Source: a virus. From it: a stretch of DNA of 40,650 nt. The position numbers and the translations under genes were made by a program. This document shows, piece by piece, positions 1 to 40,650 of this stretch. Below the pieces are notes generated by a model. That model made no database searches. It saw only the letters and a program-made list of their open reading frames with translations, and had not been told where the DNA came from. Numbering within the stretch: the first letter of the stretch is position 1; every line of letters begins with the position of its first letter. Location: the IMG/VR virus record IMGVR_UViG_3300029305_001264, one strand, 5' to 3'.

Positions 1-449
1 CGCTGCCCAGAAGCGGCGGCGTAATGACCGGTGCCATGACGGTGCAGGAACCCACGGAGGATGCGAACCCTGCCACCAAGGGGTATGTGGACGGTAAGGC
101 TGAGGAATTGCGGTACAGCCCGATCGTTAAGGTAACCACGGCCAATATTTCCGTGACACCGGATATGATGGGGAAAACCCTTCTGCTGAACAGCAGCGGC
201 ACGGACTTTGTTTGCACCATCTCCAAGGACTTCCATGATTCTGTTCCCGTTGGCTTTGAAGTGGCCTTTATCTTCTGGACGGCAAACTCCGCCAGGATCG
301 CTTTCACCGGCGGGGTCAATGCGGCAACCCCCGGCATCGGCGCATTGACCGACCCTGTTCTGGCACTGCCGGAACGGTACACGATGATTGCCGCAAAGAA
401 ATGCACTACTGTCAGCTGGCTGGTGACCGGCAATGTGGAGGTGGTTTGA
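1..449 (+). CDS. Tail fibre / receptor-binding protein, 3-prime part (one gene with 39983..40650 across the circular junction; 329 aa in total)
   Basis: The frame is open from base 1. It is in phase with 39983..40650 once the 127-nt terminal duplicate is removed. Stop TGA 447-449. The fibre-type motif [25 protein letters not shown] spans the junction. Confidence 0.75.
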   Translation, partial: LPRSGGVMTGAMTVQEPTEDANPATKGYVDGKAEELRYSPIVKVTTANISVTPDMMGKTLLLNSSGTDFVCTISKDFHDSVPVGFEVAFIFWTANSARIAFTGGVNAATPGIGALTDPVLALPERYTMIAAKKCTTVSWLVTGNVEVV

Positions 450-1222
450 TGATCTATGTATTGGGCGGTAGCTCTGACCTTAGCTATAAGGTGATCGCAA
501 GTATGACTGCTCCCACAAATCCCACTGCCAACATGATCTGGATCAAATCCAGCACTGCGGTCAATGGGTATCGGTTTGCCAGCGTCACACCGAGTGGCAC
601 AAGTTCATCCACAGGCAATGTGTACTTTATTTGTTCGACAACCTATGACAGAACCGCAGACAACACTGTTCCTGTGCTTAACATCCTGAACAGAAAAGAA
701 AAGGGGCAGATCATCCGCTGCCTTCTGCATTTGACTGGGTGTCGACAAGTTATCGGTGGAGAATGGAAGTCGGTCGATGCGTATCTGTACAAGGGTGGTG
801 CATGGTTGCAGTTTAGTGCAGAGTTGGCAGATATCGATTTTTACAATGCGGGAACGGAAAATGCAACGCTTACCCTTTCCAATGTGACCAAGGCAAGCAC
901 TTACCTGAATGCAACCCTTGCCAAGTCCGGCAATGCATCCGTGACCATCAAGGATGTAGACCTGACCAACCATAAGACGGTGACAGCCACCTACAGCAAT
1001 CTTCAGGGTGATGGTACTTTCAAGGGGTATATTTCCGTGAAGATCCTGGATACTTCCGGCGCATCCGTCAAGGCAACTACTGAAGCATCGACAGCATCCG
1101 GTACTCTGACACTGGATATATCCACACTTACCGGAAAGCATCAGATCCAGGTGTATATGCGAAATACCAGCGGTAGCTATGCGGGTTCCTGCCGTGTAAC
1201 CAGAATCCAAATGCTGCTGTAA
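449..1222 (+). CDS. Hypothetical host-recognition/tail module protein (257 aa)
   Basis: ATG 449 overlaps the upstream stop (TGATG coupling). It directly follows the fibre gene and is Ser/Thr/Asn-rich. No catalytic motif recognised. Confidence 0.55.
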   Translation: MIYVLGGSSDLSYKVIASMTAPTNPTANMIWIKSSTAVNGYRFASVTPSGTSSSTGNVYFICSTTYDRTADNTVPVLNILNRKEKGQIIRCLLHLTGCRQVIGGEWKSVDAYLYKGGAWLQFSAELADIDFYNAGTENATLTLSNVTKASTYLNATLAKSGNASVTIKDVDLTNHKTVTATYSNLQGDGTFKGYISVKILDTSGASVKATTEASTASGTLTLDISTLTGKHQIQVYMRNTSGSYAGSCRVTRIQMLL

Positions 1223-1232
1223 GGAGGTATCT

Positions 1233-1523
1233 ATGAGAACGGTTTATATTGATTCGGACTATAAGTGCCATCCTGAGGGTGGCGAAGGCCTGACCGCTGT
1301 GGAGACCGACTTCTTTGACGGCAAATGCGATACCGTTGTGAAGGGTTACCGGTTTGTTCCCGCCGGCGAAAGCTGGACGAGAGAAGACGGCACGGTGTTC
1401 TCCGGGGAGATGATCGCCCCCTGGGGGAGTTATCCCGAAATGGAAGCGGCCCAGCGGGAATACGAGCGGCAGCTTCTTTCTGAATATGCCGAAGCGCTGA
1501 AGGTACTGGGGGTGACGGTATGA
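1233..1523 (+). CDS. Hypothetical protein (96 aa)
   Basis: AGGAGG lies upstream of the ATG. The stop is coupled to the next ORF (ATGA at 1520-1523). Confidence 0.6.
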   Translation: MRTVYIDSDYKCHPEGGEGLTAVETDFFDGKCDTVVKGYRFVPAGESWTREDGTVFSGEMIAPWGSYPEMEAAQREYERQLLSEYAEALKVLGVTV

Positions 1524-1951
1524 CTGTAATTGAACAGGCAGAAGCCATCCGGTCGGCAATGGATAACGCAGCTATCGTGCTGACTGACCAGGAAGCACTC
1601 TACAGCAAGGAACTGTACCCCCGGTGGGAAGACCTGATGGGTGAGAAGGTGGAGATGGATTTCCGGTTTCGGTACGGCGGGATGCTGTACAAGACTCGGC
1701 AGAAAAGCTACACCTTTGTGGAGCACTATGTCCCGGGAGCCGCCGGTACGGAAAGCCTTTTTGAGGTAATCAACGAGACCCATGCCGGGACTCTGGAAGA
1801 CCCCATCCCCTATGAGGGCAACATGGCTCTGGAGGCTGGGCTGTATTACTCCCAGGACGGTGTGGTTTACCGATGCACGATCTCTACCGGCAATCCTATC
1901 TATCACTTGCTGAAGGATCTGGTGGGACTGTATGTGGAGGTGGTTGCATGA
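1520..1951 (+). CDS. Hypothetical protein (143 aa), between fibre genes and endolysin
   Basis: ATGA coupling at both ends. No recognisable motif. Confidence 0.6.
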   Translation: MTVIEQAEAIRSAMDNAAIVLTDQEALYSKELYPRWEDLMGEKVEMDFRFRYGGMLYKTRQKSYTFVEHYVPGAAGTESLFEVINETHAGTLEDPIPYEGNMALEAGLYYSQDGVVYRCTISTGNPIYHLLKDLVGLYVEVVA

Positions 1952-2544
1952 CGGTAAAGCAAGCGCAGCATCTGCTGGCCTATCTGGGCTACTACACCAT
2001 GGCTGTTGACGGCATCTGGGGTAGTGGCAGTGAGAAGGCGCTGAAGCGTTTCCAGCGGGAGTACGGCATCGATGATGACGGTATCCTTGGCATTGTTACC
2101 GAGAAAGCCATGACCCATGCTGTGGCTTACGGGATGCCGAAAAGCGATGATGATCCGGTGGAGGAGGGCACCTTCTGGGACGAGATCGAGCATTTTACCC
2201 GGGAGGAATTCGGCTGCAAGTGCGGCCTTCACCATGCGCCCTACTGCGACGGCTTCCCGGCGGAACCTAGGGAGGACCTGGTAAGGATCATCCAGGATGT
2301 GCGGTACTACTTCGGTGTACCAGTGACCATCGTCAGCGGCCTGCGGTGCCGCCAGCACAATGCCGATTCCGGCGGTGTGGCGAATTCGCAGCACATGTAC
2401 GGCGAGGCTGCTGACATCAATGTCCAGGGCGTGGCTCCCTCCGCTGTCGAGGCATTCCTTGACCGGCGGGGCGGTGTGAGGTATCACTACACCATCAAGA
2501 ATAGCAACAATGTCCATCTGGATGTACCCCAGGGAGCGAGGTGA
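1948..2544 (+). CDS. Endolysin: N-terminal peptidoglycan-binding (PG_binding_1-like) domain plus C-terminal peptidase M15A-type zinc D-Ala-D-Ala carboxypeptidase-like domain
   Basis: ATG 1948 overlaps the upstream stop. The N-terminal part (LGYYTMAVDGIWGSGSEKALKRFQREYGIDDDGILG) looks like a PG-binding repeat. The C-terminal SQHMYGEAADI...NVHLDV matches the H-x6-D...H zinc ligands of M15A enzymes. It sits next to the holin. Confidence 0.85.
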   Translation: MTVKQAQHLLAYLGYYTMAVDGIWGSGSEKALKRFQREYGIDDDGILGIVTEKAMTHAVAYGMPKSDDDPVEEGTFWDEIEHFTREEFGCKCGLHHAPYCDGFPAEPREDLVRIIQDVRYYFGVPVTIVSGLRCRQHNADSGGVANSQHMYGEAADINVQGVAPSAVEAFLDRRGGVRYHYTIKNSNNVHLDVPQGAR

Positions 2545-2825
2545 TACCGGTGAATGATGCAGTATTGTCCGCTCTCATTACCGGTATTCTGACCCTGATC
2601 GGAGTGGTGGTCAGCAATCTTCTGGCCAGCAAGAAGACCGAACAGGCCATCGCCGTAAACCAGGCGGTGACGGACACCAAAATTGAAGAACTGACCCGGG
2701 AGGTTCGGGAGCATAATAACTTCGCCCTGCGGATGCCGGTGATGGAGCATGATGTGAAAGACCTTCAGCGCCGGGTCGGTGTCCTGGAAAACTATCACAA
2801 ACAGCCGGTGAATCCTGTAAACTAG
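2541..2825 (+). CDS. Single-pass membrane protein with coiled-coil tail, lysis-cassette associated
   Basis: GTG start overlaps the endolysin stop (GTGA). N-terminal TM segment AVLSALITGILTLIGVVVSNLLA, followed by a charged helical tail. Confidence 0.55.
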   Translation: MIPVNDAVLSALITGILTLIGVVVSNLLASKKTEQAIAVNQAVTDTKIEELTREVREHNNFALRMPVMEHDVKDLQRRVGVLENYHKQPVNPVN

Positions 2826-2839
2826 AAAGGAGAAATACA

Positions 2840-3106
2840 ATGATCAACTGGAAGGTAAGACTGAAGAATCCTGTGTTCTGGGTTCAGATCGTCGCAGCAA
2901 TCGTGCTGCCGATTTTGACCTACCTGGGCCTGAGCTGGGAAGATATCACCACCTGGGCCGCTTTTGGCAACATCTTTGTCCAGGCCGTGAGCAATCCCGT
3001 GATCCTGGTGAGCGTGGTGGTATCTGTGTGGAACGCCATCAATGATCCCACTACCAAGGGCCTGAATGACAGCTTCCGTGCGATGACCTACGAAAACCCG
3101 GACTGA
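2840..3106 (+). CDS. Holin, phi-LC3-like family
   Basis: The N-terminus MINWKVRLKNPVFW is characteristic of phi-LC3-type holins. Two to three hydrophobic segments, 88 aa, adjacent to the endolysin. Confidence 0.75.
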   Translation: MINWKVRLKNPVFWVQIVAAIVLPILTYLGLSWEDITTWAAFGNIFVQAVSNPVILVSVVVSVWNAINDPTTKGLNDSFRAMTYENPD

Positions 3107-3107
3107 T

Positions 3108-3341
3108 ATGAAAGATCTAGTGTGGGACAATATCATGCTGGCTGAATTCCGCAAGCTGGCGATACTCACCGAGGATGAGGACAAGGTGCTCAGCTGGTGG
3201 GCCAAAAATAAAAGCATTGCCTACATTGGAATGACGCTGGGAATGGCGGACAGAACGGTAAGTAGATGCCTGGAAAGCCTCCGGGAGAAATATGATGCAG
3301 TTCGGATCTATTCTCCGCTTTTGCCAGAACGAAGAATATAG
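3108..3341 (+). CDS. Small sigma-70 region-4 / LuxR-type HTH regulator (77 aa)
   Basis: LTEDEDKVLSWWAKNKSIAYIGMTLGMADRTVSRCLESLREKY follows the region-4 HTH pattern. No region-2 equivalent is present. Confidence 0.6.
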   Translation: MKDLVWDNIMLAEFRKLAILTEDEDKVLSWWAKNKSIAYIGMTLGMADRTVSRCLESLREKYDAVRIYSPLLPERRI

Positions 3342-3345
3342 GAAA

Positions 3346-3378
3346 GACCCTCTCCGGTAACGGAGGGGGTCCTTTTTT
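3346..3378 (+). terminator. Rho-independent terminator
   Basis: 11-bp stem gaccctctccg/cggagggggtc with loop gtaa, followed by TTTTTT. Confidence 0.8.
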
Positions 3379-3523
3379 GCTATTTGGCATAAATATGGCA
3401 AGAATGTGGCGAAAAAGCGGCAAAATCACGGCCTTTAGACGGCAGTTTTGAACGGCTTTTTCATGTTACCTTGATGGTGGATCGGGGAACCCCCGGTACT
3501 AAATTAAAACGGAGGAAAAGAAA

Positions 3524-3988
3524 ATGGTAGAAGTCGAAAGAGATTATGCGAGCAAGGGTGTTGCCGGTGCTGGCCTGGGCCTTGGCATTGCCGGTACCGC
3601 TCTGGGTGTCCTGGGAAATAATGGCCTGGGCAACATCTTCGGCGGCTGGGGCAACAACTGCGGCGGCGCAATGTTCGCCTGGGAACGGGAGCTGTCCCAC
3701 AAGGATGCTGAGATCGGCAGCCTGAGGGCAGACCTGGCGACTGACCGTAAGATCCTGGAACTGTACCAGTATGTGGACGGTCGGATGAGAGGCATCGAAG
3801 GCCAGCTGGCACAGCAGGCCGTGGTTAATGCTCAGCTCACTGCCAATCTGAGCTGCCAGCAGCAGGCTATTGCCACGCTGAATGGCTTGACTAAGACCGT
3901 GATCCCCATCGCAAGCATCTGCCCCGAGGTCATGCCTCGGTACAACAGTTTCGTGACCCCCACCGACACTCCCGCAACCGGCGCTTAA
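3524..3988 (+). CDS. Hypothetical protein with Gly-zipper-like hydrophobic N-terminus and coiled coil (154 aa)
   Basis: GGAGG RBS. Segment GVAGAGLGLGIAGTALGVLGNNGLGNIFGGWG, then heptad-like sequence. Monocistronic between two terminators. Confidence 0.6.
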   Translation: MVEVERDYASKGVAGAGLGLGIAGTALGVLGNNGLGNIFGGWGNNCGGAMFAWERELSHKDAEIGSLRADLATDRKILELYQYVDGRMRGIEGQLAQQAVVNAQLTANLSCQQQAIATLNGLTKTVIPIASICPEVMPRYNSFVTPTDTPATGA

Positions 3989-3998
3989 TCGCCAAAGA

Positions 3999-4026
3999 GG
4001 AGGGCGGGAAACCGCCCTCTATTCTT
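3999..4026 (+). terminator. Probable terminator hairpin
   Basis: 9-bp stem ggagggcgg/ccgccctct with GAAA loop, followed by attctt. Confidence 0.55.
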
Positions 4027-4042
4027 ATTAAGGAGGAAACTT

Positions 4043-4384
4043 ATGGCAACCATTCAGCAGATCCAGAAAGCGGCGGCACGGTTTGTAGACCAGGATATTG
4101 CTCCGGCATTCTCCGGTGGTGAGCGGATTCTGGTATCCGGTGCGGCTGGCTTGCTTATAGCGAATTCCGGGAAACTGGTGGCGCAGTATGCTACGCATCC
4201 CATGGTGGCGGCACTTGGTGTTGTGGATGCACAAAGCGGCGATATCGATGTGGATTCCCTCTACCAGGCATTTGCTCCAAAATTTGGAAACGAAAAAATC
4301 CCGCTTAAGATCCCGGTGGTGGGCACCATCAGGATTGGGAAAGCGGAAGTCGATAGATTCTATCAATATGTAAAGGAGGCTTAA
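4043..4384 (+). CDS. Hypothetical protein (113 aa)
   Basis: AAGGAGG RBS. Coupled to the next ORF. Confidence 0.6.
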   Translation: MATIQQIQKAAARFVDQDIAPAFSGGERILVSGAAGLLIANSGKLVAQYATHPMVAALGVVDAQSGDIDVDSLYQAFAPKFGNEKIPLKIPVVGTIRIGKAEVDRFYQYVKEA

Positions 4385-4385
4385 T

Positions 4386-4811
4386 ATGGACGGGCGGATT
4401 ACGATTCCCAACATCGAAAAGGAAATGAAGCATCTCCAGGAAAAAGGCTGGATGTGCCGGGATGATCTTAAGATGCTGGTGCTTTTGGGTGAGGCCATGG
4501 AAGTCATGGGCAATGTTGACCGGGAATTCACAGAAGAGGATGCCCGGAAATGGGTAGAGCATATGGATCCCCCGGCACGGTGGTCGATGGAGCAGACCAC
4601 GGCGGTCATGCACCAGTTCGGATACAGCCATAGGCCCTGCGTATTCTATGCCGTAATGAACATGCTGTTCAGTGATTACGGACGGACTGTCATTCGTTTC
4701 AACATGGATAAGCCGGAATTTTGGGCTGCACTGGCTCATGACTTTATCGATGACCCGGATGCTGAGGATATGAAGGTGGGCCGGTACTGGCGGGATATAG
4801 TTAGGCACTAG
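4386..4811 (+). CDS. Hypothetical protein (141 aa)
   Basis: AAGGAGG RBS 2 nt after the upstream stop. Last gene before attP. Confidence 0.6.
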   Translation: MDGRITIPNIEKEMKHLQEKGWMCRDDLKMLVLLGEAMEVMGNVDREFTEEDARKWVEHMDPPARWSMEQTTAVMHQFGYSHRPCVFYAVMNMLFSDYGRTVIRFNMDKPEFWAALAHDFIDDPDAEDMKVGRYWRDIVRH

Positions 4812-4815
4812 AATC

Positions 4816-4845
4816 CCGTTGCCAATCCGTTGCCAAAATGGCAAT
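4816..4845 (+). repeat. Candidate integrase arm-type sites, left arm of attP: CCGTTGCCAA(T/A) x2 plus an inverted TGGCAAT
   Basis: Direct copies at 4816-4826 and 4827-4837, inverted half at 4839-4845. The same box recurs at 5067, 5079 and 5177. Confidence 0.5.
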
Positions 4846-4958
4846 CAAAATTTGCATTTTAGCAAATAAAATAATGAATTCCCAATCAATAAAATATTGT
4901 CGTAAATGTTGCGATATATTCAATGTGTTATGGAAATGTACGAAAAATGAACAAAAAA

Positions 4959-4987
4959 AGTCCCAAATCATAAGATTCGGGACTTTT
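4959..4987 (+). terminator. Terminator hairpin (A-run upstream, T-run downstream, so possibly bidirectional)
   Basis: Stem agtcccaaatc/gattcgggact with one mismatch and loop ataa, flanked by aaaaaaa and tttt. Confidence 0.6.
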
Positions 4988-4992
4988 GCGTT

Positions 4993-5020
4993 TGGTGCGA
5001 GAGATGGGACTCGAACCCAT
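4993..5020 (-). other. attP core: 3-prime fragment of a tRNA gene (T-arm, acceptor 3-prime strand, encoded CCA)
   Basis: The reverse complement reads ATGGG-TTCGAGT-CCCAT-CTCTCGC-A-CCA. No matching 5-prime acceptor strand (GCGAGAG) exists upstream. The site lies about 40 nt from the integrase stop. Confidence 0.7.
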
Positions 5021-5059
5021 AACAAAAAGCGGTAAAAGCGTTGTGTTTCTAAGGTTTTT

Positions 5060-6133
5060 TTATTTTCCGTTGCCAATTCCGTTGCCAATTTGCGACTTGT
5101 TATCAAAGTAATTGCTGAAGTCCTGCGCTCGTTTGGCAATGTCTTTTTGGGATAGGTGGGTGTAGATTTTACGCATCGTTGCCAAATCGTCCCAGCCGCC
5201 GATTTCTGCGGCGATCATTTCCGGGATCTGGAGATGGTATGCGAGGCTTGCAAAGCTGTGGCGGAGGCCGTGGAGGTCGATGGGAGGGAGGCCGACTTCG
5301 GCGCAGAGTCGGCGCAGATGCTTGATGATCACATCCGGCGCATTTCGTACAACCTTGCCGGTCTTGTCGGGGCAAGCCTCCAGGGCTTCCTGGAGCGGCG
5401 GGATGATGGGGATGGTACGGCGGGACTTGCTGGTTTTGTTCTGGGCTTTCTCAACATATCCGGTTTCCCCACGGACTCTTGCGCCGTGGATATCGATGGT
5501 CTTTTTATCCAGATCTACCTTGTCCCAGGTGAGAGCCATCATCTCTGACCGGCGGAGGCTGCTGAGGCACAGCAGTGCGGGGATCTCCATGCGGTGGCCT
5601 TTCAGAGCGGCTACCAGAATATCGATCTGGTCCGGCTCAAGGTAGATGCGCTCTTTTGGCTCTTTTTGGTAAAGCAGCACATTGGGCCGCCGACCGGTAG
5701 CCTCTTCGATGGAGGCCGCTATAAGTGCCCAGGCATTACTGATATATTTGGGAGAGTGTCCAAGTGCCTTTTCCCGGCGGATCGCCTGCTGCCATTGTTC
5801 ATCGGTTGCGGTGAAAACATTGGCCTGCATCATGGTCTGGAATGTGTTCTTATATGTCCGCTCATAGCCATAGATGGTGGATGGGGAGCGGTAGTCCCGG
5901 CGGGAATCGATGTACTCCCGCACAGCGGTTTCCAGGGTTTTGACTTTGGCCTTCTCCTGGCGCTGGGCTTCGATCACTCCACCCTTCATAGCCATGTATT
6001 TGGCAATGACTTCCTTTTCGCTGCTCCCGGTGATGGAGATCCGCTCTCCGGATACCATGCAGCGGGTGTGCCAGGATCCGGAGGGAAGTTGGGTGACGGT
6101 GGGGAGCTTGATCTGTTTCTTTGCCATTGACAT
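5060..6133 (-). CDS. int: Tyrosine integrase
   Basis: The catalytic pattern is visible: LRRSE (Arg), HGLRHSF (H-x-x-R), IYTHLS (Tyr). It lies next to the tRNA-derived core. Confidence 0.9.
   Translation of the reverse strand: MSMAKKQIKLPTVTQLPSGSWHTRCMVSGERISITGSSEKEVIAKYMAMKGGVIEAQRQEKAKVKTLETAVREYIDSRRDYRSPSTIYGYERTYKNTFQTMMQANVFTATDEQWQQAIRREKALGHSPKYISNAWALIAASIEEATGRRPNVLLYQKEPKERIYLEPDQIDILVAALKGHRMEIPALLCLSSLRRSEMMALTWDKVDLDKKTIDIHGARVRGETGYVEKAQNKTSKSRRTIPIIPPLQEALEACPDKTGKVVRNAPDVIIKHLRRLCAEVGLPPIDLHGLRHSFASLAYHLQIPEMIAAEIGGWDDLATMRKIYTHLSQKDIAKRAQDFSNYFDNKSQIGNGIGNGK
5067..5089 (+). repeat. Candidate integrase arm-type sites, right arm of attP: CCGTTGCCAAT x2
   Basis: Copies at 5067-5077 and 5079-5089, inside the integrase 3-prime end where they encode GNGIGNG. 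Further copies: CGTTGCCAAA at 5177-5186 and inverted TTGGCAAT at 5133-5140. Confidence 0.5.
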
Positions 6134-6233
6134 TTCCTTTCCGGGGTGCTACCATAAAAGGGTAGACTTCCCCTATCGTGATTGGTGGGTCGGTTTACCA
6201 GCCTCCCGGTGTGACAGCACCGGGGGGCATTTT

Positions 6234-6650
6234 TTATTTCAGATCTTCGATGTAATCGTAGAAATACATCAGGGTTTCCGCTGCTTCCAGAAATTCCTCC
6301 TTTGTCACAGAGGGGTCATTGTCGAGATATAAGGAAACGATCTGTGTCGCTTCATAAGCACTCCAGCCTGTTTTGTCGCTGGCGTACCAGGAAGCATTCT
6401 CAACAATTTCCCAGATAGGAGTATCTGCCTCGCCATAAGAGTGGCTGCTTCCCGCGGCATCCAAAGAATCATATGCGTGGTAGTCATCTACCGCTGCATC
6501 ATAGCCTTTCTGCCAACCTTCATCATAGCCGATGCTGTAGCCATCTGAAAAAATGCTGGCCTCATCGGGCTCATTTCCGTAGCGGCAGGAGCACAAGACG
6601 AAAACAACCAAAAGGACGGCTGAAACACACAAAATTCGTTTCATTGGCAT
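6234..6650 (-). CDS. Probable secreted lipoprotein (138 aa; alternative start at 6644)
   Basis: Signal peptide MKRILCVSAVLLVVFVLCSC with a lipobox-like LCSC. Sits between the integrase and the regulators. Confidence 0.65.
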   Translation of the reverse strand: MPMKRILCVSAVLLVVFVLCSCRYGNEPDEASIFSDGYSIGYDEGWQKGYDAAVDDYHAYDSLDAAGSSHSYGEADTPIWEIVENASWYASDKTGWSAYEATQIVSLYLDNDPSVTKEEFLEAAETLMYFYDYIEDLK

Positions 6651-6713
6651 GATCCCCTTTCGGGTCCGGTTTATTGGACGGATTGTTTTTTATTATTTTA
6701 ACGAACAAAAGTT

Positions 6714-7238
6714 CTAAATAAACAGGCCGCTTACCCAGGTCATAAGGCGGTCACCGAAATGCCGGGCCGTTCCGCTGTGGCTGAACATTTCCCGGATCCA
6801 GCCGATGTCGGCATTGGTAACATCCACCAGGATCACGATTGCGAAAAAGAGCACAAATATCAGGTTAAGCGTAAGCGAAAACTTCAGCCAGCGGTTCTTC
6901 TCCGCAAGCAGCATGTTGAAATGGGCGGTGATCCTCTTGATTCGCTCCTCATAGGCACGGCCCCGGTTTTCGTAGACGGCGATCAAATGGGAAACCATCG
7001 GGTCTTTCACATTGGCGGAGGGGGCGGGTTCCGGCTGCTCCGGGTGGTTGCTGAGAGAATATCCCACAGCCGCAGCAAGGTCCAGGACCGTCTGCAGCGA
7101 GGGATTGGGGGTGTCTCCCCGGAGAATGCGGTCGATGGTGCTTTTGGGAACCCCGGATGCGTCAGAGAGCTGCTGACTGGTCATGCCGATCTCTTTTTTC
7201 TTCCGGATGATGCCATCCACGATGTCTGATGTGGTCAT
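6714..7238 (-). CDS. XRE-family HTH regulator with C-terminal transmembrane anchor (174 aa)
   Basis: The start at ATG 7238 has a GAAGGGG RBS. HTH MTSQQLSDASGVPKSTIDRILRG. TM segment FSLTLNLIFVLFFAIVILVDV near the C-terminus. Confidence 0.75.
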   Translation of the reverse strand: MTTSDIVDGIIRKKKEIGMTSQQLSDASGVPKSTIDRILRGDTPNPSLQTVLDLAAAVGYSLSNHPEQPEPAPSANVKDPMVSHLIAVYENRGRAYEERIKRITAHFNMLLAEKNRWLKFSLTLNLIFVLFFAIVILVDVTNADIGWIREMFSHSGTARHFGDRLMTWVSGLFI

Positions 7239-7316
7239 AGTCTGCCCCTTCTTTCGTAAAATCAAATATGAGGCGGCAGAAATCAAATGTGGTTCGGGAA
7301 AAAGCAAGTTTGCGTA

Positions 7317-7345
7317 TTGTAAATCATGTGATTCTCCGATACATT
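7317..7345 (+). promoter_or_regulatory. Possible promoter for 7433..7832 (TTGTAA-N17-TACATT) with an iteron-like box in the spacer
   Basis: The hexamers have 17-nt spacing. The spacer begins with ATCATGTGAT (7323-7332), the reverse complement of the 15151-15210 iteron. Confidence 0.3.
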
Positions 7346-7432
7346 TAAGCCAGCCCCAGCAAGACCAGGTGGGCGGAAAGTTTGCCGACGATGCGCCTGC
7401 CGGGTCAATTCCAAAAGGTGAGGAGATTCCAC

Positions 7433-7627
7433 ATGATCCAACTGAGCCCGTTTGCGCTGCGAACGGCCATGCGGCTGGATGAGCTGGATGAAAGCGGGAA
7501 AAGGGCCGCTTACATGGCGATCGAGGAGATGCACCGGCTGCAGACAGCGCTGGCTGAGGAGCAAAAGAAGAACCACCTCATGGTAAATGATAACACAAAA
7601 AATTACCATGGGCAACTAAAAAATTAG
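7433..7627 (+). CDS. Small hypothetical protein (64 aa)
   Basis: GGTGAGGAG RBS upstream of ATG 7433. Divergent from the XRE-TM gene. Confidence 0.45.
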   Translation: MIQLSPFALRTAMRLDELDESGKRAAYMAIEEMHRLQTALAEEQKKNHLMVNDNTKNYHGQLKN

Positions 7628-7709
7628 GGAGGGATAACAAAAAACAATTAAAATATAAATCAAGGAGGAATGCAGGCACAGTGCGGGTGGCCGCCGGAAA
7701 TGGAGGAAT

Positions 7710-7832
7710 ATGGGAACAAACGAAACCAGAGAGCAGAGCGAAGCCAAGCTTGAATTTTTCAAAAGAAAGATGACCGATGCGCAGCTGAGAACGCTGGTGG
7801 CATTTGCCAGGGGCATGGTCAAAAAAGGGTGA
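7710..7832 (+). CDS. Small hypothetical protein (40 aa)
   Basis: GGAGG RBS, ATG 7710, stop TGA 7830-7832, followed directly by a terminator. Too short for the ORF track. Confidence 0.35.
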   Translation: MGTNETREQSEAKLEFFKRKMTDAQLRTLVAFARGMVKKG

Positions 7833-7851
7833 TGCGAAGTGAATAATCAAT

Positions 7852-7898
7852 ACCCCGGAGGAAGCGGTCCTGAGAGGATCGGTACTCCGGGGTTTTTT
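7852..7898 (+). terminator. Rho-independent terminator
   Basis: Outer stem ccccggag/ctccgggg with an inner stem ggtcc/ggatc, followed by TTTTTT. Confidence 0.75.
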
Positions 7899-7907
7899 GC
7901 ATTGTGA

Positions 7908-7949
7908 CCGGGGGATTGCCACGGCTGCGGAGCAGCCTCGCAATGACCG
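7908..7949 (+). repeat. Conserved-flank hairpin element, copy A
   Basis: GGGGGATTGCCAC-ggctg(cggag)cagcc-TCGCAATGACC. Confidence 0.8.
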
Positions 7950-7950
7950 A

Positions 7951-7987
7951 TAAAAAATAAGCGCCCCGGGGAATGACCCTGGGGCGG
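7951..7987 (-). terminator. Terminator of the repressor gene (minus strand)
   Basis: Stem cgcccc(ggg)/(ccc)tggggcg. On the minus strand it is followed by CTTATTTTTTA, 4 nt after the repressor stop. Confidence 0.6.
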
Positions 7988-7990
7988 TTA

Positions 7991-8368
7991 TTACTTATCG
8001 AGGGATTCGTAGAGCTCCCGGAACATGTCTTCCAGGGCCTGGAGTTCTGCTTCCGATTTGGAGCAGATCATTTTGATGACCGCTTTCTTCAGACGGCTGG
8101 AGCCGGTGAGGGCGGAGCCTACAAGTTCGGCGATCTCCTCTTCCTCAGACTTGGCGCAGCGCATTGGCTCCAGGCCGTGGCGCAGCCAATCTTCGTTGAT
8201 GCCGTAGGTATGGCATACACTGGCGATTACTTCTTCTTTTGGTGAAGTTTTTCCGTATTCAATGTTTTTGATCTCACTTCTGGTTCTGTGTGCCCTTGCC
8301 GCAAATTCCTCCTGAGAAAGGCCGGTGCTGTCACGAAGTATCCGGAAGCGATCATTTATAGTTTCCAT
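7991..8368 (-). CDS. CI-like XRE-family repressor (125 aa)
   Basis: The start at ATG 8368 has GGAGGTG 6 nt upstream. HTH LSQEEFAARAHRTRSEIKNIEYGKTSP. Divergent from the early operon. Confidence 0.8.
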   Translation of the reverse strand: METINDRFRILRDSTGLSQEEFAARAHRTRSEIKNIEYGKTSPKEEVIASVCHTYGINEDWLRHGLEPMRCAKSEEEEIAELVGSALTGSSRLKKAVIKMICSKSEAELQALEDMFRELYESLDK

Positions 8369-8389
8369 TTGGTTCACCTCCATGACACT

Positions 8390-8418
8390 ATTGTACATCA
8401 ACAAAATTGTGTTGTCAA
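8390..8418 (-). promoter_or_regulatory. Leftward (repressor) promoter: TTGACA-N17-TACAAT
   Basis: On the minus strand the -35 is at 8413-8418 and the -10 at 8390-8395, with an exact 17-nt spacer. Confidence 0.65.
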
Positions 8419-8516
8419 CCCAAAAATAATCAAAAAATTGTGTCAAAAGGGTTGACAACACAAAACAGGTGTGATAATATGGGTTCACAACACATAAGAG
8501 CGGTGTTCACAACACC
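8407..8516. promoter_or_regulatory. Operator-like boxes GTT(G/C)ACAACAC x4
   Basis: TTGTGTTGTCAACC (8407-8420) is the exact reverse complement of GGTTGACAACACAA (8450-8463). Two further boxes, GTTCACAACAC, lie at 8484-8494 and 8505-8515. The first two boxes contain the two -35 hexamers. Confidence 0.55.
8452..8480 (+). promoter_or_regulatory. Rightward early promoter: TTGACA-N17-TAATAT
   Basis: The -35 is at 8452-8457 and the -10 at 8475-8480, with an exact 17-nt spacer. Confidence 0.7.
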
Positions 8517-8538
8517 AAAAATACGATGTGTTCGTCCA

Positions 8539-8577
8539 GTCCGGGGATAGAGAACAGCCTAGGAAATCTAGTAAGTT
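8539..8577 (+). promoter_or_regulatory. Box-promoter copy 1: GTCCGGGGATAGAGAA-N17-TAAGTT
   Basis: 16-nt box at 8539-8554 and hexamer at 8572-8577. Confidence 0.45.
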
Positions 8578-9002
8578 GGTACGCAAGCCCCTATTGATCG
8601 CCTGTGAAATTGAGTTACCCGGGGACAGCAAGATGCCCGCCCAGATCGCCTTCCGGACGGACACCTCTGCTGATTTGTGTTCACTGACCGCAGAATGCCA
8701 CCATCACTGCAGTGGTAAAGGGATGCGAGCCCGAATGGCATTCGACTGAGGCGACAGTTGCTTAGATCAGCCCTCCCGCTTACGGAGCGACCAGACTGTC
8801 AGTTGTGCCTGACAGCGACTGCGGGAGAGTTGCCGAACACACAGATCGGGATAGGCATTAAGAAATCGATAAGGAGGTCCTTAAAGAGTTTCATGATGCA
8901 TCACCCCTTTCCGTGATAATCCCAGGCCTGCCCGGGTGATTCAATTTTACAGGCGAAGGAAAACAGCATCAAGTCCAGAATAACGGACAGAAGGAGGCCA
9001 AT

Positions 9003-9245
9003 ATGGCAAATGAAAAAATTACCGATGAGCAGGTGGAGCTGGAGATCCAGAGGCTTCAGGAATCGGAAGCGGTAAGGCTGGCGCGGCGGGAGATCGAGGT
9101 GCGGAAGCGGCGGCGGAAGTACCTCTACTATCTTCGGCAGATGGAGAAGAAGGGCAGGGCCCTGATGGAGGCCGGGGTTACCTGGGAGATGCTTCACGAT
9201 GAAAGCTATCTTGCTGAAATGCTGGAGGCGGCTGCGGAGGGGTGA
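9003..9245 (+). CDS. Hypothetical protein (80 aa), first convincing ORF of the rightward operon
   Basis: GAAGGAGG RBS. Charged helical sequence. Confidence 0.6.
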   Translation: MANEKITDEQVELEIQRLQESEAVRLARREIEVRKRRRKYLYYLRQMEKKGRALMEAGVTWEMLHDESYLAEMLEAAAEG

Positions 9246-9480
9246 TGCCCTCCCAGGGGAAGCGCATTTGATATGGAGCGGTAGGTAACGAGGAAGTAGT
9301 GAGCCGGAAGGCCGTTCAAGTCGGCCTCGCTCCAAACTGTTGCCGGATGGGCCATCCACCTGAGGTGACAGATACGATGTATGTGTCCTCCCTGATCGAT
9401 TCTCTTTGCAAAATACGAAGGGCGGCGGATGGGCCGCCCGGGGGGATAAGGAAATTTGGTTTTTGGTTTCGTCAGAGTTT

Positions 9481-9510
9481 CGGGCGGGTCATGACCCGCC
9501 CCTACAAAGG
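9481..9510 (+). repeat. GC palindrome element E, copy 1
   Basis: CGGGCGGGTCATGACCCGCCCCTACAAAGG. Its core GGGCGGGTCATGACCCGCCC is a perfect palindrome. Near-identical copy at 16651-16680. Confidence 0.8.
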
Positions 9511-9537
9511 GCAGTAATTTGAAAGGGGGTGCGGAGG

Positions 9538-9660
9538 ATGCCTGAAAATATCGTTGATTTCCTGGAGAAGATCAAGGCCATTAAGGGCGAGGCTTATGTG
9601 GAAGGTCTGGTGGCCGGTGTGGAGCTGGCAAGCCAGGAGAAGGAAGAAGAGGAGGAGTGA
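9538..9660 (+). CDS. Small acidic hypothetical protein (40 aa)
   Basis: ATG 9538 preceded by AAGGGGG and GGAGG, stop at 9658-9660. Below the ORF-track size cut-off. Confidence 0.35.
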   Translation: MPENIVDFLEKIKAIKGEAYVEGLVAGVELASQEKEEEEE

Positions 9661-9669
9661 CGGCAGTTG

Positions 9670-9721
9670 CCCTCTCAGTCACGGCATGCGCCGTGCCAGC
9701 TCTCCCAGAGGGAGAGCCATG
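9670..9721 (+). repeat. 52-bp structured repeat F, copy 1
   Basis: CCCTCTCAGTCACGGCATGCGCCGTGCCAGCTCTCCCAGAGGGAGAGCCATG, identical to 17797-17848. Here it is followed by a T-rich run. Confidence 0.85.
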
Positions 9722-9753
9722 AATTTGTTTTTATTTTGAAAGGAGGATTTTTT

Positions 9754-9951
9754 ATGGAAATCAATGAAAAGCGTTTGATCGTTCATGAGGATATGCCGGA
9801 TGCCGGTGAGGTTCAGAAGTGGCTGAAGATCTGCAGCCGGGATGATGCCGGGGAGCGCTGCAAGGAATGCCCCTGGAATAAGGATCCTTATGAGAACGGC
9901 TGCGGGAAGCTGCTGGCGGATGCGGCACGGCTGATCGCATTCCTGATGTGA
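9754..9951 (+). CDS. Small Cys-containing hypothetical protein (65 aa)
   Basis: AAAGGAGGA RBS. Motif CKECPWNKDPYENGC. Confidence 0.55.
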   Translation: MEINEKRLIVHEDMPDAGEVQKWLKICSRDDAGERCKECPWNKDPYENGCGKLLADAARLIAFLM

Positions 9952-9964
9952 GGAGGAGGCGGCT

Positions 9965-10258
9965 ATGCCCAGAATCCGGCAATACGCTGACCGGGATGCG
10001 CTGAAGGATCTCCGGGGGGAGATCGAGGCCCAGGGCTGCCGGTATGGCTACAAGAGCCAGAAGGCCCTGGCTGTGCCGCTGGGGGTGAGCCAGGGGACCG
10101 TGTGCAACTGGATGAAGGACCTGGACGGGGTCCGGCTCAGGGATCTGCGGACCATGGTGAAGAAGCTTAAGCTGGACCCGGTGATCCTGATGAAGGCGCT
10201 TGGGTACACTTCGGCGGATATTAAAAAAATAGGAGGGAATAACAGTGATCGGTCCTGA
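9965..10258 (+). CDS. HTH DNA-binding protein (97 aa)
   Basis: GAGGAGGAGG RBS. The segment SQKALAVPLGVSQGTVCNWMK is HTH-like. Confidence 0.6.
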   Translation: MPRIRQYADRDALKDLRGEIEAQGCRYGYKSQKALAVPLGVSQGTVCNWMKDLDGVRLRDLRTMVKKLKLDPVILMKALGYTSADIKKIGGNNSDRS

Positions 10259-10505
10259 ACAGAAGGGAAAATACCTGAACCAGAAGTCTGTGGAGGATAT
10301 CCTGCGGGAGAAGCGGGAGCGGGCTGAGGAGCGGGCTCAGATGCAGCGCCGGGCCAAATTCCACAGGTGGATGTGGGCACTGGCCTTGGTGGCCGGGGCC
10401 GGGGGTATGATCCACATGGTCCTGAACGGGCTCATCGATATGACGATCGGTGTGTGGCTGCTGGCGGTGCTCTGCGCCGTGTGCGGAAGGGGGACTGCTC
10501 TATGA
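10245..10505 (+). CDS. Small membrane protein (86 aa, two TM segments)
   Basis: GTG start after GGAGGG. Hydrophobic segments WMWALALVAGAGGMIHMVL and IGVWLLAVLCAVC. Confidence 0.5.
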   Translation: MIGPEQKGKYLNQKSVEDILREKRERAEERAQMQRRAKFHRWMWALALVAGAGGMIHMVLNGLIDMTIGVWLLAVLCAVCGRGTAL

Positions 10506-10804
10506 CCGGCGGCGAGGTCCACAAGGACCGGATGGCCCGATACCAGGCGGAGTATTACCGGAAGCATCGGGAGAAGAAACTGGAGCGGCAGCGGTCATAC
10601 TACCAGAAACACCGGGAGGAGCGGATCCGAAAGCAGAAGGAGTACAATGCCCGCCATAAAAAGGAAATATCCGCACGGAGGGCAGAGGCTTATGCCAAAG
10701 ACCCGGAAAAGCAGCGGCAGCGGAGCAAAGATTACTACTGGAAAAACCGGGAGAAGATCGCCCGGAAAAATGCTGAACGGAAGGCGGTGCGGTCGGATGG
10801 CTAA
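10502..10804 (+). CDS. Basic 15-residue-repeat protein, diverged paralogue (100 aa)
   Basis: ATG overlaps the upstream stop. Five degenerate units of the (Y)Y-x-K/N-x-R/K-E/D-K type: YYRKHREKK, YYQKHREER, YNARHKKEI, YAKDPEKQ, YYWKNREKI. Confidence 0.6.
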   Translation: MTGGEVHKDRMARYQAEYYRKHREKKLERQRSYYQKHREERIRKQKEYNARHKKEISARRAEAYAKDPEKQRQRSKDYYWKNREKIARKNAERKAVRSDG

Positions 10805-11309
10805 ATATACTCCGGAGGAACTGGATAAGGATTTCCGCCAGACCAAGGAGGAGATCATGGCCGGCCGGAAGCGGAGAGACGCCGAGTATCATGCCGCCTA
10901 CTATAAGGCCAACAAGGATAAGATCGCCGAGCGGCAGGCCGCCTACTATGAGGCCAACAAGGATAAGATCGCCGAGCGGAAGGCCGCCTACTATGAGGCC
11001 AACAAGGATAAGATCGCCGAGTATCAGGCCGCCTACCGGGAGGCCAACAAGGATAAGATCGCCGAGCGGCAGGCCGCCTACTATGAGGCCAACAAGGATA
11101 AGATCGCCGAGTATCAGGCCGCCTACCGGGAGGCCAACAAGGATAAGATCGCCGAGCGGCAGGCCGCCTACAGAGAGAAAAACCGGGATGCTTACAATGC
11201 GTATCATCGGGAATATCGGCGGAGGCTGCGGGAGCGGCGGAAGGCGGAGAAACTGGCAAATAGCCTTATGACCGGGGGATCGCCACTTTCTCTTCGCCCT
11301 TCGCGATGA
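10797..11309 (+). CDS. 15-residue tandem-repeat protein (170 aa)
   Basis: ATG 10797 overlaps the upstream gene end. Six near-perfect AAYYEANKDKIAE(R/Y)Q units. Confidence 0.65.
   Translation: MAKYTPEELDKDFRQTKEEIMAGRKRRDAEYHAAYYKANKDKIAERQAAYYEANKDKIAERKAAYYEANKDKIAEYQAAYREANKDKIAERQAAYYEANKDKIAEYQAAYREANKDKIAERQAAYREKNRDAYNAYHREYRRRLRERRKAEKLANSLMTGGSPLSLRPSR
10893..11162 (+). repeat. Tandem 45-bp repeat x6, with a 90-bp higher-order unit
   Basis: Units begin at 10893, 10938, 10983, 11028, 11073 and 11118. Several reading frames on both strands stay open across the array. Confidence 0.95.
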
Positions 11310-11369
11310 CTTGGTTTCATAAAAAAACCGCTCTCCGGTGGGGAGACCGGAAAGCGGTGAGGAAGATTT

Positions 11370-11412
11370 GGGAGATTGCCACACCAGTCTGAGGACTGGT
11401 TCGCAATGACCC
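11370..11412 (+). repeat. Conserved-flank hairpin element, copy B
   Basis: GGGAGATTGCCAC-accagtc(tgag)gactggt-TCGCAATGACC. Confidence 0.8.
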
Positions 11413-11459
11413 GGGATTTTGGAACAGTGCTATTTTAGCACAGATTGGAGAAATAATCA

Positions 11460-13388
11460 ATGAAAAATATTCGCATTGACCGGCTGCGGCTGGAGAACTT
11501 CAAATGCCATGAGGCCCTGGAACTGGACTTTGACGGCCAGGACCGGACGATCTACGGCGATAACGCCACGGGCAAGACCAGCATCTATGACGGCATGATC
11601 TGGCTGCTTTTCGGCAAGGATTCCGCCGGAAACGGTGAGAAGAACATCGATATCAAGCCCCTGGACAGAAATGGCAATGTGAAAGACCACGATGCCATTA
11701 CCTCTGTGGAGGCGGTGATGACCGTGGACGGGGAGGAGATCACCCTGAAGCGGACCCTGCGGGAGATCTGGAGCACCAGAAGAGGCTCCATGGAGGCGGT
11801 GTATGACGGGAATACCAGCGACTACTTTGTGAACGGTGTGCCCTGCAAGAAAAATGCCTTCGACAAGGCGGTTGGTGAGCTTGTCGATGAGGATCTGTTC
11901 CGGATGCTGACTTCGGTGAGCTGGTTCGCCGCCGGCATGAAATGGCAGGACCGCAGAAGCGTCCTCTTTGACATTGCCGGAAATATGAGCGATGAGGAGA
12001 TCATGGACCGGGATGAGCGGTTTGAAGAGCTGAGAAGCGCCAAGGGCAAGCTGACGGTGCAGGAATACAAGACGAAGCTCCTGCACCAGAAGAAGGGTCT
12101 TAGCGGCACCCGGGAGGACGGCCCCGCACGGATCAGCGAATGCCAGAAGATCCTGGAGAGCCTGAAGGGCATCGACTTTGAAGAGGCCAGGAACCGGGAG
12201 GCGGTGCTCACAAGCCGCAGAGATCGGCTCAGCGGGGAGATCATCGCCCTGGAGCAGGACGCGGCGCTGCAGAAAAAGAAGCTGGAGAAGCGGGAAGCGG
12301 AGCTGCAGCTGGAGGATCTGGAGCGGCGGAACCGTACATACCGGGAGCAGCAGCGAACCACCATGCCCAGCAGTGAGACTCTGAACCGGAGCGCCCACAA
12401 GGAGGCTATCCGGGCGGAGCAGCTGAAGAACACCATCAGCCAGAGCCGGAAGACGGTGAGCCGCCTGGAAGCGGATATCCAGGAAAGCCGGGATATGTGG
12501 GTGGCGGTGAACGCGGAGGCTTTTGTGGGCGGACAGTGCCCTGCCTGCGGCCAGAAGCTGCCTTTTGAGGCGCTGGAGAAGGCCAGCCGGGAATTCGATG
12601 CCAAGAAAGTGCTGCGACTGGATAAGATCGCCCGGGAGGCGGAGCGGCTGAAAGAGCAGCTGGCGCAGACCATGAACCGCATCGGCCAGATGGAGCAGGA
12701 ACTGGCGGAACGGGAGGAAGCGGCCCGGGAGCTGGGACGGCAGGCGGAGGAGGCCAGGACCATGGCCGGTACGGTCCGGGACCTGGAGGATTACGAAACG
12801 CTTCGGGCAGCGGCGGCGGCGAATGTGCGGGCTGTTGCTGACCAGATCGATGCCATGACCGCCGACAGCGGAAAGGTGATCCGAAAGCGCCGGGAGGAGC
12901 TGGAGGATGTGACCCAGGAGCTGAATGAGGTATGGCGGACTCTGGCGAAGGAGGGGTACCGGGATACCATGCAGCGGCGGATCGCGGAGCTGAAGGAGGA
13001 TATGCAGACAGCATCGGCGGCTATCGAGGCTATCGATAAGATGCTGTATGCCATCGAGGACTTTACTAGGTATAAGTGCCGTTTCGTGGAGGAGTCGGTC
13101 AACAGCCATTTCCGGCTGTGCAGCTTCCGGCTGTTCCGGGAGCAGGCCAACGGCGGTATCGAGGAGCGGTGTGATGCCCAGCAGGGCGGTGTGCCCTTCC
13201 TGGGACTGAACAACGGCATGCGGGTGAATGTTGGCATCGACATCATAAACACCCTGAGCCGGCACTATGGGGTGACGGTGCCGCTGATCGTGGACAACGC
13301 AGAGGCGGTGACCCAGCTGGAGGAGAGCGGCGCTCAGGTGATCCGGCTGGTGGTAAGCGAAAATGATAAGGAGTTGAGGATCGTATGA
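11460..13388 (+). CDS. Rad50/SbcC-like SMC-family ATPase with central zinc hook (642 aa)
   Basis: N-terminal Walker A GDNATGKTS. Long central coiled coil with CPAC (12537-12548) at mid-length. C-terminal PLIVDNAEAV resembles Walker B / D-loop. Confidence 0.8.
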   Translation: MKNIRIDRLRLENFKCHEALELDFDGQDRTIYGDNATGKTSIYDGMIWLLFGKDSAGNGEKNIDIKPLDRNGNVKDHDAITSVEAVMTVDGEEITLKRTLREIWSTRRGSMEAVYDGNTSDYFVNGVPCKKNAFDKAVGELVDEDLFRMLTSVSWFAAGMKWQDRRSVLFDIAGNMSDEEIMDRDERFEELRSAKGKLTVQEYKTKLLHQKKGLSGTREDGPARISECQKILESLKGIDFEEARNREAVLTSRRDRLSGEIIALEQDAALQKKKLEKREAELQLEDLERRNRTYREQQRTTMPSSETLNRSAHKEAIRAEQLKNTISQSRKTVSRLEADIQESRDMWVAVNAEAFVGGQCPACGQKLPFEALEKASREFDAKKVLRLDKIAREAERLKEQLAQTMNRIGQMEQELAEREEAARELGRQAEEARTMAGTVRDLEDYETLRAAAAANVRAVADQIDAMTADSGKVIRKRREELEDVTQELNEVWRTLAKEGYRDTMQRRIAELKEDMQTASAAIEAIDKMLYAIEDFTRYKCRFVEESVNSHFRLCSFRLFREQANGGIEERCDAQQGGVPFLGLNNGMRVNVGIDIINTLSRHYGVTVPLIVDNAEAVTQLEESGAQVIRLVVSENDKELRIV

Positions 13389-14122
13389 AGATAAAAGACA
13401 GAGCCAAGCCCAAGGCCCCGCCGGTGGAGCCGGGTGTTTACATGGCCGTTTGCATCGGCATCGTGGATCTGGGAGAGCAATACTCCGAGAAATTCAAAAG
13501 CTACTCCAATAAGGTGAAGTTCGTGTGGGCACTGCCCGGTGAACTGATGACCATTGACGGCAAGGAGGAGGAGCGGCAGCTGAGCAAGGAATTCACCGTA
13601 TCCGTGAGCAAAAAGGGCAGCCTCAGAGGATTTCTGGAGAGCTGGAACGGCAGAAGCTACTCCGATGAAGAATTCGGTGAGCTGGATGTATTTGAGCAGC
13701 TGGGGAAGGCATGCCAGCTCCAGGTGGTGCTGAACGAGACCAAGGAATACTCCAATGTGGCGAATCTGATGCCCATCCCCAGAGGCATGCCCGCGCCCCA
13801 GAGCAAAACGGCCATGTATATCTGGGATATGGAAAAGTGGGACGATGACCTTTTCCTGAAGCTGCCGGAGTGGACGAGGGAGCAGATCATGAAGTCCAGC
13901 CAGTACCAGAAAGAGCATGTGCCGGTGACGGATGTGGCGGTGGATGGTGGAACCAACTTGGGCACGACCCCTCAGTCGGCTTCGCCGACAGCTCCCCTTA
14001 CGCAGGGGAGCCAAGGGCTGGGTGGAACCAACGGGGGGATTGCCACGGCCTCCGGCCTCGCAATGACCGGAAACGGGAACATGACCGGGACTGCCGCTAC
14101 GGGAGGAGGCGCTCCTTTTTGA
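13385..14122 (+). CDS. Recombination-module protein, possibly DUF669-type ssDNA-binding/accessory (245 aa)
   Basis: ATGA coupling to the ATPase gene. The N-terminal PPVEPGVYMAVCIGIVDLGE pattern resembles DUF669-type phage proteins (family assignment from memory only). Low-complexity Gly/Thr tail. Confidence 0.55.
   Translation: MKIKDRAKPKAPPVEPGVYMAVCIGIVDLGEQYSEKFKSYSNKVKFVWALPGELMTIDGKEEERQLSKEFTVSVSKKGSLRGFLESWNGRSYSDEEFGELDVFEQLGKACQLQVVLNETKEYSNVANLMPIPRGMPAPQSKTAMYIWDMEKWDDDLFLKLPEWTREQIMKSSQYQKEHVPVTDVAVDGGTNLGTTPQSASPTAPLTQGSQGLGGTNGGIATASGLAMTGNGNMTGTAATGGGAPF
14033..14068 (+). repeat. Conserved-flank hairpin element, copy C (inside the 3-prime end of the preceding CDS)
   Basis: GGGGGGATTGCCAC-ggcc(tcc)ggcc-TCGCAATGACC. 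It is translated as GGIATASGLAMT. Confidence 0.8.
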
Positions 14123-14835
14123 GATTTGAGAGCATTGCATCTTCCAGCCACGGAAATGCCTATATGCTGGATGACGGGTGGACGAAGCTGCTGATCGAGT
14201 GCGGTCTGACTTATAAGAAGCTTACCCAGGGGCTGGGCTGGAAGCTGTCGGAGATCGATGGTGTGCTGGTGAGCCATGAGCACAAGGACCATGCCGGGTG
14301 CGTGGAGAAGCTGCTTAAGGACGGCATGGACTGCTACATGAGCAGCGGGACGGCGGAGGCTCTGGAGCTGCCTGAAAAGCTGCTGGAGCTGGCTCACGGC
14401 ATCGAGGCTGGGGAAATGTTTACGGTGGGGAGTATGCACATACTCCCCTTCCAGACCTACCACGATGCCCTGGAGCCGCTGGGGTTCTGCATTCAGAGCG
14501 AAGTGGACTGGGATATCTTCGTATACGCCATCGATACGGTGAATCTCCCGTACCGGTTCCCGGGGGTGAACATCCTGGCGGTGGAGGCGAATTTTGACAA
14601 GGAGATCCTGGCACGGTGCGAGAAGATGCCGGAAAAAGTGCGCAAGCGTGTAAGCAATACCCATATGGAGATCGAGATGCTGTGCCGGTGCCTTAAGCGG
14701 ATGGATCTGCGGGCCTGCCGGGAACTGCACCTGATGCATCTGTCGGATGCAACGAGCCATGAGGGGCATTTCATCAACAAGGTGCGGCGGTATGTGCCAC
14801 CGCATGTGAAAGTCTATACCTGCGGAAGGGAGTGA
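14119..14835 (+). CDS. MBL-fold metallo-hydrolase (238 aa)
   Basis: TTG start after GGAGGAGG gives the typical N-terminus MRFESIASSSHGNAYML. The motif SHEHKDHAG corresponds to HxHxDH. Confidence 0.75.
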   Translation: MRFESIASSSHGNAYMLDDGWTKLLIECGLTYKKLTQGLGWKLSEIDGVLVSHEHKDHAGCVEKLLKDGMDCYMSSGTAEALELPEKLLELAHGIEAGEMFTVGSMHILPFQTYHDALEPLGFCIQSEVDWDIFVYAIDTVNLPYRFPGVNILAVEANFDKEILARCEKMPEKVRKRVSNTHMEIEMLCRCLKRMDLRACRELHLMHLSDATSHEGHFINKVRRYVPPHVKVYTCGRE

Positions 14836-14860
14836 TTTAGCTGTGGCCAGACCCGGCATT

Positions 14861-15574
14861 ATGATCTATTTCGATATGCAAAAACCGCTGTCCTGGCTGA
14901 CGGATTCGGAAAAAGGGCGGCTGTTTGATGCCATCCTGCAATACGGTCAGACCGGGGAGGAGCCTGATTTTGAGGGGATGCTGGCGATGGCATGGAGCTT
15001 CATCCAGCCGAAACTTGATAAGGATCAGGCAGAATATGACAAGACCGTTTTAAAGCGGCAGTATGCCACCTGGTGCCGAAAAATGAAGCAGAGAGGATCG
15101 CCTGATCTGCCGTTTGATGAATGGGTGCTGCTAAGTGATGCGCAGAGGGATCACATGATATCACATGATATCACATGCAATCACATGATATCACATGATA
15201 TCACATGGTATCCAACTACAACTACAACCCCAACCACAGCTACAACCCCAACTACAACGGCAACCCCAACTACAACGGCAACTGCAAATACAACATCATC
15301 CACAACCACAGCCGCAGAGGAACCGGATGGTGCCTGCGCACCGGTAGGCGCTGCCGCGCCGAAGGATGATGATGAGAAAATGAAAATGCTGATGAATGAG
15401 ATCAGGGGGATGAATCTTTCGCAATTCCAGACCGATCTCTTACTGAACAAACTGGGGGTGGATATGTTTATCAATTACGCGAAGCGGCTGCGGGCTTCCA
15501 TTGCCAGCGGCAACGATCCGGGCAGCCATATGTCAACGATACTGTGGTGGTATGCTCAGGATCATGGGGCCTGA
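14861..15574 (+). CDS. Replisome-organiser / replication-initiator-like protein with internal origin repeats (alternative GTG start at 14843)
   Basis: The N-terminal LTDSEKGRLFDAILQYGQTGE resembles phage replisome-organiser N-domains. A poly-Thr/Pro linker separates two domains, and the iterons lie inside the gene. Confidence 0.6.
   Translation: MIYFDMQKPLSWLTDSEKGRLFDAILQYGQTGEEPDFEGMLAMAWSFIQPKLDKDQAEYDKTVLKRQYATWCRKMKQRGSPDLPFDEWVLLSDAQRDHMISHDITCNHMISHDITWYPTTTTTPTTATTPTTTATPTTTATANTTSSTTTAAEEPDGACAPVGAAAPKDDDEKMKMLMNEIRGMNLSQFQTDLLLNKLGVDMFINYAKRLRASIASGNDPGSHMSTILWWYAQDHGA
15151..15210 (+). repeat. Six tandem 10-bp iterons TCACATGATA (candidate origin of replication)
   Basis: Exact 10-bp period: TCACATGATA x2, TCACATGCAA, TCACATGATA x2, TCACATGGTA. 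An A+C-only stretch of about 100 nt follows. Confidence 0.9.
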
Positions 15575-15576
15575 AT

Positions 15577-15810
15577 ATGTCCAGCGGGTCTTACTGGCAG
15601 CAGGAGGTGCAATGCCCGTTTTACCGCCAGGATGACGGACGGAGCCGGATCCACTGTGAGTGGATGATCGCAAACAGCACGGTGAGCATCAATTTTCAGA
15701 GGAGGCCGGACTTCCGGACACAGATGAAGACTTTCTGCTGCGATAAATACAAGAACTGTGAGATTTTCAGAATGATCATGGAAAACAAATATGAGGAGGA
15801 TATGGAATGA
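15577..15810 (+). CDS. Cys-rich hypothetical protein (77 aa)
   Basis: ATG 15577. Cys-containing segments QCPFYRQDD...IHCEW...FCCDKYKNC. Confidence 0.5.
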   Translation: MSSGSYWQQEVQCPFYRQDDGRSRIHCEWMIANSTVSINFQRRPDFRTQMKTFCCDKYKNCEIFRMIMENKYEEDME

Positions 15811-15974
15811 GCTGCGATGATCTTATCGCTGTGGTGCCGGCGGAGCCGGACAGCCATTTCCGGCTGCTGGACTGCGGCTGCGGAGGGGATACTGCCTATG
15901 TACAAAAGGCGGACGGTTCCTGGGCGGTGCGCCGAGGCCGGTGTCGCTATTTGACCCGGGATATGGGAGGATGA
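15807..15974 (+). CDS. Small hypothetical protein (55 aa)
   Basis: ATGA coupling to the upstream gene. Motif LDCGCGGD. Below the ORF-track cut-off. Confidence 0.35.
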   Translation: MSCDDLIAVVPAEPDSHFRLLDCGCGGDTAYVQKADGSWAVRRGRCRYLTRDMGG

Positions 15975-16113
15975 TCTGATGGGATCTGTATTTTTAGTGC
16001 TGCTGGCAGTGCTTCGATGAAGATGCCAGGATCTACAGTGACATTTTTGAAATCGATGCGGAGGTCAAGTCCCATTCCGTGATCAATCAGAAGTACAGCG
16101 GGAGGGACTGACA

Positions 16114-16344
16114 ATGCCTGATAAGATCACAGAAGATCAGCTCGATGAGCTTTTGGACGCAAGAGATTACTTTGGAGCGGACAAGTTTGTTAAGCTGATG
16201 GCAGAATACACCGGGATTGTAGTTAAGACATACACAGGTTACCAGTATTTTGATGCTGCTGACAACTTTCTTGGTGACAGTGAGTGGAATAGTCTTCGGG
16301 ATATTCTTGAAGAAGCGGAAATAGAGGTGGTAGACAATGGCTGA
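16114..16344 (+). CDS. Acidic hypothetical protein (76 aa)
   Basis: GGGAGGG RBS. Confidence 0.55.
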   Translation: MPDKITEDQLDELLDARDYFGADKFVKLMAEYTGIVVKTYTGYQYFDAADNFLGDSEWNSLRDILEEAEIEVVDNG

Positions 16345-16645
16345 GAGTTGGCGGGAGGCCTGCTGGAGGGCGGAGCAGGAGGTGGCGGAGTATCGGGGGA
16401 CGATCATTCCTGCGATGGCGGAGAAGCTGCGGGAGTTGCGGCAGACCGCGGATGAGCTGGAGGAGGCGAACCGGAACCTGACACGGGAACTGCGGTTGGC
16501 GGAACGGGAACGGGATGTCGCCAGCCGGCTGATGATGTGGATGGAAAAGGAGCTGGAACTTACCATGGAGTTTATCCAAGACCAGGGGCTGGAATGGGCG
16601 CTGATGAGCTGGCTGGCGGGGACGGAAGACGAGCCGCCGTTTTGA
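16337..16645 (+). CDS. Coiled-coil hypothetical protein (102 aa)
   Basis: Overlaps the upstream gene by 8 nt. Confidence 0.55.
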   Translation: MAESWREACWRAEQEVAEYRGTIIPAMAEKLRELRQTADELEEANRNLTRELRLAERERDVASRLMMWMEKELELTMEFIQDQGLEWALMSWLAGTEDEPPF

Positions 16646-16650
16646 GGATG

Positions 16651-16680
16651 CGGGCGGGTCATGCCCCGCCCCTACAGAAA
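16651..16680 (+). repeat. GC palindrome element E, copy 2
   Basis: CGGGCGGGTCATGCCCCGCCCCTACAGAAA. Lies between a stop codon and the next RBS. Confidence 0.8.
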
Positions 16681-16682
16681 GG

Positions 16683-17096
16683 ATGGATGATTTGGGCAAT
16701 CCGAAGGTGGCAATGCGGGCGGAGATCGAGGCGAAGCTTGCGGCCAAGTATGAAAAAAAGCTCCGGGAGATGGAGCGGCTGTTTGAGGAACGGCTGGCCA
16801 TGGAACGGCTGAATTTCCTGAAGAAGCTCCGGATGGCTATGCAGCAGAGCTGTGACGGCGCTGTGATGGCGGCTGAGGATGTGTTCAGCTGCACGGAGGA
16901 GCAGGCGGTGGAATTTATTGCCGCCCACATGGAGAATGTGAACAAGATGAGCCATATGGCGGTGGTGGAGGATAAGGATGACCCGGATATGTGGTGGACC
17001 AAGGACAGCGTCGACCGAAGGATCCGCAGGATCGTGGGGGAGAAAAACTTCCAGCCCTGGGATCAGCGATATGACTATGAGGAGGAAACGGAATGA
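16683..17096 (+). CDS. Hypothetical protein (137 aa)
   Basis: AAAGGA RBS. ATGA coupling to the next ORF. Confidence 0.55.
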   Translation: MDDLGNPKVAMRAEIEAKLAAKYEKKLREMERLFEERLAMERLNFLKKLRMAMQQSCDGAVMAAEDVFSCTEEQAVEFIAAHMENVNKMSHMAVVEDKDDPDMWWTKDSVDRRIRRIVGEKNFQPWDQRYDYEEETE

Positions 17097-17275
17097 CAGA
17101 CCAGGAACGGGAGATGACCTATACCAACGCACTGGTCCGGTACGGTGAGGAGAATCAGCTTGTGGTGGCCATCGAGGAGCTGAGTGAGCTGCAGAAAGAG
17201 GTCACGAAATTCCTCCGGGGTATCGGCAATGCCGGGAATCTGGCGGAGGAGACAGCGGATGTGCTGATATGCTGA
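17093..17275 (+). CDS. MazG-like NTP pyrophosphohydrolase fragment, apparently C-terminally truncated (60 aa)
   Basis: AIEELSELQKEV...LAEETADVLIC matches the EExxE...EExxD helix pair of small phage MazG-like proteins. The ORF stops right after the second motif, and hairpin copy D follows. Confidence 0.4.
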   Translation: MTDQEREMTYTNALVRYGEENQLVVAIEELSELQKEVTKFLRGIGNAGNLAEETADVLIC

Positions 17276-17312
17276 GAAAGGAGGCGCTGGCTTCCGGATC
17301 AAAAAACCAACC

Positions 17313-17348
17313 GGGGGATTGCCACGGGGCTTCGCCCCTCGCAATGAC
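17313..17348 (+). repeat. Conserved-flank hairpin element, copy D
   Basis: GGGGGATTGCCAC-ggggc(ttc)gcccc-TCGCAATGACC. Confidence 0.8.
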
Positions 17349-17366
17349 CAGAAAGGGAGAAACTGC

Positions 17367-17762
17367 ATGAGAGATTATGAGCCGGACAATCTGGTGATGG
17401 ATTGCCGGAGGGCTATGGAGCTGGGGTATGGGGTCCATTACGGGCACTACAAGGCGGACCACCCCCACACAAGGGACACCTCCCTGGACCCGGAACCTGA
17501 GCACAAATATCCGGAGCGGGAGTGCAAAAACTGCGGGGAGCCATTCCGGCCCCACAGAGGAGACCAGATATACTGCTGCGAGGAGTGCAGAATTGAATAC
17601 AACCGGCTGCATACAATGAAAAACCCCAACAGGGCACGGCAAAAGTTTTGCAGAAGGTGCGGAAAACCCATTACCGATCCGAAGCAGCGGGTGTTTTGCG
17701 GCAAGGTGTGCCTCTACAGCTATGACCAGGAGCGGAGACACCGGAAGAAAAAGGAATCATGA
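17367..17762 (+). CDS. Double zinc-ribbon protein (131 aa), last gene before the late operon
   Basis: ATG 17367 after AAGGGAG. Cys pairs CKNCGEPF...YCCEEC and CRRCGKPI...FCGKVC. Confidence 0.6.
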   Translation: MRDYEPDNLVMDCRRAMELGYGVHYGHYKADHPHTRDTSLDPEPEHKYPERECKNCGEPFRPHRGDQIYCCEECRIEYNRLHTMKNPNRARQKFCRRCGKPITDPKQRVFCGKVCLYSYDQERRHRKKKES

Positions 17763-17763
17763 A

Positions 17764-17789
17764 AGAGGGGGCTTCGGCCTCCTCTTTTT
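17764..17789 (+). terminator. Rho-independent terminator
   Basis: 9-bp stem agagggggc/gcctcctct with a TTCG loop, followed by TTTTT, 2 nt after the stop codon. Confidence 0.8.
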
Positions 17790-17796
17790 GCATGTA

Positions 17797-17848
17797 CCCT
17801 CTCAGTCACGGCATGCGCCGTGCCAGCTCTCCCAGAGGGAGAGCCATG
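17797..17848 (+). repeat. 52-bp structured repeat F, copy 2
   Basis: Identical to 9670-9721. A partial third copy (tccctgagggagagcc) lies at 17884-17899. Confidence 0.85.
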
Positions 17849-17921
17849 GGTGGTTGGCCTCCGAAACGCGCCTGCGGGCGCAGTCCCTGAGGGAGAGCCT
17901 TATAAGCCCTGGTGTGGCAGG

Positions 17922-17960
17922 GTGCGGGGATAGAGAAGGCGGGGCGGGATTTGGTATGAT
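17922..17960 (+). promoter_or_regulatory. Box-promoter copy 2: GTGCGGGGATAGAGAA-N17-TATGAT (late operon)
   Basis: Box at 17922-17937. Extended -10 TGgTATGAT ends at 17960, 22 nt before the terS start. Confidence 0.55.
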
Positions 17961-17981
17961 GGTGGCAAAGGAGGGAGGCTT

Positions 17982-18575
17982 GTGGGCGCTGACTGGATCG
18001 CCATGAGGGCGGAATACATAACCACAGACACCAGCTACCGCAAGCTGGCGGAGAAATACGGAGTGAGCGGGACTCAGGTGAGCAACCGTGGGAAGGCGGA
18101 GAAGTGGCCGGAGGAGCGGGAGCGGTATTTGAGCAATGTTTTGGCAAAATCGGTCGCTAAGAGCGAACGGAAGAAGGCTGACCAGATGGCCAGGATCGAC
18201 CGGGTGACGGACAAGCTGCTGGATAAGCTGGAGAAGGCTGTGGAAGAGCTGGAGATCCATCTGGTGACCAATACCCGGAAGGAAAAGGTCATTGAATACA
18301 ACAATTCCCTGCGGCCGGACAAGCCCACGAAGGAGACCATTCTGGAGAACGAGGAGATCGTTCAGGTGGTGGGAATCGTGGACAAGGCGGGGCTGCGGCA
18401 GATCACCGCGGCGCTCCGGGATATTAAGGAGATCAAAATGCTGCGCACTGCCCTGGATGAGCGGGAGCAGAAGGCCCGAATCGACAACCTGGAACGGCAG
18501 GCAAGCAAAGAGGAACAGCGCCGGGAGGCTGTGGAGGTCATTCTGGACGGCGGTCTGGAGGATTATGTGGGATGA
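17982..18575 (+). CDS. terS: Terminase small subunit
   Basis: GTG start after AAGGAGGGAGG. N-terminal HTH YRKLAEKYGVSGTQVSNRGKAEKW. Directly upstream of terL. Confidence 0.7.
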   Translation: MGADWIAMRAEYITTDTSYRKLAEKYGVSGTQVSNRGKAEKWPEERERYLSNVLAKSVAKSERKKADQMARIDRVTDKLLDKLEKAVEELEIHLVTNTRKEKVIEYNNSLRPDKPTKETILENEEIVQVVGIVDKAGLRQITAALRDIKEIKMLRTALDEREQKARIDNLERQASKEEQRREAVEVILDGGLEDYVG

Positions 18576-18590
18576 CGGAGGGATGACGGT

Positions 18591-20027
18591 ATGCCGAAAA
18601 TGGTGATTCAGAGGCCCTCTGACAAGCAGGACCGGTTTCTGAGGGCGAAAGCCAAGCATGTGGGATTCGGAGGGGCCCGAGGCGGCGGCAAGAGCTGGGC
18701 GGTGAGAGCAAAGGCAAAGCTGCTGTCGGTCCATTACGCAGGAATCAAATGCCTGATCGTGCGAAAAACCCATCAGGAGCTCATCAACAACCATGTGAAT
18801 CCGCTGCGGCAGGAACTGCATGGGATCGCTAGGTACAACAAGCAGGAGAAGTGTTTCTTTTTTCCCAATGGAAGCACCATCAAATTCGGTTACTGCGCCT
18901 GCGATGGAGATCTGGAGCAGTACCAGGGCGCTGAGTACGATGTGATATTCCTGGATGAGGCTACCAACCTCCGTGAGGAATGGATCAAGAAGATCACGGC
19001 GTGTCTGCGCGGTGTCAACGATTTTCCCAAGCGGATCTACTACACCTTCAACCCCGGCGGGGTGAGTCACGGGTATTTCAAGCGGCTCTTTATCGACCGG
19101 CGGTTTGAAAACGGGGAAAACCCGGAGGACTATGTGTTCATCCAGAGCCTGGTGACGGACAACAAGGCGCTGATGGAAAGCCAGCCGGACTACATCCGGC
19201 AGCTGGAGGCACTGCCGCCGAAGCTGCGGGAGGCATGGCTGTACGGCCGGTGGGATATCTACGAAGGGCAGTTTTTTGAGGAATTCCGGGTTGAGCCTGA
19301 CGGGAAGAAGTGCCTGGATGCCGGCATCAGCATTGAGGAGGCACGGGAGCAGGGACGGTGGACCCATGTGATCGAGCCGCTGGATCTGACCGCCGGTGAC
19401 AAGCGTGGATGGCAGATCTACAGAAGCTATGACTTTGGTTATGCCAAGCCCTTCAGCTGCGCATGGTGGGCCATTGATTATGATGGGACGCTTTACCGGA
19501 TCCTGGAGCTGTACGGCTGGAACGGGACACCCAACGAAGGAAGCAAGTGGACACCGGATCAGCAGTTTGATGAGATCGCCAAGGTGGAGCGGAACCACCC
19601 ATGGCTGAGGGGAAAACGGATTATGGGTGTGGCTGACCCGGCGATCTGGGATGCCAGCCGGGGTGACAGCATCGCGGACACCGCTGCCAAGTATGGGCTG
19701 TTCTTTGAGCCGGGTGACCATGAGCGGATCGCAGGCTGGATGCAGTGCCATTACCGGCTGCAGTTTGACGATAACGGCTACGCACGGATGTATGTATTTT
19801 CCAACTGCACGGAGTTTATACGGACAATCCCGCTGCAGATGTACGATGACAAAAAGGTGGAGGATCTGGACACGGACATGGAGGACCACATCGCTGACGA
19901 ATGGCGGTATATGTGCATGACGAGACCCATCAAGCCGCTGCGGCCAATTGAGCGCAGGACGATCCTCAATGACCCGCTGAACCAGTTCAAAAACTCCCGG
20001 GACGGGGGATTTAATAATTGGAGGTAA
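18591..20027 (+). CDS. terL: Terminase large subunit
   Basis: Walker A FGGARGGGKSWA and Walker B-like YDVIFLDEA, with a C-terminal nuclease-type region. 478 aa. Confidence 0.9.
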   Translation: MPKMVIQRPSDKQDRFLRAKAKHVGFGGARGGGKSWAVRAKAKLLSVHYAGIKCLIVRKTHQELINNHVNPLRQELHGIARYNKQEKCFFFPNGSTIKFGYCACDGDLEQYQGAEYDVIFLDEATNLREEWIKKITACLRGVNDFPKRIYYTFNPGGVSHGYFKRLFIDRRFENGENPEDYVFIQSLVTDNKALMESQPDYIRQLEALPPKLREAWLYGRWDIYEGQFFEEFRVEPDGKKCLDAGISIEEAREQGRWTHVIEPLDLTAGDKRGWQIYRSYDFGYAKPFSCAWWAIDYDGTLYRILELYGWNGTPNEGSKWTPDQQFDEIAKVERNHPWLRGKRIMGVADPAIWDASRGDSIADTAAKYGLFFEPGDHERIAGWMQCHYRLQFDDNGYARMYVFSNCTEFIRTIPLQMYDDKKVEDLDTDMEDHIADEWRYMCMTRPIKPLRPIERRTILNDPLNQFKNSRDGGFNNWR

Positions 20028-20033
20028 TGAAAT

Positions 20034-20501
20034 ATGGCAAGTGAAACCTTTCTGAGAGTGATTCCCAGCGGAAGCGACCCCTGGGTGGCTGTGATCAACG
20101 GGGAAAAGTACATGTATCCCGCAGGGACGGAGCAGTATGTGCCCGCTGAGGTGGCTGTGCTGATCGATGCCCAGGAGCGGCATGAGCAGCCTAAGTATCC
20201 TCCCGCGCAGGGCGATGGCGGTGGTGCCGGTGGTGATATGCTGGTTACCATCACGGCTGTTGCTGCGATGGATGCGGAAGCCGATCCGCAGTATGTGGCA
20301 GATAAGACCTTTGCAGAGATTGAATCTGCTGTCAATGCTGGTAAGAATGTGCGAGTGAAATACACATATGATGGGTTTGATATGTACGCACCTTTGGTAT
20401 CTTATGTGCACGATGTGCAATCGTTTGTATTTCAGTCCACTGATGCTGGACTTCGTGCTTTTATCGAGCCCAATGTTGTATTTTGTGAAGTCATTAATTA
20501 A
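20034..20501 (+). CDS. Hypothetical protein (155 aa)
   Basis: GGAGG RBS. Lies between terL and the portal gene. Confidence 0.55.
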   Translation: MASETFLRVIPSGSDPWVAVINGEKYMYPAGTEQYVPAEVAVLIDAQERHEQPKYPPAQGDGGGAGGDMLVTITAVAAMDAEADPQYVADKTFAEIESAVNAGKNVRVKYTYDGFDMYAPLVSYVHDVQSFVFQSTDAGLRAFIEPNVVFCEVIN

Positions 20502-20554
20502 CCCCGGTTGACAGATATGGCACTGCCCACAGGGGCGGTGGATAGGAGGAATAT

Positions 20555-22765
20555 ATGAAAAACGATAAGAAGCCCGCTTTTGACGCGCGGCGGAGACGGG
20601 AGGAAGAGCCCGGCCCTGCCGGGAAAGGGGCTGAGGCTCAGCAAATGATGAGCAACACGGCGCCGCTTCAGAGAGGCGGTATGCCGGGGAGAAATACCGC
20701 TGAGCCGGTGATGCCTGGAGCGCAGGGGGCGCGGCCTGAGATGGGCGGCGGTGCCGGCAGGCAGGAGATGCCCCGGATCACCAGCATGGCCGGGATGGAG
20801 GAGCAAGCCCAGAAGCCCAGCCTGATCGGAGCGGAACAGGTGCGGGAATTCCGGCTGATCCTGAACAAGTACAAATCCGGCACCAACAATACCAAGCAGC
20901 GGATCATTGCCAGCGAAAACTGGTGGAAGCTGCGGAACACCGCGGAGGAGCAGAAGAAGACCAATGTGGGTGCTGACGGAGGCTTTACCAGTCAGAGCGC
21001 ATGGCTGCACAATGTGATCGTGAGCAAGCATGCCGATGCCATGGAGAGCTATCCTGAGCCCAACATCCTGCCCAGAGAGGAGAGCGACAAACAGGAAGCA
21101 AAGATGCTTTCTTCCATTGTCCCCTGCATTCTGGAGCAGAACAACTTTGAAACGGTTTACTCTGATGCCATGTGGCAGAAGTGCAAGAGCGGCACGGGCT
21201 GCTACAAGGTGGTATGGGACAAGGACAAGCTGAACGGCATGGGGGATATTTCCATTTTCAAGGCGAACATTCTGAACCTTTACTGGGAGCCGGGTGTGAC
21301 GGATATTCAGCAGAGCCGGTATCTTTTCTTCGTGGAGATGGAGAGCAAGGAGGTACTGGAGGAGCAGTACCCCGGCATCAAGGACAAGCTGAAAAATGCC
21401 GATGTGATCAACAGCCGGTATGCTTACGATGACACGGTATCCAGCGAGGACAAGGTATCCGTCATTGAGGTGTACTACCGCCGGTTCCGGGATGGGAAAA
21501 CGGTGCTGCACTACTGCAAATTCGTAGGCGAAGAGGTGCTGTACGCCACCGAGAATGAGCTGATGCCCGTGACGGATGACTACGGTCAGCCCATTAGAAA
21601 GAGCATGGCGGAAGCGGGACTGTATGACCACGGTATGTATCCGTACATACTGGATCCGCTGTATCCCATTGAGGGCAGCCCCTGCGGCTACGGCTATGTG
21701 GATGTGTGCAAAAATCCCCAGACGGAGATTGATCTGATGAAGACCGGCTTCGTGAAGAATGCCATGGTGGGCGCTATCCCCAGGTTTTTCAGCCAGCAGG
21801 ATGGCAATGTGAATGAAAACGAGCTGCTGGATCTGAGCCGGCCCATCGTCCATGTGAACGGGCGGGTGGATGAAGCCAGTCTGCGGCAGATCAATTTTAA
21901 TCAGCTGCCGGGTGTGTATGTAAACATGATGGACAGAACCATCCAGGAGCTCCGGGAGACCACGGGCAACACGGAGACCTCCACCGGTACGGCAAGCGGT
22001 GTTACCGCCGCCAGCGCCATCGCCGCTCTGCAGGAGGCCAGCGGCAAGGGCAGCCGGGATGCTACCCAGGCCAGCTACCGGGCTTACACCAAGATCGTGA
22101 CCATGGTGATCGAACTGGTGCGGCAGTTTTACGACATGCCCCGGAAGTTCCGGATCCTGGGGGAAATGGGGCAGGAGCAGTTTGTTACCTACACCAATCA
22201 GGCGCTGAAGCCGCAGCCTCAGGGAAATGCCTTTGGCATGGATATGGGCATGCGGCGGCCGGAATTTGACATCAAGGTAAGCGCTCAGAAGAAGAATGTG
22301 TATACCAAGGTGAGCCAGAATGAGCTGGCGCTGCAGTTCTTCAAGATGGGATTCTTTAACCCGCAGCTTTGCGATCAGGCCATGATGTGCCTGGAGATGA
22401 TGGATTTTGATGGCAAGGACAGCGTGATGCAGAAGGTGCAGAAGCTGGGCGGCATGATGCAGCTGCTGCAGACGGCACTTCCGCTTGCTATGATGGCGGC
22501 CATGCAGCAGAATCCCATGCTGGCGCAGCAGCTGATGATGCAGGCGCAGCAGATGGGGATCCCGGTGGGAATGCCCGGTATGGCTCCCGGAATGGCTCCA
22601 GCAAAGGGCGTCGAAGGGAATGTGTCGCTCCCGGAGAGTGACAATATTGCAGGGCTGAAAAAAAAGGAGCACGGCATCGTGCGCAATGCCAGACAGAAGG
22701 CCCTGGATTCCAGCCAGCCCGAAACCGGTAAGGTCATCAGGAAAGAGGAGGAGCGGAAGGGATGA
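20555..22765 (+). CDS. Portal protein (736 aa)
   Basis: Assigned by position after the terminase and by size. Met/Gln-rich C-terminal tail. Confidence 0.7.
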   Translation: MKNDKKPAFDARRRREEEPGPAGKGAEAQQMMSNTAPLQRGGMPGRNTAEPVMPGAQGARPEMGGGAGRQEMPRITSMAGMEEQAQKPSLIGAEQVREFRLILNKYKSGTNNTKQRIIASENWWKLRNTAEEQKKTNVGADGGFTSQSAWLHNVIVSKHADAMESYPEPNILPREESDKQEAKMLSSIVPCILEQNNFETVYSDAMWQKCKSGTGCYKVVWDKDKLNGMGDISIFKANILNLYWEPGVTDIQQSRYLFFVEMESKEVLEEQYPGIKDKLKNADVINSRYAYDDTVSSEDKVSVIEVYYRRFRDGKTVLHYCKFVGEEVLYATENELMPVTDDYGQPIRKSMAEAGLYDHGMYPYILDPLYPIEGSPCGYGYVDVCKNPQTEIDLMKTGFVKNAMVGAIPRFFSQQDGNVNENELLDLSRPIVHVNGRVDEASLRQINFNQLPGVYVNMMDRTIQELRETTGNTETSTGTASGVTAASAIAALQEASGKGSRDATQASYRAYTKIVTMVIELVRQFYDMPRKFRILGEMGQEQFVTYTNQALKPQPQGNAFGMDMGMRRPEFDIKVSAQKKNVYTKVSQNELALQFFKMGFFNPQLCDQAMMCLEMMDFDGKDSVMQKVQKLGGMMQLLQTALPLAMMAAMQQNPMLAQQLMMQAQQMGIPVGMPGMAPGMAPAKGVEGNVSLPESDNIAGLKKKEHGIVRNARQKALDSSQPETGKVIRKEEERKG

Positions 22766-23085
22766 TCGAAGTTACCTACTGGAAGGATAGGCACCGGGTA
22801 AGAATCACCGGTCACGCGCACTCCGGGGAGGAAGGAAAGGATCTGGTATGCGCCGGGGCATCCACCCTGGCGGTGACGCTGGGGGCAAATGTCCGTTTCC
22901 TGAATGAGAAGGGCTATGCCAGGGATATCATCGTGGAGCTGGAGAAGGGAGATGCTCTGATCCAGTGCAGTCCCCTGCGGAAATACAGCCAGAGTGTGGG
23001 ACAGATCTTCCGCAGTGTTTGCGTGGGATTTGAGATGCTGGCGGCGCAGTATCCGGAGTATATTTCCTATGAAGTCCGGGGATAG
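22762..23085 (+). CDS. prp: Prp-family (ribosomal-processing) cysteine protease homologue
   Basis: 107 aa with the His/Cys dyad context ITGHAHSGEEGKDLVCAGAST, typical of Prp/YsxB proteins. Confidence 0.8.
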   Translation: MIEVTYWKDRHRVRITGHAHSGEEGKDLVCAGASTLAVTLGANVRFLNEKGYARDIIVELEKGDALIQCSPLRKYSQSVGQIFRSVCVGFEMLAAQYPEYISYEVRG

Positions 23086-23112
23086 AGAAACGCGTTTTGG
23101 ATTTGGTAAGAT
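23074..23112 (+). promoter_or_regulatory. Box-promoter copy 3: GTCCGGGGATAGAGAA-N17-TAAGAT (upstream of scaffold/capsid)
   Basis: The box at 23074-23089 overlaps the prp stop codon. Extended -10 TGgTAAGAT ends at 23112. Confidence 0.5.
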
Positions 23113-23175
23113 ATCTCCAGAACATGGGACTCGCCGCCCCTGTACCAAGCGGCAGATTAAATGTTCGGAGGCATA

Positions 23176-24219
23176 ATGATGCAAAATGATGTATGGTTCC
23201 TGCTTCAGCTCTTTGGCGGTGAGGGTGCCGGTGGCTCCGGCGGCTCTGCCGGCGGTGAGGGAGGCGGAACCGATTCGGGCGAAAACGCTGCCGCCGCCGG
23301 GCAGCAGAGACTGCGGGAACTGGGGGTCCCGGAGGATCGGATCAGAAAAAACCGGGCGTACCGGATGGGTCAGCAGCAGACGAGCCGCAAAGCCGGCGGC
23401 GAGGAGCAGCAGACCGGTCAGGAGCAGGCCGCCGCTGCAAAGAATGAGGATACCCCCACAGAGGAAGAAGGCAAGACGGCAGCCCAGGCTCCTCAGCGGA
23501 TGACCTGGGAGCAGATCATGGCAGACCCGGAATACAACAAGGCCATGCAGGCCACCATGCAGCAGCGGCTGAAAGCCAGCAAGGGCAACGAGGAAGCGAT
23601 GCAGAAGCTTGCTCCCGCCCTGGAGATGCTGATGGCAAAGCACGGTCTGGACCCGGCAAAGCCTGACTATGCCGCCCTGGCAGCCAAGATCATGGATGAT
23701 GACACTCTTTATGAGGACAAGGCCATTGAACTGAATGTGGACACGGATGTTGCGAAAAAGCTGACCCAGCAGGACATGGAGCTGAAGCGCCTGAAGCGGC
23801 AGGAGACCATGACTATGGAGCAGCAGCGCATTCAGCAGCACTTCGCGAAGCTGGAAGAGCAGGGACAGGCCATGAAGCAGCAGTTTCCTGGCTTTGATCT
23901 GAGAAAGGAGCTGCAGAATCCCGTATTTTCCCGGATGGTCAGCCCGGACAGCGGACTGACGGTGGAGGATGCTTACTACGCTGTTCATCGCAAGGACATC
24001 CAGAATGCCCAGGCTCAGGTGATAGCGAGCGGGGTAGCTAACCAGATGTCCAATGCTATTAAGGCGAACTCCATGCGGCCCAATGAATCCGGCGCAGGAA
24101 AGGCCCCCTCTGTGACGCACTTTGATTACAGAAAGGCAAGCAAGGCAGAGCGCAACGATCTGAAAAAGCGCATCCGCTCCGCTGCCGCAAGGGGAGAGAA
24201 AATCTATCCCGGCCAGTAA
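23176..24219 (+). CDS. Scaffolding protein
   Basis: GGAGG RBS. Acidic, Gln/Glu/Lys-rich helical protein between prp and the capsid gene. N-terminal LLQLF-GG motif. Confidence 0.7.
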   Translation: MMQNDVWFLLQLFGGEGAGGSGGSAGGEGGGTDSGENAAAAGQQRLRELGVPEDRIRKNRAYRMGQQQTSRKAGGEEQQTGQEQAAAAKNEDTPTEEEGKTAAQAPQRMTWEQIMADPEYNKAMQATMQQRLKASKGNEEAMQKLAPALEMLMAKHGLDPAKPDYAALAAKIMDDDTLYEDKAIELNVDTDVAKKLTQQDMELKRLKRQETMTMEQQRIQQHFAKLEEQGQAMKQQFPGFDLRKELQNPVFSRMVSPDSGLTVEDAYYAVHRKDIQNAQAQVIASGVANQMSNAIKANSMRPNESGAGKAPSVTHFDYRKASKAERNDLKKRIRSAAARGEKIYPGQ

Positions 24220-24267
24220 GGCCGAGACTCTCCCCCCAAATACAGTATTTTGAGGAGGAGAAAAAAT

Positions 24268-25347
24268 ATGTTTCTGTTTGATTTTATCCAGCTGTTTGCG
24301 GATGCCGGTACCCTGGTGAACGCCACCGGCGGCTATGTTAACTCCGGCACCGGTGCCGTGACCAATTTCAGTACCGGCTATACCCTGGCACCTGAGCTGA
24401 AGACCTTCTATGATACCGAGCTTCTGGAGAATGCCCGGGTAGAGATGTTTTACGCGCAGTTCGCCAAGAAGCAGCCCCTGCCCGCCAACAACGGTACCAC
24501 CGTGGAATGGCGCAAGTGGAACACCTTCGCTCCTGCCAGTCAGCTGCAGGAAGGTGTGATCCCCACCGGCCAGAGGTTCGGTGTAAGCACCAAGACCGGC
24601 TCCATTAACCAGTACGGTACCTACACCACCGTCTCTGACAAGCTGGAAATGCGGGCTTACGACGATGTGATCCTGGGCGCTACCGAGGAAATGGGCGCTT
24701 CCGCAGCTGAGACCCAGGAGAAGCTGATCCGGGACGCTCTGCTGGTGAACACCAATGTTATGTACTGCGATAACATCACCCTGGCTACCGGCGCTGTTGC
24801 CGGCACCCCCACTACCCCCGCAACGATGGAAGCCAGTACCACGGTGATGAGCATGATGACCCCTGCCATGGTTGCCAAGGCCGTGACCAAGCTGAAGAAG
24901 GACCGGGTGCCCACCATCAACGGCAAGTACTACGCTGTGATCCATCCCAGCGTTGCCGAGGATCTGCGCAAGAGCGATGGCTGGATGGAGGCCCACAAGT
25001 ACGCAGCCCCCGAGGAGATCTTCAACGGTGAGATCGGTGAGCTCCACGGCTGCCGGTTTATCGAAAATGTGTTTGCTCCCGTGCTGGGCAGCAGCTATGC
25101 CAACAAGGCCACCACCGTTACCTATGCCACCTACTTCTTCGGCAAGGACGGCTTCGGCATCATCGACCCCGAGGGCGGCGCTCTGGAGATGATCGTCCAC
25201 GACAAGAGCGAGATCGGCGGCCCTCTGAACCAGTTCAGCACCATCGGCTACAAGTTTGAGACCAACGGCGCTACCATCCTCTACACCGAGCGTGTGCTGA
25301 GAGTGATGAGCTGCTCTTCCTACTCCGCTACCGATGTGGCGAACTGA
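24268..25347 (+). CDS. Major capsid protein (HK97-fold type, 359 aa)
   Basis: ATG 24268 lies 8 nt after GAGGAGGAG, whereas the track start at 24250 is TTG. Follows the scaffold gene. N-terminal MFLFDFIQLF-ADAG propeptide-like motif. Confidence 0.8.
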   Translation: MFLFDFIQLFADAGTLVNATGGYVNSGTGAVTNFSTGYTLAPELKTFYDTELLENARVEMFYAQFAKKQPLPANNGTTVEWRKWNTFAPASQLQEGVIPTGQRFGVSTKTGSINQYGTYTTVSDKLEMRAYDDVILGATEEMGASAAETQEKLIRDALLVNTNVMYCDNITLATGAVAGTPTTPATMEASTTVMSMMTPAMVAKAVTKLKKDRVPTINGKYYAVIHPSVAEDLRKSDGWMEAHKYAAPEEIFNGEIGELHGCRFIENVFAPVLGSSYANKATTVTYATYFFGKDGFGIIDPEGGALEMIVHDKSEIGGPLNQFSTIGYKFETNGATILYTERVLRVMSCSSYSATDVAN

Positions 25348-25361
25348 TCCATGCAGTAAAA

Positions 25362-25387
25362 GGGTGAGGGGGTAACACCTCTCACCC
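25362..25387 (+). other. Stable 10-bp hairpin after the capsid gene (no T-run)
   Basis: Stem gggtgagggg/cctctcaccc with a 6-nt loop. Confidence 0.5.
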
Positions 25388-25406
25388 GGAATAAAAAGGA
25401 GGATAT

Positions 25407-25640
25407 ATGGAAGAAAAGAAACAGGATGCCCTGGTGGAGATCTTTGTCCCCAGAGGCAATGACAAAGACGAGAAGAATCTGCTGATCAGCGTCAACTGCA
25501 AGAACTACCTTCTGCCCCGGGGCCAAAAGAGCAAAGTCCCTGCCTATGTGGCTTATGAGTATGAGCGCAGCAAGCAGGCACTGGAAAAGTTCTATGAGAC
25601 CCAGGACGCACTGGTCAACAACAGCAATGCTCCGCAGTGA
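25407..25640 (+). CDS. Small head-module hypothetical protein (77 aa)
   Basis: AAAGGAGGA RBS. Confidence 0.55.
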   Translation: MEEKKQDALVEIFVPRGNDKDEKNLLISVNCKNYLLPRGQKSKVPAYVAYEYERSKQALEKFYETQDALVNNSNAPQ

Positions 25641-25646
25641 GCATCA

Positions 25647-25675
25647 AGCGGGGAGCGGGATGCTTCCCGCTTTTA
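25647..25675 (+). terminator. Probable terminator/attenuator
   Basis: Stem agcgggga/ttcccgct followed by TTTTA. Confidence 0.55.
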
Positions 25676-25693
25676 TGTTAGGAGGATGAAAAA

Positions 25694-26071
25694 ATGACAG
25701 TAATCCAGGCGATCAGTCAGGTGGATACCCTGAAATTCAACCAGTACAGCCACGGTGAGAAGATCCGGTGGCTGAATACCGTGGAGAACAGCGTGAAGCG
25801 GACAGTGATCGACTGCCACGAAGGCGGGGATGAGATCACCTTCACGGGCTATGACACCAAGGGCGGGGATGACCATACCCAGCTTCTGGTACCGCCCCCC
25901 TACGATGTGCTGTACCTTCGGTGGCTGGAGGGTATGATCGATTACCACAACGGTGAAAACGGCGGCTACAATGCCGCTATGGTGCTGTTTAACCGGGCAT
26001 TTGACGATTACCGGGCATGGTACGGACGGACGCACATGCCCAAGCGGGCATGCGCCAGATTCCTTTTCTGA
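25694..26071 (+). CDS. Putative head-tail adaptor/connector protein (125 aa)
   Basis: Assigned by position only. Confidence 0.35.
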   Translation: MTVIQAISQVDTLKFNQYSHGEKIRWLNTVENSVKRTVIDCHEGGDEITFTGYDTKGGDDHTQLLVPPPYDVLYLRWLEGMIDYHNGENGGYNAAMVLFNRAFDDYRAWYGRTHMPKRACARFLF

Positions 26072-26083
26072 GGGGGGAAGCGC

Positions 26084-27826
26084 ATGAGAATGCCTATGAT
26101 CCCGGAGCAGGCCATCAGCAGGGATATGATCGATACCTTCCGGGGGTACAACCACAACCCAAAGATCAATCCCAACGAATTTTACAACATGGAAAATATG
26201 ACCTCCGACTTCTACCCGCTGCTTGCGCCCAGGAGAAGACGGGGGCTTTGGAAAGAAGTGCCGGGTATTACCGGCATGATCGCAAAGGAAAAACTCTGCT
26301 ACACCCAGGGCAGTGACTTTGTGATGGGCGATGCGCGGTATGATCTGGGGCTGAACGATCAGCGGAAAGATCTTATCAGCATGGGCGCTTTCGTGATCAT
26401 CATGCCGGATAAGAAGTACATCAACACGGTGCAGCCGGAGGAGCGGGGTGATATCGAAAACCAGGTGGTGACCCAGGGGGATGTGCAGTTTCAGCTGAGC
26501 ACCATTGAGGGCGAAATATACGAAGGGGCTACGGTATCGGACACGGCTCCCGGCAGCCCGCAGAACGGCGCTCTGTGGATCGATACCAGCAGCTCCCCTC
26601 ACAGCCTGAAGAAATACAGTGAGGCTTCCTCCACATGGGTGAGCATTGCCAGCACCTATGTGCGCATCAGCTCCACCGGCATTGGAAGCGGCTTTGAACG
26701 GTATGACGGAGTTCAGATCAGCGGCATCGTCAGCGACAAGCTAAAAGATCTGAACGGTACGCTGACCATATGGGACAAGGGGGATGACTACCTGGTGCTG
26801 ATGGGCATCATCGATGAAGCGGTGACCCAGGAAGCAGCGGAGGGCAGCATCACCATTCAGCGGCGGATGCCGGAAATGGATTTTATCATCGAAAGCGAAA
26901 ACCGGCTGTGGGGCTGCCGCTACGGTACCAACCGGCACGGCGAGATTGTAAATGAGATCTACTGCTGCAAGCTTGGTGACTTCAAAAACTGGGAGTGCTT
27001 TATGGGACTCTCCACAGACAGCTACATGGCAAGCTGCGGCACCACGGGTCCCTTTACCGGGGCGGTGGCACACATGGGATACCCGCTGTTTTTCAAGGAA
27101 GACTGCTTCCATAAGGTGTTTGGAAGTATTCCGGCAAACTTCCAGATCCAGACAACGGCCTGCCGGGGTGTGCAGAAGGGCAGCCACAGAAGCATGGCGG
27201 TGGTCAACGAGGTGCTGTACTACAAAAGCGGCGCAGCGGTATGCGCCTACGATGGAAGCCTGCCGGCGGAGATCAGCTATTGCCTGGGCAATGAGCGGTA
27301 TTCCGGTGCTGTAGGCGGCGGTCACGGCAACAAATACTACATCAGCATGGCAGACCTGGACGGGCAGTACCACCTCTTCGTGTGGGACACGGCCAAAAAG
27401 CTGTGGCACCGGGAGGATAACTTTCAGGCAGACGGTTTCTGCGCTTTCGGCGGGGATCTGTTCGGCCTGGAGCACGGCACCGGCAGGGTGCTGCAGATGA
27501 CCCGGGGCGATGGCAGCGGAGAAGAGAAATGCGAATGGTTTGTGGAGACCGGTGAAATCGGACTGGAACTGCCGGACATGAAGTACATCAGCAGGCTGCT
27601 GGTGAGAGCCAGTCTGGATGTCGGCACAGAGATGCGGATCTTTGCCAGGTATGATTTTTCCGAGGAGTGGGAGCCGCTGTTCGCTCTGAGAAGCGCACAG
27701 CTGAAAAGCTACGAGGTGCCCATAAGGCCCAAGCGGTGCGACTACATGAAGCTGCGCATTGAGGGAGACGGCCCGGGCAAAATCTATTCCATTACCAAAT
27801 CACTGATGAAAGGAAGCGGAAGATGA
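26084..27826 (+). CDS. Large virion structural protein, putative tail knob/nozzle (580 aa)
   Basis: Assigned by position and size. Beta-rich, repeat-like segments. No motif recognised. Confidence 0.4.
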   Translation: MRMPMIPEQAISRDMIDTFRGYNHNPKINPNEFYNMENMTSDFYPLLAPRRRRGLWKEVPGITGMIAKEKLCYTQGSDFVMGDARYDLGLNDQRKDLISMGAFVIIMPDKKYINTVQPEERGDIENQVVTQGDVQFQLSTIEGEIYEGATVSDTAPGSPQNGALWIDTSSSPHSLKKYSEASSTWVSIASTYVRISSTGIGSGFERYDGVQISGIVSDKLKDLNGTLTIWDKGDDYLVLMGIIDEAVTQEAAEGSITIQRRMPEMDFIIESENRLWGCRYGTNRHGEIVNEIYCCKLGDFKNWECFMGLSTDSYMASCGTTGPFTGAVAHMGYPLFFKEDCFHKVFGSIPANFQIQTTACRGVQKGSHRSMAVVNEVLYYKSGAAVCAYDGSLPAEISYCLGNERYSGAVGGGHGNKYYISMADLDGQYHLFVWDTAKKLWHREDNFQADGFCAFGGDLFGLEHGTGRVLQMTRGDGSGEEKCEWFVETGEIGLELPDMKYISRLLVRASLDVGTEMRIFARYDFSEEWEPLFALRSAQLKSYEVPIRPKRCDYMKLRIEGDGPGKIYSITKSLMKGSGR

Positions 27827-27966
27827 ACAAACTGCCTTATCCCAGCGTTACCGGGGGAAATCCCCAGGAACAGGTGGCGCAGCTGAGAGCATACCTTTAC
27901 CAGCTGGTGGATCAGCTGAATTATCTGCTGGAGCAGATCGAAAAGAATCAGAAGAAGGAGGCATAG
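27823..27966 (+). CDS. Small coiled-coil protein (47 aa)
   Basis: ATGA coupling, stop TAG 27964-27966. Below the ORF-track cut-off. Confidence 0.4.
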   Translation: MNKLPYPSVTGGNPQEQVAQLRAYLYQLVDQLNYLLEQIEKNQKKEA

Positions 27967-27967
27967 T

Positions 27968-28873
27968 ATGGCAAACAAAGACCTTGATATGGAAAAGGAC
28001 GCGCTGCCGAAGGAGACCGGAACGGAGACGGAGAGCATGGGGGAGGCCGCTGTAAGGCTTCCCGGATACCAGAGCCAGTACACCGGACAGATCCAGGATC
28101 TGTACCAGAGTATCAGCCAGAGAGAGCCCTTCCAGTGGGACATGAACAGCGATGCCATGTATGAGGCGCTGAAGAAACAGTACATTTCCGGCGGCCAGAT
28201 GGCCATGATGGATACCATGGGTCAGGCGGCTACCCTCACCGGCGGCTACGGAAACTCCTATGCCCAGGGTGCCGGACAGCAGGCATACCAGCAGTATCTG
28301 CAGGGGCTGAATGACCAGATGCCGGATCTCTACCAGATGGCCCTGGAGAACTATATGGCCCAGGGTGATCAGATGCTCCAGAACTACAGCATGCTGATGG
28401 ATATGGATAACATGGAATACGGCAGATACATGGACAATATGGATATGATCCAGGCTCAGGTGCTGGAGATGCTGCGGGCAGGCCACAGACCCAGCCAGGA
28501 CATGATCGCGGCATCCGGTTTGAGCCAGGAGTATATCGATGCCATGTATCCGGAAAAGAGCGTCAGCAGCGGACCGGGCCTTGTGGAGAGCTGGTATAAC
28601 TGGCTGGCTAAGACTGCGCCGAAAGACCCCGTCACCGAACCCCTCACCGAACCCGTAACACTTCCAAAACCCAACAGAAGCAATTACGCTAACTGGGGTG
28701 CGGGTGAATGGAATGCGTATTTTGCGGAAATTGCAAACTCTGAATCCAGGGAAGCCGCCGAGGATGAATACATAGAACTGAACAGTTATGGCATTATTCC
28801 TGATGTTTACAAGTCCGCAGCCGCAAGGGGTACAATGGGATCTCTGGGAAGCTACGGCTCCAGAAGGGGGTGA
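27968..28873 (+). CDS. Met/Gln/Tyr-rich virion protein, possible internal protein (301 aa)
   Basis: GAAGGAGG RBS. Low-complexity QQAYQQYLQ...MLMDMDNMEYGRYMDNMDM. Confidence 0.5.
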   Translation: MANKDLDMEKDALPKETGTETESMGEAAVRLPGYQSQYTGQIQDLYQSISQREPFQWDMNSDAMYEALKKQYISGGQMAMMDTMGQAATLTGGYGNSYAQGAGQQAYQQYLQGLNDQMPDLYQMALENYMAQGDQMLQNYSMLMDMDNMEYGRYMDNMDMIQAQVLEMLRAGHRPSQDMIAASGLSQEYIDAMYPEKSVSSGPGLVESWYNWLAKTAPKDPVTEPLTEPVTLPKPNRSNYANWGAGEWNAYFAEIANSESREAAEDEYIELNSYGIIPDVYKSAAARGTMGSLGSYGSRRG

Positions 28874-28877
28874 TTAG

Positions 28878-31800
28878 GTGGCTTTTTCCGTTAGCGATGC
28901 GCTTTCTGAGAGAAAAGACCGGAAAGCGGCACAGAGCGGCCAGAACAGTTCTGGGAACATGGGCGCAAATAATGCTGGCCAAAGCAGACAGACCATCACG
29001 GGCAGTTTCAGTGTGTCGGATGCGCTCCGGAACAGGCAGAACCGAAATGGGAATCAGGGCAGCAATGTATCTGATCCCACCAGTATCATCGATCGCTACA
29101 ACTCTTTGGTAGGACAGTATAATGACAGCATTGGCGGCGGGCCCAGCTTCGGTGTAAGTGCGGATGATGTTCTTGGCTCCCAGCGGGACATGAGAGCGGA
29201 ATCCGCAGCCATTTACAACGAGCTGGATTCCTACAGAGCATATCTGGGAGACGATGTTGTCGATGATATGCTGTCTTCCCTTGAGGGCATGGTGAGCGGC
29301 TGGAACGATATCGTTTCCAAAGCAAAATACTATTCCCAGTGGGAAAGCCCGGAAGACTATGAGCACTTTACATATCTGAGCGGAATGGACCTGGCGGCGC
29401 AGACGCAGGCTATTGAGGATCAGGAGGCGGCGATCGCTGACCTTAAAAAGGCACGGCCCGGAGGGATCCTGGGCATGGCGCTGCATGGGGCGGGGTACTA
29501 CTCCACGGACGATTACCTGGCGGCGAATGATGATATCCAGGCGGCGGAGGACCAGCTGGCTCAGATGCGGCAGGACCTCTACGATGCTACCCTGCTCCAG
29601 CAGGGACAGCAGGAAAGCGCCTGGGAGAAGCAGTACAGCGGCATGAGCTATGACCAGCTGATGCCCATCATCCAGGGCATGGAGGAAGGTGCGGAGCGGG
29701 ACTGGCTGGAGGGCTATGCGCCCAGCACCATGACTGCCCAGGATATGACGGAAAAACAGGCGGAGAACAATACCGAGATCTACTACCTGGATCAGTTTGA
29801 AAAGGAATGGGAAGCCATTCTGGAGCGGGAATTCATGCTGCAAAACAGCGGGGAATGGACCAAGGCACAGCAGGACCAGATCGATGCGGAAAAGGAAGCG
29901 CTGCTGCAGAGATACGGTGTGGATTCCCTGGAGGCTGCACAGAGCCGCAGAGAGACCCTGATGGCTGAAAACTGGGAGCTGGATAACCGGGCTGCCTATG
30001 ACGCAATCCCGGAAGCGGAAGGCTTCCAGGCCAACAGCGGGGTGCCTGAGGGATACACCACGGGTACCGGCAGCGCAGTGAGCCTCTTTGACTACATCAA
30101 CGATATCGAAGGTGCCAGAGAGCGGGAGACTCTGCGGATGGCCGGACACGGCGAATCGCCCTATGCCATCTATGACTTTATGGACGATCAGCAGATCGGC
30201 ATATTCAACTACCTCTACAATGTCCAGGGCATGGATGCGGCGGAGGATTACCTGCAGTACATCCAGTATGACCTGAATGCCAAACGGAACCAGAGCATCG
30301 CCGCAGGGGCGCAGACCATTGCCCAGGAAGCGGGCGCAGCGGCATCGCTCTTCTCTATCCCGGCGATGATGATGAGCGGTCTGGGGATCCTGGATGTGGG
30401 AATGCAGCACCTGGGACGGGCGGTGAGCGGCGGATATGCGCCCATCGACTATAACCGGGGCGCTATGGCCTACAATACCATCGGCAGTACCATCCGGCAG
30501 ACCAGAGCCCAGCACTACAACGAGAAGGGCACCATCAACCTGAACGAAAACGAGCATCCTATTCTGGCGAGGCTCCTGAACGGCAGAGGCTGGGGCGATG
30601 TATACCAGCTGGGTATGAGCCTGGCGGACAGCTATCTGGTGGGCAATATCGGCAAGGTGACGGGTCTGGGCGGCAAAGCAACGCTGCTCCTCAGCGGAAG
30701 CGCAGCTACCCAGGGTGTGCTGGATGCGGTGGAGAGCGGTGCCAGTGATGAGCAGGCGCTGCTTATCGGTATCCTGAACGGCGCGGCAGAATACCTCTTT
30801 GAAAAATATGAACTGGATAATCTGCTGGGTCAGGACACCAGCTATCTGAAGGCCATCGCCAATCAGGCGCTGACGGAAGGCTTCGGCGAAGGCATGACTT
30901 CTGTGTCCAACGCACTGGTGGACTACCTGGTGATGGCGGAAAACAGCGGCCTGGAGCAGAAAGCCCGGGAATATATGCTGATGGGCTACAGCGAAAGCGA
31001 AGCCATGACCCAGGCTCTGCTGGACATCGCTGCGGATATCGGCTGGGATGTGATCGGCGGTATGGTCAGCGGTGCTGCCATGAGCGGCGGCTTCCAGGCT
31101 ACCCAGGCGGTGCTGACTCCGGCAGATGTTCGCTCCAACAGCAAGCGGCTGCGGGAGCTGGGCATGAGCCGGTTTGATGCGGACCAAAAAGCGGCGGAGC
31201 TGTATGACCTGGCCCAGGGCTATGGAGATGCTGCCGGGAACTTCCAGCGCAACTATGCTCCGGGGCAGGACACCGGGGAATATGCCCTGGAATTCCGGAC
31301 GGCCTACGAAATGGGCAAGGCGGGTGCTGACCGGCAGCGGCTGGGAAGCGACAGTTTCCGGGTGATGAGCCAGAGCCAGAGGGATATCGCCTATGACACC
31401 GGTGTGGAAGCCCGGAAGAAGGCTGCGGGCCGGGAAAAGACGGAGGTAAAAGCCACTCTGGAGGTGAGCGAAGACCAGAAAACCGTGCGAACCGACACCG
31501 GCAAGGAAGTGAAGATCGATGGTTTCGCATCCGTGGGCGATAAGGCTACTCTGAAAGTGGGCAGCGACACGGTGAAGATGACCGATGTGAGCTATGCCAG
31601 TGCGGAAGAAGCGGCGATGTATGAGACCGTGGCAACGGTGGCCGGGTCTGCATCCACAGCCAATGCCATGCTGGAGCAGCAGCGAAAGAGCGATGTTTCC
31701 CCCGTGGATTTTGCCAACGGACTCTGGGAAGCCTATGAGGCGGGCAGAATCGGCAGTGCGACCCGGGCGGAGCTTGGGCAGATGGAATTTGCCGGGAAGC

Positions 31801-34800
31801 TGCCGCTGGCGGTGCGGAACATCGCTTACAGCCGGGGCATTGACAGGGGCAGATATCAGGCCAATGCGGCGGAAGCAGTGCTGAAAGCCAAGGGCAAGCA
31901 GAACAAGGGCCAGCGGAAAGAAGGAAAGCTGCATTTCGACCGGAAGGGCAGGACCTTCAGCGATATTCAGGAGACCGGTCTGGCGGCGATGGAGAGCTTC
32001 AGCAAGGCGCTGGGCATCCAGGTGTATGTTTATGAGTCCTTCGTGAAAAACGGGGAGCGGGTCTATAAGAACGGCAATGGAGAGACCGTAAAGGCTCCCA
32101 ACGGCTTCTACGATCCGGAGACCGGAGCAATACACATCGACCTGAATGCCGGCAACTTCGGTCAGGGCACCATGCTGTTTACCCTGGCGCATGAGCTGAC
32201 CCACTACATCAAGCAGTGGAGCCCGGTGCGGTTCCGGGTGCTGACGGAAGCGGTCCTGAGAGCCTACAGCACCAAGGGCCAGAGCGTGAATGCGCTGGTG
32301 GAAAAGCAGATGGCAAAGGCCAAAGAGAGCGGCCGGAATCTGACACCGGAGCAGGCACTGGAAGAAGTAGTGGCGGACAGCATGGAGGCCATGCTGGTGG
32401 ACGGCAGCTTCGGAAAGGTGCTGGCGGACATCAAGGCCCGGGACAAAACGCTGTGGCAGAAGATCAAAGACTGGTTACTTGAAATTGCGGATAAGCTGAA
32501 AAAGGCTGCCGATGCATACCGGGGCATGAAACCTGACAGCGTGGAAGGCCGGATGGTCCGGGAGATGGATGGAGTCTTTGATGAGATCCAGAAGCTGTTT
32601 GCCGAGGGTCTGGTGGAGGCCAGTGAGAATTTTGCGGCTGCGGAAGGGCAAAAAAATACCACCCAGGAGGGTGGGGTGAAGTATTCGGACAAATATCTTG
32701 CCGCAGAAGTTGATCCCAATGTACTCAACATGGTCACGCAGGTCACATCTGGAAACTATTCCGACAACGATAAAGTTGAGCTTGGAAAAGTACCGGATGA
32801 TATCGCTGCGAAAATCAAAGAGATTACTGGTGTAGATCCTTCTGGTTTTCGTATTGTCATTGAGGCGAGGCAGATGCTTCATATCCTAAATGGCCATGGG
32901 TCAAACGGGGATGCTAACCGCTCGATGAAAGATCCGAATGATATTGCCAGGATCAAATATGTTATTTTTACTCCAGATGACATTCGTGGACCAGGCATGA
33001 CCAGAGCATATACGCATCAGCGAAAGGGAAAAGCAAGGCCTGCCCCCACCGTATTGTACGAAAAAAACATAGGCGAGAAATCGTACTATGTTGTGCAGGC
33101 CGTTCCTGACACAAAAGCAAAAACAGTATACATCGTTTCTGCTTTTATTGGCCCAAGTGGATACAAAAAAGAAGCCTCACAGCTCATCAATGCCTCAAAT
33201 GGCCCTGATGCAACGGCTAAACCCGGTTCTGTGGTGGCTTCTAAGAACAGTATACGAAAAGCTGAAGCAATTGTCAACCCCAAATCTGTGGAAGCCATGG
33301 ATCTGGAAGTAGACGAGAAGACGGAATCGGTAGCACCTACCGTTATGATGTCGGAGCGGACCTGGACGCAGTCTGAGTATGTGCAGGAGCGGGATATGGC
33401 TGCGCTGGCCATCAGCAAGGCAATCGGTGTAAGCATTCAGAAGGCAAAGGACTACATCGACAGCGTGAACAGCATCGCCAAGATGATCGCCGATGACCGG
33501 ACCAGGCTTGACTACTTCTCCAGTCCCGGAAGAAGCAGTTTTATCGGTAATGTGGAATACGGCGGCAGCTTTGATTTCTCTACACTTTGCAAGAAGCGGC
33601 GGCTGCTGACGGGCACCTTTACCGCTATCCAGAAAGCACTTCCCAATACGGCGCTGACGGCCAATGAGATCCTGGAGATCCGCAAGCGGATGCAGGATGC
33701 CGGTCTGGAGGTAAGCTGCGGGCTGTGCTATGTAGAAGGCAGCAGAGCCAATATGGGACAGTTTGCCAAGGAATTTCTGCGGCTGTACAAGCAGTATTAC
33801 CCGGATGGATGGCAGCCCAATATGGCGGATGTGAACACTCCCGAGGGAATCGAGTGGGTGCGGATCAATCACCCGGAGGTCTATGAACAGTATGAATACT
33901 TCTGGAACCACTACGGTACCCTGAAGCCCGGTGACAAGAATCTGTTTGCCAGCCAACAGAAGCCCAAGCTCTACCAGCTGCACACGGAGTACAAGGGGGA
34001 GATCCTCCAGAAATTCCGGAACGATGACAATGTGGAGGAGAAAAACATCAACGGCGGCATCCGGCTGCAGAGTTTCTCCGACTTTGAAATCGTGCATCTG
34101 ATCGACACCATGCAGATCATTATGGATATGAGCCTGGTTGGGCTTGCCGGTCAGGCATACACAAAGGTGCCGGACTTCGCATGGGCGCTGGGCGATACCG
34201 GCCTGAAGATCAATCTGAGCCTGATCGCAAAAGGTGTGGACGAAAATGGAAACCTTATCTTTGACGATGTGGAAGGTATGCCCATTCAGGAGGCCATGCG
34301 GCTGCGGGAGCGGTATTCGGAGAATGTTGGTACGATCCTGGTAGCCTTCAATGATGCACAGCTGAAAGCGGCGATGGCTGACCCCAGAGTGGACTTCATC
34401 ATCCCCTTCCACAGAAGCCAGTGGAAAAAGAGTCAGTATGAGGCTATGGGCCTGCCGAAGAATACCAAGGACTACACCTACATGCAGAACGAAAAGTACA
34501 TCAAGCCCCAGTACCATGAGTACAGAGGCAGGATGGTACGGGATAAGGCCACCAACTACATGCCCAACGAATACTGGGACTTCAGCAAGAGCGGAACGGA
34601 AAATGCCAGGGCTTATCTGGAAATGTGCGCCAGGAACAATAAGCGGCCCAAGTTCTACAAGCTTCTGACGGACAACAAGGACGGAAGCTACTCCCTGAAG
34701 GAAGACGGAAGCACGGACGGCTATTGGAAGCTGCTGATCGATTTCAAGATGTATGACAATCAGGGCAATGGCAGTCCCCAGCGGCCGGTGACTCCGGAAT

Positions 34801-37800
34801 TCAATATGGAAGAAGCCAACCGGATGCTGAACGATTACCGGGGCGGCCACAGCAGTTTCCCGGTGGCACAGGGCATTGCTGATCAGTTTGTAGCGGAGTA
34901 CAAAGAGAGCCACAAGGGAAAGGTGCTTTCCGAGCGGGATACCATGGTGGCGGAGCTGGAGCGGCAGAATGCGGCGCTGCAGGAGGATGTGGAGGAGCTG
35001 AAAAAGCTTCTGGCGCTGCAGGGTCAGGTGACCGGCGGGCGTATCCCGAAGAAGAGCAGTGTGGAGGCGGCGGCAAAATGGCTGAAGGGCTATGCCGGTG
35101 CTACCATGGATGCCGATGACATGAAAGAGCTTGCCGGGATGCTGACGGAGTTTTACGGAGCGATCCTGAACGATGAGGAGCTGGCATGGGAATCTGTTAT
35201 GGAAAAGGCAGCGCCTATTGCCGACTTTATCCAGGCCAGGGTGAATGTGAAGCCTCAGATGAGCGAATATTCAAAAGATGTGCTGCGGGAGCTGAGAGGT
35301 CGGAAGATCAAGCTTTCTGACAGCCAGAAGGCGGAGGCGGCCAGAGCATACGGCAGCTACAATGAATACCGGAAGGCGGCTTTTGGCAGTGTGACACTTT
35401 CCAATGAGGGAATCCCTCTGGACAGCTTGTGGCAGGAGATGGCAAGCATCTTCCCCGGAACATTTGACGAAAATGTGACGGCGGGAGATCAGCCGGCGGC
35501 ACTGCTTGAGGTGATCCAGGGACTGCGGAGCACGGACCAGGCGGCCATGGAATATGAATACAACCGGGAGTTCATTCGGGCTGACCTGATCCGGGCAGTC
35601 TATGACAGTTTCTGGCGGGTGGATACCCTGAAGACCGTGGCAGACAAAAACCAGAAGAAGGTAAACGAGCTCAAAGCAAAGCACCGTCAGCAAATGGATA
35701 CGCTTCGGCAGGAGAAGAATAAGGCCATCCAGCGGGTGAAGAAGCAGTGGGCTGATGACATCGAAAAAGTGCGGCGGGAGATGCGCCAGGAGATCCGTGA
35801 CCGGGTGACCGCGACAGAAAAGCGGTACCAGGAATCCAGAGCCAAAGCGACTGAACAGCGGCGAACCACCGCCGGGAAGAAGCGGGTACGGAAGCTGGTG
35901 GCTGAGATCCGGAGCCTCTACGAACACGGCACGAAAGAGCGCAATGTCAAGAAGGGCATGCGGGACTTTGTGGAGCATGCGCTGGCGGCGGCAGAGGTCC
36001 TCTTTATGGACAATTACACGGACGAGGACATCGTCATGGCCGGTGTGAGCGTTAAGCTGGAGGACAGCCAGCGGCGGCTTCTGGATCGCACGCAGGAACT
36101 GATCCGGAAGCGGGATGATGTTTTCAAGGGCGGAAAAGATGTGCAGACTGCGGAAGCGGTGATCGCCGGTGATACGGCGGAACTGGATGCGCTGCAGGAG
36201 CGCTACGATGCGCTGCAGGAGCAGATAAACAAGAATCTGCGGCTGCTGGGACGGGTGCTGCGGGCAGAGCGGGCACGGCTTAATGAGACCACCATCACGG
36301 CGGTGCTGGAAGGTCTGGCGGAAGCTTACAAGCAGCTGGGAAGATCTGATGACAACTTTATCCGCAACGGAACCTATGAAACGGTCTACCAGGGACTGAT
36401 GCAGCTGATCGAGGATGTGCGTGGTACCACGGTAAAGGACATGACCAGCGACCAGCTGGAGGCGGTGGAGCGGGCATTCAAGGAGGTGCTGCACACGATC
36501 CGTGCGGCAAACAAGGCTTTCGTCCAGGGCAAGAAAGAGACCATTGCGGAGCTGGGTGAGGCTGCTGTGCGGGAAGTGAAGGCCGTGGGCGGTTTCCATG
36601 AGGACCGGAACACGGCGCTGGACCCGGTGAGAAGATTCTGGTGGAACAATCTGAAGCCCGTATACGCCATGAAGCGCATCGGTTCCAAGGTGCTGACGGA
36701 TGCCTACAACGCGATCCGGCGGGGTGAGGATACCTGGGCACGGGATATCGATGAGGCCAGGAGATTCTTCCAGGCGGCGGCAGACCGGTACGGCTATGAC
36801 CAGTGGGACCAGGAAAAGGGCTATGTGTTCAAAACTCCCAACGGACAGGAATTCACCCTGACCCTGGGCCAGATGATGAGCATCTATGCCTACTCCAAGC
36901 GGCAGAATGCCAAAGATCATCTGCGGATCGGCGGTATCGTATTTGACCCCAATCAGGAGGTATACCGGGACAATGCCAACGGCAAGCGGCGCAAGCGCTC
37001 CCTGAACGATGCGACCGCATACCAGATCGGTGAAGGCACGGTGGCTGCCATCCTGGAGCAGATGACGAAGGAGCAGATCGCTTTTGTAGACGAGATGCAG
37101 AAGTATCTCTCCGAGACCATGGGCGCCAAGGGCAACGAGGTCAGCAATGTGCTTTACGGTGTTGACCTCTTTGGGGAAGAAAATTACTTCCCGATGAAAT
37201 CGGCCCGACAGTATCTCTTTGAACAGAATCAGCCTGCGGGTGAGGTCAGTTTGAAGAACAGCGGTTTCACCAAGGCCATTCAGCCGGGAGCAAACAATCC
37301 CCTGATCCTGGGAAGCTTCATGGATGTGTGGAGCCAGCATGTGAACCGGATGAGCACTTACCACGGATTCGCACTGCCCATCGAGGACTTTAACCGGATC
37401 TTCAACTACCAGACCGGGCGGAATGAGGAAAAAGCTTCCGTTTCCGTAAAGGCAGCGATCCAGGGCGCATACTCCCCTGCCGCGATCCAGTACATCAGCC
37501 GGATGCTGACGGATATCAACGGCGGAGCCAGGACGGACCCGGCTGCCGGTGTGATCGGAAAGATGATGAGTCTTTTCAAGAAGGGCGCTGTTTTTGCAAG
37601 CCTTTCCGTGGCGATCCAGCAGCCCAGTGCCATCGGCAGAGCGGCGGCGCTCATCGACCCGAAATGGTTCAGCGGCAAGAAGGTGACCAAGCAGAACATC
37701 GAACAGGTCTGGGAGGAGTGCAAGGAATACGCTCCGGTCGCTCTGATCAAGGAGATGGGTTTCTTTGACACCAGTGTGGGCAAGTCCACCCAGGACTACA

Positions 37801-39902
37801 TCACGGCCCGGAATTACAAGGGCCTAAAAAACATCGTCAAGGGATTCTTTACAGATGCCAGCTACCGGGACGAGCAGATGGGTATGCTGCCGGCGCTTCT
37901 CGACAATATCACCTGGGCCAATATCTGGCAGGCGGTAAAAAGGGAGCAGCTGGATAAACATCCGGATGCGGACCCCGCAAGCGAGGAATTTCTGAAGCGG
38001 TGCGGTGAGCGGTTTACCGAGATCGTGACGGAGACCCAGGTATATGACAGTGTGCTGAGCCGGAGCGCCAATATGCGAAGCAAGGACACCGGCATGCAGA
38101 TGCTGACCGCATTTATGGCGGAACCGACCACCAGCATGAATATGCTCTCCAACGCAGTGGTCCAGGCCAGACGGGGAGACAAAAAAACGGCTGGCCGGGC
38201 GGTGGGCGCTGTTGTGGCGGCGCAGATCATCAACAGCATCCTGGTATCGCTGGTGTATGCGGCCCGGGATGACGATGAGGAGCAGAGCTATGCCGAAAAG
38301 TATCTGGAGGCCCTGGCGAACAATATATGGAACGATGTTTTCCTGATGGTACCGAATTCCATTCCCTTTATCAGCGATATTATGAGCATGCTCCAGGGCT
38401 ATGATGTGGAGCGCAGCGATATGGCGGTGATCTCCGACATGATCAATGCCATCCAGCAGCTGAGCAATGAGAAGAAGAAACCCTGGCAGAAGGTGGAGCT
38501 CTTTGTCGGGTCCCTGGCGCAGATTTTCGGCCTGCCGGTGAAGAACATTCTCCGGGATGTAAAGGCTATCTACAATGTGGCGGACGGTATGCTCTTCGGT
38601 GAGCGGTCCACGGCGGCGGGATTTGGATATGCTGTGAGAGAAGGCATCACCGGTGATGCGGTGAGCAATGCCCAGCAGCTGTACGATGCCCGGGTGAACG
38701 GGGACAAAGCCCACGAAGCCAGAGTGACGGCCCGGTACGAAAACCAGGAGAGTGCGGATGCGGCTGTTCGGAATGTGATCAAGAGAATGTTTATGGCGGG
38801 AGAGATCGACCGGGTGGAGGCTCAGCGGCAGCTGATGCTGTATGCAGGCTATGACAATGCGGTGGAGATCTATTGGCTGGTGGATGCATGGGTTTACGAA
38901 AAGGATACCGGAAGCTCTGACGGCTACGGAAAATACAATGACATCTACGCAGCTATGTTGGCCGGTGAAAGCATCGATGCGCTGATGACCGAATTTACGG
39001 ACCTTGGGTACCGGGAAGACGATGTGCTCAGCCAGATGAAAAAGGAAGTCGGCCGGTGGTATTATGACGATGAATCGGAGACCAGGATCGGCAGAGACCA
39101 GGCGGTGGATATGCTGGGACAGTATTTCGGCATGGATGAGGACGAGATCGCCGAGCAGATGCGCTCCTGGGATATGCGGATGGAGACCGGATTCAGCTAC
39201 TCTGAACTGAAGGGCGAATACATGGAGGGCAATGTATCCCGGGAGGAGGCCCTGCGGCTGCTCCAGGAATACGGCCTGCTCCACAGCACGGAGGCGGAAG
39301 ACCGGGTGGCTGACTGGGACTTTGAAGCGGAGCACGGATTCGGCTATGACGATATCCGGCATACCTATCAGGACGGCGAGATCACGGCGGCGGAGGCCAT
39401 CGATGTGATGATGGGTTTCGGCGGGAAAGACCGGGAGGATGCGGAGTATGCGATCCGGCTCTGGGATTTTGAGACCAAGAACGGATGGGCATATGAGAGC
39501 AGAGTATCGCTCTATAAGCAGGGCCGTATCTCCGGAGATGTGCTGCAGAAGGCTCTGATCGAATTCGGCGGGTATACCCCGGAGGATGCACGGACCCAGG
39601 TCGAGGTATATGACTGGGAGATGGAGGGCATCAAGAATGTGACCATCACCCGGGTGGAGCGGTACCATGAGTTTGCGGAGCCTGCGGGCATCAGCAAGGC
39701 GGTATACATGGATGTACAGCGGTACAGCGCTGACACCAAAAATGATGTGGATCCGGATACCGGCAAGTCCATCAACTACTCCGCTATGAAAAAGGTGATG
39801 GCATACATCGACAGCCTTCCCCTGACGGAAAAGCAGAAAGATGCTATGGCATACAGCCTGGGATGGAGCAAGAAAAACATCGAGAAGTACAAGCCCTGGT
39901 AA
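28878..39902 (+). CDS. Giant multidomain (polyvalent-type) virion protein, 3,674 aa: zincin HExxH metallopeptidase-like module, PBECR-like nuclease module, hydrophobic segments, coiled coils, C-terminal repeats
   Basis: 11,025-nt uninterrupted frame. GTG start 7 nt after AAGGGGG. HELTH at 32190-32204. The HILNGHG...YYVVQAV...VSAF pattern lies at about 32700-33170. Confidence 0.85.
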   Translation: MAFSVSDALSERKDRKAAQSGQNSSGNMGANNAGQSRQTITGSFSVSDALRNRQNRNGNQGSNVSDPTSIIDRYNSLVGQYNDSIGGGPSFGVSADDVLGSQRDMRAESAAIYNELDSYRAYLGDDVVDDMLSSLEGMVSGWNDIVSKAKYYSQWESPEDYEHFTYLSGMDLAAQTQAIEDQEAAIADLKKARPGGILGMALHGAGYYSTDDYLAANDDIQAAEDQLAQMRQDLYDATLLQQGQQESAWEKQYSGMSYDQLMPIIQGMEEGAERDWLEGYAPSTMTAQDMTEKQAENNTEIYYLDQFEKEWEAILEREFMLQNSGEWTKAQQDQIDAEKEALLQRYGVDSLEAAQSRRETLMAENWELDNRAAYDAIPEAEGFQANSGVPEGYTTGTGSAVSLFDYINDIEGARERETLRMAGHGESPYAIYDFMDDQQIGIFNYLYNVQGMDAAEDYLQYIQYDLNAKRNQSIAAGAQTIAQEAGAAASLFSIPAMMMSGLGILDVGMQHLGRAVSGGYAPIDYNRGAMAYNTIGSTIRQTRAQHYNEKGTINLNENEHPILARLLNGRGWGDVYQLGMSLADSYLVGNIGKVTGLGGKATLLLSGSAATQGVLDAVESGASDEQALLIGILNGAAEYLFEKYELDNLLGQDTSYLKAIANQALTEGFGEGMTSVSNALVDYLVMAENSGLEQKAREYMLMGYSESEAMTQALLDIAADIGWDVIGGMVSGAAMSGGFQATQAVLTPADVRSNSKRLRELGMSRFDADQKAAELYDLAQGYGDAAGNFQRNYAPGQDTGEYALEFRTAYEMGKAGADRQRLGSDSFRVMSQSQRDIAYDTGVEARKKAAGREKTEVKATLEVSEDQKTVRTDTGKEVKIDGFASVGDKATLKVGSDTVKMTDVSYASAEEAAMYETVATVAGSASTANAMLEQQRKSDVSPVDFANGLWEAYEAGRIGSATRAELGQMEFAGKLPLAVRNIAYSRGIDRGRYQANAAEAVLKAKGKQNKGQRKEGKLHFDRKGRTFSDIQETGLAAMESFSKALGIQVYVYESFVKNGERVYKNGNGETVKAPNGFYDPETGAIHIDLNAGNFGQGTMLFTLAHELTHYIKQWSPVRFRVLTEAVLRAYSTKGQSVNALVEKQMAKAKESGRNLTPEQALEEVVADSMEAMLVDGSFGKVLADIKARDKTLWQKIKDWLLEIADKLKKAADAYRGMKPDSVEGRMVREMDGVFDEIQKLFAEGLVEASENFAAAEGQKNTTQEGGVKYSDKYLAAEVDPNVLNMVTQVTSGNYSDNDKVELGKVPDDIAAKIKEITGVDPSGFRIVIEARQMLHILNGHGSNGDANRSMKDPNDIARIKYVIFTPDDIRGPGMTRAYTHQRKGKARPAPTVLYEKNIGEKSYYVVQAVPDTKAKTVYIVSAFIGPSGYKKEASQLINASNGPDATAKPGSVVASKNSIRKAEAIVNPKSVEAMDLEVDEKTESVAPTVMMSERTWTQSEYVQERDMAALAISKAIGVSIQKAKDYIDSVNSIAKMIADDRTRLDYFSSPGRSSFIGNVEYGGSFDFSTLCKKRRLLTGTFTAIQKALPNTALTANEILEIRKRMQDAGLEVSCGLCYVEGSRANMGQFAKEFLRLYKQYYPDGWQPNMADVNTPEGIEWVRINHPEVYEQYEYFWNHYGTLKPGDKNLFASQQKPKLYQLHTEYKGEILQKFRNDDNVEEKNINGGIRLQSFSDFEIVHLIDTMQIIMDMSLVGLAGQAYTKVPDFAWALGDTGLKINLSLIAKGVDENGNLIFDDVEGMPIQEAMRLRERYSENVGTILVAFNDAQLKAAMADPRVDFIIPFHRSQWKKSQYEAMGLPKNTKDYTYMQNEKYIKPQYHEYRGRMVRDKATNYMPNEYWDFSKSGTENARAYLEMCARNNKRPKFYKLLTDNKDGSYSLKEDGSTDGYWKLLIDFKMYDNQGNGSPQRPVTPEFNMEEANRMLNDYRGGHSSFPVAQGIADQFVAEYKESHKGKVLSERDTMVAELERQNAALQEDVEELKKLLALQGQVTGGRIPKKSSVEAAAKWLKGYAGATMDADDMKELAGMLTEFYGAILNDEELAWESVMEKAAPIADFIQARVNVKPQMSEYSKDVLRELRGRKIKLSDSQKAEAARAYGSYNEYRKAAFGSVTLSNEGIPLDSLWQEMASIFPGTFDENVTAGDQPAALLEVIQGLRSTDQAAMEYEYNREFIRADLIRAVYDSFWRVDTLKTVADKNQKKVNELKAKHRQQMDTLRQEKNKAIQRVKKQWADDIEKVRREMRQEIRDRVTATEKRYQESRAKATEQRRTTAGKKRVRKLVAEIRSLYEHGTKERNVKKGMRDFVEHALAAAEVLFMDNYTDEDIVMAGVSVKLEDSQRRLLDRTQELIRKRDDVFKGGKDVQTAEAVIAGDTAELDALQERYDALQEQINKNLRLLGRVLRAERARLNETTITAVLEGLAEAYKQLGRSDDNFIRNGTYETVYQGLMQLIEDVRGTTVKDMTSDQLEAVERAFKEVLHTIRAANKAFVQGKKETIAELGEAAVREVKAVGGFHEDRNTALDPVRRFWWNNLKPVYAMKRIGSKVLTDAYNAIRRGEDTWARDIDEARRFFQAAADRYGYDQWDQEKGYVFKTPNGQEFTLTLGQMMSIYAYSKRQNAKDHLRIGGIVFDPNQEVYRDNANGKRRKRSLNDATAYQIGEGTVAAILEQMTKEQIAFVDEMQKYLSETMGAKGNEVSNVLYGVDLFGEENYFPMKSARQYLFEQNQPAGEVSLKNSGFTKAIQPGANNPLILGSFMDVWSQHVNRMSTYHGFALPIEDFNRIFNYQTGRNEEKASVSVKAAIQGAYSPAAIQYISRMLTDINGGARTDPAAGVIGKMMSLFKKGAVFASLSVAIQQPSAIGRAAALIDPKWFSGKKVTKQNIEQVWEECKEYAPVALIKEMGFFDTSVGKSTQDYITARNYKGLKNIVKGFFTDASYRDEQMGMLPALLDNITWANIWQAVKREQLDKHPDADPASEEFLKRCGERFTEIVTETQVYDSVLSRSANMRSKDTGMQMLTAFMAEPTTSMNMLSNAVVQARRGDKKTAGRAVGAVVAAQIINSILVSLVYAARDDDEEQSYAEKYLEALANNIWNDVFLMVPNSIPFISDIMSMLQGYDVERSDMAVISDMINAIQQLSNEKKKPWQKVELFVGSLAQIFGLPVKNILRDVKAIYNVADGMLFGERSTAAGFGYAVREGITGDAVSNAQQLYDARVNGDKAHEARVTARYENQESADAAVRNVIKRMFMAGEIDRVEAQRQLMLYAGYDNAVEIYWLVDAWVYEKDTGSSDGYGKYNDIYAAMLAGESIDALMTEFTDLGYREDDVLSQMKKEVGRWYYDDESETRIGRDQAVDMLGQYFGMDEDEIAEQMRSWDMRMETGFSYSELKGEYMEGNVSREEALRLLQEYGLLHSTEAEDRVADWDFEAEHGFGYDDIRHTYQDGEITAAEAIDVMMGFGGKDREDAEYAIRLWDFETKNGWAYESRVSLYKQGRISGDVLQKALIEFGGYTPEDARTQVEVYDWEMEGIKNVTITRVERYHEFAEPAGISKAVYMDVQRYSADTKNDVDPDTGKSINYSAMKKVMAYIDSLPLTEKQKDAMAYSLGWSKKNIEKYKPW

Positions 39903-39915
39903 GCCGGGGCGGGCG

Positions 39916-39954
39916 GTCCGGGGATAGAGAACCCCGGGCCGCTTCTGTTATGAT
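39916..39954 (+). promoter_or_regulatory. Box-promoter copy 4: GTCCGGGGATAGAGAA-N17-TATGAT (upstream of the fibre gene)
   Basis: Box at 39916-39931. Extended -10 TGtTATGAT ends at 39954, 29 nt before ATG 39983. Confidence 0.5.
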
Positions 39955-39982
39955 TGAGGCATGAGAAAGGAGTGAGCCTATT

Positions 39983-40650
39983 ATGAATTATGCGAGATCC
40001 AGGATATCCCTGAATGTGCAGGACACCAGCTCCCCCGTGGTGCTGGATGCCAAGCGGGGCGATACCAAGCGGGAGATCCTGATCGATTTAATGGACGGTG
40101 ATGAGCCTTATGTGATCCAAGAGGGCTGCTATGCTATCTTTACAGCGCAGAAGCCGGACGGAAACCGGATCTACAATGACTGCACCATCAATAATAACAT
40201 CATTCGGTATCGTTTTACTCCCCAGACCAGCAATGTGGTTGGCACGCTGAAGTGCGAGATCAAGCTGTATGACCAGAACGATGAGATGATCACATCGCCC
40301 CGGTTCGGCATCCTGGTGGAGCAGCCGGTATTTTATGACGGCGATATCCCGGAAAGCGACTATGAATTCAATGCCATTACGGATATCGTCAAGGACACGG
40401 CGCAGGAATACCTGGAAGAGAATCCCGTTCTTGTGGATAACACTCTGAGCGTACCGAATATGGCTGCGGAAGCGGCTGCCACGGGCGCAGCGATCAACGA
40501 AGCCAAAGGTATCGCGGAGAATTCGCTGCCCAGAAGCGGCGGCGTAATGACCGGTGCCATGACGGTGCAGGAACCCACGGAGGATGCGAACCCTGCCACC
40601 AAGGGGTATGTGGACGGTAAGGCTGAGGAATTGCGGTACAGCCCGATCGT
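39983..40650 (+). CDS. Tail fibre / receptor-binding protein, 5-prime part (BppU-N-like N-terminus; continues at base 128 of the window)
   Basis: AAAGGAG RBS and ATG 39983, with no stop before the window end. The N-terminal [29 protein letters not shown]...RFGILVE resembles the baseplate upper protein N-domain. Confidence 0.75.
40524..40650 (+). repeat. 127-nt terminal duplicate of bases 1-127 (circular-closure overlap)
   Basis: Base-for-base identity on direct comparison. Confidence 0.97.

Follow-up and report, generated by a model that had tools for sequence, protein, structure and literature searches.

Hairpins that share their flanks and differ in their central stems recur in the DNA of a temperate phage, of which 40,650 nt (hereafter the window) were analysed. 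Are these elements signals in the phage transcripts, DNA sites that serve the phage itself, or members of a repeat family with another origin?

The pattern GATTGCCAC-N(5-30)-TCGCAATGACC has exactly four matches in the window, all on the + strand, and none in 100 dinucleotide-preserving shuffles. The exact matches lie at 7914-7948 (copy A), 11374-11411 (copy B), 14038-14068 (copy C), and 17317-17349 (copy D), within elements that span 7908-7953, 11368-11416, 14032-14073, and 17311-17354, respectively. A covariance model (R1), trained on 38 copies from other contigs and none from the window, scores copies B, A, C, and D at 62.6, 44.2, 40.1, and 33.1 bits. It also reveals a fifth, decayed copy (copy E, 11272-11316; 21.0 bits, E 5e-4), with the proximal stem ATCGC/GCGAT and the inner hairpin lost; the next-best match in the window scores 10.8 bits. 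The exact pattern, the shuffles, and the covariance model show that the four + strand hairpins with conserved flanks of the original prediction are real. The sequences given for them agree with ours and their starts are correct to within 1 nt, except that the GGGGG of copy A begins at 7910, not 7908. Copy A reads GGGGGATTGCCAC-GGCTGCGGAGCAGCC-TCGCAATGACC on the + strand, and copy B has the inner stem ACCAGTC-TGAG-GACTGGT.

Copies A–D are all predicted to form an ATTGC/GCAAT pairing, a CAC/TC internal loop, and a self-complementary distal stem, on both strands and with RNA as well as DNA parameters, in accordance with the structure first described for them. A short third helix from the flanks (GGG/CCC-type) is usually predicted too. 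The predicted stability is moderate for copies A and B (z of -2.1 to -4.6) and unremarkable, taken alone, for copies C and D (z of about 0 to -1.9), and neither RNA nor DNA parameters give a hairpin for copy E of the window. At the level of the family, the structure is under constraint, as seen from covariation in both stems. Counting only proximal-stem variants unforced by any search pattern, the changes are fully compensated (ATTCC/GGAAT, 11; ATCGC/GCGAT, 5; ATTAC/GTAAT, 2; ATTCT/AGAAT, 2). The distal stem is built from many pair types, with 101 cells altered on both sides, a number reached in 0 of 500 shuffles.

A + strand gene block ends ahead of copy A and is followed by a hairpin with a T-run (~7853-7898); on the other side of the copy is the convergent repressor gene 7991-8488(-). 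Copy B is located upstream of the SbcC-like gene 11460-13388, and both copies are intergenic, as predicted. Copy C is read in frame (..GGIATASGLAMTGN..) within the C-terminal tail of ORF 13385-14122, again as predicted. In most relatives this protein stops at about residue 186 and has no tail; that the relatives without copy C end there supports the proposal, here for copy C, that the element can insert. Copy D lies between the MazG-like fragment 17093-17275 and the HNH gene 17367-17762, ahead of the HNH ribosome-binding site. Its position after a truncated MazG-like ORF was correctly noted, but it sits downstream of the stop codon of the fragment and therefore is not itself what truncates that ORF. 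ORF 10647-11309 terminates at the TGA within copy E.

Far from being confined to phages, the element is a widespread bacterial DNA repeat. We found the same flanks around differing inner palindromes in viral contigs (181 copies in at least 120 of them) and in at least 120 genome stretches, the latter from Oscillospiraceae, Chloroflexota, CPR, Proteobacteria, Bacteroidota, Planctomycetota, and other phyla. Isolates, e.g., Methylosinus trichosporium OB3b, carry the repeat as well. The original prediction named ordinary host REP-like sequences as an identity that would refute it, and this is essentially what we find. Two or more copies are present in 53 of 120 genome loci (8-kb stretches), and head-outward "-+" pairs number 88, against 22, 20, and 30 for the remaining three arrangements. 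The doublets end GTCAT..ATGAC, and direct repeats adjoin them only at chance frequency (84 doublets). A MITE of a DDE transposon was rejected because there is no target-site duplication signal beside these 84 doublets.

The original prediction recognised no described motif, but a description of this class, under the names NTS and SRM, appeared in 2025. Chenal et al. (2025, Nat Commun 16:2388; PMC11893778) define the NTS as CGTCATTCCCGCGMAVGCGGGAATCYRG and report an NTS-ssnA-NTS architecture. SsnA binds and cuts ssDNA only, and one strand only, acting on neither RNA nor dsDNA. The trinucleotide that precedes the palindrome on the 5' side matters for cleavage, and for binding no base is more important than the C that follows it. 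The identity of the NTS loop is dispensable, and extensions at the loop position are tolerated. In their set, SRMs flank ssn genes in 71% of cases and on both sides in 42%; SRMs in phages are not discussed in that paper (PMC11893778).

The present family is associated with genes for small single-domain GIY-YIG proteins. In locus L180, a 97-aa single-domain GIY-YIG ORF (Pfam GIY-YIG, E 1e-16), putatively of the Ssn clade (CDD cd10448), sits between two copies, whose inner tails are shared with gene-less doublets. We sampled from the protein side 80 metagenome loci, picked solely by a ~95-aa GIY-YIG protein of the L180 type. A hairpin lies within 250 nt of the gene in 44 of these 80 loci, and on both sides of it in 23. 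The orientation is "-" upstream (33) and "+" downstream (32). Hairpin density is 2.46 per kb beside the gene, 0.24 farther away in the same loci, and 0.016-0.019 in control loci, which corresponds to an enrichment near the gene of about 100-fold over the control loci. R1, an independent model, finds 93 matches in the 80 loci. Two further loci connect the window copies with the published family. L480 encodes a homolog of 58% identity (E 1e-39) that has the canonical Neisseria NTS, GTCATTCCCGCGAAAGCGGGAATCCAG, on both sides; the copies that flank the putative ssn gene of L420 have the tail CCGGGGGATTGCCAC in common with window copies A, D, and E.

The published SRM string, HGTCWYN(0-2)YYVSBRHN(0-5)WNVSBRGN(0-2)RNCYNB, matches 0 of the five window copies on either strand and 3 of the 80 GIY-YIG loci. 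This string, assembled manually from 29 genomes whose NTS-like repeats have a single stem, leaves no room for a long bipartite one and serves for searching, not for defining the class. Since it fails on the window copies, their membership in the SRM class rests on architecture and gene association, not on the published pattern.

Loops and mismatches were assessed over 539 copies for strand asymmetry. On the strand on which the elements had been described, the triloop C-TNC-G occurs 114 times and C-GNA-G 4 times, and isolated mismatches are A.C in 9 cases and G.T in 0. This triloop and wobble asymmetry shows that selection for folding acts on the complementary strand, 5'-GTCATTGCGA..GTGGCAATC-3'. 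Copy D has a GNA triloop on the - strand, where its inner part is GGGGC-GAA-GCCCC. All five window copies read ..GTCAT[T/C]GC..GC[A/G]ATC.. on the - strand, the putative active strand in each case; copy A, for example, reads 5'-GGTCATTGCGA..GTGGCAATCCCCC on this strand, which an Ssn-type enzyme would act on. In 167 viral copies, the base corresponding to this trailing C shows 97% conservation, and the search pattern had left its position free. In the window, the folding strand is the template strand, not the mRNA.

This strand assignment weighs against RNA elements in early or middle transcripts, i.e., RNase III-type processing sites, mRNA 3'-end stabilisers, or factor-dependent terminators, as an explanation of the copies. 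The five window copies are all on the sense strand at gene junctions, good RNA folds are predicted for copies A and B, and L025 carries arrays of two to five copies in the sense orientation at intergenic junctions, including the one between a terminase-like gene and the next gene. Viral loci have a sense bias (62 sense, 30 antisense), and any stable transcribed hairpin may incidentally shield an mRNA 3' end. However, the loop and wobble asymmetry places the selected fold on the antisense strand, and genome loci follow no orientation rule (20 sense, 22 antisense). Copy A is located past a terminator-like hairpin and between convergent genes, a T-run follows none of the copies, a terminator scan reports none of them, and most related phages lack them. 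In Rfam 15, the window has no match at gathering thresholds, and the copies have none even to E 10. Moreover, the characterised partner protein leaves RNA untouched (PMC11893778). RNA elements are thus an improbable account of the copies, and the RNase III sites and factor-dependent terminators first proposed do not agree with both orientations, an antisense fold, a missing T-run, and an ssDNA-only partner (PMC11893778).

In a second alternative, selection rather than passive carriage maintains the copies for a DNA-level function in the phage: they would be recombination hot spots at module boundaries, a means of tuning exposure to a host Ssn, or sites bound by a phage protein. In other phages (L276-278), copy A occupies an unchanged position but has another inner hairpin. 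The orthologue of copy B in L125 has compensatory changes, and the copy B slot in L121 holds another repeat family. L121 also carries orthologues of copy C, with ATCGC/GCGAT and a different inner hairpin, and of copy E (1428-1459), in which the inner stem is retained. Copy D is unchanged in all near-identical strains that cover the site. Copies A, B, C, and E have counterparts at orthologous sites in phages that share only 78-83% identity in the neighbouring proteins; the non-coding DNA around them has diverged, but their recognition parts are intact. Near-identical strains from several samples all carry the five copies wherever their contigs extend over the sites. Viral copies favour the sense or G-rich strand by about 2:1, the G-rich-strand count is 139 copies against 47, and orientation is uniform within multi-copy phage contigs; elements are also positioned at mosaic junctions in L060, L063, and L087. 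Orthologous conservation, fixation, and strand bias suggest more than neutral hitch-hiking. However, about 29 of the 33 related phages are devoid of copies, intact flanks and swapped inner hairpins would also result from gene conversion or from re-insertion of other copies, and no phage protein partner was identified. We consider it unlikely that service to the phage accounts for the copies.

Least probable of all are classical REP/REPIN sequences moved by a RAYT (a Y1 HUH transposase), or the ends of an IS200/IS605-type element: the imperfect palindrome with a conserved non-palindromic head is REP-like, as are the inverted doublets and BIME-like, mostly extragenic arrays without target-site duplication, but the head is GTCAT, not GTAG or GTGG, tblastn with E. 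coli RayT gives nothing convincing as a RAYT homolog in ~280 fetched loci, and the hairpin-flanked gene encodes a GIY-YIG nuclease, an association that largely refutes this reading.

The window elements are very probably solo copies of a sub-family of the Ssn-related motif (SRM), NTS-like and not RNA signals, that probably came from the host. No gene of the window is an ssn gene; therefore, its copies are solo sites, probably acquired from a host, which may have been a gut or rumen bacterium of the Clostridia type (e.g., Oscillospiraceae). The phage would tolerate them at the borders of genes and in the disordered tail of one protein, where they would mark putative sites at which a host Ssn could bind or cut the single-stranded - strand. 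The proposed - strand site is 5'-GTC / ATTGC - GA - [variable hairpin] - GTG - GCAAT / C-3', whose recognition module would consist of the GTC head, the proximal stem of 5 bp, and the C that follows the palindrome. By homology with the characterised SsnA, the putative partner is a ~95-aa single-domain Ssn GIY-YIG nuclease, which would bind the folded ssDNA and cut a few nucleotides 5' of the motif. The distal hairpin probably occupies the loop position, where it would be free to vary provided that pairing is kept, and hence "covaries". The family comprises hairpins that flank putative ssn genes in the order hairpin-ssn-hairpin, heads outward, together with gene-less doublets, arrays, and solo copies dispersed in bacterial chromosomes, and the relation of ssn to its hairpin would parallel that of RAYT to REP elements. 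Two options of the original prediction, a miniature mobile palindromic element and a site for a DNA-binding protein, came close to this answer. The novelty is modest: the sub-family escapes the published SRM search string, and the published account does not cover SRMs in phages.

The RNase III hairpins of T7 and SP82 early mRNAs resemble the present family: they too are repeated, carry an asymmetric internal loop, and lie where genes of a phage operon meet. However, they are RNA, of one orientation, and phage-specific, whereas the present family is pan-bacterial, occurs in both orientations, and has its fold on the antisense strand here. REP/BIME/REPIN elements are likewise short imperfect palindromes with a conserved head, inverted doublets, arrays, a repeat-flanked single-copy gene, ssDNA recognition, and no target-site duplication; they differ in the head (GTAG vs GTCAT) and in the enzyme (Y1 HUH transposase vs GIY-YIG nuclease). 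The dRS3 repeat (ATTCCC-N8-GGGAAT) of the Neisseria dRS3/NIMEs is the palindromic core of the NTS, and among the present hairpins the ATTCC/GGAAT variant resembles it, but the window copies have ATTGC/GCAAT and a long variable insert, and the original definition of dRS3 is without oriented flanks. From the published NTS/SRMs, the present family differs in its bipartite stem, which consists of the 5-bp ATTGC/GCAAT, a GA/GTG internal loop, and a variable distal hairpin, and in the solo copies of a temperate phage without an ssn gene. Common to both are a directional hairpin repeat of 20-50 nt, in which a conserved GTCAT head precedes the palindrome on the 5' side and a C follows it directly, and the hairpin-gene-hairpin arrangement around a gene for a ~95-aa single-domain GIY-YIG protein. 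In both, copies and clusters are dispersed between genes in many phyla, and one DNA strand is apparently the active one.

The hairpin copies of the window are Ssn-related repeats that a phage carries as solo sites; elements of this kind were published in 2025. The four hairpins themselves are real: the pattern GATTGCCAC-N(5-30)-TCGCAATGACC has exactly four matches in the 40,650-base window, all on the + strand (7914-7948, 11374-11411, 14038-14068, and 17317-17349; copies A, B, C, and D, respectively), with the sequences as the original prediction wrote them, and 100 dinucleotide-preserving shuffles of the window contain no match. R1, a covariance model trained on 38 copies from other contigs and none from the window, recovers all four (B, 62.6; A, 44.2; C, 40.1; and D, 33.1 bits) and adds a fifth, copy E, at 11272-11316 (21.0 bits, E 5e-4); the next-best score in the window is 10.8 bits. 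Copy E has a compensated proximal stem (ATCGC/GCGAT) and a decayed inner hairpin, and a TGA within it serves as the stop codon of ORF 10647-11309.

The predicted fold is common to all four intact copies and is composed of a 5-bp ATTGC/GCAAT helix, a CAC/TC internal loop, and a distal hairpin, with an extra short helix from the flanks in most predictions. It is predicted on either strand, with RNA or DNA parameters, and its stability is only moderate, with z from -2.1 to -4.6 in A and B and from about 0 to -1.9 in C and D. The original prediction described the structure well. An Rfam search of the window gave no match at gathering thresholds and, at the copies, none at permissive E-values (up to 10), a megablast of the hairpin region against phage records gave none, and a literature search by DNA words, translated peptides, and REP keywords found nothing on the family.

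The window is one complete temperate phage genome: the perfect 127-nt direct repeat at its ends (1-127 and 40524-40650) is most simply a circular-assembly overlap. Over the fetched 21.4-kb stretch, it is 100% identical to a 40,697-bp contig from JGI sample 3300032167. The integrase and HTH repressor genes lie on the - strand and are followed by a long +-strand block, which holds replication and recombination genes, namely those for the SbcC-like ATPase (11460-13388), phrog_862 protein (13385-14122), MBL-fold hydrolase, DUF6291 protein, MazG-like fragment, and HNH protein. Beyond them are the genes for terminase, P22-type portal, capsid, and a 3674-aa protein. Copy A follows the hairpin and T-run that close a +-strand block, beside the convergent repressor gene. 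Between ORF 10647-11309 and the SbcC-like gene are copies E and B, the tail of ORF 13385-14122 includes copy C in frame, and copy D is just 5' of the ribosome-binding site of the HNH gene. The phage encodes no GIY-YIG protein of Ssn type, and the copies are therefore solo sites.

Several other features of this genome were noted. A strong terminator-like hairpin with its T-run on the - strand (11327-11358) lies just 5' of copy B, within an otherwise all-+ operon; related phages have a different hairpin at this position, with the T-run likewise on the - strand. ORF 10647-11309 contains seven in-frame 45-nt tandem repeats (10835-11239), and its called length in near-identical strains from other samples is 95, 140, or 170 aa; therefore, the repeat number varies within the phage population. 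The DUF6291 gene (14843-15574) contains about six tandem ATCACATGAT units followed by 18-nt ACA/CCA-rich (Thr/Pro-type) repeats (15150-15328), with a weak mucin-like Pfam match. The MBL-fold hydrolase gene (14119-14835) has a TTG start that overlaps the stop of the preceding ORF; its product, which matches anti-Pycsar Apyc1 below threshold (27.9 bits against a Pfam cut-off of 50) and has Apyc1 among its precomputed matches, may be an anti-defence cyclic-nucleotide hydrolase. The structural block ends with the single 3674-aa ORF (28878-39902), for which the precomputed Pfam listing gives a PBECR3 domain. A conserved box, CGGGGATAGAGAA, occurs on the + strand at 8542, 17925, 23077, and 39919, preceding the early operon start, the packaging genes, and the capsid genes, and following the giant gene; at three of the four sites, TATGAT or TAAGAT stands about 17-19 nt later. 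These boxes may be phage-specific promoters; a sigma-70 scan made no call at them.

The window also carries a second, unrelated family of small repeats, CCCT-CTCAGTC-(variable hairpin)-GACAGCTCYCCC-nnn-GGGRGAGCC, which is present in at least 120 stretches of viral contigs and has only weak, sub-threshold Whalefall-1 matches in Rfam. Two members (9666-9721 and 17793-17848) are 95% identical 59-mers, and a third lies inside ORF 13385-14122 (13968-14012). Taken as 13958-14020, the in-ORF copy is 63 nt long, in frame, and bracketed by a perfect 12-nt direct repeat, GGTGGAACCAAC (13946-13957 and 14021-14032), which looks like a duplication made on insertion. Of two related viral loci, L124 carries an element of this kind at the corresponding position and L121 lacks it.

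The family to which copies A to E belong is widespread. Scanning with ATTGCCAC-N(5-30)-TCGCAATGAC gives at least 120 stretches with at least 181 copies in viral contigs and at least 120 stretches in one-genome-per-species bacterial contigs. By our own arithmetic, 18 fixed bases and 26 gap lengths would be matched by chance a few hundred times in 596 Gb; the genome matches are nevertheless real, because nearly all of them combine a palindromic insert with base conservation beyond the pattern. Those listed come from Oscillospiraceae, Faecousia, Dehalococcoidia and other Chloroflexota, many CPR lineages, Alpha-, Beta-, Gamma-, and Deltaproteobacteria, Rickettsiales, Bacteroidota, Planctomycetota, Nitrospirota, Elusimicrobia, Melainabacteria, Treponema, and others. 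Isolates with the element include Methylosinus trichosporium OB3b, where it lies between convergent genes, Methylocystis, Halomonas, Aulosira, and Novosphingobium; it is unannotated in all of them.

The consensus of 167 unique viral copies is S-R-G-ATTGCCAC-(7-30 nt palindrome)-TCGCAATGAC-A, in which the G preceding ATTGC is 97% conserved. The left internal loop is CAC in 149 copies, TTC in 34, and CGC in 8. The proximal stem has compensated variants (ATTCC/GGAAT, 11; ATCGC/GCGAT, 5; ATTAC/GTAAT, 2; ATTCT/AGAAT, 2) and few single mismatches. Of the 12 pairs in a gapless 38-copy alignment, 8 are changed on both sides, and the covariation score exceeds those of all 500 shuffles and all slid controls; the high share of paired cells is partly due to the selection of the sequences, the diversity of pair types is not.

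Neighbouring copies mostly form head-outward inverted pairs (88, versus 22, 20, and 30 for the other arrangements), reading on one strand GTCAT..GCAATC, a 4-120 nt spacer, and GATTGC..ATGAC. Tandem arrays occur as well. The 13-kb viral contig L025 (IMGVR_UViG_3300022660_000530) has 17 copies in one orientation, with arrays of 2-5 at intergenic junctions, among them five copies between a terminase-like gene and the next gene. It is an extreme phage case of this type of repeat; contig L050 was noted alongside it. No target-site duplication was found beside the doublets, and no locus contains a RAYT homolog. Among the 120 genome loci listed, the recurrent neighbours are only housekeeping genes (ABC ATPase, CarB, tRNA synthetases, YchF), mutually unrelated; in viral loci, they are phage structural genes at no fixed position relative to the element.

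The roles listed in the original prediction included RNA ones, such as RNase III-type mRNA processing sites and factor-dependent terminators. Gene orientations were counted with a codon log-odds gene caller that reproduced the gene map of the window. Among the matches listed, viral copies are sense in 62 cases, antisense in 30, and flanked by convergent or divergent genes in 4 each; genome copies are sense in 20, antisense in 22, convergent-flanked in 16, and divergent-flanked in 9. The orientation counts of viral and genome copies thus contain no strand rule of the kind expected of an RNA signal. In 539 unique copies, the strand on which the hairpins were first read has C-TNC-G triloops 114 times and C-GNA-G triloops 4 times (p about 5e-29), and its isolated stem mismatches are A.C in 9 cases and G.T in none; on the complementary strand, the same features read as C-GNA-G triloops and G.T wobbles. 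By this asymmetry of triloops and mismatches, the strand selected to fold is the complement, 5'-GTCATTGCGA..GTGGCAATC-3'. The complement of the most widespread inner sequence, GTCGCTTCGCTCC, is GGAGC-GAA-GCGAC and contains the mini-hairpin GCGAAGC flanked by tandem G.A pairs. GCGAAGC forms an exceptionally stable DNA structure. In the window, 5'-GTCATTGCGA..GTGGCAATC-3' is the - strand, that is, the template of the operon and not its mRNA. With both gene orientations in use and the selected fold on the antisense strand in the window, the RNA readings are left unsupported.

A promoter reading, with TTGCCA..CGCAAT and ATGACA as -35/-10-like boxes, is rejected given an inner length of 7-30 nt and no promoter-like call at the copies. 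K-turn, RNase P minihelix, integron attC, and Holliday-junction (RuvC) readings misfit the motif, judged from sequence. GC skew, used to stand in for the direction of replication, is only modestly biased, and this bias is confounded with that of the coding strand.

Related phages were used to follow the copies through the lineage. A search with the phrog_862 protein gave 33 related viral loci, with copies only in L121-123 (78% identity) and L125. The site of copy A in three further loci (L276-278; repressor 83% identical) is occupied by a copy whose inner hairpin differs; its GGGGATTGCCAC and TCGCAATGACC segments are intact, and the adjacent non-coding DNA has diverged. At the site of copy B, L125 has a copy with compensatory changes, and L121 has a member of the second repeat family in the same slot. 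At the site of copy C, L121 has ATCGC/GCGAT and a different inner hairpin; in most relatives, the protein that carries copy C ends at about residue 186 and lacks the tail. The orthologue of copy E in L121 is still well formed. Contigs at least 99.4% identical to the window, from several other samples, carry the same copies unchanged wherever the site is covered; therefore, near-identical strains provide no empty sites. The pattern fits a gain of the copies in a sub-lineage followed by persistence, with inner parts that may have been swapped by conversion from other copies or by re-insertion, and leaves room for selection.

A screen for inverted copies 300-2500 nt apart returned one locus, L180, part of an Oscillospiraceae MAG, where a "-" copy and a "+" copy enclose a 97-aa ORF. 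Both copies share their inner tails (ATCTCCCGGTAC and GTACCGGGAGAT) with nearby gene-less doublets. The ORF encodes a single GIY-YIG domain (Pfam E 1.4e-16), and a second homolog, on viral contig L098, likewise lies among copies. On the protein side, similarity to the L180 protein (57-83% identity) was the only criterion used to select 80 metagenome loci, which come from gut, sediment, freshwater, and soil. A GTCAT-type hairpin lies within 250 nt of the gene in 44 of the 80 loci and on both sides in 23, with 33 upstream copies in "-" and 32 downstream copies in "+" orientation. Hairpin density is 2.46 per kb within 250 nt of the gene versus 0.24 per kb further out in the same loci, and 0.016 and 0.019 per kb in two control sets; shuffled loci gave 4 matches in 187 kb. 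R1, which was made without reference to these loci, has 93 matches in them, the best directly abutting the gene. The usual layout is GTCAT-hairpin, ribosome-binding site, ORF, and hairpin-ATGAC.

This layout is that of a published system. In Neisseria, the hairpin NTS, CGTCATTCCCGCGMAVGCGGGAATCYRG, flanks ssnA as NTS-ssnA-NTS, as do Ssn-related motifs (SRMs) elsewhere (Chenal et al. 2025, PMC11893778). The product of ssnA is a 94-aa single-domain GIY-YIG protein (cd10448), and 71% of the homologs in that paper's set have at least one SRM, 42% on both sides. Binding by SsnA is restricted to the ssDNA form of the hairpin and to one strand; the enzyme cleaves a few nucleotides upstream and has no dsDNA or RNA activity (PMC11893778). 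Cleavage depends on the three bases 5' of the palindrome, the C just 3' is the most important for binding, and the loop can be replaced or extended (PMC11893778). In N. meningitidis, the Ssn system reduces transformation by NTS-bearing DNA; the authors remark on the likeness to REP/RAYT and insertion sequences, and phages are not discussed (PMC11893778).

For the annotation of the phage, the tempting reading as RNA-processing signals is removed. The window copies are host-type DNA repeats and point to a Clostridia-type host, from gut or rumen, that has an Ssn nuclease. We infer that a host Ssn recognises these particular copies, and that they entered during lysogeny and are largely passengers. 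It is a tentative proposal, which we consider rather unlikely, that the GTCATTGCGA-type bipartite hairpin is a major pan-bacterial class of Ssn site missed by the published SRM pattern, with phage sites perhaps non-neutral; if true, Ssn and SRM would be far more pervasive than reported and would extend to Clostridia, Chloroflexota, CPR, and their phages. Under this proposal, conserved orthologous positions, uniform orientation, and up to 17 copies in 13 kb (one contig) would fit an Ssn that acts on phage ssDNA intermediates, in restriction or in control of recombination, and phages would retain sites only in safe or useful orientations or places. The hairpins beside Ssn-type GIY-YIG genes do include the bipartite form with its free distal stem, and this form spans many phyla with its recognition parts almost unchanged, which bears on how often Ssn nucleases meet sites. 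Since phage and prophage genomes carry sites, restriction or shaping of phage ssDNA intermediates by Ssn is directly testable.

The present class, as seen independently in its sequences, agrees with the NTS/SRM-SsnA system in its GTCAT head, trailing C, DNA-level strand specificity, free distal part, and gene-flanking inverted copies. A bridge is provided by L480, one of the 80 loci, whose protein is 58% identical to that of L180 (E 1e-39) and whose gene has canonical NTS on both sides. In another locus, L420, the copies flanking ssn have the CCGGGGGATTGCCAC tail found in window copies A, D, and E. In contrast, the published degenerate SRM string fails on all five window copies and has a match in only 3 of the 80 GIY-YIG loci. 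The string cannot accommodate a 5-bp stem, an internal loop, and a long variable hairpin, and the window copies therefore fall outside the published search pattern. By architecture and gene association, they are nonetheless members of the SRM kind. Relative to the published system, the novelty lies in a bipartite sub-family that is very broadly distributed and that is present, and apparently conserved, in phages.

What the first reader, a model, noticed from the sequence alone, without database searches (positions are those of the whole stretch)
8539..39954. Four copies of a 16-nt box placed exactly 17 nt upstream of a -10 hexamer: a phage-specific promoter class
**Alignment, all on the + strand.**
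- 8539: GTCCGGGGATAGAGAA-cagcctaggaaatctag-TAAGTT
- 17922: GTGCGGGGATAGAGAA-ggcggggcgggatttgg-TATGAT
- 23074: GTCCGGGGATAGAGAA-acgcgttttggatttgg-TAAGAT
- 39916: GTCCGGGGATAGAGAA-ccccgggccgcttctgt-TATGAT

**Observations.**
- The spacer is 17 nt in every copy.
- Three copies have an extended -10 TGn.
- A 16-mer recurring four times in 40 kb with fixed spacing to a -10 is not expected by chance.
- The box sits where a -35 element would be. TAGAGA matches TTGACA at 4 of 6 positions with 18-nt spacing, and GTCCGGGG extends further upstream.

**Positions.**
- Copy 2 lies just before terS.
- Copy 3 overlaps the prp stop, just before the scaffold and capsid genes.
- Copy 4 lies just before the fibre gene.
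- Copy 1 lies 60 nt downstream of the early promoter, at the head of an ORF-free region.

**Inference.** This looks like a late or middle promoter class that needs a phage factor. Candidates are the 77-aa sigma region-4-only protein (3108-3341) and the double zinc-ribbon protein (17367-17762).
Basis: seen in the sequence. Interest (0 to 1): 0.75.

Follow-up and report, generated by a model that had tools for sequence, protein, structure and literature searches.

The report
Phage late-promoter box replacing the -35
A gut-bacterium phage carries four copies of a 16-base box placed exactly where the -35 promoter element should be. Related phages keep the same arrangement in front of their packaging, head and fibre genes, so it is most likely a phage-specific late-promoter class whose reader protein is still unknown.

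Summary
**Observation:** confirmed. GTCCGGGGATAGAGAA occurs four times, always on the + strand (one copy with one mismatch). Each copy lies 17 nt upstream of a TAnnnT hexamer, and three hexamers have an extended -10 TGn.

**Context:** the window is a complete circular 40.5-kb temperate phage with a P22-type portal. Its relatives sit in Oscillospiraceae genomes assembled from metagenomes.

**Conservation:**
- More than 20 relatives (59-82% terminase identity) keep the arrangement GGGWTAGARAA-N17-TAnnAT.
- It sits at the same places: before terS, across the Prp stop codon before the scaffold gene, and before the fibre gene.
- Spacers are unrelated between copies.
- The upstream half of the box differs between phages.
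- Motif hits are 43:7 and 24:2 in favour of the gene strand.

**Early promoters:** the phage's own early promoters are canonical TTGACA-17-TAnnAT, so the box defines a separate class. It most likely marks factor-dependent promoters read by the host housekeeping sigma, σA.

neither is supported.
- The 77-aa HTH protein belongs to a portable post-holin module that also occurs in box-less siphovirus-like (long-tailed) phages.
- The zinc-ribbon protein is missing from relatives that have the box.

**Better candidate (unproven):** an uncharacterised 4-Cys 77-aa protein (15577-15810), the only non-structural family found in all box-bearing relatives.

**Extras:** copy 1 heads a conserved ~360-nt structured RNA, and copy 4 overlaps a terminator hairpin.

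The parts
8539..8577 (+). Copy 1: box GTCCGGGGATAGAGAA (8539-8554), 17-nt spacer, weak -10 TAAGTT (8572-8577), no TG. Expected start near 8584. It lies downstream of the early promoter and operators and heads the structured leader RNA.
   Evidence: An equivalent copy is conserved in L180 (GTGCGGGGGTAGAGAC-17-TAAGGT) and L182 (GCCTGGGATAGCGAA-17-TATAAA).
17922..17960 (+). Copy 2: box GTGCGGGGATAGAGAA, 17-nt spacer, TGgTATGAT. Expected start near 17967. The RBS AAGGAGGGAGG and the terS GTG at 17982 follow.
   Evidence: Syntenic copies lie before terS in L010, L013, L050, L058, L159, L098, L097, L151, L177, L188, L194, L204, L205 and L220.
23074..23112 (+). Copy 3: box GTCCGGGGATAGAGAA containing the Prp stop codon (TAG 23083-23085), 17-nt spacer, TGgTAAGAT. 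Expected start near 23119. It reads into the scaffold and capsid genes.
   Evidence: Syntenic copies lie between Prp and scaffold in L008, L016, L030, L037, L097, L098, L159, L177, L188, L194 and L204. L014 has lost the promoter at this site.
39916..39954 (+). Copy 4: box GTCCGGGGATAGAGAA, 17-nt spacer, TGtTATGAT. Expected start near 39961. It reads into the fibre gene, four genes of unknown function (257, 96, 143 and 91 aa), the endolysin, the holin and the 77-aa HTH gene, wrapping to window 1-3341.
   Evidence: Syntenic copies lie before the fibre gene in L180 and L182.
39909..39948 (+). Hairpin plus T-rich tail that overlaps copy 4, forming a terminator-promoter composite. The 5' arm includes the upstream half of the box, the loop is AUAGAGAA, and the 3' arm is the first part of the spacer.
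   Evidence: free energy -34.6 kcal/mol, z -3.1. The equivalents in L180 (z -6.6) and L182 (z -4.4) have co-varying arms.
17767..17783 (+). Intrinsic terminator closing the early/middle region, about 140 nt upstream of copy 2.
   Evidence: The same terminator-then-box order is seen in L010, L013, L050, L058 and L177.
8598..8956 (+). Conserved structured RNA of about 360 nt, closed by a 26-bp long-range stem (8598-8623 with 8931-8956). It lies immediately downstream of the copy 1 start site and upstream of the first early ORF (9003).
   Evidence: MFE -158 kcal/mol, z -6.9; inverted repeat I1; window vs L180: 123 pairs, 3 compensatory, 5 wobble-compatible, 0 broken. No Rfam family matches.
8390..8480 (.). 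Divergent canonical σA promoters of the lysis-lysogeny switch: TTGACA-17-TACAAT on the - strand and TTGACA-17-TGaTAATAT on the + strand. Four GTTSACAACAC operator copies lie at 8411-8519.
   Evidence: They show that ordinary -35 elements are used elsewhere in this genome.
15577..15810 (+). g88: a 77-aa protein of an uncharacterised 4-Cys family (CPFY..CEG..FC..C). It is the best, but unproven, candidate for the factor that reads the box.
   Evidence: (122 of 162 terminase loci, usually just upstream of terS), (more than 1,157 members, no Pfam family, no name; the only non-structural family in 10 of 10 box-bearing loci). The AF2 model is of low confidence and gives no fold match.
3108..3341 (+).
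17367..17762 (+).
   Evidence: Its patchy distribution is shown.

Best explanation
**What the sites are.** The four sites are promoters of one phage-specific class. RNA polymerase uses a housekeeping-type -10 element, usually with the extended TG. The normal -35 hexamer is replaced by an asymmetric recognition element:
- The core is GGGWTAGARAA, ending 17 nt from the -10.
- In this phage the core is extended upstream to the 16-mer GTSCGGGGATAGAGAA.

**How they are read (inferred).** A protein made after induction reads the box and recruits or retargets host σA-RNA polymerase. This would be a class II-type activator or a factor that remodels sigma region 4. It is probably phage-encoded and reaches back as far as about -51.

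**What this switches on.** Three morphogenesis and lysis transcription units:
- terS to Prp;
- scaffold and capsid;
- fibre to lysis.

A fourth copy, downstream of the repressor-controlled early promoter, transcribes a ~360-nt structured leader RNA and the early and replication genes. This could give a repressor-independent feed-forward loop.

**The factor.** It is not identified. The most likely candidate is the 4-Cys protein g88 (about 0.3). The 77-aa HTH protein and the zinc-ribbon protein are unlikely.

**Shown versus inferred.** Shown: sequence anatomy, conservation, synteny and strand bias. Inferred: transcription initiation, timing and the factor.
For: - **Non-random occurrence.** Four copies against 0.41 expected by chance, all on the + strand, each with 17 nt to TAnnnT.
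- **Promoter-like placement.** Each of copies 2-4 is followed within 6-50 nt by an RBS and a start codon. The same -10 / 6-8 nt / GGAGG / ATG layout is seen in L050, L058 and L159.
- **Conserved architecture in relatives.**
  - About 30 sites in more than 20 relatives keep GGGWTAGARAA-N17-TAnnAT with a T-rich/TG segment before the -10, while the rest of the spacer is unrelated.
  - Position-weight-matrix scans give 43 hits on the + strand against 7 on the - strand, and 24 against 2.
  - The sites are syntenic: after a terminator before terS, across the Prp stop codon, and before the fibre gene.
- **A specific reader.** Within a phage the copies share 12-16 nt; between phages the upstream half differs:
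  - window: GTCCGGGG;
  - L182: GCCTGG;
  - L159: AAGCATG;
  - L097: GGCGGTGG.

  This points to a cognate, diverging reader.
- **A separate class from the early promoters.** The early promoters in this genome are canonical TTGACA-17.
- **No known regulator in the window.** No sigma, RinA/ArpU/Ltr, MotA or AsiA-type protein is detected by Pfam, PHROGs or NCBIfam.
- **g88.**
  - It is the only non-structural family present in all ten box-bearing loci that have long upstream flanks.
  - In many relatives it lies directly upstream of the terS promoter, the classic position of late activators.
Against: - **No transcript data.** No transcript 5' ends or expression data exist for this phage.
- **σA might act alone.** TAGAGA matches TTGACA at 4 of 6 positions with an 18-nt spacer, and three copies have TGn. 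Weak factor-independent σA initiation therefore cannot be excluded.
- **Blocks without phage early genes.**
  - L114, L118, L119 and L124 carry GGTGGGATAGAAA-17-TATnAT at the head of a terS-to-tail block.
  - That block is flanked upstream by host genes, and no g88 lies within 10 kb.
  - A host-encoded or trans-acting reader is therefore possible.
- **Weaknesses of g88 as the factor.**
  - It is not basic (pI 5.8).
  - It has no recognisable DNA-binding fold (pLDDT 57-64; no Foldseek hit).
  - It sits inside the late operon in L097 and in the L019 group.
  - It also occurs in a large sister clade whose terS promoter looks different (GGGGTGAAAAG).
  - Five of the ten loci counted (L177, L188, L194, L204, L220) were fetched by searching with g88 itself, so only five of them test the association independently.
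  - In most terminase-centred loci g88 is simply common (75%), so the association is not statistically discriminating.
Confidence: 0.65

Rival explanations
1. The sites are promoters read by host RNA polymerase without any phage factor. Either σA alone uses the extended -10 plus a weak -35 (TAGAGA at 18 nt), or a host alternative sigma or host activator conserved in Oscillospiraceae recognises GGGWTAGARAA. Timing would then be set by host physiology, for example the SOS response.
For: - The core motif is conserved across phages whose non-structural genes are almost entirely different.
- L114, L118, L119 and L124 have the box at the head of a structural block that abuts host genes, with no early phage genes or g88 within 10 kb.
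- In L114, L119 and L124 the box core forms one arm of a palindrome with a LexA-like GAAC-N4-GTTC core. This suggests direct SOS control without a phage activator.
- The -10 and TG elements are housekeeping-like.
Against: - The upstream half of the box is phage-specific, yet it is kept identical or nearly so among copies within a phage. A single host factor would not select for that.
- The strictly conserved non-consensus -35 region, together with canonical TTGACA early promoters in the same genome, argues against plain σA recognition.
- No known Firmicute alternative-sigma consensus fits a TATGAT-type -10. This rests on my own knowledge of the sigma E, F, G, H, K and ECF consensus sequences and was not tested.
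Confidence: 0.17
2. One reading: the box is read by the 77-aa GerE/LuxR-type HTH protein (3108-3341), or by the double zinc-ribbon protein (17367-17762).
For: - The 77-aa protein is a stand-alone LuxR/GerE-type HTH. B. subtilis GerE, of the same size and type, activates promoters from sites near -35 (my own knowledge).
- The 77-aa protein co-occurs with boxes in the window, L180 and L182.
- The zinc-ribbon gene lies immediately upstream of the terS promoter in the window and in L010.
Against: - The HTH gene is the last gene of the copy 4 operon, so it could not start late transcription.
- It always forms a module with g154-g113-DUF7841 after the holin. This holds in siphovirus-type L181 and L183 and in L251 and L252, where no box-plus-hexamer site is found.
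- Only 2 IMG/VR contigs carry the HTH family.
- The zinc-ribbon protein matches HNH/NinG-type nucleases.
- The zinc-ribbon protein is absent from L177, L188 and L194, which have the terS and scaffold boxes and whose whole g88-to-terS interval is held.
Confidence: 0.08
3. The box is not a promoter element. It would instead be an RNA or DNA signal of another kind that happens to lie near AT-rich hexamers. Possibilities are a terminator or processing hairpin loop, a roadblock or repressor site, or a recombination or packaging site.
For: - Copy 4 and its homologues are embedded in a strong terminator-like hairpin.
- Copy 3 can form a weaker hairpin (z -2.3).
- Copy 1 has a poor -10 and lies inside the early transcription unit.
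- A core-only copy with no -10 exists on the - strand at 30363-30351.
Against: - Copies 1 and 2 form no hairpin (z +1.2 and +0.6).
- The exact 17-nt distance to TAnnnT is kept in about 30 sites although the spacers differ.
- TG/T-rich extended -10 features are present, an RBS and start codon follow immediately, and the sites have intergenic, post-terminator placement.
Confidence: 0.07

Closest known systems
Ltr super-family late activators (RinA, ArpU, LtrA/Sigma70_r4, LtrB/DUF1492, LtrC) and their terS promoters in temperate phages of Gram-positive bacteria (PMC3753634, PMC3152322)
   Same: - A phage-specific control region lies directly upstream of terS, at the junction between the early cluster and the late operon.
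- Each phage has its own cognate site.
[quoted passage not shown]
   Different: - No Ltr-family protein is detectable.
- Ltr proteins bind a DNA repeat region and drive the whole late cluster from one promoter (PMC3753634). Here a single asymmetric box sits at the -35 position.
- Here the box is repeated at three late sites plus one site in the early region.
- Ltr proteins are small and basic; g88 has a pI of 5.8.
Phage T4 middle promoters (MotA box plus sigma-70 -10, with AsiA-mediated sigma appropriation); from my own knowledge
   Same: - The host housekeeping -10 (often extended) is kept, while the -35 hexamer is replaced by a different phage-specific box at fixed distance.
- Many copies are dispersed in the genome.
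   Different: - The MotA box is (a/t)(a/t)(a/t)TGCTT(t/c)a, centred at -30. Here the box is GGGWTAGARAA, ending at -35 and reaching about -51.
- No MotA or AsiA homologue is found in Pfam or PHROGs.
- T4 is virulent and infects a Gram-negative host; this phage is temperate and infects Clostridia.
Bacillus phage SPO1 late promoters read by gp33/gp34 (-35 CGTTAGA, -10 GATATT); from memory, not checked
   Same: The GTTAGA core of several relatives (L098, L159, L177, L220: GGGTTAGARA) resembles the SPO1 late -35 element.
   Different: - The -10 here is housekeeping-like (TATGAT with TG), not GATATT.
- No sigma-like protein is encoded.
- The resemblance may be coincidental.
GerE of B. subtilis (74-aa LuxR-type HTH acting at sigma-K promoters); from my own knowledge
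   Same: The 77-aa protein has the same size and fold class. GerE shows that such a minimal HTH protein can activate transcription from sites abutting the -35.
   Different: - The GerE consensus (RWWTRGGYNNYY) is not present in the box.
- The 77-aa gene belongs to a portable post-holin module that does not track the box.

Membership tests
Canonical σA (sigma-70 housekeeping) promoter | -35 hexamer close to TTGACA, 16-18 nt upstream of the -10 | tested here: not met
   With a 17-nt spacer the hexamer is AGAGAA (2 of 6). With 18 nt it is TAGAGA (4 of 6). Only copies 2 and 4 reach the scanner's minimum of 9 of 12. The early promoters in the same genome score 10-11 of 12 with TTGACA.
Canonical σA (sigma-70 housekeeping) promoter | -10 hexamer TAnnnT, optionally with extended TGn | tested here: met
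   The hexamers are TAAGTT, TATGAT, TAAGAT and TATGAT. TGn is present in copies 2-4. The consensus across about 30 sites in relatives is ttTGn-TAnnAT.
Ltr (RinA/ArpU/LtrA-C)-controlled late promoter | [quoted passage not shown] | tested here: not met
   Pfam, PHROGs and NCBIfam scans of all ORFs between 9003 and 17762, and of 3108-3988, give no such hit.
Ltr (RinA/ArpU/LtrA-C)-controlled late promoter | The target is a DNA repeat region upstream of terS, and one promoter serves the whole late cluster (PMC3753634) | tested here: not met
   There is one asymmetric box per site and no direct or inverted repeat at copies 1-3. Three separate late sites exist.
Ltr (RinA/ArpU/LtrA-C)-controlled late promoter | The promoter lies immediately upstream of terS, after the early genes | tested here: met
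   Copy 2 at 17922-17960 lies between terminator 17767-17783 and terS at 17982.
T4-type MotA/AsiA middle promoter | MotA box TGCTT centred at -30, and MotA and AsiA proteins | tested here: not met
   The box sequence and position differ. There are no MotA or AsiA family hits.
Promoter of a phage-encoded alternative sigma factor | A phage gene with sigma-70 region 2 and region 4 domains, and a -10 distinct from the housekeeping one | tested here: not met
   There is no Sigma70_r2 or Sigma70_r4 hit in any window ORF scanned. The -10 is housekeeping-like.
GerE/LuxR stand-alone HTH activator (for the 77-aa protein) | PF00196 GerE domain | tested here: inconclusive
   The score is 22.6 bits against a cut-off of 23.5. 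Many homologues at 64-72% identity carry a precomputed PF00196 hit. The best PDB sequence hits are the C-terminal domains of RhlR and SdiA, at E = 0.03-0.5.
GerE/LuxR stand-alone HTH activator (for the 77-aa protein) | Regulator and target site co-occur across genomes | tested here: not met
   The protein is present in L181, L183, L251 and L252, where no box-plus-hexamer site is found in 14-20 kb. The family is rare in IMG/VR (2 contigs), whereas box-bearing terminase relatives are common.
Intrinsic terminator (for copy 4 only) | GC-rich hairpin followed by a T-run | tested here: met
   Window 39909-39948 folds at -34.6 kcal/mol and is followed by TTCTGTTAT. L182 has the stem followed by CTTTTGTTAT. 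The arms co-vary in three phages. The site overlaps the promoter rather than replacing it.

The most novel reading that the evidence does not exclude
- The uncharacterised 4-Cys protein family represented by g88 has more than 1,100 members and no Pfam family or name.
- It could be a new class of phage late-transcription factor in gut Clostridia.
- It would bind a metal or an Fe-S cluster and retarget host σA-RNA polymerase to GGGWTAGARAA boxes that replace the -35 element. This would be functionally analogous to sigma appropriation or to WhiB-like proteins.
- One of its promoters would additionally produce a new ~360-nt structured regulatory RNA at the head of the early operon.
Probability: 0.2. 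Interest if true: 0.75.

Novelty: new variant of a known kind. Interest (0 to 1): 0.5.

Why it matters
- **An unstudied phage lineage.**
  - Phages of uncultured Oscillospiraceae (Faecousia, Vescimonas, Limivicinus) are abundant in the human and animal gut, but nothing is known about how they are regulated.
  - A conserved late-promoter motif that can be predicted from sequence gives a direct handle for annotating transcription units.
  - It also helps in reading metatranscriptomes (are these prophages lytic?) and in building inducible parts for this clade.
- **A testable search for the regulator.**
  - No known late-regulator family is present.
  - The motif makes the search concrete, and a large unnamed 4-Cys family is the first suspect.
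- **Unusual design features worth an experiment.**
  - One copy heads a covariation-supported ~360-nt RNA.
  - Another copy is fused to a terminator.

Tried and rejected
- **Exact 16-mer in IMG/VR.** It gave 6 single hits, none with the spacer and hexamer arrangement, so these are chance matches. Box plus hexamer gave one true relative.
- **Rfam.** There were no hits at gathering threshold on the whole window, or at E < 1 on 8400-9100.
- **INPHARED phage records.** A near search found only a 1-kb capsid match, and a distant search with the leader RNA found nothing.
- **Scans that found nothing.**
  - g80 and the 77-aa HTH protein as single queries against IMG/VR.
  - The SMC-like ATPase against genome contigs.
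  - An exact 26-mer from the RNA stem against IMG/VR.
- **g88 structure.** Two AlphaFold runs with alignments of 19 and 81 sequences gave pLDDT 57 and 64. Foldseek against the PDB gave no hit with E < 3. A profile search against PDB sequences gave nothing meaningful.
- **PDB sequence searches.** Searches with g245, g137, g80, the 97-aa HTH protein and the 77-aa HTH protein found no sigma-like or activator-like relative.
- **Literature.** A search for late promoters in Faecalibacterium or related phages found nothing relevant.
- **Sporulation or ECF sigma promoters.** I considered this reading and rejected it. The -10 is housekeeping-type and the spacing does not fit. This rests on my own knowledge of the consensus sequences and was not tested.
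- **Box as a LexA half-site.** I considered this and rejected it for the window. Only copies 1 and 4 read AGAAC, and no GTTC follows 4 nt later.
- **Statistical link between g88 and the box.** The attempt was not informative, because g88 is present in 75% of all terminase loci anyway.
Full report
**1.
- The 16-mer GTCCGGGGATAGAGAA occurs at 8539, 23074 and 39916 exactly, and at 17922 with one mismatch. All copies are on the + strand.
- With up to three mismatches allowed, shuffled sequence gives 0.41 matches on average and never four.
- Each copy is followed by exactly 17 unrelated bases and then TAAGTT, TATGAT, TAAGAT or TATGAT. TGn precedes the hexamer in copies 2-4.
- A relaxed search for core plus hexamer finds no fifth promoter-like copy. 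It finds only a core-only match on the - strand inside the giant ORF, without a -10.

**2. What the window is.**
- Bases 40524-40650 repeat bases 1-127, and identical contigs come from several metagenomes. The window is therefore a complete circular genome of 40,523 bp.
- The gene content is that of a temperate phage:
  - an integrase and a CI-like repressor on the - strand;
  - divergent canonical promoters with four operator repeats;
  - an early and replication block (SMC-like ATPase, metallo-beta-lactamase-fold nuclease, replisome-organiser-like DUF6291);
  - terS, terL, a P22-type portal, a Prp protease, scaffold and capsid;
  - a 3674-aa polyvalent protein;
  - a BppU-type fibre, an M15 endolysin, a holin, and finally the 77-aa HTH gene followed by a terminator.
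- The terminase relatives found in genomes all lie in Oscillospiraceae or Clostridia genomes assembled from metagenomes: Faecousia, Vescimonas and Limivicinus.

**3. The arrangement is conserved in relatives at the same places.** I used loci fetched through terL, g88 and the 77-aa protein. The same layout recurs at each position:

| Position | Loci |
|---|---|
| Before terS, usually just after a terminator | L010, L013, L050, L058, L159, L098, L097, L151, L177, L188, L194, L204, L205, L220 |
| Across the Prp stop codon, before scaffold | L008, L016, L030, L037, L097, L098, L159, L177, L188, L194, L204 |
| Before the fibre gene | L180, L182 |
| In the early region | L180, L182 |

- Aligning about 30 sites on the box gives GGGWTAGARAA, 17 nt with a T-rich/TG end, then TAnnAT. 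The rest of the spacer is unconserved.
- Position-weight-matrix scans of about 2 Mb of loci give 43 hits on the gene strand against 7 on the other, and 24 against 2 in an independent set.
- Within a phage the copies share 12-16 nt. Between phages the upstream half differs: GTCCGGGG, GCCTGG, AAGCATG, GGCGGTGG or GTGCAGGG.
- Some relatives carry other boxes in the same two positions: L030 has GGGGCTGACATT and L011 has GGATGGT.
- L014 has lost the scaffold-site promoter through a deletion of about 25 nt.

**4. What the anatomy implies.**
- The -10 and the TG/T-rich segment are those of housekeeping σA promoters.
- The early promoters of the same genome use TTGACA, so the host polymerase recognises ordinary -35 elements.
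- The box is asymmetric, ends where a -35 hexamer would end, and reaches to about -51.
- Copies 2 and 4 are followed by an RBS and start codon within 15-30 nt. The same tight order of -10, RBS and ATG is seen in L050, L058 and L159.
- The simplest reading is a factor-dependent promoter. σA regions 2 and 3 would read the -10, and another protein would read the box and replace or assist σA region 4.
- This step is inferred. No transcript data are available.

**5. Who reads the box.** No sigma factor, Ltr/RinA/ArpU, MotA/AsiA or other known late regulator is detectable.

- It is a GerE/LuxR-type HTH protein.
- It is the last gene of the operon that copy 4 would drive.
- In every context examined it is the first gene of a portable module (HTH, g154, g113, DUF7841) directly after the holin.
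- That module also occurs in siphovirus-type phages and others where no box is seen.

*The second candidate, the double zinc ribbon:*
- It resembles HNH/NinG-type proteins.
- It is missing from L177, L188 and L194, which do have the boxes.

*g88 (15577-15810), a 77-aa protein with four invariant cysteines:*
- It is the only non-structural family common to all ten box-bearing loci with long flanks.
- It is found in 122 of 162 terminase loci, usually immediately upstream of terS and often directly before the box.
- Its family has more than 1,100 members with no Pfam family and no name.
- This placement matches the 'end of the early cluster' position of Ltr activators (PMC3753634).

*Why g88 remains only a candidate:*
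- It is not basic.
- Its predicted fold is of low confidence and matches nothing.
- It lies inside the late operon in some relatives.
- It also occurs in a sister clade with a different-looking terS promoter.
- Five of the ten loci were fetched by searching with g88 itself, so the 10-of-10 count is only partly independent.

*A host factor stays possible:*
- L114, L118, L119 and L124 carry the box at the head of a terS-led structural block.
- That block is flanked by host genes and has no g88 nearby.

I therefore rate 'phage factor-dependent promoter class' at about 0.65, and g88 as the factor at about 0.3.

**6. Copy 1 and copy 4 have extra features.**

*Copy 1:*
- It has the weakest -10 and lies downstream of the operators.
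- It is followed immediately by a region that folds far better than shuffles (z = -6.9), closed by a 26-bp long-range stem.
- L180 has the same box, the same spacing, a similarly weak hexamer (TAAGGT), and the same RNA at about 95% identity, while the flanks diverge.
- Among 123 predicted pairs, three change on both sides and five change on one side. All eight stay paired, some as G-U pairs that work only on the + strand.
- No Rfam family matches.
- L182 has a box at the equivalent place but a different leader.
- A box promoter here would transcribe the leader RNA and the early operon, including g88, independently of the repressor-controlled promoter. This suggests a feed-forward loop (inference).

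*Copy 4:*
- It sits in a strong hairpin followed by a T-rich run. The stem arms co-vary among three phages.
- The transcript of the giant gene would terminate in the same sequence that re-initiates the fibre-lysis operon.

**7. Comparison with known systems.**
- In function it most resembles two systems:
  - the Ltr-controlled terS promoters of Gram-positive temperate phages (PMC3753634, PMC3152322);
  - in promoter anatomy, T4 middle promoters, which combine a host -10 with a phage box in place of the -35 (my own knowledge).
- It fails the membership tests for both:
  - there is no Ltr, MotA or AsiA protein;
  - there is a single asymmetric box rather than a repeat region;
  - there are several dispersed promoters rather than one.
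- It is therefore best described as a new variant of a known kind: a factor-dependent phage late-promoter class in an unstudied phage lineage, with an unidentified and possibly new type of regulator.

**8. Caveats.**
- Everything about activity and timing is inferred from sequence.
- The motif scans were trained on sites found here, so the counts partly reflect that choice. The strand bias and synteny do not.
- Loci cover only 6-10 kb on either side of the query gene, so the absence of a gene from a relative is established only within those limits.

Noticed in passing
window 8598-8956 (+): A structured RNA of about 360 nt, closed by a 26-bp stem, lies between copy 1 and the first early ORF. 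Its folding z-score is -6.9. It is conserved in L180 with 3 compensatory and 5 wobble-compatible changes and no broken pair. It has no Rfam match and its function is unknown.
   Followed up: partly
window 23126-23156 (+); L008, L011, L014, L015: A hairpin in the 5' UTR of the scaffold gene (GCCGC...GCGGC), just upstream of the RBS, is conserved among relatives with compensatory changes (GTGGG...CCCAC in L008 and L015).
   Followed up: no
window 39909-39948 (+); L180 about 5205-5245; L182 about 2720-2760: Copy 4 is fused to an intrinsic-terminator-like hairpin. The upstream half of the box forms the 5' arm and ATAGAGAA forms the loop. The arms co-vary in three phages.
   Followed up: yes
window 30351-30363 (-): A fifth copy of the box core (CCGGGATAGAGAA) lies on the opposite strand inside the 3674-aa ORF. 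It has no -10 at 16-18 nt. It may be chance (about 0.02 expected for the 11-mer) or a bare binding site.
   Followed up: partly
window 15577-15810 (+): g88 belongs to a family of more than 1,100 proteins of about 75 aa with four invariant cysteines (CPFY..CEG..FC..C). The family has no Pfam family or name. It is found almost only in this phage lineage, usually next to terS.
   Followed up: partly
window 3108-4811 (+): The 77-aa HTH protein, g154, g113 and DUF7841 form a portable module placed after the holin and before the integrase. Otherwise unrelated phages share it (L181, L183, L251, L252), which suggests an accessory or lysogenic-conversion cassette.
   Followed up: partly
L114 3788, L119 2041, L124 5018, L118 9570: terS-terL-portal-capsid blocks are flanked upstream by host genes (BlaI/BlaR-like, DUF1273-like) and headed by GGTGGGATAGAAA-17-TATnAT. 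In three of them the box core is one arm of the palindrome ATAGAAAC-ATAT-GTTCTCTAT, which has a LexA-like GAAC-N4-GTTC core.
   Followed up: partly
window 10893-11171 (+): A tandem array of 6.2 copies of a 45-nt unit (89% matches) lies inside ORF 10647-11309. It could be a repeated peptide or replication-origin iterons. L091 differs in copy number.
   Followed up: no
window 8411-8519: Four copies of GTTSACAACAC lie around the divergent early promoters. They are presumably operators of the CI-like repressor encoded at 7991-8368 (-).
   Followed up: no
window 28878-39902 (+): A single 3674-aa ORF carries a PBECR3 nuclease-type domain. Its L182 homologue has MuF_C and ART-PolyVal domains. It is a polyvalent protein, presumably packaged in the virion.
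   Followed up: no
window 1-127 and 40524-40650: The two ends of the window are identical over 127 nt. This is an assembly overlap of a circular genome of 40,523 bp, and the fibre gene runs across the junction.
   Followed up: yes

Follow-up and report, generated by a model that had tools for sequence, protein, structure and literature searches.

The virion RNA polymerase of coliphage N4, a protein of 3,500 aa, is packaged in the podovirus head and injected, and in phage T7 the internal core genes gp14-gp15-gp16 are positioned after the capsid, adaptor and nozzle genes and before the fibre gene, with gp16 carrying an enzyme domain. Giant polyvalent proteins form a further group, of which to our knowledge very few have been examined experimentally. 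They were predicted in 2017 by Iyer, Burroughs, Anand, de Souza and Aravind as virion-carried cocktails of early-acting weapons, and the same work argued that late-expressed enzymes with cytoplasmic targets make sense only if they are carried to the next cell (PMC5512222). The N4 polymerase is itself fused to a zincin-like module (PMC5512222 and established knowledge). The 2,811-aa gp47 protein of phage phi24B was detected in virions by mass spectrometry, is unseen in cryo-EM, and has been put forward as an ejection protein packaged in the capsid (bioRxiv 10.64898/2026.04.10.717836).

Here, we analyzed a 40,650-nucleotide stretch of viral DNA (IMG/VR record IMGVR_UViG_3300029305_001264; hereafter the window) in which a single open reading frame encodes a giant protein. 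Features of this protein and its neighbors are listed in Table 1. The ends of the window share a 127-bp repeat, so the genome comprises 40,523 bp, and the giant ORF accounts for 27.2% of it, as the initial annotation of this DNA had estimated (27 percent). The GTG-start frame described there is present in the ORF list with the same strand and length. Its GTG is the first codon past an in-frame TAG, and the stop codon of the preceding gene is located 4 nt before it. A good ribosome-binding site had been claimed, and GAAGGGGG stands ~7 nt 5' of the GTG.

Table 1. Positions in the window of the giant ORF, its parts and the adjacent genes.
Feature	Position	Strand	Details
580-aa upstream neighbor	26084..27826	+	phrog_511 'internal virion protein', E = 1e-57
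301-aa upstream neighbor, Q/M/Y-rich	27968..28873	+	
Giant ORF	28878..39902	+	GTG start, 3,674 aa, 410.7 kDa, pI 5.1
N-terminal tandem motif FSVSDAL (aa 3-9, 44-50)	28878..29057	+	N/Q/G/S-rich leader
Gly/Ala-rich hydrophobic region	30240..31151	+	aa 455-758; membrane-like helix aa 487-509
Zincin-like module	31995..32642	+	aa about 1040-1255; HELTH aa 1105-1109
PBECR3 predicted RNase domain	32790..33155	+	aa 1305-1426; Pfam PF18812
Unannotated enzyme-like domain A1	33345..34937	+	aa about 1490-2020, 530 aa
Charged helical / coiled-coil region	34950..36347	+	aa about 2025-2490
C-module, mostly helical	36354..38747	+	aa 2493-3290; phrog_22978, 1,093 bits
Six 49-aa repeats	38766..39647	+	aa 3297-3590
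Fibre / receptor-binding gene	39983..40650, past window end to position 449	+	BppU_N domain

The giant ORF encodes one real protein that is under selection. Based on the base composition, stop codons are expected at a frequency of ~4% of codons, so an open frame of 3,674 codons cannot be attributed to chance (~1e-68 by our own estimate). Relatives were sought by comparing the protein tile by tile with a database of 5.8 billion proteins. An orthologue of 3,653 aa (P0041), which originates from another sample and a separate assembly, aligns with the giant over its full length at 90% identity; the dN/dS ratio of the pair is 0-0.44 across all 150-aa windows. Frames of 2,464-4,053 aa are present in all 54 complete relatives. 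The orthologue shares the synteny of this phage, and in L083 the order of the genes around the giant, fibre gene included, is unchanged. We found no point in favor of an assembly chimera, which the initial annotation had named as one outcome that would overturn its reading, or of a non-coding open frame; the full-length orthologue, the synteny, the purifying selection along the entire chain and the 54 relatives exclude the chimera and leave either possibility a practically negligible probability.

The giant is embedded in a late structural block. The gene order is P22-type portal, Prp protease, scaffold, capsid, 580-aa protein, 301-aa protein, giant and BppU fibre, and the terminase gene is also located in this block, in agreement with the earlier statement that the giant lies between small virion genes and the fibre. 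Among 80 loci, a homologue of the 580-aa protein is found upstream of the giant in 38, a homologue of the 301-aa protein immediately upstream in 47, and a homologue of the fibre gene downstream in 31. The position and PHROG label of the 580-aa protein suggest that it may be nozzle-like; the 301-aa protein has no family match in PHROGs, Pfam or NCBIfam. The initial annotation saw no tape measure, tail tube or sheath, and indeed no sizeable ORF of the genome matches such a family in PHROGs or Pfam. Likewise, no tail terminator or frameshifted chaperone pair was matched in the genome using Pfam, PHROGs and NCBIfam. Judged from this gene content, the phage is probably a short-tailed podovirus. It is a temperate phage of gut Clostridia (Oscillospirales), with Oscillospiraceae or Acutalibacteraceae as likely hosts, and belongs to a large and uncultured lineage whose members are temperate phages of gut Oscillospirales and which is represented in human and ruminant metagenome-assembled genomes. 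Megablast and tblastn searches of INPHARED revealed no cultured relative; the portal and the 580-aa protein match unannotated faecal contigs in that collection, and, judged by its portal, the closest named phage is Bacillus phage PK1, which at 22% identity is uninformative.

The protein is built on a conserved scaffold that consists of the Gly/Ala-rich hydrophobic region, the zincin-like module, the coiled coil and the 800-aa helical C-module. Profile searches with jackhmmer locate the Gly/Ala-rich region in 49 of the 54 complete giants, and the zincin-like module and the coiled-coil region are present in 48 and 54 of them, respectively. The coiled coil had been noted earlier, and a simple composition measure and the helices of the AF2 model concur on it over aa ~2030-2640. 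Two hydrophobic stretches had also been pointed out, and both are reproduced as Kyte-Doolittle peaks within Gly/Ala-rich or conserved regions. One coincides with the membrane-like helix of the Gly/Ala-rich region, and the other is a conserved membrane-like helix in the C-module (aa 3105-3126, Kyte-Doolittle 2.12) that is followed by an acidic cluster. The C-module has 235 homologues and is covered by alignment A3. Its AF2 model has a pLDDT of 75 and a pTM of 0.72, and the module has no PDB match by sequence, profile or Foldseek (best Foldseek E 0.05, TM < 0.15); in INPHARED, megablast and tblastn match the module to a single 4.8-kb faecal fragment. More variable elements flank the scaffold. 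Within the first 90 aa, a duplicated 10-mer outscores all 50 shuffles in 25 of 55 related giants, and the sequence of this tandem motif varies from phage to phage. At the opposite end, the four WD(F/M)E repeats reported initially begin at aa 3431, 3480, 3529 and 3578, a spacing of exactly 49 aa, and are preceded by two degenerate units, giving six in total. These repeats occur in 13 of 54 relatives, and their Pfam matches to GH-E and SHOCT-like families are weak, under threshold and not significant.

The zincin-like module contains the HELTH motif at the position that had been claimed, as confirmed in the translation. His1105, Glu1106, His1109 and a downstream Glu1163, which is the putative third zinc ligand, are invariant in alignment A4, and the HExxH motif is kept in all 77 homologous segments. 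The earlier assignment to the metallopeptidase module of polyvalent proteins therefore holds for the HExxH...E signature, but not at the level of Pfam, as the module scores 13.9 bits against MPTase-PolyVal (PF18818), whose cutoff is 27.5. None of 18 family members reaches this threshold, and three of the 18 have weak DUF6782 matches. Since 12 MPTase clades have been described (PMC5512222), the Pfam model may miss the clade to which this module belongs. The module had also been counted among the anti-defence effectors; in this lineage, its retention in most giants makes it part of the conserved scaffold and not a variable effector. Two possible routes of proteolytic processing were considered and discarded: the candidate repeated cleavage site 'D..TESVAP…SERTW' occurs in one copy per protein and is the N-terminal edge of A1, and the FxLQLF[AG] motif of the capsid and scaffold proteins, expected for processing by Prp, is absent from the giant.

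The central part of the giant consists of swappable enzyme cassettes, in this phage an RNase-like PBECR3 domain and the 530-aa domain A1. The PBECR nuclease proposed from the sequence pattern is recognized by Pfam as PBECR3 (E = 1e-11 to 8e-13; scores of 45.1-48.7 bits, cutoff 30); of the two homologies that the initial annotation had proposed to check by profile, this one thus passes, whereas that of the HExxH segment misses its Pfam cutoff. Residues His1335, His1340 and Ser/Thr1421 are conserved in a comparison with two close homologues only, and would correspond to catalytic positions. PBECR3 is the segment in which the giant and its P0041 orthologue are furthest apart (59-68% identity, dS about 0.8), and its allele has been swapped. 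Replacements are also seen in the orthologous giants of L003 and L004, which have ART-PolyVal with LPD3, or PBECR5, in place of PBECR3 and A1, while other giants that share A1 bear ART-PolyVal, LPD38, ddrB-ParB and PBECR5. Cassette exchange is also indicated by a protein in which A1 is 84% identical to that of the giant and the flanking parts are 36-38% identical. The description of the giant as a polyvalent protein is upheld by the PBECR3 match and by the ART-PolyVal, LPD3 and PBECR5 domains that relatives carry at the same central position. The giant combines several unrelated effector or enzyme domains, a late virion locus with portal and terminase, and mosaic orthologues, as is characteristic of polyvalent proteins.

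The globular region that the initial annotation could not assign (~1500-2010) is a discrete conserved domain, A1, which is found in 2,515 representative protein clusters and is preceded by the HExxH module in every case. Its conserved residues include four cysteines (Cys1571, Cys1614, Cys1617 and Cys1917) as well as many polar residues. Between the giant and P0041, dN in A1 is about 0 at a dS of about 0.2, and this extreme purifying selection points to a working enzyme. The AF2 model of A1 (pLDDT 83.6, pTM 0.82) is composed of alternating beta-alpha units and has one BFVD match (E = 4e-21). Foldseek searches with AF2 models, which had been suggested for the whole protein, were run for A1 and the C-module, and neither has a significant fold match in the PDB. 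A1 has no match in Pfam, PHROGs or the PDB; it may coincide with one of the LPD domains of PMC5512222, such as LPD28, said to be associated with MPTase. A radical SAM enzyme was considered, as QueE and PFL-AE folds recur among the Foldseek matches, but these are weak (E = 0.8-2.4), and the cysteine pattern C-x42-C-x2-C plus Cys1917 differs from CxxxCxxC, which weakens this assignment.

What does the protein do? On balance, we think it probable that the giant is a phage-type polyvalent protein that virions carry and eject together with their DNA, delivering early-acting enzymes. Packaging, ejection and channel formation are proposed on the basis of the gene order, the hydrophobic helices and the analogy with the N4 virion RNA polymerase and phi24B gp47. 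A few copies of the giant would enter the procapsid, perhaps via the variable N-terminal tandem motif, ride in the head, and be ejected before or along with the DNA. Their hydrophobic helices and coiled coil may then assist in bridging the thick cell envelope, and the zincin-like module may either cleave the polyprotein into working pieces or cleave the cell wall. PBECR3 and A1 would act in the cytoplasm at the onset of infection, where their targets would be RNA of the host or its defence systems. Against this reading stand the absence from the giant of MuF, DarA-N and vRNAP packaging modules and of a Prp-type cleavage motif, and the sub-threshold Pfam score of the zincin-like module. The giant also has no similarity to the ejection proteins of T7, P22 or phi24B in PDB sequence and profile searches, the C-module Foldseek search and the gp47 comparison, and its match to the P22 Inj_translocase is not significant (E = 0.088).

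Other roles for the protein were weighed against this one. The giant lies directly 5' of the BppU_N fibre gene, the usual place of a siphovirus tape measure, and its metallopeptidase motif, its hydrophobic stretches rich in Gly and Ala and the length of its coiled coil would also fit an external tail part, either a tape-measure-like or a central-fibre protein with attached enzymes. The coiled coil and hydrophobic segments would then set or fill the tail, in the manner of T5 pb2 and similar tape measures with lytic domains. We regard this as unlikely, as the phage has a P22-type portal, families of the tube, terminator, chaperone pair and tape measure are unmatched across a genome that has only about seven non-head structural genes, and orthologues vary in length by as much as 1,600 aa owing to inserted globular enzyme cassettes, which is a poor fit to a length ruler.

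It is also unlikely that the role of the packaged giant is chiefly structural, as an internal core or scaffold whose enzymes serve assembly or the producing cell instead of being delivered as effectors. The scaffold makes up most of the chain, the zincin-like module is a part of that core, and effector activity is a prediction, all of which would suit such a role; on the other hand, close relatives swap their central cassettes from a pool of conflict domains (PBECR, ART, ddrB-ParB), and the selection on A1 argues for catalysis. Pfam recognizes no packaging domain in the giant, the MuF, DarA-N and vRNAP modules included, and one A1-MuF_C protein sits alone in a bacterial chromosome, as might be expected if the giant were a late cytoplasmic or secreted protein outside the virion, such as a superinfection-exclusion polyprotein or a toxin polyprotein. 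This last alternative seems very unlikely for a gene that is embedded, with a 4-nt gap, in a structural block kept across dozens of phages and that takes up more than a quarter of a size-limited genome. Virion packaging followed by ejection remains the most probable reading.

We tentatively extend this reading, with clearly less confidence, to the proposal that A1 is a new metal- or iron-sulfur-binding enzyme family that phages carry into the cell and that the scaffold is a single-chain counterpart of the ejectosome. The scaffold could stand in for the multi-protein ejectosome of podoviruses, fitted to thick Gram-positive walls. If the proposal is true, the activity of A1 would represent undescribed early-infection or anti-defence chemistry. 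A1 is a concrete lead, being widespread, strongly conserved, well predicted in structure and absent from the libraries searched here, and the discovery of its activity would allow thousands of phage proteins to be annotated and might expose a novel reaction of counter-defence or host takeover. More broadly, with its fixed scaffold and exchangeable cassettes, the lineage offers a catalogue, made by nature, of effectors that are candidates for injection.

Among described families, the giant is a member of phrog_22978 (PHROGs v4, function unannotated, a profile of 3,513 positions), which it matches from aa 1935 to 3279 with E = 0 and 1,093 bits and again at aa 434-753; the PBECR3 and A1 cassettes are left uncovered by the profile; it has no significant match in NCBIfam or, by sequence and profile, in the PDB. 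It holds the same place as T7 gp14-gp15-gp16, from capsid and nozzle-like genes through the giant to the fibre, and is similarly helical, with putative membrane-active segments. However, a single chain of 411 kDa takes the place of three proteins; it has no sequence or fold match to them and carries candidate effectors that would be directed at the cytoplasm. The N4 virion RNA polymerase is close to it in size but differs in its effectors, and no RNA polymerase family was matched in the giant by Pfam, PHROG and NCBIfam scans. Like the giant, gp47 of the Stx phage phi24B is a giant polyvalent protein with an HExxH motif in a temperate podovirus; it differs in its domains (LPD5, LPD1 and LPD38) and its Gram-negative host. 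Homology between the two was considered and rejected, as the scaffold, A1 and C-module are dissimilar and the only resemblance is a weak profile match at HEIIH (14.7 bits); gp47 is an analogue of the giant and not a homologue. Compared with the polyvalent proteins (PMC5512222), the giant lacks MuF, DarA-N, vRNAP and LPD38, and its phrog_22978 scaffold and A1 have no Pfam model, yet it likewise joins numerous enzyme domains of unrelated families in a single chain encoded among virion genes, contains PBECR and an HExxH zincin-like module, and has mosaic orthologues with swapped domains. As both this class and the idea of an ejection protein have already been published, the ORF will not surprise a specialist: the giant belongs to the known class of polyvalent proteins, to which it adds one new element, A1.

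The ORF listing of the window reproduced the giant gene as the initial annotation had described it, with the same coordinates, GTG start and length. This GTG is the first codon past an in-frame TAG, comes 4 nt after the stop codon of the preceding gene and has the Shine-Dalgarno-like run GAAGGGGG in front of it; the predicted product has a mass of 410.7 kDa and a pI of 5.1. Stops are expected at ~4% of random codons from the base composition of the window, so by our estimate a 3,674-codon open frame is not due to chance. The window ends (1-127 and 40524-40650) share 127 identical bp, the usual signature of circular assembly, in which 127 is a common largest k-mer; the genome length is thus 40,523 bp, of which the giant ORF makes up 27.2%, and the fibre gene spans the window junction (39983 to 449). 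That the frame might be an assembly chimera is ruled out by a full-length orthologue, P0041 (3,653 aa, on a 43.6-kb contig of an unrelated ENA assembly), which is 90% identical to the giant from first residue to last and shares its GTG-encoded start (VAFSV…) and gene order, and by dN/dS values of 0-0.44 in each 150-aa window of a codon-level comparison between the two. The giant gene is genuine and under selection. It also contains, on the minus strand, long antisense ORFs of 572-1,136 aa (28794-32204, 33195-34913, 35271-37364, 37824-39668), in a region of strong purine skew; as dN/dS favours the plus frame, we read these as shadow ORFs, not genes.

Features of the giant gene and of the head genes, with module counts from an iterative search of 54 complete giants
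Feature	Position	Strand	Remarks	Giants with module (of 54)
Giant ORF	28878..39902	+	GTG start, 3,674 aa, single ORF	
N/Q/G/S-rich leader	aa 1-60		FSVSDAL twice, aa 3-9 and 44-50 (window 28884-29027)	3 (giant's own N-terminus type)
Conserved Gly/Ala-rich region	aa 455-758		membrane-like helix at 487-509	49 (hydrophobic region)
HExxH module	aa ~1040-1255			48
PBECR3	aa 1305-1426		Pfam, E = 1e-11, over cutoff	2
Domain A1	aa ~1490-2020			3
Charged helical/coiled-coil region	aa ~2025-2490			54
C-module	aa 2493-3290		core of phrog_22978, 1,093 bits	54
C-terminal repeats	aa 3297-3590		six 49-aa repeats, four clear WD(F/M)E units	13
Prp cysteine protease	22762-23085		PF04327; between portal and scaffold genes	
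Probable scaffold protein	23161-24219		starts with FxLQLF[AG] motif, …FLLQLFG/GEG	
Major capsid protein	24250-25347		starts with FxLQLF[AG] motif, …FIQLFA/DAG	

This selected protein combines a fixed scaffold with conflict-type enzyme cassettes that can be swapped, and its place among the virion genes is conserved. Eighty related loci, of which 78 come from GTDB genomes and two from IMG/VR, were retrieved with the helical C-module, which in all complete loci lies within one stop-to-stop frame of 2,464-4,053 aa; their sources are human and ruminant gut MAGs of Clostridia (Oscillospiraceae, Acutalibacteraceae, Faecousia, Ruminococcaceae). BLAST conservation between the giant and its IMG/VR counterparts is limited to aa 455-758, 2025-2365 and 2493-3290, and the centres of the latter hold ART-PolyVal with LPD3, or PBECR5, in place of the giant's central domains. 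Between the giant and its 90% orthologue, the PBECR3 segment is 59-68% identical at a dS of ~0.8, which indicates a swapped allele, and A1 is 99-100% identical at a dS of ~0.2; in another relative, P0082, A1 is 84% identical to that of the giant and its flanks 36-38%. Cassette exchange of this kind is the mosaicism by which polyvalent proteins are defined (PMC5512222). The HExxH module has two endings (aa ~1254-1271, window 32637-32690, and relatives in the alignment): 'D..TESVAP' runs directly into A1, and '(E)KNTT(Q/E)(E/D)GGVKYS', which may mark an insertion or linker point, comes before an inserted cassette (PBECR3 in the giant).

Several segments recognized in the initial annotation were borne out. 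Its PBECR-type nuclease is a Pfam PBECR3 domain, with H1335, H1340 and S1421 kept in both homologues at hand (n=2), and its four WD(F/M)E repeats belong to the longer array of six. The C-module has 235 homologues, none with a Pfam domain, and neither profile nor fold searches found a PDB relative; its AF2 model is mainly helical with a small beta subdomain (pLDDT 75, pTM 0.72), and a conserved, strongly hydrophobic helix at aa 3105-3126 (Kyte-Doolittle 2.12) has basic residues and a DDDEE cluster on its flanks. At the N-terminus, a duplicated 10-mer in the first 90 residues beats all 50 shuffles in 25 of 55 related giants (including those of loci L006, L009, L020, L025, L033, L037, L053 and L072). 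The copies lie 13-45 residues apart and their sequence differs from phage to phage (FSVSDAL in the giant, SFEEWSKKKK/SFEEWSLEKK and KYVNPHAGAK/KYINPHSGAE in relatives); the duplication could signal packaging or targeting.

The chief value of this work lies in A1, an enzyme-like domain that is very widespread, well folded and without annotation. An exhaustive profile search yielded 2,515 representative clusters (2,016 with E ≤ 1e-30), and among the 150 best matches listed nearly all lie within proteins of 2,000-4,600 aa; one, P0178, has 7,763 aa, twice the size of other A1 proteins, with A1 at aa ~4138-4708. Homologues of aa 1480-2059 are found together with PBECR3, MuF_C, LPD3 and ART-PolyVal. 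The C-module is common to ~80 of 147 A1-bearing giants, and 13 sampled giants lacking it carry ART-PolyVal (6), LPD38 (3), PBECR5, ddrB-ParB or PBECR3. No match to A1 was found in Pfam, PHROG or NCBIfam. Its AF2 model is confident (pLDDT 83.6, pTM 0.82), with alternating beta-alpha units and a 160-residue helical insert; Foldseek returned nothing significant in the PDB (best E 0.5, with weak matches to TIM-barrel and radical-SAM folds) and one uncharacterised relative in BFVD (E = 4e-21). Conserved are four cysteines (C1571, C1614, C1617, C1917) and many polar residues in GG.R.QSFSDFE, YTK, KINLS and D..IPFHRS, a pattern that does not fit a canonical radical SAM enzyme and suits a metal- or cluster-binding one. 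A stand-alone 755-aa protein (L001:10001-12268; ENA ERZ13617116, 44-kb contig) joins most of A1 to MuF_C; its gene is surrounded by bacterial genes of ordinary metabolism, and no phage gene lies closer than 10 kb, which suggests that host chromosomes, too, have captured A1.

The polyvalent-type metallopeptidase proposed initially, the zincin-like HExxH module, stands as to its motif but not as to formal family membership. H1105, E1106, H1109 and E1163 are invariant in homologues of as little as 22% identity, and the HExxH…E is likewise invariant directly upstream of A1 in the sampled giants that lack the C-module; the Pfam MPTase-PolyVal match, however, is 13.9 bits, under the 27.5 cutoff, which all 18 scanned members of the family missed. 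Weak matches were obtained to DUF6782 (E = 0.005-0.011) and phrog_87 'metallo-protease' (E = 0.0065), and the family profile found no relative in the PDB. MPTases comprise 12 clades (PMC5512222), so a clade beyond the Pfam model is plausible. As part of the conserved core, the module would be likelier to process the polyprotein or cleave the cell wall than to have a variable anti-defence function.

The phage is temperate, as a tyrosine-type integrase is encoded at 5060-6133 (minus strand); the early region also encodes a 642-aa SbcC-like or recombinase-related protein (11460-13388; phrog_77, phrog_21084). The late block runs from small and large terminase through a 155-aa protein, a P22-type portal (PF16510, E = 8e-41), Prp protease, probable scaffold, major capsid protein, small proteins, a 125-aa protein, a 580-aa protein matching phrog_511 ('internal virion protein'), a 301-aa Q/M/Y-rich protein, the giant and a BppU_N fibre protein to three small proteins and an endolysin (1873-2544). 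The FxLQLF[AG] motif of scaffold and capsid, which resembles the sites that Prp cleaves in Staphylococcus phage 80alpha, is absent from the giant. In agreement with the initial annotation, searching all sizeable ORFs of the genome with PHROGs and Pfam turned up neither a tail tube or sheath nor a tape measure or chaperone. Within the 10-kb flanks that limit these counts, 47 of the 80 related loci have the 301-aa protein next to the giant, and the 580-aa protein and fibre are neighbours in 38 and 31. In T7 the order is portal, scaffold, capsid, adaptor, nozzle, internal core proteins and fibre; the late block agrees with it and places the giant in the internal-core position.

The initial observation is confirmed, and its interpretation is largely right, with its key functional step unproven. 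The giant would be incorporated in the phage head and leave with ejection at infection, its hydrophobic helices and coiled coil assisting envelope spanning, and the enzymes released from it would work in the cytoplasm. Packaging and ejection are inferred from the T7-like gene position, from the argument that enzymes made late but acting on cytoplasmic targets have to be carried in the virion (PMC5512222) and from two precedents, the head-packaged, injected N4 vRNAP and phi24B gp47, a polyvalent protein of 2,811 aa that mass spectrometry detected in virions and for which a role in ejection has been proposed (bioRxiv 10.64898/2026.04.10.717836). The latter has no similarity to the giant's scaffold or A1, with a 14.7-bit profile match at its HEIIH motif only, and is an analogue, nothing more. 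As the class and the ejection idea are already published, the giant joins a known kind; next to A1, the secondary value lies in the clear scaffold-and-cassette design of an uncultured gut phage lineage.
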